Virus record (IMG/VR): IMGVR_UViG_3300045391_004734
Location: 1-47,797 of that record
Origin: a virus
Direction: 5' to 3' (one strand)
Length of the DNA stretch: 47,797 bases
The notes under the pieces were generated by a model. That model saw only the letters and a program-made list of their open reading frames with translations, ran no database searches and was not told the origin of the DNA. Numbering within the stretch: the stretch's first letter is position 1; every line of letters starts with the position of its first letter. The translations under genes were made by a program, and so were the position numbers. Of the stretch, positions 1 through 47,797 are shown piece after piece.

Positions 1-42
1 ATAAATCCTTTACAAGATTTAAAGATGTTGAAGAAGTCCCAG
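1..42. repeat. terminal overlap identical to 47756-47797 (circular closure of the assembly)
   Basis: 42 nt ATAAATCCTTTACAAGATTTAAAGATGTTGAAGAAGTCCCAG read at both window ends. Confidence 0.95.
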
Positions 43-1691
43 TTGAATCTACAAAACTGCAATTTGACCCGCAGACAGGTCGCACAGTTGAAGTACCTGA
101 AGTTGTAATGGAGGAGCGTGAAGTTTCACGAACTATCACAACTTTCGACGGACCCGTTCTTGAAAATGTAAAGGTCGAAGACTTACTTATTGTTGGAGGA
201 GAAGGTGATCCTCAAGCTGCTGATTATGTTATCCAACAGTTCTATTTAACTGCTTCAGAACTTTTAACCCTCTCTGATCAAGGTATCTTCGATGAAGACG
301 CGGTTGAAAAAGTTATTGAAGGTGGAAATAACTCTCCAAGCGGCGACCAGACAGGTAATATTAAAGAACGTCGGCTTGAACTTGCAGGTCAATCTGATGT
401 TACAAAATCAATTGAGTCTGATCGCTACCAAGTACTAGAAGCTCACTTACGGGCTGATGTTGACGGCTCTGGGATTGCTAGTGACATTATCGTTTGGATT
501 AATCCTGGTACTCATGAAATTTTACGAGCTACCTATCTTTATCGCGTAATGCCAACAGGCATGCGACCATTTATTAAAATAGATTTTCACAAACGACATG
601 GAACTACTTATGGCGTAGGACTAGTCGAGCTTCTATACCAACTAGGTAAGGAAATTGATGCTATCCACAACCTGAAGATGGACGTCGGCGTCCTGTCTTC
701 CTTACCGTTCGGCTTTTATCGCCCAACAAGCTCGACCCCTGAAGAGAGATTTGAGATTGAACCAGGCAGTTTAATCCCTCTTGATAACCCTGGTGCTGAC
801 GTCTACTTCCCTAATCTTGGGAATAGAACTGTTTTTGGAATGCAAGAAGAGCAAGTGCTCATGGGATATGTTCAACGTTTAACGAACATGTCTGACTTAT
901 CTCTTGGTATCATCGGTGCCCAAGGCGTTGCACGAACTGCCACGGGAGCCCGCACCGTTGTTAACGAAGCAAGTGCCAACATAGATATTTTTCTTCAACG
1001 ATTAAATGCTGGTTGGAAATCTGCACTTCGCTATTTGTGGCACACACTACAAAATAAAGTTCAAGCAGGCTTTGCTTTCCGAGTTGTAGGCCTAGACGGT
1101 TCTCCGAGTTACTACCATGTTAAATCTCGCGAAGAACTCGCAGGTATGTACGACTTCGAGTTAGATGGAAATTCTGCAAATAGTAATCCACAAACAAAGC
1201 AAGAAACAGCACAACTACTTTATCAGATGACAGCGAACCCGATTGATCTTCAACTTGGTTTGGTATCTCCGCTGGAGCGTTATGAAGCAATTAGAAATTA
1301 TCTTATCGTCATGGGAATCAAAGATGTTAGCCGTTATGTACGAAAGCCGAGCGAGATCACTCATAAGTTCACTCCTGTGGAAGTTTTTGATCGCTTGCTT
1401 AATGGCCTTGATGTTCCGCTTGATCCTCGCCAAGATCTTGAGGGAATTGTTGCATGGGGCACAGAGTTTTTATCAAATGATGAAACTGCCGGTCAAGTTG
1501 GTCCTCATGAAATGGCAGCAATAGCTGGTAAAGTAAAAGAAGCTGAGGCAATGCTTGCAGCTCTTCAACAAGCTCAGGCTCAACAAGCAAATATTGACCA
1601 GCAGAGTATAAATACCCAAGCAACGCAAACACCAGGACAGTTACAAAGTATTTCTCAGGCACCTCCTCCTCCTCCAGAAGGAGCTGCGTAA
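1..1691 (+). CDS. portal protein, C-terminal part (continues from 47212..47755 across the junction; 744 aa in total)
   Basis: frame open from base 3 to TAA 1689-1691 with no stop before the track ORF at 108; in phase with ATG 47212; large protein directly after terL. Confidence 0.75.
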   Translation, partial: KSFTRFKDVEEVPVESTKLQFDPQTGRTVEVPEVVMEEREVSRTITTFDGPVLENVKVEDLLIVGGEGDPQAADYVIQQFYLTASELLTLSDQGIFDEDAVEKVIEGGNNSPSGDQTGNIKERRLELAGQSDVTKSIESDRYQVLEAHLRADVDGSGIASDIIVWINPGTHEILRATYLYRVMPTGMRPFIKIDFHKRHGTTYGVGLVELLYQLGKEIDAIHNLKMDVGVLSSLPFGFYRPTSSTPEERFEIEPGSLIPLDNPGADVYFPNLGNRTVFGMQEEQVLMGYVQRLTNMSDLSLGIIGAQGVARTATGARTVVNEASANIDIFLQRLNAGWKSALRYLWHTLQNKVQAGFAFRVVGLDGSPSYYHVKSREELAGMYDFELDGNSANSNPQTKQETAQLLYQMTANPIDLQLGLVSPLERYEAIRNYLIVMGIKDVSRYVRKPSEITHKFTPVEVFDRLLNGLDVPLDPRQDLEGIVAWGTEFLSNDETAGQVGPHEMAAIAGKVKEAEAMLAALQQAQAQQANIDQQSINTQATQTPGQLQSISQAPPPPPEGAA

Positions 1692-2183
1692 GTGGATTCT
1701 AAAAAATGTACCTCCTGTTGTCAGGTTAAACCTGTAACGGATTTTCATGTACGAAATAAAGTCTCTAAGGATGGGACCAAAACTTACCAGTTTCCAGTGC
1801 CCAGGTGTAAACCTTGCCGTAATACACAAGTTAATAAACAGAAAAAAGAAAGATTGGAGCGAGGAGATCTCAACTGTCGGTTTTCTGTTGCAAGATCAAA
1901 TGCCAAAAGTTTGCGGAACTTGCAATGGACCTTAACCAAGGAACAATGGATCGAAATGCAGCATCAGGGGTGTTTTTATTGTGACTCAAGTCTTTTAAAT
2001 ATAATTACAGGCTCAGGATTAGATCGCATTGACAATTCTCAAGGATATACTCCCGAAAATACATTGCCCTGTTGTTATAGTTGTAATTCATTAAGAGGTG
2101 ATCGCTTAACTGTTGAAGAAACCGAAATAGCCGTTCAAGCAATCATTGCCTTTCGTAAGAAACCAAAACTAAAACTCGTATGA
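1692..2183 (+). CDS. HNH endonuclease
   Basis: GTG start abutting portal stop; Cys pairs (CTSCC, CKPC) and HNH-type core GCFYC..GLDRIDN..N..PCCYSCN; paralog at 17316-17705. Confidence 0.8.
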   Translation: MDSKKCTSCCQVKPVTDFHVRNKVSKDGTKTYQFPVPRCKPCRNTQVNKQKKERLERGDLNCRFSVARSNAKSLRNLQWTLTKEQWIEMQHQGCFYCDSSLLNIITGSGLDRIDNSQGYTPENTLPCCYSCNSLRGDRLTVEETEIAVQAIIAFRKKPKLKLV

Positions 2184-2455
2184 AAAATCTCACGCTTAAC
2201 ATTGAAGAACAAGACATTCTCCAAGTCATACTAAGTGACGGAAACTTTAAACCTCTTGAAAAGGTCTTACTTAACATCCTTGAGAACCATACTCACCGAA
2301 TGCGCACCTACAACCTCAAAGAAGGTTCCGAAGGACTTGTAATTTTAAAAGCTCAAAATGAAGGAGTCGACCACACCATAGTCGCTCTTAAAGCATGGAA
2401 AGAAAAACTAACTAACCCCGCGAAGGAGACAAATAAAAATGTCAGACGCAAATAA
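2180..2455 (+). CDS. hypothetical protein (91 aa)
   Basis: ATGA overlap with HNH stop; uninterrupted ORF in the late operon. Confidence 0.6.
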   Translation: MKNLTLNIEEQDILQVILSDGNFKPLEKVLLNILENHTHRMRTYNLKEGSEGLVILKAQNEGVDHTIVALKAWKEKLTNPAKETNKNVRRK

Positions 2456-3107
2456 TGCTGCACCAGCAGCAACACCAGCGCCGAATGAACTCGACGCAAA
2501 ACTAAGCGCTATTACTAAAGCGCTTGAAGAACAAAACGCAAGATCTGCCGGACTTGAAAATTCATTCCAGCAAATCCTAGCAATGAACCAAAAACCAGCC
2601 CCAAAAGAAGAGATAAGTCCTTATGACGCTGACTTCGGTGACAAGATAGCTAGAAAAGCCGCTGAAGAAGCATCACGTATTGCTGATGCAAAACTGGCCG
2701 CTGAACGAGCTCGTACTGCAACGTTAAACACAATTGCAATGGATTATCCTGAACTAGGAAATATTAATTCTGAATTCAGCAAAACCCTTGCATCAGAACA
2801 TACAAAGCTTGCAAAGCATCTCCAAGATACACCAGAAGGCTATCGCCTCGCTGCTCTTAGCGCCGCTGCAAACTTAGGAATTGTTCCTAAATCAAAACGT
2901 AAATCCACAGAAGACTTTTCCATGTCATCAAATGGATCTTCAGGTGCTAGTCCAAAACAAAGTTCAAAGAAAATTGAACTCACTGATATGGAACTAGGTG
3001 CTGCTGAATTACTCGGTCTTGATGTGAATGATCCAAAACAAGTTGAACGCTTAACAAAACGTAAAGCCGAACGCGGCGAAAAAGAAAACTGGCTTAAATA
3101 CCGCTAA
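2439..3107 (+). CDS. putative scaffolding protein
   Basis: AGGAG about 10 nt upstream of ATG; 222 aa, Ala/Lys/Glu-rich; located between portal and capsid genes. Confidence 0.5.
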   Translation: MSDANNAAPAATPAPNELDAKLSAITKALEEQNARSAGLENSFQQILAMNQKPAPKEEISPYDADFGDKIARKAAEEASRIADAKLAAERARTATLNTIAMDYPELGNINSEFSKTLASEHTKLAKHLQDTPEGYRLAALSAAANLGIVPKSKRKSTEDFSMSSNGSSGASPKQSSKKIELTDMELGAAELLGLDVNDPKQVERLTKRKAERGEKENWLKYR

Positions 3108-3119
3108 GGAAGGTAACAA

Positions 3120-3572
3120 ATGAAAAAAGGTTTAGAAGAAAAAAGTATAAAGACTGTAGTAAAAGACGAGAACTTTGATTCAATTGAGTTCTTTAAAAAC
3201 TCGGATTCACTAGCTCTTCCCAAAGAACTAAAAGAGCAAATCACCGCACAAGGTTATGTGTACCGTTGGTTAAACGAAGCAGATTTTCGTACTAACAACA
3301 TGTTACATAGATCTGGATGGCTCCCCTACAACACTAATACGCAGAAGTCCTCAAAGCTTCGTTCACAATCAGATGTTGAAGGTTTAATTCGTCGTGGAGA
3401 TCTAATTTTAGGTGTTCGCCCAGTGGAATTTAACAAAGCCCATGCAGATGCTGTTCGTATAAAGAATAAACGAATGCAAAATACCAGTGCTATAAAAGCT
3501 GATGAATTTCAAGAGTTTGCAAACCGCTCCGGTGTAAAAGCCAAAGTCTTTAAAGGTTACGACGAGAACTAA
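3120..3572 (+). CDS. hypothetical protein (150 aa)
   Basis: RBS AAGGAAGG upstream; ORF in the late operon. Confidence 0.6.
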   Translation: MKKGLEEKSIKTVVKDENFDSIEFFKNSDSLALPKELKEQITAQGYVYRWLNEADFRTNNMLHRSGWLPYNTNTQKSSKLRSQSDVEGLIRRGDLILGVRPVEFNKAHADAVRIKNKRMQNTSAIKADEFQEFANRSGVKAKVFKGYDEN

Positions 3573-3579
3573 TAACGTC

Positions 3580-3623
3580 GCTCCCTCCGCGATACTCAAC
3601 ACCCTCCGGTATACTTATATACC
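3580..3623 (+). promoter_or_regulatory. composite element: GCTCCCTCCGCGATACT - 11 nt - GGTATACTTATATACC (candidate late promoter/activator site)
   Basis: same 17-mer at 47156-47172 and a 15/17 copy at 45212-45228, each followed after exactly 11 nt by a GGTATA-N4-TATAxC palindrome. Confidence 0.55.
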
Positions 3624-3684
3624 AAGAGGCTATAGCTAGCATGGGGCTAGCTGAGCTTAGAGTAACGTGTAATAAGAGGAATAA

Positions 3685-4173
3685 ATGGCAAACAAAGATT
3701 TACCACGGGGAGCGGTACCCTACGGACGCATTCTAAGATGCCGTCCATATACAACCTCCGCAATTTGTTATCCAGGTGACGTCGTCATTCTAGATAACGC
3801 AGGACTAGTCGCTCCTGCATCAGCAGGAACAACTCCTGTTATTGGCGTAGCTGCCACTTACGCAGCTTCCGGCGCTGAAGTATTGGTTTGGGATGATCCA
3901 AACCAAATGTTTATGATTCAATCTGATGATGCAACAGATCCTGATGCTCAGACAGATGTTGGTCTTAACTACAATCTAGTCGCAACAGCAGGAAGTTCTA
4001 CTTATAAGGCTTCTCGAATGGAGCTTGATGGAAGCACCGGTGCTACTGATTCTAACCTTCCATTTCGCTTATTAGCAATTGAGCGAACTGTAGATAATGC
4101 TCTAGGTGGATATGCAGATTGCGTCGTCATTCTTAACAACCATCGTCTAAAACTTGGCACTGTTGGCTTATAA
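3685..4173 (+). CDS. virion protein, possible head decoration protein
   Basis: RBS AGAGGA; 162 aa Gly/Ala/Val-rich sequence immediately upstream of the major capsid gene; resembles DUF2190-type head proteins from memory only. Confidence 0.5.
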   Translation: MANKDLPRGAVPYGRILRCRPYTTSAICYPGDVVILDNAGLVAPASAGTTPVIGVAATYAASGAEVLVWDDPNQMFMIQSDDATDPDAQTDVGLNYNLVATAGSSTYKASRMELDGSTGATDSNLPFRLLAIERTVDNALGGYADCVVILNNHRLKLGTVGL

Positions 4174-4186
4174 GGGATATTAATAT

Positions 4187-5125
4187 ATGTCTAAACTATT
4201 AAGAAGTAATTTTAGTGATTTTTACGGAAGTGCAATGCTTCCTGCTTTGGAAGAAATTTTCCGAAGCTCAATGGAACAACATCCCTCTCGTCGCGACCAA
4301 ATTTTCGTAACGAAGAAAATTAATGGATCTATATGGCAAGCCACTGAAGTCCATGACATGCCTTTGTTCGAACAAATGTCGGAGAACCAAGACTATAGTA
4401 TGAACTCACCAAAACCAGGTGTAAGCAAAACTATCACTCCGGTGAAATACGGTTTAGGTTTTGCGATCTCTGAGGAAGCTGCAAGCGACGGCAAATTTGA
4501 TTTCATCGCAGATGCTATGAGAAAAATGGGCGAAAGCGCAAAAGAATCTCAAGAGATTTCAGCAATGAACATTCTTAACAACGGTTTCGGTTCTTCTGGC
4601 TTGTCTGCTGACGGTCAATACGTTTTTGACACTGACCACAGCCTTCCCTCTGGTGGAACTTTCTCTAACTTGTTAACAGCTGCCGATCTTTCTATTACGT
4701 CTTATGAGGCTGCTCTTTTAGCAATGGAAGTTAACTTCGTAGGTGATAGTGGTATTATCAAGAACTACAAAGGTGCAAACCTAGTTGTTCACCCAACCTT
4801 CAAACGTACTGCTAAAGAGTTATTGAATTCTGATCGTAAAGTTAATCCAACTTCTGACAACAGCGCTTCTAATGCCTACAACTCATTTAAAGATGAAGGC
4901 GTAGGAATTATATCTAGTCCACATATTAGTGACACTGACTCCTGGTTCTTACTTGCAAAACCGGAAGATACTGGTCTTCGCATCGTAGAACGTGAAGGAA
5001 TTGTTACTAAAGCTGGTGGAGCTGACGTCGGTTTCATCAACGATTCTATTCTCTATAAATCAAAATATAGAGAAGCAATTGCTGTAACTCATCCTTACGG
5101 CATCCTCGGCAACGCAGGCGCGTAA
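4187..5125 (+). CDS. major capsid protein
   Basis: 312 aa after the scaffold gene; followed by a strong hairpin; sequence resembles HK97-fold (Mu gpT-like) head proteins from memory. Confidence 0.75.
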   Translation: MSKLLRSNFSDFYGSAMLPALEEIFRSSMEQHPSRRDQIFVTKKINGSIWQATEVHDMPLFEQMSENQDYSMNSPKPGVSKTITPVKYGLGFAISEEAASDGKFDFIADAMRKMGESAKESQEISAMNILNNGFGSSGLSADGQYVFDTDHSLPSGGTFSNLLTAADLSITSYEAALLAMEVNFVGDSGIIKNYKGANLVVHPTFKRTAKELLNSDRKVNPTSDNSASNAYNSFKDEGVGIISSPHISDTDSWFLLAKPEDTGLRIVEREGIVTKAGGADVGFINDSILYKSKYREAIAVTHPYGILGNAGA

Positions 5126-5151
5126 TCCAAACTAGTTCTTAGGAACTCGAA

Positions 5152-5185
5152 AGAGGGAGGCTTTGTTCTCCCTCTCTGTCTTTAA
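5152..5185 (+). terminator. hairpin after the capsid gene (AGAGGGAG-8 nt-CTCCCTCT) followed by a T-rich tract
   Basis: 8-bp perfect stem 5152-5159/5168-5175, then CTGTCTTTAATTCTT. Confidence 0.55.
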
Positions 5186-5204
5186 TTCTTAAGGAGATTT
5201 TCTC

Positions 5205-5528
5205 ATGGCCCAAGGCTGGAAACTAACTACCCTCGCTCAAATAAATCTAACAAGCGCCGGCACTAGACAAGCAATTGCCGCAGGACCGGGACCTTATTCC
5301 CCTTGTGTAATTATCACGGCTGCTCACGGAAACTCAGGTAATATCTATGTTGGCGACTCTGCTGTAGCCTCCAATCGTTACGCTGCAGTTCTCGCTGCTA
5401 AATCTAGTTACGTTCTTACTGGCCCCATCATGGGCGGTTTTGAACAACTTATAGACCTAAGTACGATTTACATAGATGGTGCAACCACTAACGACGACGT
5501 TCAAGTAGCGTATTTCGAAAAACAATAA
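5205..5528 (+). CDS. hypothetical virion protein (107 aa)
   Basis: RBS AAGGAG; position between capsid and fiber genes. Confidence 0.6.
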   Translation: MAQGWKLTTLAQINLTSAGTRQAIAAGPGPYSPCVIITAAHGNSGNIYVGDSAVASNRYAAVLAAKSSYVLTGPIMGGFEQLIDLSTIYIDGATTNDDVQVAYFEKQ

Positions 5529-5537
5529 AGGTGAGCC

Positions 5538-5834
5538 ATGTCGAATGCGCGAGCCTCTAATGTTTGGGATGTAAACGCCACAGGCGCTCTTACGGCTGGT
5601 AAAGGTCAACGCGTAACTGGTGTTATCGTCACTTCGACAAATACTAACGCCTCTCTAATTTTAAAAGAATCAAACTCTGGCTCTGTTAAATTTCGTTGGG
5701 ACATCGCCGCCTCAAATACGTCGAACCATATATACCTTCTCGATACTCCAATATTTTTCTCTCAAGATATTTACGTTGCCACTCTTACAAATTGTGTTGC
5801 TCAGATAATTCTTGATCAAGGTTTAGGTGGTTAA
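5538..5834 (+). CDS. hypothetical virion protein (98 aa)
   Basis: RBS AAGGTGAG; tightly packed in the structural operon. Confidence 0.6.
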   Translation: MSNARASNVWDVNATGALTAGKGQRVTGVIVTSTNTNASLILKESNSGSVKFRWDIAASNTSNHIYLLDTPIFFSQDIYVATLTNCVAQIILDQGLGG

Positions 5835-8320
5835 TGGCTTACCAACTCTTAGATTTTAGTGATTTACTAGATTACTGTGTTGCTGAGCTTGGCCTACAAA
5901 GCTCAGATACAACAAGCATAGTAAAACTAAAACGTATCATGAACGCCTGTTACATGAATGAAGTAGTTCCATTTAAGCGATGGAAATGGCTTCAAGGCCA
6001 TACTAAGGTTGTTCATAAAGCGGTTTACCATACAGGTACTGCTAGCGTCTCAGGAAGTTCAACGTCAGTTACTCTATCTTCTGCTCCCGCATTGGGATTT
6101 GGTTCCTTTGCTGGGTATAACTTTGCTGTAGACGGCTTTGACGAAATTTATACAATATCTGCTCACACTGCAAATACGACGGCAATTACCCTTACATCAG
6201 AATATCAAAGCGCAACAGACTCTGCTGTCTCTTACAAAATTTGGAAAGACGTAATTAACTTACCAACCGATTGTCGTGAGACAGTAGAGCTCTGGCACAA
6301 TAGGGATCAAGGCCTTGGTGTAATGAAAACCATGGGTTGGCAAGATCTTCGTGAAGAAGTAGCTAATGACCCCCGCCTAGAAGGTTTTCCAGAATTTTAC
6401 AACACAATTGATTTTTATGACCCAACGAGTGGTGATGCAGAAACTGAATCGGATCGCTATCGTCAAGCTCGAATTTACCCCGCTATCACTCGGGAAAATG
6501 TCACCATCAACGTTGATTACATTAAAGAAGTAAGTCCTCTTAATTCTGATAGTGACGAGCCCTTAATGGCCATCGAAGAGCGTTTAGTTCTTTGCTATGG
6601 AACTCTCAAAACAGCATGGAGAACATTAAAGAGATCTGAATCAGATGCCCTGATCAATGAGAGATTGTTTAAAGAAACCCTAGCTCGAATGGCAGGTCAC
6701 ATTGAGGACTCATTTGACATTCCGCGCTTACAGCCAAGCACAAAGTATATTAGAGCCAGCCGTCAACGAATTGGTAGAGCAGCTATTCAATCAAGCTTTG
6801 GCGGCAACAGTGCAAACAATAGCGATATTACTTATCTTGAGAACATCACATTAAACGCTGGTCAAATCACCGGAAACTTTACTGTAAGTTCTGGGATTAC
6901 AGTTGATGGTAGAGACATTTCGGTTGATGGTGCTGATCTAGATGCACATATAGCTTCCACCGCGGCTCATGGTGCAACAGGAGCTGTAGTAGGTACCACA
7001 AATACTCAGACTCTAACTAATAAGTCTATTGATGCTGACACTAATACAATTACTAATATTGAAAATGCAGACATAAAAGCCGCGGCTGGAATAGTATATA
7101 GTAAACTAAACCTTGCTTCGTCTATTGTGAATACTGACGTAGCCGCCGCCGCAGCTATTGATGCGACAAAGATTGCCAACGGCAGTGTATCTAGTACTGA
7201 GTTTCAATACCTAGATGGGGTTACATCTGCCATTCAAACACAACTAGATGCTAAGCAACCGATTGACTCTGATCTTACTGCAGTAGCGGGTCTTTCTTCT
7301 AATGGAATTATAGCCCGTACTGGAACCGGAACGGCAAGCGTTAGAACAGTAACAGCAGGTTCTTCTAAGATTAGTGTAACAAATGGAGATGGGGTTTCAG
7401 GAAATCCTACTGTGGACGTAACAGAGGCAAATCTGTCTCACGCGAATATTGGTGGAGTTACACCAATAGCTGGCGGAGGTACGAATAATGGATCGTTAGC
7501 TGTAACTGCCGGTGGCGTTGTCGGAACTGATGGAAGCAAGCTTGTTAATTCAGGTGCTGGTACTTCAGGAATGCCTTTAAGATCTGCTGGCTCAGGAACT
7601 GCTGCTTTCGCGTTTGGTGTTTCTCAAGCTAAGACAGCTAACTATACAGCAGCTACGAACGACACATTAATTAAAGTAGATTCTAGTGGTGGAGCCTTTG
7701 ATATTACTCTGCCAACTGCTGTAGGCATAGACGGAAAAGAGTATGTAATCATCGCAACTGCTGTCGGCTCTAACGCTGGAGTTAGTTTAAAAACTACAAG
7801 CTCCCAAACAATAGGTGGCCTCGCCTCAGCGAATATCATTTTAAATACTGCGAAGGATTCTATTCGCGTCGTTAGTGATGGCGCCAATTGGCAAATTGCC
7901 AGTTGGGAAATCACCGTGGGAGCCTTTTACACTGGGCGACCCACTGGGACCATTGATGGTGCTACAGATAATATTTATCCAACTAAGGTTACTGACCCAA
8001 ATACAGATTATGCAACAGGGAGCGGAACTTATACAGCCCGATATGCAGGGAAATATACCATTAATATTATGGCGTCCATTGCCGTAACAACGGGAAGTTT
8101 TACCTCTGTTACTTTACGCAAAAATGGTTCCAATATTTATTCCAAAACATTCCCATGGTCAGCAACTCTCACCAACAATCTCCCCGCCACCATGGACCTC
8201 AACCAGGTTGCCTTGGCAGCAGGCGATACCCTAACGATTCGCTTTGGGGGCAATGGCAGCCCGACTTTCGAAAACACCGCCTCAGTCCACTGGTTATGTG
8301 TCACAAGGACAGGAAACTAA
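5834..8320 (+). CDS. tail fiber protein
   Basis: 828 aa; TAATG coupling; shaft motif IDATKIANGSVSSTEFQYLDGVTSAIQTQLDAKQ common in phage fibers; C-terminal jelly-roll-like domain. Confidence 0.75.
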   Translation: MAYQLLDFSDLLDYCVAELGLQSSDTTSIVKLKRIMNACYMNEVVPFKRWKWLQGHTKVVHKAVYHTGTASVSGSSTSVTLSSAPALGFGSFAGYNFAVDGFDEIYTISAHTANTTAITLTSEYQSATDSAVSYKIWKDVINLPTDCRETVELWHNRDQGLGVMKTMGWQDLREEVANDPRLEGFPEFYNTIDFYDPTSGDAETESDRYRQARIYPAITRENVTINVDYIKEVSPLNSDSDEPLMAIEERLVLCYGTLKTAWRTLKRSESDALINERLFKETLARMAGHIEDSFDIPRLQPSTKYIRASRQRIGRAAIQSSFGGNSANNSDITYLENITLNAGQITGNFTVSSGITVDGRDISVDGADLDAHIASTAAHGATGAVVGTTNTQTLTNKSIDADTNTITNIENADIKAAAGIVYSKLNLASSIVNTDVAAAAAIDATKIANGSVSSTEFQYLDGVTSAIQTQLDAKQPIDSDLTAVAGLSSNGIIARTGTGTASVRTVTAGSSKISVTNGDGVSGNPTVDVTEANLSHANIGGVTPIAGGGTNNGSLAVTAGGVVGTDGSKLVNSGAGTSGMPLRSAGSGTAAFAFGVSQAKTANYTAATNDTLIKVDSSGGAFDITLPTAVGIDGKEYVIIATAVGSNAGVSLKTTSSQTIGGLASANIILNTAKDSIRVVSDGANWQIASWEITVGAFYTGRPTGTIDGATDNIYPTKVTDPNTDYATGSGTYTARYAGKYTINIMASIAVTTGSFTSVTLRKNGSNIYSKTFPWSATLTNNLPATMDLNQVALAAGDTLTIRFGGNGSPTFENTASVHWLCVTRTGN

Positions 8321-8321
8321 A

Positions 8322-8678
8322 ATGCTCGATTACCTAAAATTTTGGACATGGTTTAAGAAAAACCCCGATCAACAAGCTTCCGTCGAAGCCACTGTTGCAG
8401 AACAACCAGCACTAGGACCTGATGACGTTGAACTCCAAAAAGAACTAGAACGTCGTCAAGCCTTCGTTGCCATTGATGACGGACAAGATCGTACTTCTGA
8501 ATGCTTTGACTACCATAAGGGAATTTTCTCTACATGGATGGGCGATGTAATTGAGAACTATAAACTCTTTTGTGGCAAAGGCTTAAAGCCAATGCGTACC
8601 GCAGATCTTGAAATCGCGCAAACCAATCTAGCAAATATCCTCTCTGAGATCTCTCAAGAACTAGATTCTAGGAATTAA
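8322..8678 (+). CDS. hypothetical protein (118 aa), possible fiber assembly factor
   Basis: ATG 1 nt after the fiber stop; the track ORF start 8244 overlaps the fiber gene and is unlikely. Confidence 0.5.
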   Translation: MLDYLKFWTWFKKNPDQQASVEATVAEQPALGPDDVELQKELERRQAFVAIDDGQDRTSECFDYHKGIFSTWMGDVIENYKLFCGKGLKPMRTADLEIAQTNLANILSEISQELDSRN

Positions 8679-8680
8679 AA

Positions 8681-10417
8681 ATGGGTGTTTCGGCAACCAG
8701 TATCGTTCAAATATGGGATACAGGGGCTACCACTAACGGTGGTGGCTTTGATTCTACTATTGCGAACGCTGGCACTGATTACTCGAAACAAACTAGTGCT
8801 CAGGCTGCTCTTACAGGATTGACCTCGGCAGGAGCTGGAAACGTCTTACTGTGTGGTACTGCAAACACTGCTTGGATTGGCAATTGGATATGCATGACCG
8901 GTGGGACCAACGTTAACCAAGGTTTCTATCAAATTACTGGAGCAACTGCCAACACAGATATAACCCTTTCCACTCGTAAAGACGGCACAAGTGTAGCAAG
9001 CGGAGTTGTCGCAAGTGGGACCGGAAACGTTGGCGGAGCCTTTAAGCTCGGAGCTACATCAGCAAATCGCACTGACGATGACTTCTTCGAAGCCGCTTCA
9101 AACTCTGGCGGAGCAATCTATTATATTAAAGGATCTCACACCACAGGCGGAGCAATTTCCATAGCAGCCACAGGAACAGCTACTGCGAAAAATATGGTAG
9201 TAGGATTTAGTTCCACCAATGGCGATAACCCAAGTATAGCCTCAGGAAATCAACCAAGTATTAACTGCGGAGCTAACGCCCTCGTTTTTGGAACTCATTG
9301 GGAAGTTGCATATTGTACTATTACTGGCACAGCAGCAGCTATGACGACAATGGGAGGAAACTGTAAAGTAACCTCATGTAAATTAAGTAATACTTCTGGA
9401 ACAGCTAACCGTACTGCAATTACACTCGGTAACGTTTCAAGTTTAATTATAGGTTGTGATCTTGCTTCAACAAACGGTTACGCAGCCGCGTTCCCAAACG
9501 CTAACGTTCACACATTTATAGGTTGCAGAATTCACGACTCCGTAAGCGGCATTCGTCCTAGTGCTGCTTTCTCTGGAAATTTAATTGTAAATAAAAATAT
9601 AATCTCGGGATGTTCTACTGCTGGCATTGATTTGTCGGCTGGTGCTTTTACGGGTCAAGCAATGATTAGTGGGAACACTCTTTATGGTGCATCCACTCCT
9701 GCAGGTATTGGCTTATCATTTGCCGCAAGCTCTGGTGGTATAAATCTAATTTCAAATATTATCGCAAATTGGACTACTGGTGTAAGTGGGGCTGGCGCTA
9801 TCACAGCCCAATGGTCTTTAAACAACAATTTCTCTGGAAACACTACCGACCGAACTAATTGGAGCTCCGGCACGGGGGATATTGCATTAGCCCCATCATT
9901 TACAAATGCAGGTGCTGGGGATTTTTCTACCGGAACCAATATGCAACAAGTAGGAGGTCTTGGTTCAAGCTTTCCTGCTGGCTTAACTCCTACGTATGAG
10001 GACATTGGAGCTTCACGATCTAACTATGCCGGATGGTTTACAGACGTAGATCTTTCTAAAATAGATTCTGCATACTCATTCAAATATAACACCTTAGGGT
10101 CTAATAATAGAACTGGAACAGCTACGATACCTTCTCTTACTGACACAAAAACTGGTGTTGCTGGTTATGGTGGAACTGGAACCTACGACGGCTCTGATCG
10201 CTGGACAAGTATTCCTGCTGGGAAAGTACTGGTATCTCAAGGAGCCTATAAGGCTAATTCCACAAGTAACAACGTCACTCCAACTTACGACGATACTAAT
10301 CTAGTTAACTCGAATGTTAAAAGCGGCGTCACTTATGGGGTGACTGGAGTTGGTTCTTACACAGCCACAGGTGGCTCTTCTGCTTCCGCAGGTGTTGGAA
10401 AGATGCGGGTAAACTAA
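8681..10417 (+). CDS. tailspike-like protein with parallel beta-helix repeats
   Basis: 578 aa Gly/Thr/Asn-rich; recurring turns such as NKNIISGCSTAGIDLS, ISGNTLYGAS, ISNIIANW. Confidence 0.6.
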   Translation: MGVSATSIVQIWDTGATTNGGGFDSTIANAGTDYSKQTSAQAALTGLTSAGAGNVLLCGTANTAWIGNWICMTGGTNVNQGFYQITGATANTDITLSTRKDGTSVASGVVASGTGNVGGAFKLGATSANRTDDDFFEAASNSGGAIYYIKGSHTTGGAISIAATGTATAKNMVVGFSSTNGDNPSIASGNQPSINCGANALVFGTHWEVAYCTITGTAAAMTTMGGNCKVTSCKLSNTSGTANRTAITLGNVSSLIIGCDLASTNGYAAAFPNANVHTFIGCRIHDSVSGIRPSAAFSGNLIVNKNIISGCSTAGIDLSAGAFTGQAMISGNTLYGASTPAGIGLSFAASSGGINLISNIIANWTTGVSGAGAITAQWSLNNNFSGNTTDRTNWSSGTGDIALAPSFTNAGAGDFSTGTNMQQVGGLGSSFPAGLTPTYEDIGASRSNYAGWFTDVDLSKIDSAYSFKYNTLGSNNRTGTATIPSLTDTKTGVAGYGGTGTYDGSDRWTSIPAGKVLVSQGAYKANSTSNNVTPTYDDTNLVNSNVKSGVTYGVTGVGSYTATGGSSASAGVGKMRVN

Positions 10418-11976
10418 TGCGCAAGACTCAATTCTTAAACCTCATGCCTTGGGATGGTGGACTTAGCACTGCTGTTGATGAAGGATTTAGTGACCCTAAC
10501 ACACTACGCATTGCAGATAACGTTGTCTTCTCTACCGGAGGACAGCGGGAGAAAAGACAAGGCGGAAGTTATTTTGATTCTTCATCTATTGGTGCTGTTG
10601 ATGTCCTGGACATTCGGGATTATTGGCGTACAGATGCTTCAAATAATAAGCAACAATTACTTCTATCTTATACCAGTGGAAAAAAACTTTATAAGTATGA
10701 TTCCGGCGGTGTTCGTACGGAGATCACAGGGACTGGTGGACCGAGCGGTACCGTAACAACGGTAACTTCTGCTTGTATGAATGAACTCGCTATTTTCTTT
10801 TTTAATGGAAGTACCAATACGCCCATAAAATATAATCCAGATTCTGCTTCCACCTACGCAGCTCTTGGTGGCTCACCACCGGCTGCTACCTTTGGTACTG
10901 AATGGCTTGGCAGACTTTTCTGTAACGACCAAACAGATCCTGATCTTCTTCACTACTGTACTACAGGGAATCCAGAAGAATGGGGAGGCGTAGGAGATTC
11001 TGGTGCTATTCCTATTGGAACTGGCGATGGTGATGAAGGCGGTATTATTGGAGCTATACCTTTTAAAGGTATGCTCTTTGTCTTTAAAAAATCCAAAATA
11101 TATCGCATCAGCGGCTACGCACCTGAAGAATGGATTGTTGAACCCGTCTCCTACTCCATCGGATTGGTAGGACCTAAAGCTCTTTGTGCAATAGGTGATC
11201 AGGATATAGTTTTCGTCTCACGACGTGGAATTCATTCTTTATCCGCCACACAAAACTATGGAGATGTTGAATCCAAGTATTTAAGTTCTGCCATTCAACC
11301 CACTTTCAACACAGACTGGTCTCGCTCAAGACTTAGTTATGTAAGTGCTTGTCACGTTGAAAGCCTAAACTCTGTTGCTTTCGCTATGACCGCTACTGGT
11401 GATAGTGCAAATAATGATCTGTATCTTTATAACTACAACGTCGGTCGTTGGTATCGTTGGCCTGATCTTTCCTGCCAATCACTCTCTACCCGTGACACAG
11501 GTACTTTTAGGAAGCTTGTGCTTGGCACTAGCGCTGGCCGGGTTATCCAGATGCAAAATGGTACCTACACCGATTTTGGCACCACTGGGATCACATATCG
11601 GCTTAAGACCCCTACCCTGTATCCAGGTAATGATATAACGCGTTTAAAAGGCTTTTACCGGCTTTATTTGTACTATAAGCCACTTAATACCTTCACCATT
11701 ACGGTAACGGTCCAAATTGACAAGCAAGACACTCAGAGCTTTACGTTTTCTAACAACGGTTCCGGGGATGCCCTTGGTACCACGTTTGTCCTTGGGACCT
11801 CATTACTGGGGATATCTGGTATAATAGAACCATTCAACGCCCCTATTGAGGGTCGTGGGAGAGGAATTACCGTTGAGATCACTCAATCGGGAACGAATGA
11901 ACAAGTCACCATTTATGCACTCCAAATAGAATACGAAGACGCGGAATTCAACGATAACACCACTCAAAGTGAGTAA
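10417..11976 (+). CDS. virion structural protein (519 aa)
   Basis: TAATG coupling to the upstream gene; large ORF in the tail module. Confidence 0.6.
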   Translation: MRKTQFLNLMPWDGGLSTAVDEGFSDPNTLRIADNVVFSTGGQREKRQGGSYFDSSSIGAVDVLDIRDYWRTDASNNKQQLLLSYTSGKKLYKYDSGGVRTEITGTGGPSGTVTTVTSACMNELAIFFFNGSTNTPIKYNPDSASTYAALGGSPPAATFGTEWLGRLFCNDQTDPDLLHYCTTGNPEEWGGVGDSGAIPIGTGDGDEGGIIGAIPFKGMLFVFKKSKIYRISGYAPEEWIVEPVSYSIGLVGPKALCAIGDQDIVFVSRRGIHSLSATQNYGDVESKYLSSAIQPTFNTDWSRSRLSYVSACHVESLNSVAFAMTATGDSANNDLYLYNYNVGRWYRWPDLSCQSLSTRDTGTFRKLVLGTSAGRVIQMQNGTYTDFGTTGITYRLKTPTLYPGNDITRLKGFYRLYLYYKPLNTFTITVTVQIDKQDTQSFTFSNNGSGDALGTTFVLGTSLLGISGIIEPFNAPIEGRGRGITVEITQSGTNEQVTIYALQIEYEDAEFNDNTTQSE

Positions 11977-11977
11977 G

Positions 11978-11993
11978 GGTATATTAATATACT
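11978..11993. promoter_or_regulatory. palindrome GGTATATTAATATACT (perfect 14-mer core GTATATTAATATAC)
   Basis: read directly; ends 1 nt before ATG 11994. Confidence 0.6.
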
Positions 11994-12797
11994 ATGGCCT
12001 CAATTTCAATAACCAAAACATATGATACAGGAATAGTTCTTACTGAAGCTGACCTAGATAATATTATATCTAGTGTCGAAACTTTCATTAATACAACGAA
12101 GATCAATGATGATAATATTCAAACCGCTGGGATCACCGGCTCTTCAAAGCTTATTGATGGAACCGTTACAACTGCAAAACTTGCAACGGATGCAGTAACA
12201 ACGGTCAAAATAACAGATCTTAACGTCACAACAGGGAAGATCAATGACCTTGCTGTCACTGCCGGAAAGATAGCTGCTGATGCAGTTATTACAGCAAAAA
12301 TTCTTGATGCGAATGTTACTACTGCGAAGATTGCAGATCTGGGCGTCACCACTGCAAAAATAGATGATCTTGCAGTTACTACTGCAAAAATAGCCGCAGC
12401 CAACGTGACTCGTGCTAAGCTAGCAGCTCTCGGTCAGCAAGTATCAAGTTCTTCAGGCTCCACCACTCCGACAAGTACAGGAGATATTCCAAATTGTAGT
12501 GTTACTATCACCACCACAGGACGCCCAGTTCTCCTATTTCTCCAACCTGACGGCTCCGGCAAAGCAAATATGTTAAATGACGTAGGTGGTTCAAGCATTC
12601 AATACAAGCGCGACGGATCGGCTATTGCTGACTTTGGTATCTATGGTTACGGGGCAAATAGCAGTACGAAGGGATTCCATCAATGTGTTTTCCTGGATGT
12701 CGTCTCCGCTGGTACTTACACCTATAAAGCAACATATGTCCATTCTTCCGGTAACGGTTTTATTGATTACGTAAAGTTGGTGGCTTATGAACTCTAA
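11994..12797 (+). CDS. tail fiber-like protein with 10-aa tandem repeats
   Basis: 267 aa; about nine xVTTAKIxDL units; C-terminal beta-rich domain. Confidence 0.65.
   Translation: MASISITKTYDTGIVLTEADLDNIISSVETFINTTKINDDNIQTAGITGSSKLIDGTVTTAKLATDAVTTVKITDLNVTTGKINDLAVTAGKIAADAVITAKILDANVTTAKIADLGVTTAKIDDLAVTTAKIAAANVTRAKLAALGQQVSSSSGSTTPTSTGDIPNCSVTITTTGRPVLLFLQPDGSGKANMLNDVGGSSIQYKRDGSAIADFGIYGYGANSSTKGFHQCVFLDVVSAGTYTYKATYVHSSGNGFIDYVKLVAYEL
12156..12431 (+). repeat. in-frame 30-nt (10-aa) tandem repeat array inside the fiber gene
   Basis: NVTTAKIADL / GVTTAKIDDL / AVTTAKIAAA / NVTRAKLAAL etc; boundaries approximate. Confidence 0.8.
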
Positions 12798-13170
12798 AGC
12801 TCGCCGTATTACACCAGTCGATTATGAACACATAGCTCCTTGGTGGACTGGCCATGACCAAGTAACTGTCCCTCCAGATTACTTAAGTAATGTAGGCTTT
12901 ATCGTTGAAGGTATTCTAGCTCTTTGGGTGTTCAAAGTGACATCGTCTTTATATATGTTGGAATGTTTAATTTCGAATCCTGGAAGTACAACTCCAGAAC
13001 GTGATGAAGCCTTTAAAGAAATAATGAAAAGTGTAATGGAGTATACCCGAGAAGCAGGTGGAAAGGCCCTTGTTGTTCTCACAAATCACCCCAAAGTTAT
13101 TAGTAATTTTAAATCCCAAGATTTCACAGTAGCTGAAACTGGGCTCACTCAATTAGTAGGAGCTGTTTAG
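12787..13170 (+). CDS. hypothetical protein (127 aa)
   Basis: 11-nt overlap with the upstream gene; continuous ORF. Confidence 0.55.
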   Translation: MNSKARRITPVDYEHIAPWWTGHDQVTVPPDYLSNVGFIVEGILALWVFKVTSSLYMLECLISNPGSTTPERDEAFKEIMKSVMEYTREAGGKALVVLTNHPKVISNFKSQDFTVAETGLTQLVGAV

Positions 13171-13171
13171 T

Positions 13172-14071
13172 ATGGCGTGGATACCTATAGCTGCAGCAGT
13201 TGCTGGAGCAGTCACAGGAGGATTAGGAAAAAACCAATCTTCCTCCACCGGCCTTCAGATGGTAGATCCCAGTGAGTTAGAAAAAAATGCTGGCTCTAAT
13301 ATATTAGATCTTTTTAATAATCTACAAAAGCGTTTAGCAAATAATCCTAATGAGGCTTCACAGCAAACACTTGATCAGAATGCAAACCAAGCAACTGACC
13401 AATACGCTAATCTCTTACAGATGCTTACGAAAAGCGGTGGTGTCCCTTCACAGGAAGATACTCAAGCAGCAAACCAGTATGCAGCTCAGGCTTTTCAAGG
13501 ACAGCAGACAGCGCTTGATCAAAGTTTCTCTGATCAGCAAAGACAGATGCAGAGAACGGCTGCGCAAATGGGAAGAAGTGTTGGTGATCCAATTCTTCGC
13601 GCCAAGTTAGCGCAAGAGAAAATTCGACAACAAGCACAGCTTTCTTCTAACCAGGGGTCATTTGCTTCTCAGTATGCTCAAGGGCTTGGTCAACAAAGAC
13701 TAGGTGGGGCTGAGGCTCTTATGGGTCTACGTCAGGGATTGGCTTCCCAGGCGATTCAAAATCGTATGACGCTTTTAAATCTTGGAAGTCAGTTACAAGC
13801 TAACGAACGTAATTTCCGAATCCAAACAGCTACGCGAAATACACAGGGCTCTGAAGGCGGCGGTTTAGGTGGAGCGATTAGTGGAGGTTTGGCAGGTCTT
13901 GGCGGGGGTTTGGGTGCAATGAGCATGATTAACCAGGGTGGTGGTTGGGATAAATTCTTTAGCATGAGTGGAAACTCGGGTGGAGGAGTTATGCCTGGGG
14001 GAACCTCCGGCGGCGTTGGCTATGGTTATGTAAATCCGTTTTACATGAGTCCTGGAAGACCAGTACGGTAA
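13172..14071 (+). CDS. internal virion protein candidate (Gln-rich, Gly-rich C-terminus)
   Basis: N-terminal hydrophobic segment MAWIPIAAAVAGAVTGGLG, Q-rich middle, GGLGG-type tail. Confidence 0.55.
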   Translation: MAWIPIAAAVAGAVTGGLGKNQSSSTGLQMVDPSELEKNAGSNILDLFNNLQKRLANNPNEASQQTLDQNANQATDQYANLLQMLTKSGGVPSQEDTQAANQYAAQAFQGQQTALDQSFSDQQRQMQRTAAQMGRSVGDPILRAKLAQEKIRQQAQLSSNQGSFASQYAQGLGQQRLGGAEALMGLRQGLASQAIQNRMTLLNLGSQLQANERNFRIQTATRNTQGSEGGGLGGAISGGLAGLGGGLGAMSMINQGGGWDKFFSMSGNSGGGVMPGGTSGGVGYGYVNPFYMSPGRPVR

Positions 14072-14083
14072 GGAGATTAATAT

Positions 14084-15055
14084 ATGGCACTAGACGAATT
14101 ATTACAGGGACTACAAGCTTTCCATCAAGGGCTTCAAGAAGTCGCACAACAAAATGCAATCAACGATGCTCAAAGCCAAGTAGCACAAATAAAGCAACAA
14201 GGTCTAAACGATCAAAAACAAATGCAAGCTATGAGTGGAGTAGCTGGTGAACTAACACAACGCCTTGCCGGGCTTGGCATGAGTGCTGCTGCTATTCAAC
14301 AAGTAGGACAAAGCTTGGGACCTACTCCTGATCAGTTAATGAATAACCAGCTTCAACAACAGCATTTACAACAACAAGACACACTCACTCGTCTTCATTA
14401 TCAAACGATGAAAGAGATGAATGCAGCTAACAATCAAACCAAACTTCAAATAGGTAAGAGCAAAGCTAGTGGCGATATGAATAAAGATATTACTAAAGCT
14501 GTCACTGACTTTAATGGAAAATATACAAAAGGACTTAAAGAACAACTTGGAGTTTTGGATCAAGGCATGAAGTTAGTTGACGAAGCTCAGTATAACCCGG
14601 CTGCTGGTGGTACGGTTCCAGAGAAGGTAATTACTGGTATCACTGGGTTGAAACGTCTTAATGAAAACGAGATTAAACTAGCAGGTGGTGATCCTTCTAT
14701 AGCTGGAGAATTTAATCGTTTACTAGAGAAAAAAACCAAAGGAACTCTTGACCAGGCTGATGCCCAAAACCTCATTAAGACGATGGCCCTTGTCCGCCAA
14801 CAAGTACTTTCAAGCATCAACGATGAAGCGAAAGGATTGAGTCTTCAATTAAATCAAGCATACCCAAATATGCCCGTTGAGCAATTGTACTCTAGATTTT
14901 TGCCAAAAGGACATCCCCATCGTTTGGAAGGTGAGTCACAATACTTCGGTGCTCCAGTAGAGAAACCACCTCAAGGCTCAGGGACTGTCATGGCTCCGGT
15001 AAATGCTAATCAACCCCCAGCTCTTCCATCATGGGCTCGCAATTTAGGTGAATAA
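14084..15055 (+). CDS. virion protein (323 aa, Gln-rich/coiled)
   Basis: RBS AGGAG + AT spacer; structural operon. Confidence 0.6.
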   Translation: MALDELLQGLQAFHQGLQEVAQQNAINDAQSQVAQIKQQGLNDQKQMQAMSGVAGELTQRLAGLGMSAAAIQQVGQSLGPTPDQLMNNQLQQQHLQQQDTLTRLHYQTMKEMNAANNQTKLQIGKSKASGDMNKDITKAVTDFNGKYTKGLKEQLGVLDQGMKLVDEAQYNPAAGGTVPEKVITGITGLKRLNENEIKLAGGDPSIAGEFNRLLEKKTKGTLDQADAQNLIKTMALVRQQVLSSINDEAKGLSLQLNQAYPNMPVEQLYSRFLPKGHPHRLEGESQYFGAPVEKPPQGSGTVMAPVNANQPPALPSWARNLGE

Positions 15056-17100
15056 TGACTGACGAACAACCCATACCAGAAGGCTTACGCCTCGAGCTCC
15101 CTCAACCGGAGCACGAAATAAGTATTCCAGACTTCGCTGCTAGTCTAGGCGGTAAGGTTGTTGATCGCTCTGAAACTGGCAATCCAATTATCAAAGATAA
15201 GTGGGGACGAACTATTGAAGTTAACCCCACTGAAATGGCTAAAGGTGTTGGCTTTGATTTTGCTAAAACAAAAGTTATTTACAATAACGCCGACCAGCCT
15301 TTAGACGAAAATGCCTTAAGTTTTGATGCTGGTTACAAAATGGCAATGGCCGAAACGCCAAAGAATCAACTCCGATTTCTTCAAGGAGTCTATGGAGAAA
15401 ATAACGTTAAGCAGATTGGTCAACAGGATTTTGCTATTAAAGATGGTAACTACTGGAAGAAGGCATATCCTGGTTTCCTATCCTCAATGAAAGCAGACTC
15501 GCAGCCTATTCAAGGAGGTGTTGGTGGTGCTATGATGGGTAGTTTGATTCCAATACCTGGTGCCTCTCTTTTTGGAATGTCTGCTGGAGCTGTTGCCGGT
15601 AAAATGCAAAAGATTGAAGATGCAATTCAAATGGGTCTTCAAACGGAACAAGACGCTAAAGATTTTAAAGAACACCTTGGACAAGAGTTCGGTGGTGAAG
15701 TTGTTAAAAATGCATTGACTATGGGACTACTTAAAGTTGGAGGAATGGCACTTAATAAGGCTAGCTCTACTGTTGCGGGTTATATTGATAAAGATGCAAT
15801 AGCCACGTGGATGAAGGATAAACTTCCTGCTGTTCCTTATGAAGATTGGCGTACACTTCTTGATTCCTCAGAGTCTCTAAAGTCTGTTCAAGGCTATATG
15901 AAACAATCGCTTAATTGGTTTAAAGATAGAGCTGCTGGAGATGTTTCTGGGGTTGATCCGGTAAGACAAGCTGGTATTGATCTTATTAAAGGCGTTGTAG
16001 AAGATAGTGAGCGATCAGCCTCAGCTTCTTACGGCGCTCGTCAAGAAATCTTAAAGCCAGTCCTAGAAAAACTTCAAACCTCAACTCAGCCCGTGAAGCA
16101 AATCTTAGCAGATACTTTCAAGGAGTTCGGAACGACAATTGATGGTGAAGCGATGCCTGAGCTTGATCAAATTTTTAACAAAAATGCTAGAGGTGCTTTA
16201 CAAAAACTTTGGAAGTTATCGCAAGACGCTACTTCAGGAGAAACTGTTTCTTGGCAAGGACTACAAAATACACTTCGACAAGTGGACTCCATTGTGAAGG
16301 CATCTGGCGGTTGGCAAGGTGGAACTAAGGAATTAGCCCTCCGTGATTCTGTTGTTGGAGCTCTAGAGAACATGCGTGGGAAAATTAGTGCACAACTTTC
16401 AAATGCAATTAATCCACTTGAAACAGTGGTTAATGAAAAAGGTGATGAAGTATTAGCTCGTGATTTATTCTCAACAATGCAGGGATCATGGCATAACTTC
16501 AGAAAAGCAACAGACAAGTTTCTTCCTGTTTTAAAATATGGTGATGATGCCACAGTAAATAAAGTTATGATGAAAATGTTTGGTGAGTCTGGACAGTTCT
16601 TAGAACAGGGCTTTAAGAACATTGCTGAAGCTTCTGGGTCCGACGTTGAACAGCAGTTGTCTGAACTTAAGAATATAAGAGCTGCACTTAATATTGCAGG
16701 CACCTTTGCTAATAAAGCTAAAGACACCGTAGGTTATTCTAAAGGAATGTTCAATTCCGTTACTAAAATGGTTGAAAATATGAAGTCAACACCAATTGAT
16801 TATGTTGAGGGTCAGAACTGGGGTTCAAAACTATCTACTCTTGTAAGAGCTAGTGATAAAGTAGATTCCCTGAAGGCCGCCCCATTGTCTCAGCAAACCT
16901 TCACAAGCCTTCAAGCAATTGGAAAACAAATTCAGTATTTTAATTCTCTAGGTGGTCAGGATAAAGTTAGCCTTTTAACTAACCCAACGCTTCTTAGACA
17001 ATTCCTTGGAACTCCTGAAAAGGCTGTTCAAACGCTTCAGTCAACGAGCACGGCGCTGCAAGAGAAGATAAATCAAGTGCGAGGCGTTGGTGGAAAATAA
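15055..17100 (+). CDS. large internal virion/ejection protein candidate (681 aa)
   Basis: TAATG coupling; largest ORF at the end of the structural block. Confidence 0.55.
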   Translation: MTDEQPIPEGLRLELPQPEHEISIPDFAASLGGKVVDRSETGNPIIKDKWGRTIEVNPTEMAKGVGFDFAKTKVIYNNADQPLDENALSFDAGYKMAMAETPKNQLRFLQGVYGENNVKQIGQQDFAIKDGNYWKKAYPGFLSSMKADSQPIQGGVGGAMMGSLIPIPGASLFGMSAGAVAGKMQKIEDAIQMGLQTEQDAKDFKEHLGQEFGGEVVKNALTMGLLKVGGMALNKASSTVAGYIDKDAIATWMKDKLPAVPYEDWRTLLDSSESLKSVQGYMKQSLNWFKDRAAGDVSGVDPVRQAGIDLIKGVVEDSERSASASYGARQEILKPVLEKLQTSTQPVKQILADTFKEFGTTIDGEAMPELDQIFNKNARGALQKLWKLSQDATSGETVSWQGLQNTLRQVDSIVKASGGWQGGTKELALRDSVVGALENMRGKISAQLSNAINPLETVVNEKGDEVLARDLFSTMQGSWHNFRKATDKFLPVLKYGDDATVNKVMMKMFGESGQFLEQGFKNIAEASGSDVEQQLSELKNIRAALNIAGTFANKAKDTVGYSKGMFNSVTKMVENMKSTPIDYVEGQNWGSKLSTLVRASDKVDSLKAAPLSQQTFTSLQAIGKQIQYFNSLGGQDKVSLLTNPTLLRQFLGTPEKAVQTLQSTSTALQEKINQVRGVGGK

Positions 17101-17353
17101 CCTTCTCCCCCACATCATAGAAATGAAAGAGCGCCTAGCTCGCATTGAAGAAGGTGTTCAAAGAACTCTTGAGGACTCTGCGGAACATAAAGAGAAGATC
17201 CGTGATCTGGAACTCTCACACATGCAGTTCCATACTGAAATGAAAACAGAGCGTGAAATAACTCTACGCTCTGCAAAAGGCTACACTGTAATTTTAAGTG
17301 CTATTATCTCGGCTATTATCGGCGGGATTTTGAAGTACTTTGGAAACCACTGA
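17087..17353 (+). CDS. small membrane protein (C-terminal TM)
   Basis: TTG 17087 or GTG 17090 start; C-terminus VILSAIISAIIGGILKYF. Confidence 0.5.
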   Translation: MVENNLLPHIIEMKERLARIEEGVQRTLEDSAEHKEKIRDLELSHMQFHTEMKTEREITLRSAKGYTVILSAIISAIIGGILKYFGNH

Positions 17354-17705
17354 CTCTCTCAATCCACTCCATAAATGTTTTATAAGACTGCACATGCTTT
17401 GCGTAGTTGCATTGACTACAGCAAGGTACTGAGTTCTTAACTGTATACCCACGCCCCTGATTGCGTCTGTCCACTCCATTGTAGGTGAAAAAATCTAACC
17501 TTCTCCACTTCGGATCTACACTAGGACGTGAAGGAAATTTCTTCTTACGTGGACTTACTCCACAATAAAAACAATTAGACGTAACTAATGATCTAAATAT
17601 TTCTTCGGATAGTTTAAATGAACGCCCAGTCTTTCTAGCGTTACTTTTATAAGTTTGGTAAAGTTGTCTAAAAGCTGCCTCGCCTCGCGGGAGCCTCTTT
17701 CTCAA
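17316..17705 (-). CDS. HNH endonuclease (second copy)
   Basis: TTGA-coupled TTG start; CFYC..NGVDRRN..N..PCCSQCN matches the core of the 1692-2183 protein. Confidence 0.7.
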   Translation of the reverse strand: MRKRLPRGEAAFRQLYQTYKSNARKTGRSFKLSEEIFRSLVTSNCFYCGVSPRKKKFPSRPSVDPKWRRLDFFTYNGVDRRNQGRGYTVKNSVPCCSQCNYAKHVQSYKTFMEWIERVSGFQSTSKSRR

Positions 17706-18166
17706 GAATTAAGTATCTCAACCGTTTTCATATAGTCATCTTCACTCTTGTAGTACTCAATGACATTTGTCTCTTTTACGCGACAGAGTTTGTTCGCTGT
17801 TAAGCCCTCCAGCCCAGGAAAGGTCGACACTATATCAAGTGAAGTCTTAGGTAATAAAACAAGCATTCCTGGCTGGAGCTCACATGGCTCACGCTCATCA
17901 GTCTCAGCATCGTAGTAGCCAAGCCCTGAGTAAAGCACCACACCAAGAAAGAGTTGGTTGGCTTGTACCGAGTGAAGGCGTTGATCTGGATTTTGAGCCA
18001 GGATAATTCCACCCTTACTCTTCTTCATTCCATCGACCATTCCTACTTCATCAATAAGTTCAACGTACAATGAAGCTCCTTTAAGAATTAGCGGGCTTCC
18101 AGCCTCAGCTAGTTTTATGAAGCGATCTAGATATTCGCTCTTAAGCTTTTTTAACATGTCTTTCAT
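17702..18166 (-). CDS. GroES/gp31-like co-chaperonin candidate
   Basis: 154 aa; KSKGGIILA, GVVLYSGLGYY and PGMLVLL segments align by eye with the GroES pattern GGIVL..G.VLAVG.G..VGD.V. Confidence 0.45.
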   Translation of the reverse strand: MKDMLKKLKSEYLDRFIKLAEAGSPLILKGASLYVELIDEVGMVDGMKKSKGGIILAQNPDQRLHSVQANQLFLGVVLYSGLGYYDAETDEREPCELQPGMLVLLPKTSLDIVSTFPGLEGLTANKLCRVKETNVIEYYKSEDDYMKTVEILNS

Positions 18167-18398
18167 ACTTTCTGCGCTTAGCGCGGTTAATCCATTCTGG
18201 TTTTCCGGTAATAGGGTTAAGAAATATTGGGGGAGAACTTTGGTGACTAACGACCCAGTGACTTATGGCTTGCATCCATCCCTTGGCCCATTCGGGAAAC
18301 GCGTTGATTATAGCCACTGTGGGATCGACTGGTGTTTCAGAGCCGGGATTTTCTACAGGCTTTTCGCTTGCGCCCGGCGACACTGCTTCTTCATTCAT
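18141..18398 (-). CDS. hypothetical protein (85 aa)
   Basis: ATGA coupling with the upstream gene. Confidence 0.5.
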   Translation of the reverse strand: MNEEAVSPGASEKPVENPGSETPVDPTVAIINAFPEWAKGWMQAISHWVVSHQSSPPIFLNPITGKPEWINRAKRRKYERHVKKA

Positions 18399-18634
18399 GT
18401 TATTTTGTCCTCATAGGTGTCGTGCCACCCAAAGCTGCTGGCTATTGCTTTCGCGCAGAGACTGTTTAATTTGTGTTCCTCTTCTTGCGACATTGTTACT
18501 CCGGGCTTTACAGCGACTGCAATTATGCCCTCATCCCACTGCAAATCCTTACAGTACATTCGCCCGTTTGAAACTTTGTCGAGTAACATATCTAATGCCC
18601 GTTTAAGCATGAATTCATCTGCTACCTTACTCAT
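18395..18634 (-). CDS. hypothetical protein (79 aa from ATG 18634; the track gives TTG 18670)
   Basis: ATG 18634 forms an ATGA overlap with the stop of 18631-18897. Confidence 0.5.
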   Translation of the reverse strand: MSKVADEFMLKRALDMLLDKVSNGRMYCKDLQWDEGIIAVAVKPGVTMSQEEEHKLNSLCAKAIASSFGWHDTYEDKIT

Positions 18635-18897
18635 TTGCTCTTCCTCAAGATCGTAAAGACGTTGGTCCAAAATCTAAAGTTCTTAATCAGGCGCTTGGCC
18701 TTCGCCACTTCATCAATGACAAGTTTCTTTCCGCCTTTAGGATTGTCGGTCCACTCACACTCGTCTGCTAGTGGTGGGTAGCTTTGAGTATCAACTACTG
18801 CCATTCTAGTTGTATGGAAGAGATTCGCCGCGATTGCAGTGGCTTTGTCTTTTCCGTGAGTTTTTAAGAGGTTGTTGACGTAGGATTCTATGCGCAT
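18631..18897 (-). CDS. hypothetical protein (88 aa)
   Basis: strong RBS AAGGAG upstream of ATG 18897. Confidence 0.6.
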   Translation of the reverse strand: MRIESYVNNLLKTHGKDKATAIAANLFHTTRMAVVDTQSYPPLADECEWTDNPKGGKKLVIDEVAKAKRLIKNFRFWTNVFTILRKSK

Positions 18898-18908
18898 ACG
18901 TTCTCCTT

Positions 18909-19067
18909 TTATTTCCAGTTAGGGTCATAGTATTTTGAATTTTTCGCTTCAGTTTGATAAAGATATTCGTCACACTTAGGACACCAATACCAACCTCTTG
19001 TTCCGGCAACGTTAGCATCCCTGTGCTTGCAAACAAGGGCTCGTAAAAAATAATAAATACTCTTCAT
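18909..19067 (-). CDS. small Cys-containing protein (52 aa, below the track cutoff)
   Basis: TAATG coupling to 19067-19267; MKSIYYFLRALVCKH..WYWCPKCDEY..; stop lies just before the RBS of the next gene. Confidence 0.4.
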   Translation of the reverse strand: MKSIYYFLRALVCKHRDANVAGTRGWYWCPKCDEYLYQTEAKNSKYYDPNWK

Positions 19068-19267
19068 TATTTTATGGGCTTAGTTTTATAGTTATCACGA
19101 GCCCAGCCTGAGCCCTTGAGGATTGCGCTGGTCATTTTTGAAACGCGTTTTTCTAGATTTTCTTCGGTGGTTTTACATTGAGGACATTCGACTATCTCAT
19201 CAGATCTAATTTTAAAGAATTCAAAGTCTAAGTCACATTTTGGACAATGCAAGGGAATTATTGGCAT
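19067..19267 (-). CDS. zinc-ribbon protein (FmdB-like CxxC..CxxC)
   Basis: ATG 19267 preceded by AGGAAGGA; MPIIPLHCPKC..VECPQC. Confidence 0.6.
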   Translation of the reverse strand: MPIIPLHCPKCDLDFEFFKIRSDEIVECPQCKTTEENLEKRVSKMTSAILKGSGWARDNYKTKPIK

Positions 19268-19278
19268 GATTCCTTCCT

Positions 19279-19294
19279 GGTATATTAATATACT
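19279..19294. promoter_or_regulatory. palindrome GGTATATTAATATACT (perfect 14-mer core)
   Basis: read directly; 12 nt upstream of ATG 19267 on the - strand. Confidence 0.6.
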
Positions 19295-19473
19295 TTTCAA
19301 GTTAATTGTGGCTTTCGCTCCGAGCCAGTCGCGATGCTGGCCATGTATTTACTGAGGTTCAACATTGTTGATGTGATTACCCTCGCATTCGATACTGAGT
19401 ATTGTCTTTCTCTGTGTGTCTCCAAAGACTTTTCATCTTAGCTTGCACACCTTCGAAGTTACTCACCACAATT

Positions 19474-19506
19474 GTTTACAATTCAAATTTTCTTAAGTTT
19501 ACAATT
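19474..19506. repeat. two direct copies of GTTTACAATT (19474-19483, 19497-19506) at the 3' end of the small recombinase gene
   Basis: read directly; the first copy is embedded in the palindrome ACAATTGT. Confidence 0.6.
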
Positions 19507-20215
19507 AAGCTAAACTGGCTTTAACAAAAGCACGAAGTTCTTCGTTCTTCTTAGGCTGAGCGTAGCGAATCGCAGTTTCAATACTGTTCCAACCAGCTAC
19601 CTTACAAAGATCGTGGAGTTGAATTCCACGTTCAATAAGACGTGTAATGAAGAGCTTTCTTAAGTCATGAGGAACAAGTCCTACCTTCTTAAGAGCTTTG
19701 TAGAGTTCCATATAAGGCGCTGGATCAGCGGGTACACTTGTCAAAAGTGGTCTTAGCTTTGACCCCTTACCTTTGATATAACCATCTTTCACATTATCTA
19801 GTTCATGGGCTCTTAACCCGCCCGTTAGTAGCGACATCGCTGACTCCCGGACACGAGCGGGAAGAGTCTTTACAAGTTCTTCAGCCTCGTTATAAGTAAC
19901 GCTGACTTCCTTATTCCGATAAGCGTTTTTAAAAAGATTCCTATTTTCTTCAATCCAGACTCTATATGGATTTTCAATAACGACTGACGTTCTAACCAAA
20001 AAATTCATTAGAGTATTAATGCGAATGAATAATGTCTGAAGGGAGTATGGTTTATATTCCTTAGAGAGCTCTTCGTACAAGCCTTGTGGGTCATCTAAGT
20101 TCTTTCCAACAAGAGGTTTCAAACGATAGCGCTCTGAACGTATTGTTGAGTGACTCCATGAATTAACTTTTGAAGCAATATATTTATCGAGGACTGCTTG
20201 TGTTAGTATTAACAT
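19505..20215 (-). CDS. small tyrosine recombinase (Xer/Cre-like, 236 aa)
   Basis: GGAGG RBS; catalytic pattern LRAHEL .. HDLRKLF .. GWNSIETAIRYAQ. Confidence 0.75.
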   Translation of the reverse strand: MLILTQAVLDKYIASKVNSWSHSTIRSERYRLKPLVGKNLDDPQGLYEELSKEYKPYSLQTLFIRINTLMNFLVRTSVVIENPYRVWIEENRNLFKNAYRNKEVSVTYNEAEELVKTLPARVRESAMSLLTGGLRAHELDNVKDGYIKGKGSKLRPLLTSVPADPAPYMELYKALKKVGLVPHDLRKLFITRLIERGIQLHDLCKVAGWNSIETAIRYAQPKKNEELRAFVKASLA

Positions 20216-20558
20216 TCTGACCTCCAGGTTTAGCGGCGTTGATGAGACTAGTTAAAAATGAATGCAAGTTTTGTACTGTTTGAGAGCTAGCCACAACTGA
20301 TTCCTTAATCTTATTTAAGTCCTCGGTGTGATCTACAACCTTCACTTCTGGTTGTCTCGAAGAGAGATAATCTTTTGATGTAACCGCGTTCGTAACATTG
20401 AAAAGACCTAGTATTGAAACCATCATCATCGCAAATTCTGTCGTTACACCTTTATCTGAATGTAATTGCACGTAGGTAGCAATGGCTATAATTCCTATGG
20501 CTAATAGGAACTTTCTACCTCCAAGAACTCTAATTAAATCACTTATAAATCCTAGCAT
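20184..20558 (-). CDS. membrane protein (two TM segments)
   Basis: FLLAIGIIAIATYV and AMMMVSILGLFNV hydrophobic stretches. Confidence 0.55.
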   Translation of the reverse strand: MLGFISDLIRVLGGRKFLLAIGIIAIATYVQLHSDKGVTTEFAMMMVSILGLFNVTNAVTSKDYLSSRQPEVKVVDHTEDLNKIKESVVASSQTVQNLHSFLTSLINAAKPGGQNVNTNTSSPR

Positions 20559-20589
20559 ATTATTATACCTTTTTCAACTTTCATTGAAA

Positions 20590-20916
20590 TTATTTTTTAT
20601 CCTCAATATGTTCTATCACATTGTAAATCTTATCAAATTTATGTTTTGGGGGGACAACATACCTTAAGAATAGATCAAAATCTTTCTTCTCTGGATGCCA
20701 AAACTTCCTATCTTCATTATTAATATTTGCACAGTAAAGACAGCTCTCCAAGACTTCCTTATCTAAGGAGATCTGCTTTTTATTAAGTTCGCTAAAAAGA
20801 TCATCCCTGGTCCTATTAGCATCATTATCGCCATCCTCGCACGAAAGCAAATTATGCAAGAGCACTAGAGCCTGATAGAGGCTGATTGAGTAATGCCTGT
20901 GTGCTAAGGAAGACAT
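20590..20916 (-). CDS. hypothetical protein (108 aa)
   Basis: ATG directly preceded by GGATAATAATATACC (degenerate palindrome). Confidence 0.55.
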   Translation of the reverse strand: MSSLAHRHYSISLYQALVLLHNLLSCEDGDNDANRTRDDLFSELNKKQISLDKEVLESCLYCANINNEDRKFWHPEKKDFDLFLRYVVPPKHKFDKIYNVIEHIEDKK

Positions 20917-20925
20917 GGTATATTA

Positions 20926-21276
20926 TTATCCTTCGTTAGCTAATCGTTTAGCTTGCGTAGCTGCCGGGCTAGTAGTGCTACTCGTTTTTGCTTTAAACGT
21001 ACCGTTTGAGTAGTTCTTATTTCCGCCGTTCCCAGCGAATGGGCTGGATTGTGTCTCACGAAGCATTAGGAAAGCACTTGGGAAAGTATTGCCACTAGTT
21101 TGATTTACGCGTTCTTCTACGCGAATATCAATTACAGCTTCCTTGCTTGCAGCAGCTAGCTCATTTAGGTGAGCAGCAAATTTAGCGACCATATCACTGG
21201 CCAATTTTAGATAGAGCTTATCTCTACCCTTGTCATCTTTGCCTTCGTTTGTACGAGCGACAGAGATTGTTGTCAT
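20926..21276 (-). CDS. hypothetical protein (116 aa from ATG 21276; the track ORF extends to 21321)
   Basis: ATG 21276 preceded by AAGGTAAG; Ser/Thr/Asn-rich C-terminus. Confidence 0.5.
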   Translation of the reverse strand: MTTISVARTNEGKDDKGRDKLYLKLASDMVAKFAAHLNELAAASKEAVIDIRVEERVNQTSGNTFPSAFLMLRETQSSPFAGNGGNKNYSNGTFKAKTSSTTSPAATQAKRLANEG

Positions 21277-21292
21277 CTTACCTTGGTTTTGG

Positions 21293-21499
21293 TTAGACAC
21301 TTTGTTTCTCCTTTGAAACATTGGTTAATAAAGCGCGAATTTGTTCGCGAGTCTCAATTACTGGTATTACTTTTTCTGAGCCTGTAGTCTGAACGTAGGC
21401 CCCTGTTCCTTCAATCTTTGAGGCCAAGATGTAAGTTATCTGGTCGGGATTAAAATCTACTTCTCGTTTGTCGATTGAGGTCAACGTTATCAAGTTCAT
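21293..21499 (-). CDS. hypothetical protein (68 aa)
   Basis: ATGA coupling with the upstream gene. Confidence 0.5.
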   Translation of the reverse strand: MNLITLTSIDKREVDFNPDQITYILASKIEGTGAYVQTTGSEKVIPVIETREQIRALLTNVSKEKQSV

Positions 21500-21909
21500 A
21501 AGTGCTCCTGTAGAGTGTTTTGAAGATTTAAAAGGAGGCCTTGAAGCTTGTTACATTTCTCTATGTAAGGAACGAGTTGTGGTCGTAGTTCTTCATTCAC
21601 AGATATGCGCCTCCAGTACTCTGGAATTGTTATCTGAACTAAATTCGTAAGCATTTCTTTAACAAGTATTGAAAGCACCTTCACTTCCTTACGAGCAAGA
21701 TTTGGTTCGTATTTTCCCATCACAATGTCCTTCTCTGTTAGCTTTTCAGTCTTCACTTTTATTCGTCGACAGGTTTGAATATCAGCTTGTCGTCTATGGG
21801 GGACTTTCTTGTTTTTCGATTTTTCCCAGATTTCATAACTTGAAACTTCATTGTTCATGGCGTTCTTTACCCACATAAACTCTTCAATCCTCATTCTAAC
21901 TTTCTTCAA
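21496..21909 (-). CDS. hypothetical protein (137 aa; TTG 21909 or ATG 21894)
   Basis: TTGA coupling with the nuclease gene stop. Confidence 0.5.
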   Translation of the reverse strand: MKKVRMRIEEFMWVKNAMNNEVSSYEIWEKSKNKKVPHRRQADIQTCRRIKVKTEKLTEKDIVMGKYEPNLARKEVKVLSILVKEMLTNLVQITIPEYWRRISVNEELRPQLVPYIEKCNKLQGLLLNLQNTLQEHL

Positions 21910-23054
21910 TCTTTTGATCTCCGTAACACAATTCTAGGTCCATTCTTCGGACCTCCTGTTTTTAAATGTTGTATTTGGTAGACATGATCTTTATCCACTC
22001 TGATCTTATTAACCTTGTGGGATAATAATATACTAACAATTTCTTGTTCGAGTGTCAAAAGCACTGGTGACTGGGCCTCAAGGTCTATGTACTCTTTGAA
22101 AAGTTCAGCTACGGCTGGAACCTTTTCTAGGTCAGTAGGCCACTTCTTTTTAGGAAAAGTCTTGAAGTATTCTTTTAAGGCTTCAACGTCTTGTCCCCAG
22201 CACTCTTTAGAGAAGTTACAGAAAGCACATTTGATGGAGCCAAGAGCAAAGTCTCGCGGAGCTTCAAGTGGATTTCTTTTTTCGTTGATGTATTGGGCCA
22301 CGAGAAGAAACTTCGCTTTCACGCGCTCGTAGACAGCCTTACTTGGTTTAAAGCGAATCTCTCTCATACGTGAGTCGTTTTTTCCATAATAAATGAGAGC
22401 AGCATGATCAACACCCGCTCCTTGAAGGAAGTCACCTTCGTCAAAGAAGTACATGTTTAACTGGTAGAAATTCATTGCCCAAAAAGGATCATTTAAATCG
22501 TTCAAGAACGCCTCAAGGTCATCGACGTAGTAACTGTCAACGCCGAACTCCACTACATGAGGATTAGTTTTTAGAGAGTAAGTTACCTCATCCCAATGTG
22601 TCTTATGGCTAATCGAGAACTTATCCTTCTTACTCTTCACGTCGATTAAACACTTAAACTTTGGAGACACAATCACTGCGTCAATACTTCCTTCGACATA
22701 AGTGCCGTCAGGGAGCTTGAAGAAGCGAACAACTTGTTGCTTGTAACGGAACTTAATGTCTGTGTCTTTAAAGGCGTCTTCGAACTGACGCAAAACGTGC
22801 CACTCAACTGAGTGACCAAGGTTTAGAAGACGTTGGGTCTCTGGTGACTTGTTTTCTTTTTCGTATTCAGCATTACCTAAGAACTCATTCTGAGCAAAGG
22901 CTAAAGCGCGAGTACATTCACCGGCACTAGATGGTCTAAGAGGAGCAAACTTTTTCTTTGGGTCTGTCTTCTCTTTTTCCATGTTGAGTTTAGTGTGGTG
23001 ATCAAGAAGCTCCACGTATCCTACTTGAGGTCCTAGTACTTTTACTTCTTCCAT
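21906..23054 (-). CDS. PD-(D/E)XK nuclease, Cas4/RecB-like with Fe-S cysteines
   Basis: GSIDAV .. LIDVKSK .. YQLNMY motifs; one N-terminal Cys (AGEC) plus CAFCNFSKEC. Confidence 0.65.
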   Translation of the reverse strand: MEEVKVLGPQVGYVELLDHHTKLNMEKEKTDPKKKFAPLRPSSAGECTRALAFAQNEFLGNAEYEKENKSPETQRLLNLGHSVEWHVLRQFEDAFKDTDIKFRYKQQVVRFFKLPDGTYVEGSIDAVIVSPKFKCLIDVKSKKDKFSISHKTHWDEVTYSLKTNPHVVEFGVDSYYVDDLEAFLNDLNDPFWAMNFYQLNMYFFDEGDFLQGAGVDHAALIYYGKNDSRMREIRFKPSKAVYERVKAKFLLVAQYINEKRNPLEAPRDFALGSIKCAFCNFSKECWGQDVEALKEYFKTFPKKKWPTDLEKVPAVAELFKEYIDLEAQSPVLLTLEQEIVSILLSHKVNKIRVDKDHVYQIQHLKTGGPKNGPRIVLRRSKD

Positions 23055-25030
23055 TCATTCCCCATTACTCCGCCAGATACAGTTAGCGGGATATCTCCAA
23101 AGTCGGTTTTTAATATTTTTCGTGTCATGTGTTTCTTTAAAATCTGTGCGGCTTGTTCTGCTACGTCTTCTGCTACCTCTACTAGAACAAAATCATGAAT
23201 AAGCATTATGACGTTCGCGTCTAAATCCAAGGTGTCGTATTCTTGTTGTGCGAGGTACGCGCCGTTTAGACAAAGATCTGATGCTGAACTTTGAATGAGT
23301 TTGTTAAAACCCTTCATGTAAGCGTCACTTGGATCTTCAATAGAGATTGGACGTCCTAAGACGTTTTGGATGACTTCGCCTTTTTCAAACGCTTTCGTGA
23401 TTTCCCTGTGGAACCGTACCGCGTCTTCGAAGTACTCTTTAAAGTTTTCGTGTTTATGGCTCGCCTCAGCGTCAGAAATAGAAAATCCTGCACTCGTAAG
23501 AGCTGCTTTAATTCGGTTTCGTCCTGCACCGTAAAACAACGCAAACCCGACAGTTTTCGCAGCCTGTCGCTGACTAGGAAAAAGTCTTTTAACATCTTTG
23601 ATATCTGCTTCGAGTGCAAAGAAGTTTTTGGCGTTGTAGTCATGGATCGAATATCCTTTCGAGATAATATCAAACAAGTTTAAGTCGTTGGCGTAAGCCG
23701 CAATCAGTTTTGCCTCGATGGCTTCCATGTCGAAGCCAACAAACACGTTCCCTTTTCTCGGCTTGAACATACAGTATAAGTCACTCGGGATTTGTTGCAG
23801 ATTAGGGTCTGAGCAGCTTAAACGGCCTGTACGCGTACCAGACAAATGAAAGCTAGGGTGTATAACCCCTTTCATCGCCAAGGCCTCATAAGAGGGGATA
23901 AACGCTCCTAAAAGCTTTTGCACTCCCCTCCACTTAAGAAAGAGTTTCATATCCTCTCTTCCAGTGGCTGCAAGCTTTTCTAGAACCTCGACACCAGTGC
24001 TTTCTTCTTCTTTAAAGTTAAGAACTGGAAGTTGGAGATAGTCTTTTAAAAGCCAGAGCATTTGCTTAGGCGATTCATAGTTAAGACGCTTTTCAATCTT
24101 CTGAAGTGCCTTCTTATAAAGTTCATTATAACGATGTTCTATCTTTCGAAGCTTTTCTGAGTCCAAATTTTTAGTCTTTGAAATCTTTTGAAGAGCCATT
24201 TCGCGATACTGCTCACTAAGCTCTCGTTCTTGAATCTGATAATATTTTGAATGAGCTTTATCCCAGAGTTGATCAAGTTGATATCTAAGTTCTTGCTCTT
24301 CAAGTTCCAAGTGTTGCTTTAGATCGGTGATTTTGTCTTCGTTAAGTGCGACACCTGTGAGCTCCACGTTAAGAAGAAACTTCGCCCATGGTTGTATGTA
24401 GTCGGTGTAAAACTTCATTTCATTTTTTTCATCTAGCAGCATTATAAAGAGCTCAGTTAACCGCCAAGTGTACTCACAATCCTTCAACACATATTCATCT
24501 GAGTCATGATTAGTAGGGTCCTCCCAAAATGGATCTACTCCCAGGAGGTAAGGAGCTAGAACCTTTAACGACAAGCCTCTTGCTTTTCGATGGGAGAACC
24601 CCACTGGTAATTTGTTATTTTCTATTACGCGGAGTTCTTCATACTTCTGAATATACTCCTCAGTTACTTTCGTAGTGGATGTGTGGGCCATCAGTTGGGA
24701 ATCATATACCCAGCCAATAGATTTAATATCAAAGCCTGCGAAGTGAAGATGTTTTAAATCGAACGTTAGGTTATATCCGGTGTAGCGAACCTTCGGCCAC
24801 TTTCGCACAAAGGCTGTAAGTTCTTCTATCATCTTCGGACCACGAATTACATTTGAGTACTGGTAACCACCAACATAACCCCATAAGCCAATACAACTTA
24901 TTTTTGCTGTCTTGGGATGTAACGCGTGACCTGCTTCATAACACTTCGAGCCTTTTGGGCACTCCGGAATCTTACATTCCGTCTCTATGTCAATCGCGAT
25001 CAGCGTCTTTAAATCCGGCTTTTCCGACAT
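23042..25030 (-). CDS. family A DNA polymerase with 3'-5' exonuclease domain
   Basis: Exo I IAIDIETE, Exo II GYNLTFDLKHL, motif A VGFDMEAIEAKL, motif B RQAAKTVGFALFYG, motif C LIHDFVLVEV. Confidence 0.9.
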   Translation of the reverse strand: MSEKPDLKTLIAIDIETECKIPECPKGSKCYEAGHALHPKTAKISCIGLWGYVGGYQYSNVIRGPKMIEELTAFVRKWPKVRYTGYNLTFDLKHLHFAGFDIKSIGWVYDSQLMAHTSTTKVTEEYIQKYEELRVIENNKLPVGFSHRKARGLSLKVLAPYLLGVDPFWEDPTNHDSDEYVLKDCEYTWRLTELFIMLLDEKNEMKFYTDYIQPWAKFLLNVELTGVALNEDKITDLKQHLELEEQELRYQLDQLWDKAHSKYYQIQERELSEQYREMALQKISKTKNLDSEKLRKIEHRYNELYKKALQKIEKRLNYESPKQMLWLLKDYLQLPVLNFKEEESTGVEVLEKLAATGREDMKLFLKWRGVQKLLGAFIPSYEALAMKGVIHPSFHLSGTRTGRLSCSDPNLQQIPSDLYCMFKPRKGNVFVGFDMEAIEAKLIAAYANDLNLFDIISKGYSIHDYNAKNFFALEADIKDVKRLFPSQRQAAKTVGFALFYGAGRNRIKAALTSAGFSISDAEASHKHENFKEYFEDAVRFHREITKAFEKGEVIQNVLGRPISIEDPSDAYMKGFNKLIQSSASDLCLNGAYLAQQEYDTLDLDANVIMLIHDFVLVEVAEDVAEQAAQILKKHMTRKILKTDFGDIPLTVSGGVMGNEWKK

Positions 25031-25406
25031 TCTCTAACCTATTCTTTACAAATTCCCATTCATATTTTTTAAGAACAAAAACACGGCCGCTCTCAACTTC
25101 AATTCGTGCGTTGTCGTACTCTTTATCAAGTACAAACAAAATTCTATTCCCTCTGACTAACGTGAAATCTCCGATTGGTCTTACAACTCCCCCAGGAAAC
25201 TCTTCCATCCCAGGCATCTTGAAAGCTTCTTTAACCATCGCTGAAGTAACTATTCTTGTGTCCTCCAAGAACATAGTTTTACAAGCTTCCCAGAGATTAT
25301 CTTTGCCACTGATTCTTTTACTTATAGGGAGTACAAAGTATTTTAATATACCTCGAAACGCTGCTGACTTCGTGCCAGGGTTTCTAATTGAGTTAGGCTT
25401 CTTCAT
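24990..25406 (-). CDS. hypothetical protein (138 aa from ATG 25406)
   Basis: continuous ORF; overlaps the polymerase start by 41 nt. Confidence 0.5.
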   Translation of the reverse strand: MKKPNSIRNPGTKSAAFRGILKYFVLPISKRISGKDNLWEACKTMFLEDTRIVTSAMVKEAFKMPGMEEFPGGVVRPIGDFTLVRGNRILFVLDKEYDNARIEVESGRVFVLKKYEWEFVKNRLENVGKAGFKDADRD

Positions 25407-25728
25407 CAATTTCTACTTCAAGCTGTTGTTGAATGTAGTTTCCACACAAGAATCCATATAACCAGCCCTTCCCTAAATCAGTTTCCATCAAATGATCCCG
25501 TAGCTCCTCGTCAATACACTCCTCTAAGTAGACAGTTACAAAACGCGGATCTTCTAAATCTTCTGGTAATCCCATCGGTAATGGGAAAACGGCTTTCGTG
25601 AATTTATCAATTAAAAGCCCTCCTACTTCAGCTTGAAGTCCCTCGGGGAACTCAATCACGCCTGGCGTTGGTTTTTTAAAAAGGATTTTACTTCCTACTT
25701 TGGGCATAAATTTCCATGAAGGTTTCAA
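25393..25728 (-). CDS. hypothetical protein (start TTG 25728 or ATG 25707)
   Basis: continuous ORF in the operon. Confidence 0.45.
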   Translation of the reverse strand: MKPSWKFMPKVGSKILFKKPTPGVIEFPEGLQAEVGGLLIDKFTKAVFPLPMGLPEDLEDPRFVTVYLEECIDEELRDHLMETDLGKGWLYGFLCGNYIQQQLEVEIDEEA

Positions 25729-26035
25729 AGGGTAGAGATACTTGTAGTTCTTCGTTATTTTTTCTAAATACTACCATTGGTATCTGCGTTGGATTCGCAA
25801 CGTGAGTCCGAGCTTGATGAATTGCATTCCAAATATTGAGTTTCTCAACGTTCTTGCACTCAATTGCAAAATTAAATATTGCTCTCGCTCGTGAAGACAA
25901 AAGAATGTCTTCTCCTGTGGAACCAGAGCTGGTAACTCGAACATCCTCCGGCGGAAGATGAAGTTCACTTGCAATAATCATTGCAGCTTCTTGAGCACAT
26001 CTTCGTCCCTTCGCTTTTCGACTACTTGTTCTCAT
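25688..26035 (-). CDS. PD-(D/E)XK Holliday-junction-resolvase-like nuclease
   Basis: AAGGAG RBS; KGRRCAQE .. GEDILL .. FAIECKN pattern (D .. ExK). Confidence 0.55.
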   Translation of the reverse strand: MRTSSRKAKGRRCAQEAAMIIASELHLPPEDVRVTSSGSTGEDILLSSRARAIFNFAIECKNVEKLNIWNAIHQARTHVANPTQIPMVVFRKNNEELQVSLPFETFMEIYAQSRK

Positions 26036-26050
26036 GCAGGTCTCCTTGTT

Positions 26051-26326
26051 TCACTTGCTCACCGCGATGCCTGTTAATAACCCTACTCCAAAAAGAAAAT
26101 AAGGGTTTGTGTACCAAGCTTGTGACTGCTCTAATTGTTTCTGCATATTTGCATTATCTTTTTTATAAAGCTCGACTAGTGTTTCATAGTCTTTCATCTT
26201 GTCTTCTTGGCCTTGGATAATTTGTGAATCTAACGAAATAATCTCTGCACATTTCTTTAGATCGATTTCACAACTACTCTTGCTTATCTGTGGAACTAGG
26301 CTTATTGAGATCACGAAGCTTAGCAT
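26051..26326 (-). CDS. spanin-like protein (N-terminal hydrophobic signal, coiled middle, C-terminal TM)
   Basis: MLSFVISISLVPQISKSSC .. YFLFGVGLLTGIAVSK; overlaps the 3' end of the upstream gene in another frame. Confidence 0.45.
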   Translation of the reverse strand: MLSFVISISLVPQISKSSCEIDLKKCAEIISLDSQIIQGQEDKMKDYETLVELYKKDNANMQKQLEQSQAWYTNPYFLFGVGLLTGIAVSK

Positions 26327-26504
26327 CGCGAATTTCTTTCCAGCGTGTAAGATCACCTGACTCCTCCTTAATTTTGGCGGTAATAGATTCTATCTCTTTA
26401 TTGAACTGAGCATTCTGTGCTTTCAGCACTTGATTTTTTAAATGACGTATATAAATATACCCAGTAGCCAGAAAAGCTATTATTGCTACATATACTAAGC
26501 TCAT
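26274..26504 (-). CDS. i-spanin-like protein (N-terminal TM + coiled coil)
   Basis: MSLVYVAIIAFLATGYIYI then charged helical region; ATGA coupling to the endolysin. Confidence 0.5.
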   Translation of the reverse strand: MSLVYVAIIAFLATGYIYIRHLKNQVLKAQNAQFNKEIESITAKIKEESGDLTRWKEIRDAKLRDLNKPSSTDKQE

Positions 26505-26905
26505 ATAACCCCATATTTTTTTAAGTTATCTTTTGAAAGAGCCAGGTAAGAATTAACCCCATTCCTAGGATCTCTAAATCCAAACCACCGAGCAGGAGAA
26601 CTATTCCTAATATCAACATGTATGCCTCCATATGTAACCCCACTAATTTGCCAATCTGAATAAACACCGATACCTATAAACGGAAATCTCTCAGCGGCTA
26701 AATAGAAATCAAGAGTCGAAATTCCAGGACACATCAAATCGACAGCCAGGCCTGCTCCGTGCTGGCCTTTGTCTCCTTGGCGAAATCCTGAAGTTATAAT
26801 TATTTTTTGATTTAGAAAGGCAGCTAAGTCTTCCACGAGTGTAATCAATTTTTGATCCACACCTTGAATCTCAGCATTACCACTAATTGTTATTAGCTTG
26901 TTCAT
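26501..26905 (-). CDS. endolysin, M15-type zinc peptidase
   Basis: ITSGFRQGDKGQHGAGLAVDL .. GGIHVD (H..D .. H.D metal-binding pattern); flanked by holin and spanin candidates. Confidence 0.7.
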   Translation of the reverse strand: MNKLITISGNAEIQGVDQKLITLVEDLAAFLNQKIIITSGFRQGDKGQHGAGLAVDLMCPGISTLDFYLAAERFPFIGIGVYSDWQISGVTYGGIHVDIRNSSPARWFGFRDPRNGVNSYLALSKDNLKKYGVI

Positions 26906-27122
26906 TCGGCTTATCCAAGGTAGACATAACAGCATCTAACAAAGCCTTTTGACGTTCCTTGTATTCTATATATTGAGCTAATCCACCGAAGGTATTAACT
27001 CCATATAATCCCAAGACACCAATAAGAACTGCTGTCTGAGAGCCTGTAAAGGCAAAGCTAATAAAACCAACATGCGTAGCAAGATAAGATAAGATCGCTA
27101 AGCCGTTAAACAAATCCTTCAT
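26883..27122 (-). CDS. holin candidate (79 aa, 2-3 TM)
   Basis: AGGAG RBS; LAILSYLATHVGFISFAF and AVLIGVLGLYGV segments; first gene of the lysis cassette. Confidence 0.6.
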   Translation of the reverse strand: MKDLFNGLAILSYLATHVGFISFAFTGSQTAVLIGVLGLYGVNTFGGLAQYIEYKERQKALLDAVMSTLDKPNEQANNN

Positions 27123-27140
27123 ACGTACTCCTTACTATCT

Positions 27141-27156
27141 GGTATATTAATATACT
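27141..27156. promoter_or_regulatory. palindrome GGTATATTAATATACT (perfect 14-mer core)
   Basis: read directly; 19 nt upstream of holin ATG 27122. Confidence 0.6.
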
Positions 27157-27176
27157 ACCAGAGAAGATAAAGAGTA

Positions 27177-27195
27177 TGCAAAAGCATGAGTGACT
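27177..27195 (-). repeat. 19-nt element AGTCACTCATGCTTTTGCA (read on - strand), 18/19 identical to 37357-37375 on + strand
   Basis: read directly; both copies lie upstream of a perfect palindrome relative to the downstream gene. Confidence 0.7.
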
Positions 27196-27199
27196 CAAG

Positions 27200-28252
27200 T
27201 CAATAAGACGTAGCTATATAAATTTTATGGATAATATGATTTACGACAGCTTCAAATCGACCTATAGTTTTCTCAACATAATCTAATGAGGCAGATTTTT
27301 TCCCTATCTGCTTAGCTGTTAAAGCAAAGAGTGGAACCCCGTGTTTCTGAGAGATTGCAATAGGAGTACTACAATCAGGTATTTCAGCTATAACATAAAG
27401 GTTTAATGGATCTTGAGCCATTTTCTTTTGAACTTTATCCGGTAAAAGCATCTCAGCTTTACGAAGTTCAGGAACTAACTGAGTTTCCACTTTCTTTACA
27501 ATGTTATCAATCCAAAGCTGAAAGTCTTTCGTAGGCCTCTCATCCCACTGATTAAAACGTTGAATTACTACGCCCAAAAATATTGGTAAGTGTTCCGGTA
27601 ATTTGTAAGCGGCACTATCAAAAATATTTCTTTTCTCTGCATCCTTTTTCCATCTTACCCACTCTGGTAACCTAGTTGAAAGTGAATCAACTGCCTGCGC
27701 ATTAAAGATGTCAGCCGTGCACGGAAGAAGAAAATAATTCGACGTTAGGAACAATATCTGGTTTAGTGAAGATATAGCTGGACTCATATCAAGAAGTATA
27801 TAATCAAGTTTATATTCTTTGGCTGTTTCTTGAAAGAACTGATTAAAGGCCCCGGGGAGATTGATGTTTCCGACGGAGTTTGAGAGATTAATTGATAGGC
27901 CTAGTTTTACATCAAATTCCTGTAAATCTACATGTCCGGGAAGGAGCCAAAGATTCTTACAATTACGGAGTTCCACAAGCTTTGCTGGCTTAATTGCTTC
28001 AGGAGCTGATTCAAACGTTGGCTTTAGAGCCGAGTAAACATTTTGTATTCTCTTACTATCATATATATCTTCCATGTCTAAGAAGCCAGTTGCTTCAAGC
28101 GACATCCTTGTGAGGTTACACTGAGGATCTAAATCCACCATTAGGACGCGCTTCTTCTCTTTTGCCATGGCCCAAGCGAGATTAAAGACGGTTGTAGTCT
28201 TCCCGACTCCACCCTTTTGATTGAAGAACGCGATGACTTTAGGACCTGACAT
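27200..28252 (-). CDS. parA: ParA/Soj-family ATPase with long C-terminal extension (350 aa)
   Basis: deviant Walker A NQKGGVGKTTT at residues 11-21; MVDLDPQ; ILLDMSP. Confidence 0.8.
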   Translation of the reverse strand: MSGPKVIAFFNQKGGVGKTTTVFNLAWAMAKEKKRVLMVDLDPQCNLTRMSLEATGFLDMEDIYDSKRIQNVYSALKPTFESAPEAIKPAKLVELRNCKNLWLLPGHVDLQEFDVKLGLSINLSNSVGNINLPGAFNQFFQETAKEYKLDYILLDMSPAISSLNQILFLTSNYFLLPCTADIFNAQAVDSLSTRLPEWVRWKKDAEKRNIFDSAAYKLPEHLPIFLGVVIQRFNQWDERPTKDFQLWIDNIVKKVETQLVPELRKAEMLLPDKVQKKMAQDPLNLYVIAEIPDCSTPIAISQKHGVPLFALTAKQIGKKSASLDYVEKTIGRFEAVVNHIIHKIYIATSY

Positions 28253-28313
28253 ATTAAGTTCTCCTTAAGATAGGTATATCATTATCCTAAGATTATAGCA
28301 ATTCCTGCTAGTT

Positions 28314-29381
28314 CTAGGTCCCACCAACGCGTTGGCGGTTCCTGTACGACTCCCAGGTCCGCTGGATATTTGAATGTCCCATCCAAGAAGAAATATCTTC
28401 AAGCTTCTGTTTTCGGTCAAGCATAAGGTCAACAAATCCCTTTCTTCCTCCGTAAAGGGTAATTTTGCCCCCAAACACGGTGTGCATTGTTTTATTTAAA
28501 GGCTTTTTAAAAAGGCCTTTTTTTAAATAACCTAACGCCTCTTCTTGTTCTGAGTATAGAACGGGAATAGATTTCCATCGCTTTCTTTCTTCAATTGCAG
28601 TTAACTTAGGTTGATAAATACATAAAACCTGCTTTCCTTCTTCGTGCTTTATTAAGAAATTCTTAACGTTAATTTCACTTGGCCTTAGTCCAAACCAAAG
28701 ACTTACAAAAAGCCACTCATAGTTCCCTTGTACTTTTAGCTTAGATTTCGCATCCTTTAATAGTATTGGAGTTAGTGGATCACTTGGACCGCGATACTTC
28801 CCTGACGTTTGGTAGGCTTCATGAATTTGATTCTTCACATGAGCTGAGGGAAGATCAACAGGGTAAAAACTTTGACCCCGCTTCTTACAGATAAATTTTC
28901 CCCACATGTTCAGTAACCGAATTAATTTACGAACATAATCATAGCTATTGCCGTTTTTAACAAAGTACTTATAGAAAGCATTTTGTCGGTCATTATACTC
29001 AACTGCCTCAATATGAAGATCTTTTAGCATGGTCTGTAAGTACTGCCAGTGAGACAGGATTTTTTTATCGTTCTTACTAAAACTTTCTTGAATTAGTCTT
29101 TTATAAAACTCATCTGAATAACCTTTAGGAACGTAGATAGATTCCACGATTGTGATATCCCGAGCCCGTCGCGAAGCGGGGACTAGACGCTTGTCTGTTT
29201 GCTTTTTAAGATTAAGTTCTTTAGCTCGGTCCCTTGCCTCAGCTAGAGACATGGATGGATTAAATCCTAACGAGCTGTAAGACTCTGTAAGAATCTTACG
29301 TTGACCTCTTTTACCATCCTTATAAAAGGTCTCCCATACCTGCCAAGTGTATCCGGTTTTGGAACGTACATAAAAAGACAT
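28314..29381 (-). CDS. int: tyrosine integrase
   Basis: 355 aa; LRPSEI .. GGRKGF .. GHSNIQRTWESYRN; adjacent to a tRNA 3' fragment. Confidence 0.8.
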   Translation of the reverse strand: MSFYVRSKTGYTWQVWETFYKDGKRGQRKILTESYSSLGFNPSMSLAEARDRAKELNLKKQTDKRLVPASRRARDITIVESIYVPKGYSDEFYKRLIQESFSKNDKKILSHWQYLQTMLKDLHIEAVEYNDRQNAFYKYFVKNGNSYDYVRKLIRLLNMWGKFICKKRGQSFYPVDLPSAHVKNQIHEAYQTSGKYRGPSDPLTPILLKDAKSKLKVQGNYEWLFVSLWFGLRPSEINVKNFLIKHEEGKQVLCIYQPKLTAIEERKRWKSIPVLYSEQEEALGYLKKGLFKKPLNKTMHTVFGGKITLYGGRKGFVDLMLDRKQKLEDISSWMGHSNIQRTWESYRNRQRVGGT

Positions 29382-29424
29382 AGTATCTCCTTATGTCGCA
29401 TCGGAAGAATTCAAAACGTGCTAC

Positions 29425-29451
29425 ACCTGCTACTCCGGCGTAGCAGGTTTT
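29425..29451. terminator. 9-bp perfect hairpin ACCTGCTAC-TCCGGC-GTAGCAGGT followed by TTTT on the + strand
   Basis: read directly; lies between the int start and the tRNA-like fragment. Confidence 0.45.
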
Positions 29452-29492
29452 AATTGTCAAGCCACTGTAATCATTAGGAAAATGCTAATTCC

Positions 29493-29530
29493 TGGTGGAC
29501 GTGACAGGAATCGAACCTGCGACACAACAC
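29493..29530 (-). other. attP core candidate: 3' portion of a tRNA gene (T-arm, acceptor 3' strand, CCA)
   Basis: - strand reads ..GTCGCAGGTTCGATTCCTGTCACGTCCACCA; no matching 5' acceptor strand GGACGTG within 80 nt, so not a complete tRNA. Confidence 0.65.
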
Positions 29531-29582
29531 AGAATATAAATGTATTGCTTTAAGACTGTCAAGAGATTTAGGATTTTAAGAT

Positions 29583-29774
29583 ATGAAGTACGTAGCTTTA
29601 ATTTTATTTAGCCCAATATGGGCTCTAATGTTTTTCTTGATGAGTATACTAGTGCTTTCAATGCTCGCCATTAGTTGCATTGAATTTCCTGTAAAGAGTG
29701 GCAAGGCGAGCCAGGACAAGAAATATCAAGCGCGAAGCGCTGGCGAGCTGTCTATACCAACTTTTTCTTCTTAG
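29583..29774 (+). CDS. small membrane protein candidate (63 aa)
   Basis: two hydrophobic segments; weak RBS; lone + strand ORF next to attP. Confidence 0.35.
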   Translation: MKYVALILFSPIWALMFFLMSILVLSMLAISCIEFPVKSGKASQDKKYQARSAGELSIPTFSS

Positions 29775-29973
29775 TTTTTCTCTTACTGGGGATTTCTTGT
29801 AATGACGCTGCTCGAATTTCTGCAGCTTCTGTTTCATCACATAGCTCAGCGTTTAAAACACACGACTCATCAAATCCGTAATCAATAGAATCAAATCCAT
29901 ATTCGTCACGAGATCTTTTTCCACAGGCCTTACATTGATATACTTTGCCTTTAGGGGCTCTTTTATTAGCCAT
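29752..29973 (-). CDS. small zinc-ribbon-like protein (73 aa)
   Basis: YQCKACGK .. basic C-terminus. Confidence 0.5.
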   Translation of the reverse strand: MANKRAPKGKVYQCKACGKRSRDEYGFDSIDYGFDESCVLNAELCDETEAAEIRAASLQEIPSKRKTKKKKLV

Positions 29974-30010
29974 TATTTCCTCTCTCTGACTTTACTCATT
30001 TTAGTTCCGA

Positions 30011-30055
30011 TTAATGTAAATTATCGTTTCCATTAAGTAGGTTAATGTAAATTAT
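30011..30055. repeat. two direct copies of TTAATGTAAATTAT (30011-30024, 30042-30055), 31 nt start to start
   Basis: read directly; intergenic, upstream of the 29973 gene. Confidence 0.7.
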
Positions 30056-30060
30056 ATTTT

Positions 30061-30435
30061 TCACTTCCCCTCCCGTCTGCTATCTTCGCTATCAGACTGA
30101 CCCCCTGAAGGGGCCAATATCTCGGCGAGTTGGGTGTCGTATGCATCCAATAATACTTGGACGGAAATAGACCCGGACTCAAAAGAATTTCTTTGCAGAA
30201 TGCATTCTTCCAGCGCGTCGAGTAGGCGCGTGACGAATTGCGGTTGGAACTTAATTACGTGTTCAACATCCTCTATGCGCCAATAATGTGGTCTTTCATT
30301 ATCGTGCTTAGATTGGCTGGGCGCTGGCTTGTTGACGATGGCGTAGAATGGATGATTGCTGACGCCAGTCCATTGCTCTTGCGTCGCCTTACTCGCCACT
30401 TCCCGCGCCTGCTTGATTATTTCGGGGAGGGTCAT
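30061..30435 (-). CDS. hypothetical protein (124 aa; Ead/Ea22-like N-terminus by recall)
   Basis: AREVASKATQEQW segment; continuous ORF. Confidence 0.5.
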   Translation of the reverse strand: MTLPEIIKQAREVASKATQEQWTGVSNHPFYAIVNKPAPSQSKHDNERPHYWRIEDVEHVIKFQPQFVTRLLDALEECILQRNSFESGSISVQVLLDAYDTQLAEILAPSGGQSDSEDSRREGK

Positions 30436-30614
30436 AGGTCCTCCGCTTCGTGAATAAAAACAATTCTATCATTTGTTAGGGCCATATCTTGCATTGGCAT
30501 TTGATACTGAATAACTGTGGGGGAATGAATTGGATGCAAAACTTCAATCATTAATTCAATCTCGAAATTATCTGGTTTATCAGCCAACCACGCTTTTAAT
30601 TTTTCGACGGTCAT
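30432..30614 (-). CDS. hypothetical protein (60 aa)
   Basis: 4-nt overlaps with both neighbours. Confidence 0.5.
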   Translation of the reverse strand: MTVEKLKAWLADKPDNFEIELMIEVLHPIHSPTVIQYQMPMQDMALTNDRIVFIHEAEDL

Positions 30615-31234
30615 CTCTCATCCTTTCGCGGGTTTGTTTCCTCTATTTTTGCGAGCGCTTCATCAAATCCACAATCACAATTACGCGGTCCAAAATCATA
30701 CGCGGTAGATGCGTTGCGACTGTCACAGCTATCTTTATGCTCCATATATGATCTCGCCACGCCAAGCTTTTCGCGCAGTTTGTCGTTTTCAGCGTTGAGC
30801 CGCATGTGTCTGCGTTGCAAATCTAAATGTTCTTTTAGATCAAACTTCTCAGGGCTATTCGCTATCGCGCGAAGTTCTTTGTTTTCAGAGCGGAGTTCGG
30901 CCTCTTGGCGAAACATTTGCTTTTTAATTCCTTGCAATTGCAGCTCGTGCATTTGATCGCGATCTTCTAGAGCCGCCCTTGCACCATCACGCTCCGCCTT
31001 CAACTCCTCAATCTGCTTCTCCAACGCATCCACTCGGCTATTATGAAGACTCAAGCTAATGCAGTTGTCGCTCATGGTTTTTACTTGCTCGGCTAAGGCG
31101 TCATGAGAATCCTTACTCACGAAAAGTAAAACTTCTTCGTGTAAAGCACGTTGGAAATTATTTGGAACTTCCCAGTAGATTGCGTCTGGTTTTACGCCTA
31201 TCCAAACTAGAGATGCCTTTTTATTTTCGTTCAT
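30611..31234 (-). CDS. coiled-coil protein (207 aa from ATG 31234)
   Basis: AGAGG RBS before ATG 31234; heptad-like charged sequence. Confidence 0.55.
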   Translation of the reverse strand: MNENKKASLVWIGVKPDAIYWEVPNNFQRALHEEVLLFVSKDSHDALAEQVKTMSDNCISLSLHNSRVDALEKQIEELKAERDGARAALEDRDQMHELQLQGIKKQMFRQEAELRSENKELRAIANSPEKFDLKEHLDLQRRHMRLNAENDKLREKLGVARSYMEHKDSCDSRNASTAYDFGPRNCDCGFDEALAKIEETNPRKDER

Positions 31235-31451
31235 TTTCAAAACCTCTATCTTGGACAGACCTAACAAATTCTAAAACCTTGTGACCTTTTCCACGAGCGA
31301 ATAAATCAGCGGGACTAAAACCACCGAAGTTATGATTTTCTGTGTGAAACCACGCCATCATTTTATCTAAGTCACAATCAAAGGAATCGTGAACAGCGAA
31401 AATGCAGTCTATTAAATCCCAACTTATTTCGGTTTGATTCTCACTCCCCAT
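31221..31451 (-). CDS. DUF2384-like (Xre/MbcA/ParS antitoxin C-terminal domain-like) protein
   Basis: MMAWFHTENHNFGGFSPADLFARGKGHKVLEFV fits the remembered pattern W...N..LGG..P..L....G...V. Confidence 0.45.
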   Translation of the reverse strand: MGSENQTEISWDLIDCIFAVHDSFDCDLDKMMAWFHTENHNFGGFSPADLFARGKGHKVLEFVRSVQDRGFENERK

Positions 31452-31749
31452 CGGCGCTCCTCCATTTGGGTAGGTTGGAAGGAATATCAGATAAATACCC
31501 TAGTACCCACCATGTTCGCTTTCCATTTTCTTTCCATTCAGCCATTAAAATGGCCTTAGACCATTCACCATCATTTAATGACCAACAGTATTTGAAATCA
31601 TCCTTAGGCGGCTCATTCCATTGTTTAATCCACTTATTATTAAGAATCTCTTCTATCGTTATGCGCTCTAACTCACATGGGTTTGTATCTATGTCCACGA
31701 AGGCAGGTATATGGGCTTTAAATTTCATTATTAGGTGGCTCTCACTCAT
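31441..31749 (-). CDS. hypothetical protein (102 aa)
   Basis: continuous ORF, overlapping ends. Confidence 0.5.
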   Translation of the reverse strand: MSESHLIMKFKAHIPAFVDIDTNPCELERITIEEILNNKWIKQWNEPPKDDFKYCWSLNDGEWSKAILMAEWKENGKRTWWVLGYLSDIPSNLPKWRSADGE

Positions 31750-32230
31750 TCGGCGCGGTCCTTTGTTTCAAAGCGGCGCGGGCTCGTTTGCCGCCGATAG
31801 TAGTGCCTAAATTTAACAATGTGTTTGGCTGTTTTTTGTCGGGAATAAATTCTGTATCGCCTGATATTTTAATCTTTATACCGCCAGTTCCGAGCCAGTT
31901 CCCTTTGTCAGCATAAAACTCCAACGCCGCCTCCAACTGAGCTATGCGAGTGTACGCTTGCTCGAGGGCGCTGTATTCGATGACGTGAATCATCCGCTTT
32001 CTAATATCGTCCCACAAATGATTGTTGTTTAAATCTGTAACGGCATCCAATAAACCATTTGCATCACAAGAACTATCAACTGGATCAATCCAAAACTCGC
32101 GAGGCTTGGGGGTGGTCATAGTTAATAACTCCTTGCTAATTAATAATCCTGGTAAAGCAAAATCATCTGAGAAATTGTCGTCTACAACAATGGGGATACC
32201 GTTAAATTTAAAACAGTCGTCAGCGTCCAT
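31742..32230 (-). CDS. hypothetical protein (162 aa from ATG 32230)
   Basis: TAATG coupling with the stop of 32230-32547. Confidence 0.5.
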   Translation of the reverse strand: MDADDCFKFNGIPIVVDDNFSDDFALPGLLISKELLTMTTPKPREFWIDPVDSSCDANGLLDAVTDLNNNHLWDDIRKRMIHVIEYSALEQAYTRIAQLEAALEFYADKGNWLGTGGIKIKISGDTEFIPDKKQPNTLLNLGTTIGGKRARAALKQRTAPNE

Positions 32231-32547
32231 TACTCCGCACTCTCCCATTTCGCACGCAGCTTGACGCCGCAGTGTTTGCATTTGTTTTCAGTAAATAAGG
32301 TTTCGGGAAAATGCTCACAATCCGCTTTCGCGAGCGGCTCGAGACAAACCAGTAGCGCGCTATGCGTGTCAACGCTTGTTGGCTTGCCAGTGTCAAAGCC
32401 ATACCAAGTGTTCGGCGTATCTTGTCCCGCGAACCCAAACACCCGCACGCCGCGCTTTTGTAGGAGTTTTTCGGCGTGTTCTGCAATCTCGTACGGAAAC
32501 ATTTTCTTGTTGAAAACAAAATCCTCTGGTTTAAAAAAGGGTTTCAT
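32230..32547 (-). CDS. hypothetical protein (105 aa)
   Basis: 4-nt overlap with the upstream gene. Confidence 0.5.
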   Translation of the reverse strand: MKPFFKPEDFVFNKKMFPYEIAEHAEKLLQKRGVRVFGFAGQDTPNTWYGFDTGKPTSVDTHSALLVCLEPLAKADCEHFPETLFTENKCKHCGVKLRAKWESAE

Positions 32548-32945
32548 TTGAACTCCGCTTTAATATAAAACCCACCGTAATAACCATTGTGCTCATTGTG
32601 ATTTGCTACAGTGATTTCGCCTTTATCAGTCTCAATAATTAAAAACTGACACTCGCTTACGTCGCCATCGTTATCTTTGCTGGGACCGTCTTTAATCTTG
32701 ATACCTTGTAATTTAGCTCCTGTGAAAAATGATAAATCATCGTCGCAATACATATGGCGATACTCGCAACATGATTGCCCGTCGTCCCATAGATCTAAAT
32801 AACCTTCGTCAAAAAATAATTGAAAATGGTTATCATCAATTTTTAATTCTTTGATGGTCTTGCCTATACAAGATTCGACAGCTACCGCCGAACTTTTATT
32901 TCCACCTAGCATTTGGATCATTACTCCTAAACCTAATTGACTCAC
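32544..32945 (-). CDS. conserved phage protein (133 aa)
   Basis: GTG start in a GTGA overlap; WDDGQSCCEYRHMYCDDDL .. HNEHNGYYGGF motifs recalled from other phages. Confidence 0.55.
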   Translation of the reverse strand: MSQLGLGVMIQMLGGNKSSAVAVESCIGKTIKELKIDDNHFQLFFDEGYLDLWDDGQSCCEYRHMYCDDDLSFFTGAKLQGIKIKDGPSKDNDGDVSECQFLIIETDKGEITVANHNEHNGYYGGFYIKAEFK

Positions 32946-33040
32946 CTCTCAACCCTCCCACACCTCAAGCATTCAATACAAAGCGGCGGTTCTCCCCATG
33001 TCCATTGATGGCCGAGGAGGAGACAAGTTAGTTTGGTCAT
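32942..33040 (-). CDS. micro-ORF (32 aa, Cys-rich)
   Basis: ATGA overlap upstream and GTGA overlap downstream; MTKLTCLLLGHQWTWGEPPLCIECLRCGRVER. Confidence 0.35.
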   Translation of the reverse strand: MTKLTCLLLGHQWTWGEPPLCIECLRCGRVER

Positions 33041-33210
33041 TTTAAGAACTTTCCACATATTAAACATTCCGTACTTGTACCGCCGTAACCAGAACAGCTT
33101 TCTGTTTTTTCATGCTTACACTTAGCTTGGATTTTTTCAATTTGAGCCCATATTTTTTTCTTATAGTTTTCTAACTTCTCTTGCAGAAGTCGTACTTTAG
33201 TTTTGGTCAT
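33037..33210 (-). CDS. micro-ORF (57 aa, Cys-containing)
   Basis: ATGA overlaps at both ends; ..CKHEKTESCSGYGGTSTECLICGKFLK. Confidence 0.4.
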   Translation of the reverse strand: MTKTKVRLLQEKLENYKKKIWAQIEKIQAKCKHEKTESCSGYGGTSTECLICGKFLK

Positions 33211-33413
33211 TTTAACCTCATATCCGTTAGTAACTCATTAATCTTGTCTCTAACTTCTTGAATACTAATCTTAGTTCTGTTTTTATACTTCGATAAGTCT
33301 CGTAGCCAGTTATCTAAATCACTTATAGCAATACTGTAAACAATCCCTTTTTGAGCATAATAGAACTCCTCATTTTCCTCTGGGAGGTTGAAAGAAAGGT
33401 AAGCTTTGGGCAT
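33207..33413 (-). CDS. hypothetical protein (68 aa)
   Basis: AAGGAG RBS 7 nt before ATG 33413. Confidence 0.55.
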   Translation of the reverse strand: MPKAYLSFNLPEENEEFYYAQKGIVYSIAISDLDNWLRDLSKYKNRTKISIQEVRDKINELLTDMRLK

Positions 33414-34311
33414 TCAAAAACTCCTTTAAGATTTCTATAAGTCGTTTACGATCCTTCTCGACATCAGCTATTCTTGCATACTCCACCGTCTGCGCTCGTG
33501 AATCCACCGGGATGAGTTCTGTAGGAATACCTAGAGACAAGGCTGGTATCGCTAAGTGAACACGACCGGAGAGCACTTCCGATGAGGCATGTAACGCGGC
33601 AAAAGCTTGATCTGTATCATGCAACATCTTTACAAAAAACCCAGCGCTACTTGCTATATTCATCTCGTGTTGGTTAACGACGTAGACCATGGCATTCTTT
33701 TCTTTCGCCCAATCAAACTGCTTTTTCACCAGTGCATTACGCTCTTCATCCGTGAAACATCCTGCGGAGATTCCGTTCTTAGGATCATAAAAGAAAAGGG
33801 AGTTATGTGGTTTTTTAGCTTCGCTATAAGGCAAGTTCTCTTTAGCGAAGTACGCCGGACACACCAATAACTCCGCCTTCACTCCACATTGAGTCAACGT
33901 CTCAAGAATCAAGTGATCTCGTACTACTATAGTGGCTCCGTCGAAAAACTCTTTCACCTTCGTCGCGCCCAGTTTCACAATCGAATCACTGATCTCTTGC
34001 TCTTTCCCTAGCGGGTAACAAGACCCAACACCTAGGAATAGTACTTTAGCTTGTGGATTGTCTTTACATATTTGAGTCATGCTTCGCCATTTAGGAGAAC
34101 GCCAAGCGCGATCCCAAAGCCACGGACTTCCTGACACGATGATGTGAGTAGTCCCTTCTGGAAGAACCACCCTCTCGTTTGTCTCAGAGAACTTGACTCT
34201 AGTGACGCTCGCGCCTTCGGCGCTCGCTGCAATAAGATTCTCCGCTCCGCGAGCTATCATGGAATCTGTGCATGGCATGTCGGGGGGAGTTATGAGTGCA
34301 CTGTTAATCAC
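33370..34311 (-). CDS. GT-B-fold transferase-like protein (polysaccharide pyruvyl/glycosyl-transferase-like)
   Basis: 313 aa; C-terminal SGRVHLAIPALSLGIPTELIPVDSRAQ resembles the RxH..I.A...G.P motif of such transferases (recall only). Confidence 0.4.
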   Translation of the reverse strand: MINSALITPPDMPCTDSMIARGAENLIAASAEGASVTRVKFSETNERVVLPEGTTHIIVSGSPWLWDRAWRSPKWRSMTQICKDNPQAKVLFLGVGSCYPLGKEQEISDSIVKLGATKVKEFFDGATIVVRDHLILETLTQCGVKAELLVCPAYFAKENLPYSEAKKPHNSLFFYDPKNGISAGCFTDEERNALVKKQFDWAKEKNAMVYVVNQHEMNIASSAGFFVKMLHDTDQAFAALHASSEVLSGRVHLAIPALSLGIPTELIPVDSRAQTVEYARIADVEKDRKRLIEILKEFLNAQSLPFFQPPRGK

Positions 34312-34414
34312 GTCGGCCTCTGTTTAAGCGTCGCAGTGAGTTCGCTATGTCTACAAGTACAAAGTACACTAACACAGCAGCGATGATCATAGAGATGTGA
34401 TAGACGTTGTCCAT
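34304..34414 (-). CDS. micro-ORF, single TM (36 aa)
   Basis: ATG 34414 one nt after the lipoprotein stop; ISMIIAAVLVYFVLV. Confidence 0.35.
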   Translation of the reverse strand: MDNVYHISMIIAAVLVYFVLVDIANSLRRLNRGRRD

Positions 34415-34415
34415 G

Positions 34416-34709
34416 TTACTCCAAACTCTCTTTATAAGCGCGTAATAGGTCATTACACGAGACTTTAATATGAGGGGTATGTATGTGCTTAGGCTTGTCG
34501 TGTTTTGACGTTTTCTTATGGCCGAGAACTGCTTCGCAGCCATCTAAAAAGCCCTGAAAACGTGCTTCAGTCACTGTTATCGGCGTAGGAGGAGTAGCTG
34601 GCTCGCCGGGAACGTTTTCTACAGGCTCTCCCGGCTCGGAGAATCCCCCGTACTCTACTTGTCCACAGGCGCCGAGACCTAGGAATAGGGTGATTAGAAC
34701 GTACTTCAT
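34416..34709 (-). CDS. lipoprotein (97 aa from ATG 34709)
   Basis: AAGGAG RBS; MKYVLITLFLGLGAC lipobox; the track ORF start at 34859 is unlikely. Confidence 0.65.
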   Translation of the reverse strand: MKYVLITLFLGLGACGQVEYGGFSEPGEPVENVPGEPATPPTPITVTEARFQGFLDGCEAVLGHKKTSKHDKPKHIHTPHIKVSCNDLLRAYKESLE

Positions 34710-34767
34710 AAAAGCTCCTTGCTGCTCGCCCGTCTTCGACCTCCGGTCTCGACTGGCTCGCTTGTTA

Positions 34768-35250
34768 TTACACTGGTTCTTGAGGGTTCTTCGGGCACCA
34801 TGGGGAATGAAATTCTGCGGAAGCGTTCTCTCCATACGTGGCATCCGCGCCACATTCACACTTAGCTGGCGCGTGCCAGCCGCTCCACGGGTCTATTGCA
34901 TCCCAGTATTTATCTGCAAGAGAACGTGATTCAGTCGCTGTGCGAGTGGTAGGTCCGCTCAGAGTATTTGTAGAGGGTTTTCCGAGCGGCGGGCTGCTGC
35001 TGGCTACAAGTGTTGAGTAACTATCCACTATACCTATCTCAAACCATGTTGTGCTTGATCCATCTTTAATGAGATAATTCCAATTCGGAATATCAACCTC
35101 AATAATCTCACCAAACCAGTTCCAGAACTTGTAACCACCTTGAATCCAATCACCAACTTTGTAATGAGATAAGGGAGCAGTCCCGCTCGCCCCAGTTGAG
35201 CTCGTAGAAGACGTGCCGGGGCTCGCTTGCGTGTTAGAAGTGTTTGTCAT
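34768..35250 (-). CDS. hypothetical protein (160 aa from ATG 35250; alternative GTG 35328)
   Basis: Ser/Thr-rich N-terminus, Trp-rich core; with ATG 35250 the palindrome 35264-35279 is upstream, with GTG 35328 it would be coding. Confidence 0.5.
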   Translation of the reverse strand: MTNTSNTQASPGTSSTSSTGASGTAPLSHYKVGDWIQGGYKFWNWFGEIIEVDIPNWNYLIKDGSSTTWFEIGIVDSYSTLVASSSPPLGKPSTNTLSGPTTRTATESRSLADKYWDAIDPWSGWHAPAKCECGADATYGENASAEFHSPWCPKNPQEPV

Positions 35251-35263
35251 GTTACTAGTGTAC

Positions 35264-35279
35264 GGTATATAAATATACT
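35264..35279. promoter_or_regulatory. palindrome variant GGTATATAAATATACT
   Basis: both arms GGTATA/TATAC intact, centre TAAA. Confidence 0.5.
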
Positions 35280-35328
35280 TTGTCAATTCTTCTTGAGTGT
35301 CGTTTAGAGACAAGCGTGTCGTGAGCAC

Positions 35329-36035
35329 GAAGCTTATAGTGAGACTCCCCCTTTGCAGGGGGCCTCAAGTGCCTAATACGACTACGTCGTTCTCTACCAC
35401 TGACGTGGTAATCTCAGGCAATAAATCAACGTGGGGATGTTTTTACCTAGCGAGCGAAGGAGATAACGAAGTTATGTCCTGAGCGAGCGTCACTCTGCGT
35501 AGCAGAAAAGGATCACTAGTGCCGCCGATACAGGCGGCCACTACGCTAATTAACATTTGACGAATGGCTGGAGAACGAGCGGCCTTAGTGCGGACGCGGA
35601 ATTAGCGGGCTGCGAGTTCTACTACTAAAGTAATATTACGCCTGGTTTAAAAGTATCGCAAATCGTGAGGTGACTCGCGCAGTTTTGAGGGCTCAAGTAA
35701 GTTGTAGAAGAGATTATAGTTTTGCGCGGGAGAGTGGTGTATAAAAATTATTTTTAGGGGTCTTGGGCGTTTGGAGTGTAAGTGGTTGAAAAGACCTAAA
35801 ACGAGTGTATAGGTCTCAAAAAAGTACTTTCCGCCGCCCCGGCTTGAGACAGGCTTGGCGTCGGGGGAGCTACGTATACAAATATACCGTATTTCCGTTT
35901 CAAAATGGATCACCAGTATCAGGGCTTTTTGACAAAAGTTTTTTCTTTGGTCAAACTAGTTATATGAGCTCGGAATATGTAAGAAGTACTTATCCGAGCG
36001 ATGGCAAAACGCGGTACGTAACATAGGAGGCCGAT
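35329..36035. other. about 700-bp ORF-poor, GC-enriched, hairpin-dense region between divergent blocks (candidate structured RNA, origin or control region)
   Basis: hairpins at 35347-35362, 35378-35390, 35395-35410, 35459-35479, 35518-35542, 35664-35679 (GTGA loop), 35792-35816, 35928-35955; only short implausible ORFs. Confidence 0.4.
35873..35888. promoter_or_regulatory. palindrome variant CGTATACAAATATACC
   Basis: arms GTATA/TATAC intact, centre CAAA; 147 nt upstream of GTG 36036. Confidence 0.45.
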
Positions 36036-36278
36036 GTGACAAACGCTAAATTTACTCTATATAAGGTCAGCGAAGGCTTGTATGGAGTTTCTTCAACAGA
36101 CTCAAAACTTTCACAAGAATTAAATAGAGCAACAGGCTATCGCCGATATGAAAAGCATACACGCTTTAAGGAAGGTGACGAGCCATTGTTTCATTTCTTT
36201 GAAAAAGATTTGAGTATTATATTACACCTATTAGGGATTAACGTCGAACCTTCTTTAATAACTTACCCGGCGGCATAA
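36036..36278 (+). CDS. hypothetical protein (80 aa)
   Basis: GTG start 5 nt after GGAGG. Confidence 0.55.
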   Translation: MTNAKFTLYKVSEGLYGVSSTDSKLSQELNRATGYRRYEKHTRFKEGDEPLFHFFEKDLSIILHLLGINVEPSLITYPAA

Positions 36279-37340
36279 GTGGAGTTACCAGCTCAAGTCG
36301 TAAACGTTAGCCTTGCACAAGGCGGCGTGGGAGATAACATTGCGCGAATCCCCGCTCTGCGGTATGCGATTAGGAATTTCAGGCATGCGTTGTTTTATAT
36401 CTACGCGCCAGAGGGGTTCATAAGCTTTTTGCAAGCCATCCTGAAGAGTGAATTGGGCGATGATGAGGCAGCTATGTACCAAGTGCTCCCTCTTGATCTG
36501 TGGGACAGGCGTTTACGAGGTATGGAAGTAGATTTTAAGCCCATTCAAATTTCTTCATTGTCTATGGGACTGGTGGAGAATGGGTTCTTACATTTGTGTA
36601 ACCGGCTTCCGGCCTCGCCGGGAGAAGCCGAGTATCCCGTGTTCACTCCATCCCCAAGGGATGTTTTGAACACTGACCCGATCCTAAAGGCTCGGGCCGC
36701 TTACGTAGTTGTAACAACTGGCTTCACTAGTCCGGTGCGTGAGTGGCCTGTTGCGGAGATTAACGACTTTATTCTCCGCACGAAGAAAGAGGGCCTAAAC
36801 GTCGTTCTTTTAGGCTCAAGCAAAATAAATGTCTCTGAAAATTTCCAGGTGGAGGTAAAGTTCAATGAAAGAATTAGAAGTGACTTATGCGAAGATTTAC
36901 GAGATCAAACGACCATCAAAGAGGCGTGTGAAATACTGGGCAACGCTGTTTGTGTTGTGGGCGTCGATAATGGTTTGCTCCACCTTGCTTCTTGTACTTC
37001 TGTCCCTGTTATCTGGGGATTTACAAGCGTCGATCCAAAGCATAGGATTCCTGTTAGGAACGGCAAGCCTGGTTTCAACGCTTACACTGTACAGCCTAGT
37101 GCGACGTTAGATTGTAGAGCCTGCCAATCACGTTATCATTTCTTTGAGCATGACTTTCGTCAATGCTTAGCTCTTCGATTGAAGGGGTCCACCGGCATCT
37201 CTAACGAGATGCTCGCGAGCGACCCTTCAGGTCGCCGGTCAGAGGAGAAATCCATAGAATGTCTTAAGGACATGAAAGGTGAAAAATTCTTTCACGTCTT
37301 AAAAACGCGCATCCTAAACAAACTGAATGTAAAACGTTGA
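36279..37340 (+). CDS. GT9-like glycosyltransferase (heptosyltransferase family-like)
   Basis: N-terminal GGVGDNIARIPALRYA and C-terminal IKEACEILGNAVCVVGVDNGLLHLASCTSVPVIWGF match the GD..P.L and DsG..HLAaa.g.P pattern. Confidence 0.6.
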   Translation: MELPAQVVNVSLAQGGVGDNIARIPALRYAIRNFRHALFYIYAPEGFISFLQAILKSELGDDEAAMYQVLPLDLWDRRLRGMEVDFKPIQISSLSMGLVENGFLHLCNRLPASPGEAEYPVFTPSPRDVLNTDPILKARAAYVVVTTGFTSPVREWPVAEINDFILRTKKEGLNVVLLGSSKINVSENFQVEVKFNERIRSDLCEDLRDQTTIKEACEILGNAVCVVGVDNGLLHLASCTSVPVIWGFTSVDPKHRIPVRNGKPGFNAYTVQPSATLDCRACQSRYHFFEHDFRQCLALRLKGSTGISNEMLASDPSGRRSEEKSIECLKDMKGEKFFHVLKTRILNKLNVKR

Positions 37341-37356
37341 CCTAGATTGAGATTAC

Positions 37357-37375
37357 AGTCACTCGTGCTTTTGCA
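37357..37375 (+). repeat. 19-nt element AGTCACTCGTGCTTTTGCA, 18/19 identical to the - strand copy at 27177-27195
   Basis: read directly; 7 nt upstream of the perfect palindrome. Confidence 0.7.
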
Positions 37376-37381
37376 AAGAGA

Positions 37382-37397
37382 AGTATATTAATATACC
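37382..37397. promoter_or_regulatory. palindrome AGTATATTAATATACC (perfect 14-mer core)
   Basis: read directly; 38 nt upstream of TTG 37436. Confidence 0.6.
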
Positions 37398-37435
37398 ATT
37401 AGAAGATAAACCAGTTGTACGTAAGGAGGCTAGAT

Positions 37436-37750
37436 TTGAACTCAACATTTAGACAAAACAAATTCCCTGACACTGTTTACACAAGATTCACCGTAGGTGA
37501 CAAAGTTATTTTCGAAGGACTAAACGGCGTTGTTGAAGAGATTGATCCCAAGATGCCAAGAGATTTTTGCGTGTTAGTAAGATTCGAGGACTCATCGGGA
37601 CGCTGGTTTGACAAGGATGGATTTTGTCATGTGAAGAGTTCAGCTCCGAGATCCATTTATGAATGGAACTGGGAAGATAATACGAATTTTAATATCTCGT
37701 GTGCAAGGCTTCTTCTTAATAACGCTATTGTAGATGAGGAGGCTTTATGA
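37436..37750 (+). CDS. hypothetical protein (104 aa from TTG 37436; the track start is 37415)
   Basis: AAGGAGG 7 nt upstream of TTG 37436. Confidence 0.55.
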   Translation: MNSTFRQNKFPDTVYTRFTVGDKVIFEGLNGVVEEIDPKMPRDFCVLVRFEDSSGRWFDKDGFCHVKSSAPRSIYEWNWEDNTNFNISCARLLLNNAIVDEEAL

Positions 37751-38220
37751 GTAGTGGTACTGATTTCAAACGCGAAATTAATATAGAAGAACTTAATCGC
37801 CGGAGTGTTATGGACGTGGCTTATCCGGCGGGGACTGCTACTTACCAACAAGCTAGTCCTACAGATACAAATAAAGGAACTCTAACAATGAGAATACAGA
37901 GCGGAGGCACAGGCGTGAAGCATGATCAAGAAAAACCTCAGCTAGGTCTCTTACCTATTGAGGCAATTGAAGCCGTTGGTCGCGTGATGACCTTTGGTGC
38001 GAAGAAATACGACGCGGATAACTGGCGTAAGGGATTTCTCTACAGGCGTGTTCTTGGAGCCGCGTTACGCCATATTTTTGCGTTTATACGCGGCGAGGAC
38101 TGCGATACAGAGTCAGGTGAATCTCACTTAGCACATGCTGCTTGCTGTGTTTTGTTTACGTTGACCTTTGTTCTTGAGGGAAAAAATAGTCTCGATGATC
38201 GATATAAGGGGGGAAAATGA
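37747..38220 (+). CDS. DUF5664-like nucleotide pyrophosphohydrolase-like protein
   Basis: HDQEKPQLGLLPIEAIEAVGRVMTFGAKKYDADNWRKG .. ALRH .. GEDCDTESGESHLAHAACCVLF matches the remembered family consensus. Confidence 0.6.
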   Translation: MSSGTDFKREINIEELNRRSVMDVAYPAGTATYQQASPTDTNKGTLTMRIQSGGTGVKHDQEKPQLGLLPIEAIEAVGRVMTFGAKKYDADNWRKGFLYRRVLGAALRHIFAFIRGEDCDTESGESHLAHAACCVLFTLTFVLEGKNSLDDRYKGGK

Positions 38221-38450
38221 GGAAGTTTTTAATTTGCTTAATGTTCCTTTTAAGTGGCTGTCATTCTTGGGACGAAGAACCTTCAATAGTGTATGAGTTA
38301 GTTTCCTGTAATATAGATGCTTGTGTTACTTTACGTAAGTTTTCATCTTACCGTGACTGTCGTTATTTTAAAGAAGACATTCAGAATCTTCACAAAATAC
38401 TTAAAGATCCAATTAAGAAACTAATTTCCTGCGAGCGAGAGATCAAGTGA
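38217..38450 (+). CDS. lipoprotein (77 aa)
   Basis: MRKFLICLMFLLSGC lipobox; ATGA coupling. Confidence 0.65.
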   Translation: MRKFLICLMFLLSGCHSWDEEPSIVYELVSCNIDACVTLRKFSSYRDCRYFKEDIQNLHKILKDPIKKLISCEREIK

Positions 38451-38530
38451 AAATCTTGCTGGAGGATCTTAAAAAAGCATGCGTATTGACTCCGTCAATT
38501 ACGCTAACCTTTTACAAGGAACTACTATGA
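38447..38530 (+). CDS. micro-ORF (27 aa) whose first 11 residues duplicate the N-terminus of the next gene
   Basis: GTGA overlap upstream, ATGA overlap downstream; (M)KILLEDLKKA in both. Confidence 0.35.
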   Translation: MKILLEDLKKACVLTPSITLTFYKELL

Positions 38531-38730
38531 AGATTTTATTGGAAGACTTGAAAAAGGCAGTCACATACCTCGAGTCCAAATCTCCCGACATCATAATCAC
38601 CATGGAAGAAACAGACAAGGGATTTATTCTTGGATCATTTGATAGATCTCAGCTTCATTTTCAAATAGTAATTTTCGCTGAGCATTTAAAAACAAAACCA
38701 AAGGTCACGTCTACGACGGGCCTTAGTTAA
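38527..38730 (+). CDS. hypothetical protein (67 aa from ATG 38527)
   Basis: ATG 38527 coupled to the micro-ORF stop; the track start 38479 lacks an RBS. Confidence 0.5.
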   Translation: MKILLEDLKKAVTYLESKSPDIIITMEETDKGFILGSFDRSQLHFQIVIFAEHLKTKPKVTSTTGLS

Positions 38731-38742
38731 CCAAAGGAACAT

Positions 38743-39627
38743 ATGAAGAACGTAAAAATAGCTATAGGTATAATATTATACGCTGTCTTGGCATTCAGTC
38801 TTGGCTTTAGGCTAGGGACACTTGTGGCTCACCCAGAAGGCGCTCGCTCAGTACAAGGCTTCGTCCAAGAAGGAACACTTCGAACACCATCACCTTATAA
38901 TGGAAACTTCTCTAGAGAGAGTGTTAAGCCTGTTAGGAAACACACAAAGAATGCCGTGAGAATTGCAATCTTGGATACTGGCTTTGATCAAAAGGAACTA
39001 GAACATTACAACGTCGTCCTGTGTCCTGAGTCTTACGATGCCGTAGATCAAAAAGAGCAGATAGGAAAAGATGAGATAGGTCATGGAACTGCAATGGCTT
39101 TGATTGCTGCTGGTTTTGCTGCTGGATCTGATTACTGCATTATTGGAATTAAAGTCTTAACTCCTATTCCTATGAGTTTTGATCAAGCATTAGCAGCAGT
39201 GGTGTTAGGCTTAAAGAAAGCTGGTGATTACAAGGCTGATGTTGTTTCAATGAGTTTTGGTGGAAAGAATTATGTCATTGAGGAGCAAGAAGCCTTACAG
39301 AAACTAAACGCTCAAGGAGTGGTATTGTTTACCGCCGCCGGAAATGACAGAGTGAATCTTGATGAAGCCTGCGTGTACTACCCTGCTTGCTACAAGCTGC
39401 CCCTACTTATAACTGTAGGTGCACAAAACGAAGAAGGCCAAAAAGCTCAGTACTCAAATTATGGAACTAAAGTAAGTGTCTGGCTTCCAGGTGAAGTGAA
39501 TGGATTACGTGGAACCAGTGTCTCTACGGCCATTGCTGCTGGTCAGTATGCAAAGTTTTTAGCGACTAGACGAGCAGAAAAACGAGCTAAGTTTGGTTAT
39601 AGGCCTAAGAGTGCAAAAGAAAAATAA
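38743..39627 (+). CDS. secreted or membrane-anchored subtilisin-like (S8) serine protease
   Basis: N-terminal hydrophobic signal; catalytic D (IAILDTGFD), H (GHGTAMA), oxyanion N (AAGND), S (GTSVSTA). Confidence 0.75.
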   Translation: MKNVKIAIGIILYAVLAFSLGFRLGTLVAHPEGARSVQGFVQEGTLRTPSPYNGNFSRESVKPVRKHTKNAVRIAILDTGFDQKELEHYNVVLCPESYDAVDQKEQIGKDEIGHGTAMALIAAGFAAGSDYCIIGIKVLTPIPMSFDQALAAVVLGLKKAGDYKADVVSMSFGGKNYVIEEQEALQKLNAQGVVLFTAAGNDRVNLDEACVYYPACYKLPLLITVGAQNEEGQKAQYSNYGTKVSVWLPGEVNGLRGTSVSTAIAAGQYAKFLATRRAEKRAKFGYRPKSAKEK

Positions 39628-39637
39628 GTTCTAGCTG

Positions 39638-39714
39638 CGCGCTCCAAAGAGAACTTTCCGCCGGTATCCCATTAGGGATACTCGTGAGCATCCTTAAGGG
39701 ATGCCAGAAGCGCG
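39638..39714. other. compact multi-hairpin element: 6-bp GC stem enclosing two related hairpins
   Basis: CGCGCT 39638-39643 pairs with AGCGCG 39709-39714; hairpins 39664-39681 (GTATCCC-ATTA-GGGATAC) and 39688-39704 (GCATCC-TTAAG-GGATGC). Confidence 0.45.
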
Positions 39715-39842
39715 AGCGACTGGGGGTTTTATGTATGAATGTCTTTTTTGTCCGATGCATATTTCTGCCTTTATAACAACCATGCTCGCCGGGAGAACAC
39801 TCCTCACATATTCCCGGCTCGCAAAGCCTCGAAAGGAAACCC

Positions 39843-40376
39843 ATGAATGACACAGTATTTATCTCGCGTGCCTCACAAGATGAACTTGAATATTACAAAA
39901 AGCTTCACTCTTCCATCGAGAAATTCTGTAAAGGACGCGTTGACATTCACTTATATGTAGGCTCTTCAAATGTGAAATTTCCCAGAGACTGGATTGATGT
40001 ACCTACCACAGTTATTTCGTGGAGTAGAAAACGATCTGAAGCCATTCTTGATGCGTTCAAGAGAGGTTATCGAACGGTAGTTTTTGTTCGTCACAATATG
40101 GAATTCACAGAAACCCCTTATGACCTTTTGGGATTTTGTAATGATTATCGACCAGGGGTTTTTGATCAAGCATACATAACGTGGACTCATGGGATAATTA
40201 GTCCTTTCTTAATTGGGTACCGAAATGTAGGTCAGTGCTTAAATATATTAGAGCAGGTAAGTGATTACGACATCATAGAAGGTACTGAGGATATATACGG
40301 ACTCACGAGAATTAAAATAGCAGAAAATCACACGGACCTGCCAATTTACTTAAGAGATCAGAGGGAGCAAGAATGA
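39843..40376 (+). CDS. hypothetical protein (177 aa)
   Basis: RBS AAAGGAAA; first gene of a coupled operon ending with the primase-helicase. Confidence 0.55.
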   Translation: MNDTVFISRASQDELEYYKKLHSSIEKFCKGRVDIHLYVGSSNVKFPRDWIDVPTTVISWSRKRSEAILDAFKRGYRTVVFVRHNMEFTETPYDLLGFCNDYRPGVFDQAYITWTHGIISPFLIGYRNVGQCLNILEQVSDYDIIEGTEDIYGLTRIKIAENHTDLPIYLRDQREQE

Positions 40377-40534
40377 AAAAGGGTGATATTTATTATTGTA
40401 CTCAGTTTGATGAGATCTTAATTTTCGATAATAAACTTATAGGAATGTACTTTTTTGAGATTAAAGATCCCTCTGCTTATCGCGTGATGACGAAAAACTT
40501 TTTACACACACTTGTTTATATAGGTCGTTTATGA
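40373..40534 (+). CDS. micro-ORF (53 aa)
   Basis: ATGA overlaps at both ends. Confidence 0.4.
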   Translation: MKKGDIYYCTQFDEILIFDNKLIGMYFFEIKDPSAYRVMTKNFLHTLVYIGRL

Positions 40535-42237
40535 GTTTCATTATCTCAAAGGTCAATGATGCTGACCTCGGTAAGGTAGACGCCGAAGTAGAACTTAGAG
40601 ACCTAAACGAATTAGCTGGTGCAATAACGGTTTCTAATTGGTCCCCGGCTCGCTTCAATGGCAGACGTACTATTGCGACAGCCACTGAATTGTCGCTATT
40701 GGTATTTGATGTGGATGATGGGTGTGTACTTCCCGTAGCGAAGACAGTCTTTAAAGAATATCAGTATATAATAGCCACAACTAAATCTCACCAACGTGAG
40801 AAGAATGGCAAAATTTGTGACCGATTCCGAGTTATCCTCCCACTTTCCTCGCCAATAACTAACGACGAGGATTACAAAGCTACGTTTGAATATTATCGTA
40901 ATAAGTTTTCATTCGTTGATAAAGCTTGCAAAGATATATCAAGATTCTTTTATCCATGTACCGCAGAATTCTCACATATTAATGAAAATGCGGCGCGAAT
41001 CACTCCGCAGCGAGCCCCACCCCCAGCTCTGCGTATTGCCGCCATCCCCAGCTCCGCCCCTACCGGAGCACGAGGTCAGCTCTTCAACTCAACGATGAAC
41101 TTTCTTCTTGAAGGTGCCGAGCCAGGACATCGGCACAACGCACTTGTAAAAGCCGTATTGAACATGCGCGAGCAAGGCTACACGATAGCAGAGGTGTGGG
41201 ATAAGCTCGCTAAGCTCGTTGAGAATACTGGTGACGATTGTTATCTAGATGAGAGTTCTAAGCGCACCGTTGCAGATCTTTACACACGTGAACTCAAAGG
41301 TGAATTTAGAGAGCGCGTAGAAGAGCAAGCAGAGCCTATTTATATCCATGTCTCTGATTTATTTGATGAGATGATTTCTTATTTAACTGATAAAGATAAA
41401 GTTACAGGGGAACCAACAGGCATAGATGGCCTTGATAAAATGCTAGGTGGAGGTCAGAGAGAAGGCGAGCTAACTGTACTGATGGCTCAAGCAAAGACAG
41501 GGAAGAATACTCTTTATCACCATCTTATATATCATAAGCTTATGAAGAATTCTCCAACAGGATATGCTAGTCGTGAATTACATCCTGCAAAAGAAGTGAT
41601 GCCTTTTCTTATCTCAAATGCCTTATCACAGAATGCTTGGAAAGCAGAGATTAATGAGGATTTTATTAAAAAGGCTAAAGAACAAGTAGATAAGTGGCCC
41701 CTCTATTTTGCTCCTGGTTATGGTTATTTTGATTTGGACTCTATGGATAAGTGGTTTGCCGAAATTACTTCATTCGGAGTTAAGAATTTTTGGATGGACC
41801 ATTTTCATTACATGCTTGAAGAAGAGAATACACCCATAATAGCCCATACAATTAAGAAAATTAAAACGTTCACCAAGAGATATAACATACACATAAATCT
41901 TATTGTTCAGCCTAAGAATCTCATGGAGGGGCAACGTTTATCTATGGATAGTCTTAAGGGAGGTTCTGCAATTAATCAAGCGATTGATAATCTCCTCATA
42001 CTTGAGCGTGTACCCGAGCAAAAGAATATTACTAGACTAAAACTTGAGATCGCAAGGCATAATTTAGCACGTCCAGGCGAGATTTTTCTAAAGTATGACC
42101 CAAACACCACAGCTTTTGAAGAAGTAGAATTTCATCCTGAAGAAGCTCAGAAAAAGGTCGAGCTCCAAGAGCTCTCTCATAATGGTCAAGTTATCGTACC
42201 CAAGAAGTGGAATGTAAGAACAGAAGATGCAAATTAA
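40531..42237 (+). CDS. primase-helicase fusion (AEP/VirE-type primase N-terminus, PriCT-like linker, SF4 DnaB-like helicase)
   Basis: LLVFDVDDG .. RFRVILPL; GHRHNALVKAVLNMREQGY; Walker A AQAKTGKNT; Walker B FWMDHFH. Confidence 0.8.
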   Translation: MSFIISKVNDADLGKVDAEVELRDLNELAGAITVSNWSPARFNGRRTIATATELSLLVFDVDDGCVLPVAKTVFKEYQYIIATTKSHQREKNGKICDRFRVILPLSSPITNDEDYKATFEYYRNKFSFVDKACKDISRFFYPCTAEFSHINENAARITPQRAPPPALRIAAIPSSAPTGARGQLFNSTMNFLLEGAEPGHRHNALVKAVLNMREQGYTIAEVWDKLAKLVENTGDDCYLDESSKRTVADLYTRELKGEFRERVEEQAEPIYIHVSDLFDEMISYLTDKDKVTGEPTGIDGLDKMLGGGQREGELTVLMAQAKTGKNTLYHHLIYHKLMKNSPTGYASRELHPAKEVMPFLISNALSQNAWKAEINEDFIKKAKEQVDKWPLYFAPGYGYFDLDSMDKWFAEITSFGVKNFWMDHFHYMLEEENTPIIAHTIKKIKTFTKRYNIHINLIVQPKNLMEGQRLSMDSLKGGSAINQAIDNLLILERVPEQKNITRLKLEIARHNLARPGEIFLKYDPNTTAFEEVEFHPEEAQKKVELQELSHNGQVIVPKKWNVRTEDAN

Positions 42238-42280
42238 AGAATCGTTTTTCTCCCTCGCTCACGCGAGAAAAAATTTGGCC

Positions 42281-42329
42281 TGGATTTGGATTTATAAATG
42301 AAAACTTTTGGCAAATTGGTTTTGGATTT
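42281..42329 (+). repeat. iteron-like TGGATTT copies (42281, 42287, 42323) just downstream of the primase-helicase gene
   Basis: read directly; further copies at 42996 and 43018, all on the same strand. Confidence 0.55.
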
Positions 42330-42419
42330 TGGAAATAGTTTTCGGAAAAAGCCTATAATAGGTGTTTTCGTATTCCATAAGAAAAGCTTATCTCATCTTA
42401 AAATGAGGCACGTTTAAAA

Positions 42420-42590
42420 ATGAGACGAAATAAAACGCTCACGAATTCACGAGCAGACAAGATTGAACACTTACGAGACGTAACTCAAGCGTCAGGCAAG
42501 TGCACTATATGTCCACCTAACAAAGGCTGTAATAAACCACGCAAAAAGCGCGGCGAAAAACAACCAAGGTATAAAGACAAGCGAAAATAA
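42420..42590 (+). CDS. very basic micro-ORF (56 aa), uncertain
   Basis: no clear RBS; Lys/Arg-rich with CTICPPNKGC. Confidence 0.25.
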   Translation: MRRNKTLTNSRADKIEHLRDVTQASGKCTICPPNKGCNKPRKKRGEKQPRYKDKRK

Positions 42591-42667
42591 GCCGCGTGTC
42601 TTATTAAGAATAACTTGTTTCAAAGGAAATTGTCAAAAACGTCTGATTCTCGAAAGGAGAAATTACA

Positions 42668-42979
42668 ATGCGTATAGAGTTTGATTTTGAGTCAAAGCAC
42701 TTTACTACAGGGGAACTATGCAACTTGCATGAGGTTGAGATAGACATACAGTGCTACGATAGTGATGGAAGTGACGCTTCATTCGAAGTTGTTAGTATAC
42801 TCGACGTTGACCTTAATGTATGGCGAGAACTTAAGGACTTCCCACCGGATGAGATAAAGGCTATAGAGGCACTATGTGAGGCATATACAGATGAGAATGC
42901 ATGTGAGGCATACCAAGACTATGCGGAAGGCGCTGCCGATGCTATGTACGATGCGTGGAAGGATGGGACCTTTGAATAA
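42668..42979 (+). CDS. highly acidic small protein (103 aa), DNA-mimic/anti-restriction candidate
   Basis: AAAGGAG RBS; about 28 Asp+Glu versus about 6 Lys+Arg by hand count. Confidence 0.6.
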   Translation: MRIEFDFESKHFTTGELCNLHEVEIDIQCYDSDGSDASFEVVSILDVDLNVWRELKDFPPDEIKAIEALCEAYTDENACEAYQDYAEGAADAMYDAWKDGTFE

Positions 42980-42995
42980 CCGCGCTTACCACATG

Positions 42996-43024
42996 TGGAT
43001 TTGTGAATTTTTAAGGTTGGATTT
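42996..43024 (+). repeat. iteron-like TGGATTT copies (42996-43002, 43018-43024)
   Basis: read directly. Confidence 0.55.
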
Positions 43025-43047
43025 TAAAAAGGTTAGATACGTTGGAT

Positions 43048-43079
43048 AAAAAAAGCCCTGTAAGACAAACCTACAGGGC
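43048..43079 (-). terminator. rho-independent terminator of the - strand early block
   Basis: 8-bp stem GCCCTGTA/TACAGGGC (43055-43062/43072-43079) followed on the - strand by TTTTTTT (43048-43054). Confidence 0.7.
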
Positions 43080-43108
43080 CAAACGACAATACATTTCCGG
43101 GTACGCCG

Positions 43109-43303
43109 TTAAACCGGCACTTCTTCAGTCAATTCATATAAGTCAATGACTTTAGTATCTTCAAGTACATTCACGAATTCAGTTCTATGTGTATGAAAAT
43201 CACCTGTACTCATTTGAAGTCTCAACTCTTTATAAGCCTCAAAATCAAATAGTACGCCGTCATAATTATCAGACCATACTTTAATTACTAGTTTGCTTTT
43301 CAC
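43109..43303 (-). CDS. hypothetical early protein (64 aa, GTG start)
   Basis: continuous ORF, 1-nt gap to the upstream gene. Confidence 0.5.
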   Translation of the reverse strand: MKSKLVIKVWSDNYDGVLFDFEAYKELRLQMSTGDFHTHRTEFVNVLEDTKVIDLYELTEEVPV

Positions 43304-43304
43304 T

Positions 43305-43673
43305 TTACACCGCCTTTTTAAAATCTAGATTTATATACTTTCGCTCAACCAATTCAATGAGACTTCGGACATGGTATGGGTCTACTTCGTAAGTGACTAT
43401 CATGCCATAGTGATCTGTCTCCACTACTCGTTCAATAGCTTGCAATCTCTTTTTGAGTTCAGCTCTAAATAGCTTTTCAAGTGTCTTAGGTTTTGGGTTC
43501 AACGTCTTAACGGGAGTCGTGATCTTACTTACGAATTGACCGTCTTGAGTATAAATACGCCAATAAGCACTACGACCATATAGTGGCGTTTCGCGATGAG
43601 GACAGTGAGTTCCATTGTATTCAATTTTTATTGACTGAATTATACAGTCTACTATTTCATTCCAAATACGCAT
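43305..43673 (-). CDS. hypothetical early protein (122 aa)
   Basis: continuous ORF, 1-nt gap to the upstream gene. Confidence 0.55.
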   Translation of the reverse strand: MRIWNEIVDCIIQSIKIEYNGTHCPHRETPLYGRSAYWRIYTQDGQFVSKITTPVKTLNPKPKTLEKLFRAELKKRLQAIERVVETDHYGMIVTYEVDPYHVRSLIELVERKYINLDFKKAV

Positions 43674-43674
43674 T

Positions 43675-43875
43675 TCAAGCTCCTTGTTTCATTCGTTTTT
43701 GTTTTATCATTTCAGCATGCGCAAAATTCACTACACGATCAGCATGCTTCAATCTATTTACGTGGACTTCGACACTTCCTTCGAAGCTGTCTTGTCCCTC
43801 TAGTCTCTGAATTCTTTTGTAAGCAAGATCCGCGAGACTAATAACAGGTGCAATTTTTGGTTTTACTACTAACAT
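43675..43875 (-). CDS. hypothetical early protein (66 aa)
   Basis: ATG 17 nt downstream of the palindrome 43893-43908. Confidence 0.5.
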   Translation of the reverse strand: MLVVKPKIAPVISLADLAYKRIQRLEGQDSFEGSVEVHVNRLKHADRVVNFAHAEMIKQKRMKQGA

Positions 43876-43892
43876 ACGTACCGCCTTTTAAA

Positions 43893-43908
43893 GGTATATA
43901 ATTATACC
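43893..43908. promoter_or_regulatory. palindrome variant GGTATATAATTATACC
   Basis: arms GGTATA/TATACC intact, centre TAAT; last base overlaps the upstream stop codon. Confidence 0.5.
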
Positions 43909-44150
43909 TACTCTAAAGTGTTTTTAATCTTAATTAAAGTTGTTTTTACTTTTAATAAATTTGCTTCTAGTCTTTTAATAAGCGCTTTTAAATTATTCCC
44001 GTCTTTACTGTGTCTATGAATTTCTCTGCCATAGTGATTTAGTAAAATATCGTAAAGCATAAAATCATTTAAAAACTCGTTAACTCTCTCAGAAAATAAT
44101 GCTTTTGCCTCTGTAAGATCTTTTGTTTGTTTCATTACTGGATTAGTCAT
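43908..44150 (-). CDS. hypothetical early protein (80 aa)
   Basis: start overlaps the end of the upstream micro-ORF. Confidence 0.5.
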   Translation of the reverse strand: MTNPVMKQTKDLTEAKALFSERVNEFLNDFMLYDILLNHYGREIHRHSKDGNNLKALIKRLEANLLKVKTTLIKIKNTLE

Positions 44151-44310
44151 TTTCTACCTCATCTATATGTAGTATTGAATTTGAAGGAATGATTTCATTG
44201 ATGCTCTTTAGGTTTTCATTCATGTCAATGCATCCAGCTCCTAAAAACACAATTACTAGTAAGTACAATAGGCTTTGTAAGAGCCATTCAATGTTATATT
44301 CGTTGATCAT
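44143..44310 (-). CDS. small membrane/lipoprotein-like protein (55 aa, below the track cutoff)
   Basis: GAGGTG RBS; LLYLLVIVFLGAGC hydrophobic segment ending in Cys. Confidence 0.4.
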   Translation of the reverse strand: MINEYNIEWLLQSLLYLLVIVFLGAGCIDMNENLKSINEIIPSNSILHIDEVEND

Positions 44311-44330
44311 TTTTCACCTCACTCTTTAAG

Positions 44331-44346
44331 AGTATATTAATATACT
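44331..44346. promoter_or_regulatory. palindrome AGTATATTAATATACT (perfect 16-mer)
   Basis: read directly; TTGAAA lies 14 nt upstream of TATATT on the - strand. Confidence 0.6.
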
Positions 44347-44568
44347 TTATTTCCCAAGTTTCAAAGTCGGTTTTGTAACAGTTTCCAAATAAAACTTAGT
44401 TTCATTTTGCAATTGAATAAGAGAAGCAAGATTCGAACTAAACAATGGTTGAACTACTAACCATTTTCCATTTTTGTATTCTTGCAATTCACTCATATAC
44501 ATCGTATTCATTTTATAGTTGTAATCAAAGTTCAAAGTCCTAATTGCTGTTAGTCTATAATTTTTCAT
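44347..44568 (-). CDS. hypothetical early protein (73 aa from ATG 44568)
   Basis: AAGGAG RBS before ATG 44568; the track start TTG 44610 is unlikely. Confidence 0.5.
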   Translation of the reverse strand: MKNYRLTAIRTLNFDYNYKMNTMYMSELQEYKNGKWLVVQPLFSSNLASLIQLQNETKFYLETVTKPTLKLGK

Positions 44569-44613
44569 TTGCTTCTCCTTGTTACGTGCTACATATACAG
44601 AATACTTCAACGA

Positions 44614-44629
44614 AGTATATTAATATACT
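44614..44629. promoter_or_regulatory. palindrome AGTATATTAATATACT (perfect 16-mer)
   Basis: read directly; TTGGCA lies 14 nt upstream of TATATT on the - strand; about 45 nt upstream of ATG 44568. Confidence 0.6.
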
Positions 44630-45211
44630 TTTTATTTTTCATGCCAAGTTATGCTAAGTTTATGTCTCAAATGAATAAACTCGTTATAGCTATATCTTTC
44701 TACTAGTGGTTTTATCAAAACTGATTAAAACCTTAAAAAACGTCATTTTTTTGGCTGATAAACTGGTCTCATTTTGAGTTTTTACCTCTTAAAATAAGTT
44801 TAAATGTATTATATTGCTGAAGAAGTGTATATCTATACACTTACTGATATCACAGGGTTATTTAGTGCTGTTTAATGCGATTTGGCTAGTTATTGCCTCA
44901 ATGACTGCAAAATATATTTATTAGGTCCCCTAAAATTGAGTCAAAACCCACGCCTTTTCACCCACCCCTCTAAATTATTTTTCAACGGTAAGGCTTATAC
45001 ACAATGCTTAATGATATCAATGGCTTAAGCCTGTCTCGCTTTGATACCAAAACTTTTTGGCCCGCGTATCTGCCCGCCATCCCCGTAAATTTTTAATATT
45101 GGTACCTTAAAATGTGCCAGGAACACTTTTGAAAAACAGCTAAATTATTGAAATTACACAGAAAAGACCTGCCGACCCAAATGAGTCTACTATTACGTCG
45201 ACCCAGATTCC

Positions 45212-45255
45212 CCTCCTTCCGCGATACTTGCGCCCTGATGGTATATTTATATACA
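45212..45255 (+). promoter_or_regulatory. composite element: CCTCCTTCCGCGATACT - 11 nt - GGTATATTTATATACA
   Basis: 15/17 match to the 3580 and 47156 17-mers, identical 11-nt spacing; ends 37 nt before the terS ATG. Confidence 0.55.
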
Positions 45256-45292
45256 GATTTACCCCTTAAAGTGGTGGGGTACCGGAGGCGAG

Positions 45293-45700
45293 ATGGCGAA
45301 GAAACCCCAGCGATGGGCTCCAACATCAAAAGACAACAAAACAGAAGACAGACTTGTCGACCTGATCGACACGATTGCTGACTTCGAGGAATTTCGACTC
45401 AAGGTACTTCCCGCTATTCAACAAGACGTCAAGGCGGGCCTGAGTGCAGAGGAGCTGCGAAAGAAATACCACGCATTGGTACAGGCTCGCCAGATCACCG
45501 CTCTCTTTCTAGAGACGGATCACAGCAAAGCAGCCTCAGTCGCGCAACAACTAATTGACCGCACAGAAGGAAAATCTGTTGAGCGCCAAGAAACCACTCA
45601 CAAATTTGAGAACCTGTCTGATGCAGAGCTTGATGCTGTCCTAAATTCGAAGCTCAACAAGATTAAATCTGACGAAGAGCTCTCTAGTACAGAGCATTGA
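45293..45700 (+). CDS. terS: small terminase subunit candidate
   Basis: GGAGG RBS; 135 aa; stop overlaps the terL start. Confidence 0.55.
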   Translation: MAKKPQRWAPTSKDNKTEDRLVDLIDTIADFEEFRLKVLPAIQQDVKAGLSAEELRKKYHALVQARQITALFLETDHSKAASVAQQLIDRTEGKSVERQETTHKFENLSDAELDAVLNSKLNKIKSDEELSSTEH

Positions 45701-47190
45701 TGTCCAAGCCACTGTCCAAGCTTAGCCGAGCTGAAAAAGAACAAATGATGATTGCTCTTGAAGAAAAAGAGCGGAGAGCACGTAATACAAAAGCTCTTTA
45801 CGTTCCTAATGAGGGTCAGCGCCCAGTCCACGCTTCAGACAAGATGATCCGCGCTGTTTTCAGCGGAAACGGAAGCGGTAAGACGACCATGGGATGTAAT
45901 GAGCTGTTGTGGGCCATGACTGGTTGGAATCCCATAAAGCAAGTCTACACGCCAGTCCCGGCGCGCCTGATTGTTGTTCTCGATAGTCCATCAAAAGTTC
46001 AAGACGTTTGGCTCCCGGAGCTTCAGAAGTGGGCCAATATAACAGAAGACATGCTAGAGAAGCGCGGAAAGCCCTATTACTCCGCCATTGTCTTCCCGAA
46101 TGGGTCCGAAGTCATTTTCATGTCACATGAGATGAATCCCCTGCTTTTTGAGTCTATTGAGGCGGATTACGTCATTTTTGACGAGCCTAGTCCTCACGCG
46201 GTCTATAAGGCCCTCCTACGGGGTCTTCGCAAAAAGGGTAGCAAGCCGTGGGTCCTCATGCTTGGAACGCCTATAACGGCTGCCTGGATGCGTAAAGAGA
46301 TATATGAAAAATGGTCACGAGGCGAGGCCCCAGATGTGGAATGCTTCCGCTTTTCTAGTGACGTAAACAAGCAAAACTTGAACTGGGATTTTTACGAGAA
46401 TGTTTTTTTCAAGAACCTATCCGAAGAAGAAATCCAAATCAGACGACATGGTTCATTTTTCGATTTATCTGGTCTTGCTCTTGCTCATCTTTTTAACCGC
46501 AGTGTCCACGTTGTTCGTCCCTTTGCATGGAATCCTGATTGGTCTGTGGTAATAGCGATAGACCCTCACCCGTCTAAGGCCAACGTTGCCTGTATGTTGG
46601 GTGTGGATCGAGATGGTTATTTATATTATATCAAAGAATTAACATCTGAGCTTCCCCCACGAGCTTTCGCCCGGCAACTTAGGAACTGGTACTCTAACTT
46701 CCGCGTTCACGATATCATCTGCGACTCTATAGGCTCCGCCCCTACCACTGGAGGAGATGGAAACAAATCTTTCATCGAAGTACTGAACGAAGAAGGAGTA
46801 CGAGCCCGCGCTACGACCTTCCAAGATAAAAATGATGAATCCTTCATTTCTAAAATACAGCAGGTCTTAGAAATACCAGCGGAGCCAAATAAACTTGGAA
46901 AGTTCTACCCCCTACTCCGAGTATTCTCCGATTGCGTAGGCATCATTGGGGATATTGAGAATGTCTGCTGGCTCAAATACAGAAACGCTGACGAATATAA
47001 ACCAAAACTAGATATTTCCCACAAAGATTATCTCGCTACCCTTAAATATGCCCTCACTGCCCACATCGCTGGGATTTACGCTAAGTCACGCGTGATTCGA
47101 CGCCCGGAAAGTTCATGGACTGGCTCGTCCGGGCGGGGACAAAACCCTCTCTATGGCTCCCTCCGCGATACTAAGGGTTTCAAGGTATAA
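45700..47190 (+). CDS. terL: large terminase subunit
   Basis: Walker A FSGNGSGKTT, Walker B VIFDEPS, C-terminal nuclease-sized domain; ATG 45700 (the track gives TTG 45697). Confidence 0.85.
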   Translation: MSKPLSKLSRAEKEQMMIALEEKERRARNTKALYVPNEGQRPVHASDKMIRAVFSGNGSGKTTMGCNELLWAMTGWNPIKQVYTPVPARLIVVLDSPSKVQDVWLPELQKWANITEDMLEKRGKPYYSAIVFPNGSEVIFMSHEMNPLLFESIEADYVIFDEPSPHAVYKALLRGLRKKGSKPWVLMLGTPITAAWMRKEIYEKWSRGEAPDVECFRFSSDVNKQNLNWDFYENVFFKNLSEEEIQIRRHGSFFDLSGLALAHLFNRSVHVVRPFAWNPDWSVVIAIDPHPSKANVACMLGVDRDGYLYYIKELTSELPPRAFARQLRNWYSNFRVHDIICDSIGSAPTTGGDGNKSFIEVLNEEGVRARATTFQDKNDESFISKIQQVLEIPAEPNKLGKFYPLLRVFSDCVGIIGDIENVCWLKYRNADEYKPKLDISHKDYLATLKYALTAHIAGIYAKSRVIRRPESSWTGSSGRGQNPLYGSLRDTKGFKV

Positions 47191-47199
47191 TATTATAAC
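47156..47199 (+). promoter_or_regulatory. composite element: GCTCCCTCCGCGATACT - 11 nt - GGTATAATATTATAAC
   Basis: 17-mer identical to 3580-3596; lies in the last codons of terL and ends 12 nt before the portal ATG. Confidence 0.55.
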
Positions 47200-47211
47200 A
47201 AGGAACAACTA

Positions 47212-47797
47212 ATGTCTGATTTGAATCAAGAGCAAGAAGTCATTCGCGACGGAAGAAAAAATAAATTAAAAGACGATGCCGAACAAGGTGTTCAGGTAAC
47301 AGCCTCGCTTCGCGACCAGATCGTGAAAGACCTCGTTAATAAAATCAAAGAAAAAGACATTCCTCAGAAAATTACTGGTGTGTGGAACAAAGGTAACGCT
47401 GACCGAATGGAATACCTACAACGCCAAGAAGAATATCTTGTTCAGGTAGATGAGTTCATAGATCCAATTTATCAAGCAGCGACGCAATGGGGAAGTGTCA
47501 TGCACCTTCCAGTAATTTTAACCGTCGTTAAAGCATTTCACGCTCGGATGTTCACAGCGCTTACCAGTGCCGATCCCATGTTCTCTATGAGAGCCAGAAA
47601 AGAGGCTCATGTAGAACATGAACATACTTGTGAAGCACTTATGCGCTACGCTCTTCGTGATTGGGCTAACAAATATTCTGGCGTTAATGAAGTTTTAGAT
47701 CGTTGGCTCTGGCAATGGGTAAGCGGAGGCTGCGGTCTCCTTAAATGGCGCTGGGATAAATCCTTTACAAGATTTAAAGATGTTGAAGAAGTCCCAG
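47212..47797 (+). CDS. portal protein, N-terminal part (runs off the window end, continues at base 1)
   Basis: AAGGAA RBS; open frame from ATG 47212 to the window end; in phase with 1..1691. Confidence 0.75.
   Translation, partial: MSDLNQEQEVIRDGRKNKLKDDAEQGVQVTASLRDQIVKDLVNKIKEKDIPQKITGVWNKGNADRMEYLQRQEEYLVQVDEFIDPIYQAATQWGSVMHLPVILTVVKAFHARMFTALTSADPMFSMRARKEAHVEHEHTCEALMRYALRDWANKYSGVNEVLDRWLWQWVSGGCGLLKWRWDKSFTRFKDVEEVP
47756..47797. repeat. terminal overlap identical to 1-42
   Basis: read directly. Confidence 0.95.

Follow-up and report, generated by a model that had tools for sequence, protein, structure and literature searches.

Palindromes of the form GTATA-N4-TATAC precede most transcription units of a probably temperate phage and may serve as dispersed operators

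What is the function of a short palindrome that recurs at gene boundaries throughout a viral genome? The window, i.e. the whole stretch of 47,797 nucleotides analyzed here, is a circular 47.7-kb podovirus-like genome, that of a new, probably temperate phage whose host is probably a member of the Bdellovibrionota. Because an attP-like tRNA-Ala fragment adjoins an integrase-like gene in the window, the phage needs a silencing system. An earlier note on this DNA had proposed three roles for the palindrome: an operator, a promoter core or an RNA processing hairpin.

The perfect 14-mer GTATATTAATATAC is present six times in the window, exactly at the positions reported in that note (11979, 19280, 27142, 37383, 44332 and 44615), and in 0 copies across 100 dinucleotide shuffles. 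The five other intact-arm sites reported there are real, but their starts (3608, 35264, 35873, 43893 and 45240) had been counted from the preceding base; the palindromes begin at 3609, 35265, 35874, 43894 and 45241. Two overlooked copies, at 26447 and 38768, raise the number of exact copies of GTATA-N4-TATAC from the 'at least 11' claimed to 13, versus 0.02 on average and never more than 1 in dinucleotide shuffles, so that the suspected excess over such controls is real. As a family-wise control, 40 first-order Markov genomes were searched for any palindrome with 5-bp arms and a gap of 0-10; the commonest one in these simulated genomes had only 2-5 copies. With up to three mismatches allowed, 25 matches were found in the window versus 2.6 expected. 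The degenerate copies at 4175, 20555, 20918, 28274 and 47185 were confirmed, and others were found at 14072, 22020 and 25338.

Intergenic gaps make up 8.1% of the genome yet hold 11 of the 13 exact copies (binomial P = 6.2e-11); the claim that all copies are intergenic or straddle start or stop codons thus fails only for 26447 and 38768, which lie inside ORFs. Every co-directional gene block opens with a copy, and the palindrome, R-GTATA-N4-TATAC-Y (14-16 bp), precedes most transcription units of the phage. The next start codon lies 1 to 148 nt beyond it, in agreement with the 1 to about 150 nt given before, and six sites cluster at 12-21 nt.

The individual sites (palindromes are given without strand) illustrate this placement. 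The perfect copy at 11979..11992 occupies the gap between 10417-11976 and 11994-12797, 2 nt past the stop codon of the one and 1 nt short of the ATG of the other, whereas that at 19280..19293 is 12 nt upstream of a minus-strand ATG at 19267, with the Shine-Dalgarno (SD) sequence directly after it. The copy at 43894..43907 abuts the stop codon of 43908-44150, and the ATG at 43875 follows after 18 nt. At 44332..44345, a perfect copy is separated by 1 nt from the stop codon before it and by 21 nt from the ATG at 44310 after it, and the perfect copy at 44615..44628 heads an operon of small genes that runs leftward, the ATG at 44571 coming 43 nt later. The gene for a ParA-family ATPase (27200-28252) is flanked by a degenerate copy on its upstream side and a perfect one on its downstream side. 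The perfect one (27142..27155) separates this gene from the lysis cassette, and the ATG at 27122 follows after 19 nt; the degenerate one (28274..28287, minus strand, GGATAATGATATAC in sense orientation) has one imperfect half-site and lies 21 nt upstream of the start of the ParA-like gene, an example of how such copies occupy places equivalent to those of intact ones. GTATACAAATATAC (35874..35887) is located in a 785-nt divergent control region, 148 nt upstream of the gene at 36036. A 19-mer, AGTCACTCGTGCTTTTGCA, is shared by two sites, with palindromes following at 7 and 21 nt; the perfect copy at 37383..37396 is the one at 7 nt and precedes a likely TTG start at 37436. Regarding the copies within ORFs, the exact-arm copy at 26447..26460 lies in a spanin-like ORF (26274-26504), with the next gene start 90 nt downstream, and a one-mismatch copy at 25338..25351 lies in ORF 24990-25409, 307 nt upstream of the DNA polymerase start; the membership of this one-mismatch copy in the family is uncertain. 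The copy at 38768..38781 (GTATAATATTATAC), within the signal-peptide coding region of an S8 protease gene, is probably a coincidence of coding rather than a member of the family, because the closest relative of the phage, L122, keeps the same coding sequence.

TATA-N4-TATA has 14 occurrences in the window, preceded by G in 14/14 and followed by C in 13/14, and the outer G and C are therefore part of the motif. The five outer positions of each arm are invariant and the two positions flanking the centre vary (T at position 6 in 9/11 sites, A or T at position 8); the 4-nt centre is variable, yet always A/T-rich. The preceding base is A in 6/11 and G in 5/11 sense-oriented sites, so the 'GG' with which the motif had been said to begin is not general. 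Since information content outside positions -1 and +15 is negligible, with no fixed-distance conservation beyond 16 bp, the palindrome is a self-contained element of 16 bp. Invariant arms around a varying centre are typical of half-site recognition by a dimer. Two features are directional: the asymmetric centres read xTTA along the direction of transcription in 5/5 sites (two-sided P = 0.06), and an A-rich 5′ flank occurs on the sense side only, sense-oriented sites reading aaAAGTATATT.

The palindromes have no constant register relative to sigma70-like hexamers: some lie within the spacer, some on the -10 and some past it. A degenerate copy at 22020..22033 (minus strand, GTATATTATTATCC in sense orientation) overlaps the -10 hexamer of TTGACA-N17-TAGTAT, and the palindrome at 35265..35278 fills the spacer of a minus-strand TTGACA-N18-TACACT, with an ATG 6 nt past the -10 hexamer, i.e. 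a leaderless arrangement. Sigma70-type promoters are not enriched in the genome, and most palindromes have no convincing one adjoining, so that a separate promoter for the operator to act on is often not visible. Three late sites are composite. The upstream element CTCCCTCCGCGATACT (3581..3596, plus strand) lies exactly 12 nt before the palindrome GTATACTTATATAC (3609..3622), which is 62 nt upstream of the gene at 3685-4173; CTCCTTCCGCGATACT (45213..45228, plus strand) lies 12 nt before GTATATTTATATAC (45241..45254), 38 nt upstream of a small-terminase-like gene at 45293; and CTCCCTCCGCGATACT-N12-GTATAATATTATAA (47157..47198, plus strand), the palindrome of which is degenerate in its final A, lies upstream of the portal gene. 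In all three, GATACT, the end of the upstream element, resembles a -10 hexamer and is placed 12 nt upstream of the palindrome. The gene at 3685-4173 directly precedes the major capsid gene; the portal gene starts at 47212 and crosses the contig junction.

The genome of L122 is syntenic with the window at about 70% nucleotide identity. At homologous positions it has a different palindrome, AGTAA-N2-TTACT, within conserved flanking sequence (GTAA-N2-TTAC: 4 copies versus 0.25 expected); both half-sites have therefore been replaced together, as happens when operator specificity diverges. Neither the more distant relatives nor a complete 46-kb relative have the palindrome of the window, and 124 kb of candidate-host DNA flanking the matching tRNA genes contain neither palindrome; these absences point to a phage-borne specificity particular to this lineage. 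The only genes shared by the window and L122 and missing from the sampled relatives without the motif are small (55-177 aa), a size that would suit a small regulator and be too small for a polymerase.

Among the roles proposed, an operator fits best, given the invariant arms, the variable A/T centre, the varying register, the copies with one imperfect half-site and the joint half-site replacement. We give an about even chance to the palindromes being dyad-symmetric operators for a putative dimeric regulator encoded by the phage; that a protein binds them, that it is a dimer, that it represses and that it originates from the phage is what we infer from the pattern of the sites. The family would comprise about 12 strong operators and several weaker ones with one imperfect half-site, positioned, for most transcription units, on the promoter or shortly past it and also in minimal gene gaps within operons, and from this placement it follows that occupancy would block initiation or elongation genome-wide. 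The candidate regulator might silence lytic, lysis and late genes in a lysogen or switch between temporal classes, the likeliest roles because the phage looks temperate. Against the operator stand four observations: searches of the window ORFs against Pfam, PHROGs and NCBIfam found no DNA-binding protein (no match to HTH, RHH, repressor or ParB families), and the AlphaFold model of one candidate regulator, with a pLDDT of 63, is uninformative; the uniformly directed xTTA centres and the sense-side A-rich flank are not predicted by a purely symmetric operator; a convincing sigma70-type promoter is missing beside most sites; and the site at 35265 heads an operon of accessory, conversion-type genes, which one might expect a lysogen to express.

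The main rival, which we regard as possible though doubtful, is a self-contained phage-specific promoter core like the gp36 promoters of phiEco32/SU10. A phage sigma-like or RNA-polymerase-associated factor would take the left half and its A-rich 5′ flank (aaA-GTATAT) for a -10-type element, transcription beginning close to where the palindrome ends on the right. Such a core would account for the co-oriented centres and the flank, for the resemblance of the sense sequence to the gp36 motif tAATGTATAtA, for the copy at the beginning of each co-directional gene block and for the six copies 12-21 nt before a start codon with the SD alone in between; moreover, relatives of the phage have SU10-type portal and adaptor domains, and promoter motifs co-vary among related phages encoding their own specificity factor. 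However, neither a sigma factor nor an RNA polymerase was detected in the window by Pfam, PHROGs and NCBIfam, nor a gp36 homologue by tblastn in the window or its relatives. A promoter core leaves the strict conservation of the right arm, the dyad symmetry and the perfectly symmetric replacement in L122 unexplained; the three composite sites lack the A-rich flank and have GATACT instead, the palindrome at 35265 sits between a consensus -35 and a -10, and the copy at 11979 leaves no space for a leader.

An element acting in the mRNA, either an AU-rich hairpin or a single-stranded element just 5′ of the SD that binds a phage translational regulator, ribosomal protein S1 or a nuclease and sets translation or processing of the cistron, is unlikely. 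Many copies lie 12-21 nt from start codons directly 5′ of the SD, four degenerate copies serve as SD-to-ATG spacers, and the different palindrome of L122 retains pairing potential, but the hairpin is of marginal stability (window: -1.4 kcal/mol, z = -0.4; L122 version: -1.0 kcal/mol) and lies outside the favored fold in its native context, Rfam gave no match, and the processing hairpin suggested earlier is accordingly weak. Degenerate copies break pairs through G-A, U-C and A-A mismatches and not G-U wobbles, and several copies, e.g. in the promoter spacer at 35265, lie upstream of any plausible transcript start. The suggested double use of some copies as SD plus AU-rich spacer applies to degenerate ones only: at 4175 and 14072 the core ATTAATAT separates the SD from the ATG, and at 20918 and 20555 a related AT-rich sequence, ATAATAATAT, takes this place, overlapping its own ATG at 20555. 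The sites at 4175, 14072 and 20918 read GGA(G/T)A-W-TAATATA-(1-3 nt)-ATG, and the four are probably ordinary ribosome-binding sites rather than family members.

That the phage recruits a global regulator or nucleoid protein of its host (probably Bdellovibrionota) to these sites is very unlikely. Some temperate phages do rely on host repressors, and profile searches of the ORFs found no phage-encoded binder, but the 124 kb of candidate-host DNA lack both palindromes, the same places in the closest relative hold another palindrome, whose arms are spaced differently, and in none of the 117 viral contigs containing the exact 14-mer is it clustered.

Least probable, and only marginally credible, are dispersed centromere-like (parS/OB-type) sites through which the ParA-like ATPase would combine partition with silencing, as in the double role of KorB-OB on RK2 or the scattered sop sites on N15: the ParA-family gene is flanked by a degenerate and a perfect copy and KorB binds 16-bp palindromes near many promoters (PMC11790492), but no gene for a ParB/KorB homologue or a small centromere-binding protein adjoins it, the gene following it opens the lysis cassette, the attP-integrase pair indicates integration and not plasmid maintenance, and partition gives no reason for the sites to keep so closely to gene starts.

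If the palindromes are operators, the family is an ordinary kind of control element, and it is the phage that is unusual. The operator of phage 434 is likewise 14 bp long, with conserved outer bases and a non-contacted centre that prefers A/T, and operator specificity of the lambdoid/434 type differs among related phages; unlike lambdoid operators, which are clustered in two control regions, the window sites are dispersed genome-wide. The gp36 motif of phiEco32/SU10 lies 6-8 nt upstream of start sites (PMC4281155) or is alternatively given as AATGTA centred at -11.5 (PMC12276001). Like it, the window motif is a single-element signal before middle or late genes (PMC4281155, PMC12276001); unlike it, the window motif is palindromic, with a right arm as conserved as the left, and the window has no gp36-like gene. 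KorB-OB and ParB-parS share with the window 16-bp palindromes near promoters on a replicon encoding a ParA-type ATPase (PMC11790492), whereas the window has no ParB/KorB gene and its sites lie at or after promoters, not upstream at variable long range. The OA operator of KorA (IncP plasmid RK2/RP4) is 12 bp long, perfectly symmetric and present at seven promoters of a single replicon, where it is bound by a small HTH dimer; class I sites are perfect and bind KorA tightly, whereas class II sites have one defective half-site and bind weakly (PMC2665229). The window, with 6 perfect, 7 intact-arm and several one-defective-arm copies, mostly at gene starts, is similar, and its copies with one imperfect half-site may parallel this division into classes (PMC2665229); its sites differ in being 14-16 bp long with a variable centre, about twice as numerous, partly inside operons and located in a phage instead of a plasmid, with no KorA-like protein detected in the window. 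Stoperators of cluster A mycobacteriophages (L5 gp71 and relatives) number more than 20 copies of roughly 13 bp in temperate genomes, at promoters and in short intergenic gaps, where the immunity repressor blocks initiation and elongation, and their sequences diverge among related phages of different immunity (PMC9283540, PMC6550527). No homologue of an L5 gp71-type repressor was found in the window, and stoperators, unlike the palindromes, are asymmetric, act only in one orientation and have as their binder a monomer that carries two DNA-binding domains; like stoperators, the window sites are dispersed over a temperate-looking phage genome, at promoters and in intergenic gaps.

The perfect 14-mer GTATATTAATATAC is present in the window at 11979, 19280, 27142, 37383, 44332 and 44615, exactly as an earlier note on this DNA had reported, and did not occur in any of 100 dinucleotide-preserving shuffles. 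The wider form GTATA-N4-TATAC occurs 13 times in the window, compared with 0.02 copies expected. Five of the copies with variant centres were already listed in the earlier note; they exist, but each had been numbered from the preceding base, and they start at 3609, 35265, 35874, 43894 and 45241. Two further exact copies, at 26447 and 38768, had been overlooked, while the degenerate copies listed there were all recovered at three or fewer mismatches (25 matches vs 2.6 expected). As a family-wise control, 40 first-order Markov genomes were screened for 5-bp-arm palindromes with gaps from 0 to 10; the commonest one had 2-5 copies per simulated genome, as against the 13 observed. The copies form a hierarchy of six perfect sites, seven with variant centres and sites with one defective arm (22020, 28274 and 47185), the latter in equivalent positions. 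Eleven of the 13 exact-arm copies are intergenic in a sequence of which intergenic gaps make up 8.1% (binomial P = 6e-11). A short sequence with dyad symmetry thus recurs at many promoters in a single replicon.

The anatomy of the sites was derived from 11 of them, each oriented by the gene downstream. Positions 1-5, 7 and 9-14 are invariant, position 6 is T in 9/11, and either A or T stands at position 8. The base 5' of the motif is a purine in all 11 sites and the base 3' of it is usually C or T, whereas the remaining positions up to 15 nt on either side carry no information. TATA-N4-TATA occurs 14 times in the window, with a 5' G in every case and a 3' C in 13; the outer G and C are therefore part of the motif. 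The invariant arms, the relaxed A/T centre and the absence of information outside them define a self-contained 16 bp, R-GTATAT-T-W-ATATAC-Y (16-mer AGTATATTAATATACC). The centre is asymmetric at five sites and points the same way in all five (P = 0.06), a weak orientation signal, and an A-rich flank is found on the upstream side only.

A copy stands at the head of each co-directional gene block, and between 44.6 and 43.7 kb three consecutive small genes have one copy each. Six copies end 12-21 nt before the start codon, with the SD sequence alone in between; the others lie 38-148 nt upstream of it. Three copies start 0-2 nt past the previous gene's stop codon, and in these cases palindrome and ribosome-binding site together make up the entire gap. 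The copy at 38768 is regarded as a coincidence, because it falls in the signal-peptide coding sequence of a protease gene, which a sister phage has kept. The degenerate copies at 4175, 14072 and 20918 have the form GGA(G/T)A-W-TAATATA-(1-3 nt)-ATG, and the one at 20555, which overlaps its own ATG, is an AT-rich spacer of related type; all four are most simply read as strong ribosome-binding sites. A separate recurrent start context, SD-(G)TACGT-ATG (e.g., AAGGAGTACGTATG and AGGAGGTACGTATG), was seen in the window (27127-27135, 43876-43884 and 37416-37421) and in L124 (5870-5874 and 8865-8873), a distant relative represented by contig JAXOUH010005234.1 of GCA_034680565.1.

With moderate confidence, the palindromes are read as an operator family for a dimeric DNA-binding protein that recognizes the two 5-bp half-sites. 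Such a protein would account for most features: the invariant arms, relaxed A/T centre and self-contained nature of the site, its variable register relative to promoter elements, the occurrence of weaker copies with one imperfect arm in equivalent positions (e.g., 21 nt upstream of the ParA-like gene) and the joint replacement of both arms in the sister phage. Since sites are found both over promoters and in the very short intergenic gaps of operons, the dimer could control initiation and read-through, as KorA does on RK2 and the cluster A mycobacteriophage repressor at its own sites. The phage is apparently temperate and would thus need silencing of this sort.

The sister phage is represented by IMG/VR contig 3300045391_002267, which is syntenic with the window over 36.3-47.8 kb plus 0-2.1 kb; the TerL proteins are 74% identical and the DNA is about 70% identical. 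No GTATA-N4-TATAC is found in this contig, which carries AGTAATATTACT or close variants of it at the positions homologous to 37383, 44332, 44615 and 45241 (GTAA-N2-TTAC: four copies vs 0.25 expected). In the alignment of the two phages the palindrome is exchanged and the flanks are kept, as at the 44615 site, with TTCGTTG downstream and TTGGCA upstream; both half-sites have therefore been replaced together, with a change in the spacing of the arms. No comparable family was found in the more distant relatives (TerL 53-65% and polymerase 48-57% identical), nor in the complete 46-kb relative MW202601. One distant relative repeats cttaTTTGACA in front of genes. In L124, 16.5 kb of sequence has 11 GATACTA copies on the coding strand, most of them directly 5' of a gene and at least one with TTGCAA 17 nt upstream; in place of the window's palindromes, ordinary sigma70 promoters with GATACT as -10 hexamer seem to be in use there. 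Another distant relative, L146 (ENA ERZ23486754 scaffold_127), contains within about its first 6800 nt some twenty small ORFs made of a 12-nt periodic repeat (GACGCGGTTCCAGACGCGG...), individual 10-mers of which are present 25-55 times.

Megablast against GenBank phages gave no match, distant relatives being found at the protein level only, and portal and TerL queries found no relatives among genome and metagenome contigs. Related TerL and polymerase sequences in metagenomes number in the hundreds, many of them on 45-50 kb contigs, and only one is close; the relatives have SU10-type portal and adaptor domains. Both the window's and the sister's palindromes are absent from 124 kb of DNA of the candidate host group. 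The exact 14-mer was found in at least 117 IMG/VR contigs, none of them related to the window and none with more than two copies, and hence no palindrome family in another genome. The absence of a comparable family from distant relatives, host-group DNA and other viral contigs, together with the exchange in the sister phage, argues that the specificity is lineage-specific and travels with the phage.

The main weakness of the operator reading is that no binder was recognized among the predicted ORFs. Searches with Pfam, PHROGs and NCBIfam (ORFs of at least 50 aa, thresholds relaxed for small ones, Pfam also on the ORFs of the sister contig) gave no match to an HTH, RHH, repressor, ParB, sigma factor or RNA polymerase family, a missing family match not being proof that a protein is absent. 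The HTH proteins annotated in MW202601 were rejected as the binder since they have no counterpart in the window, and an AlphaFold2 model of one candidate, the 74-aa product of the first gene of the leftward operon, was unusable (pLDDT 63, pTM 0.30). None of the genes found to be common only to the window and the sister contig is large (55-177 aa), which is compatible with a small regulator among them; for two of these, at 44571-44347 and 44150-43908, identity between the phages is just 36-39%.

Several promoter-like signals adjoin the palindromes. A 16-nt element, CTCC(C/T)TCCGCGATACT, precedes the palindrome by exactly 12 nt at three late-gene sites (3581-3596, 45213-45228 and 47157-47172), ahead, respectively, of the gene that comes before the capsid gene and of those for the small terminase and the portal. 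It terminates in the -10-like hexamer GATACT without a recognizable -35, and may be an activator-dependent late promoter. The composite TCCGCGATACT-N12-GTATA-N4-TATA had no match in metagenome or viral collections. A second, similar element (CACCCTCCGGTATACT) is seen at 3600-3615, overlapping the palindrome. The FliA promoter of Bdellovibrio is TTAAG-N16-CCGATA (PMC3627812); on inspection a CGATA core is there in the composite element, but none of the three sites has a -35 TTAAG at the right distance, and this candidate was rejected. The 19-mer AGTCACTC(A/G)TGCTTTTGCA lies 7 and 21 nt upstream of two perfect palindromes (37357-37375, plus strand, and 27177-27195, minus strand, respectively; two occurrences vs 0.01 expected), each time with a TTGAC motif a short distance upstream and with a weaker copy near 22040-22060 on the minus strand; possibly it serves as a second signal, for a promoter or a regulator. 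The 35265 palindrome occupies the spacer of a near-consensus TTGACA-N18-TACACT with an ATG 6 nt past the -10 hexamer, and the degenerate copy at 22020 overlaps the -10 hexamer of a TTGACA-N17-TAGTAT. Since the palindrome can occupy the spacer, cover the -10 or follow it, there is no fixed register with other promoter-like elements. Likewise, no fixed register with sigma70 -35/-10 elements was found (-35-like hexamers are 1 to 21 nt away), no conservation that would indicate a host sigma70 promoter was detected upstream of position -1, and sigma70-type matches are not enriched overall in the window.

The window has some other features of note. A hairpin-capable CCCC-N8-GGGGTACC at 45262-45285, just 5' of the small-terminase-like gene, is kept upstream of TerS in L124 and L126, relatives without the palindrome, and could be a late-operon leader structure or a packaging-related site. 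The 700-nt G+C-rich non-coding stretch between divergent operons at 35330-36035 has many short hairpin-capable segments and no Rfam match, and could be an origin or control region; one copy of the sister phage's palindrome, GTAATATTAC, lies inside it at 35630. On the minus strand at 42636-42436, a sigma70-like TTGACA-N18-TATTCT and a terminator-like hairpin stand opposite the gene for a 56-aa basic protein (42420-42590), from which arrangement an antisense RNA of about 160 nt could be produced.

A possible but rather doubtful alternative is that the palindrome is itself a promoter core, i.e., a phage-specific element like the gp36 promoters. The sense-oriented consensus aaAAGTATATT is close to the gp36 motif tAATGTATAtA, and the uniform direction of the asymmetric centres and the one-sided A-rich flank point the same way. 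However, no gp36 homologue, sigma factor or RNA polymerase was found, the A-rich flank is missing at the three composite late sites, and a promoter core leaves the equally strict right arm and the symmetric replacement motif unexplained. If true, it would point to an unrecognized family of phage transcription specificity factors. We think it unlikely that the palindrome is a self-sufficient symmetric 16-bp transcription signal of a new type, either a promoter core or a symmetric 'stoperator' that halts elongation, recognized jointly by the RNA polymerase of the host and a small phage protein without detectable similarity to sigma factors; the phage itself would be among the first temperate tailed phages assigned to Bdellovibrionota.

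That the palindrome acts as a hairpin in mRNA is improbable: folding yields -1.4 kcal/mol (z = -0.4 against shuffled controls), pairs are broken in the degenerate copies without wobble compensation, and at some sites transcription could plausibly start only downstream of the palindrome. An intrinsic terminator or other stable RNA hairpin was rejected on the same folding result, there being no stable stem beyond the shuffled controls, and none of the terminator-like sites in the window coincides with a palindrome. Sites for a host regulator are very improbable, given that the sister phage has exchanged the motif and that the candidate host DNA searched lacks it. Although the window has a ParA-like gene, partition sites for its product hardly come into consideration, as no ORF has a ParB-family match and the sister-phage exchange speaks against them as well. 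LexA and Fur-family boxes seem not to fit in arm sequence and spacing parity, and tyrosine-recombinase core sites, nick sites, attC sites, REP elements and restriction sites have the wrong size, symmetry or distribution.

The contig is circular, bases 1-42 of the window recurring at 47756-47797, and represents a tailed-phage genome of 47,755 bp with about 42% G+C. Its genes include those for a portal protein (spanning the junction), a Mu gpT-like capsid protein, TerL, a family A DNA polymerase, a DnaB-like helicase, a Cas4-like exonuclease, a RusA-like resolvase, a lysis cassette, a ParA-family ATPase, a small tyrosine recombinase and an integrase-like protein. The integrase-like gene (28314-29381, minus strand) is directly preceded by the 3' part of a tRNA-Ala (29493-29531, minus strand), for which no complete tRNA gene is present. 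A partial tRNA 3' end beside an integrase gene is the usual signature of attP. The 31-nt core of the fragment is identical to the tRNA-Ala 3' end in 17 genome contigs, of which 13 belong to Bdellovibrionota MAGs; ARAGORN, run on seven of the 17 loci, gave tRNA-Ala(GGC) in six and tRNA-Ala(CGC) at the one Elusimicrobia locus tested. The phage is thus probably temperate and its host probably a member of the Bdellovibrionota. A near-consensus promoter, TTGACA-N18-TATATT (29562-29533), is directed into the attP-like fragment.

The related phage contigs sampled have nothing that corresponds to the surrounding 8-kb segment, 27200-35250. This segment contains the ParA-family ATPase gene, the integrase-like gene, an Ead/Ea22-like gene, DUF7448, a polysaccharide pyruvyl transferase gene and a fragment resembling the C-terminal domain of Xre/ParS antitoxins, is free of palindromes between 28274 and 35265, and looks like an acquired lysogeny and conversion module. 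The 236-aa tyrosine-recombinase-family protein encoded at 19505-20215 (minus strand), with 42% identity to a protein of L146, appears to be a core gene of the phage group, separate from the attP-adjacent integrase-like gene.

The palindrome family offers a ready map of transcription units in an uncharacterized phage lineage, one that has apparently gained an integration module and whose hosts are probably predatory Bdellovibrionota. To our knowledge, very few phages of this group are known, and no regulatory circuits for them. Under the operator reading, one small protein would control nearly every transcription unit via a 16-bp site and the two would form a compact, orthogonal repressor-operator pair, of which the sister phage's AGTAA-N2-TTACT would be a natural specificity variant, making specificity swapping directly testable.

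Among known systems, ParB/KorB systems pair ParA with a ParB-family CTPase/HTH protein, whereas the window has a ParA-like gene without a ParB-family match. The gp36 motif of phiEco32 and SU10, tAATGTATAtA, lies 6-8 nt before start sites (PMC4281155, PMC12276001). The window consensus resembles its AATGTA(TATA) near -11.5 in sequence, about 8/10 alike by eye and not identical, but the defining gp36-like gene is absent: tblastn with phiEco32 gp36 gave a best E-value of 1.7 in the window and no match in the relatives. In distribution the sites are most like the more than twenty operator and stoperator sites of the cluster A mycobacteriophage repressor (PMC9283540), with many copies at promoters and in short intergenic gaps of an apparently temperate phage. 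Stoperators, however, are asymmetric 13-bp sites whose orientation follows transcription, while the window sites are palindromic with a weak orientation signal in the centre, and no immunity repressor of the stoperator type (HTH domain plus stoperator domain) was found among the window ORFs. In function the family is most like the OA operators of KorA, which has perfect and imperfect 12-bp operators at seven RK2 promoters (PMC2665229): both are a repeated symmetric site with perfect and half-defective copies, although, unlike with KorA, the cognate small dimeric DNA-binding protein was not found among the window ORFs. Because the cognate protein was not detected and stoperators are asymmetric, the family was not placed in either of these protein-defined families and is filed here as a putative operator or transcription signal that is dispersed over the genome and confined to a single phage lineage.
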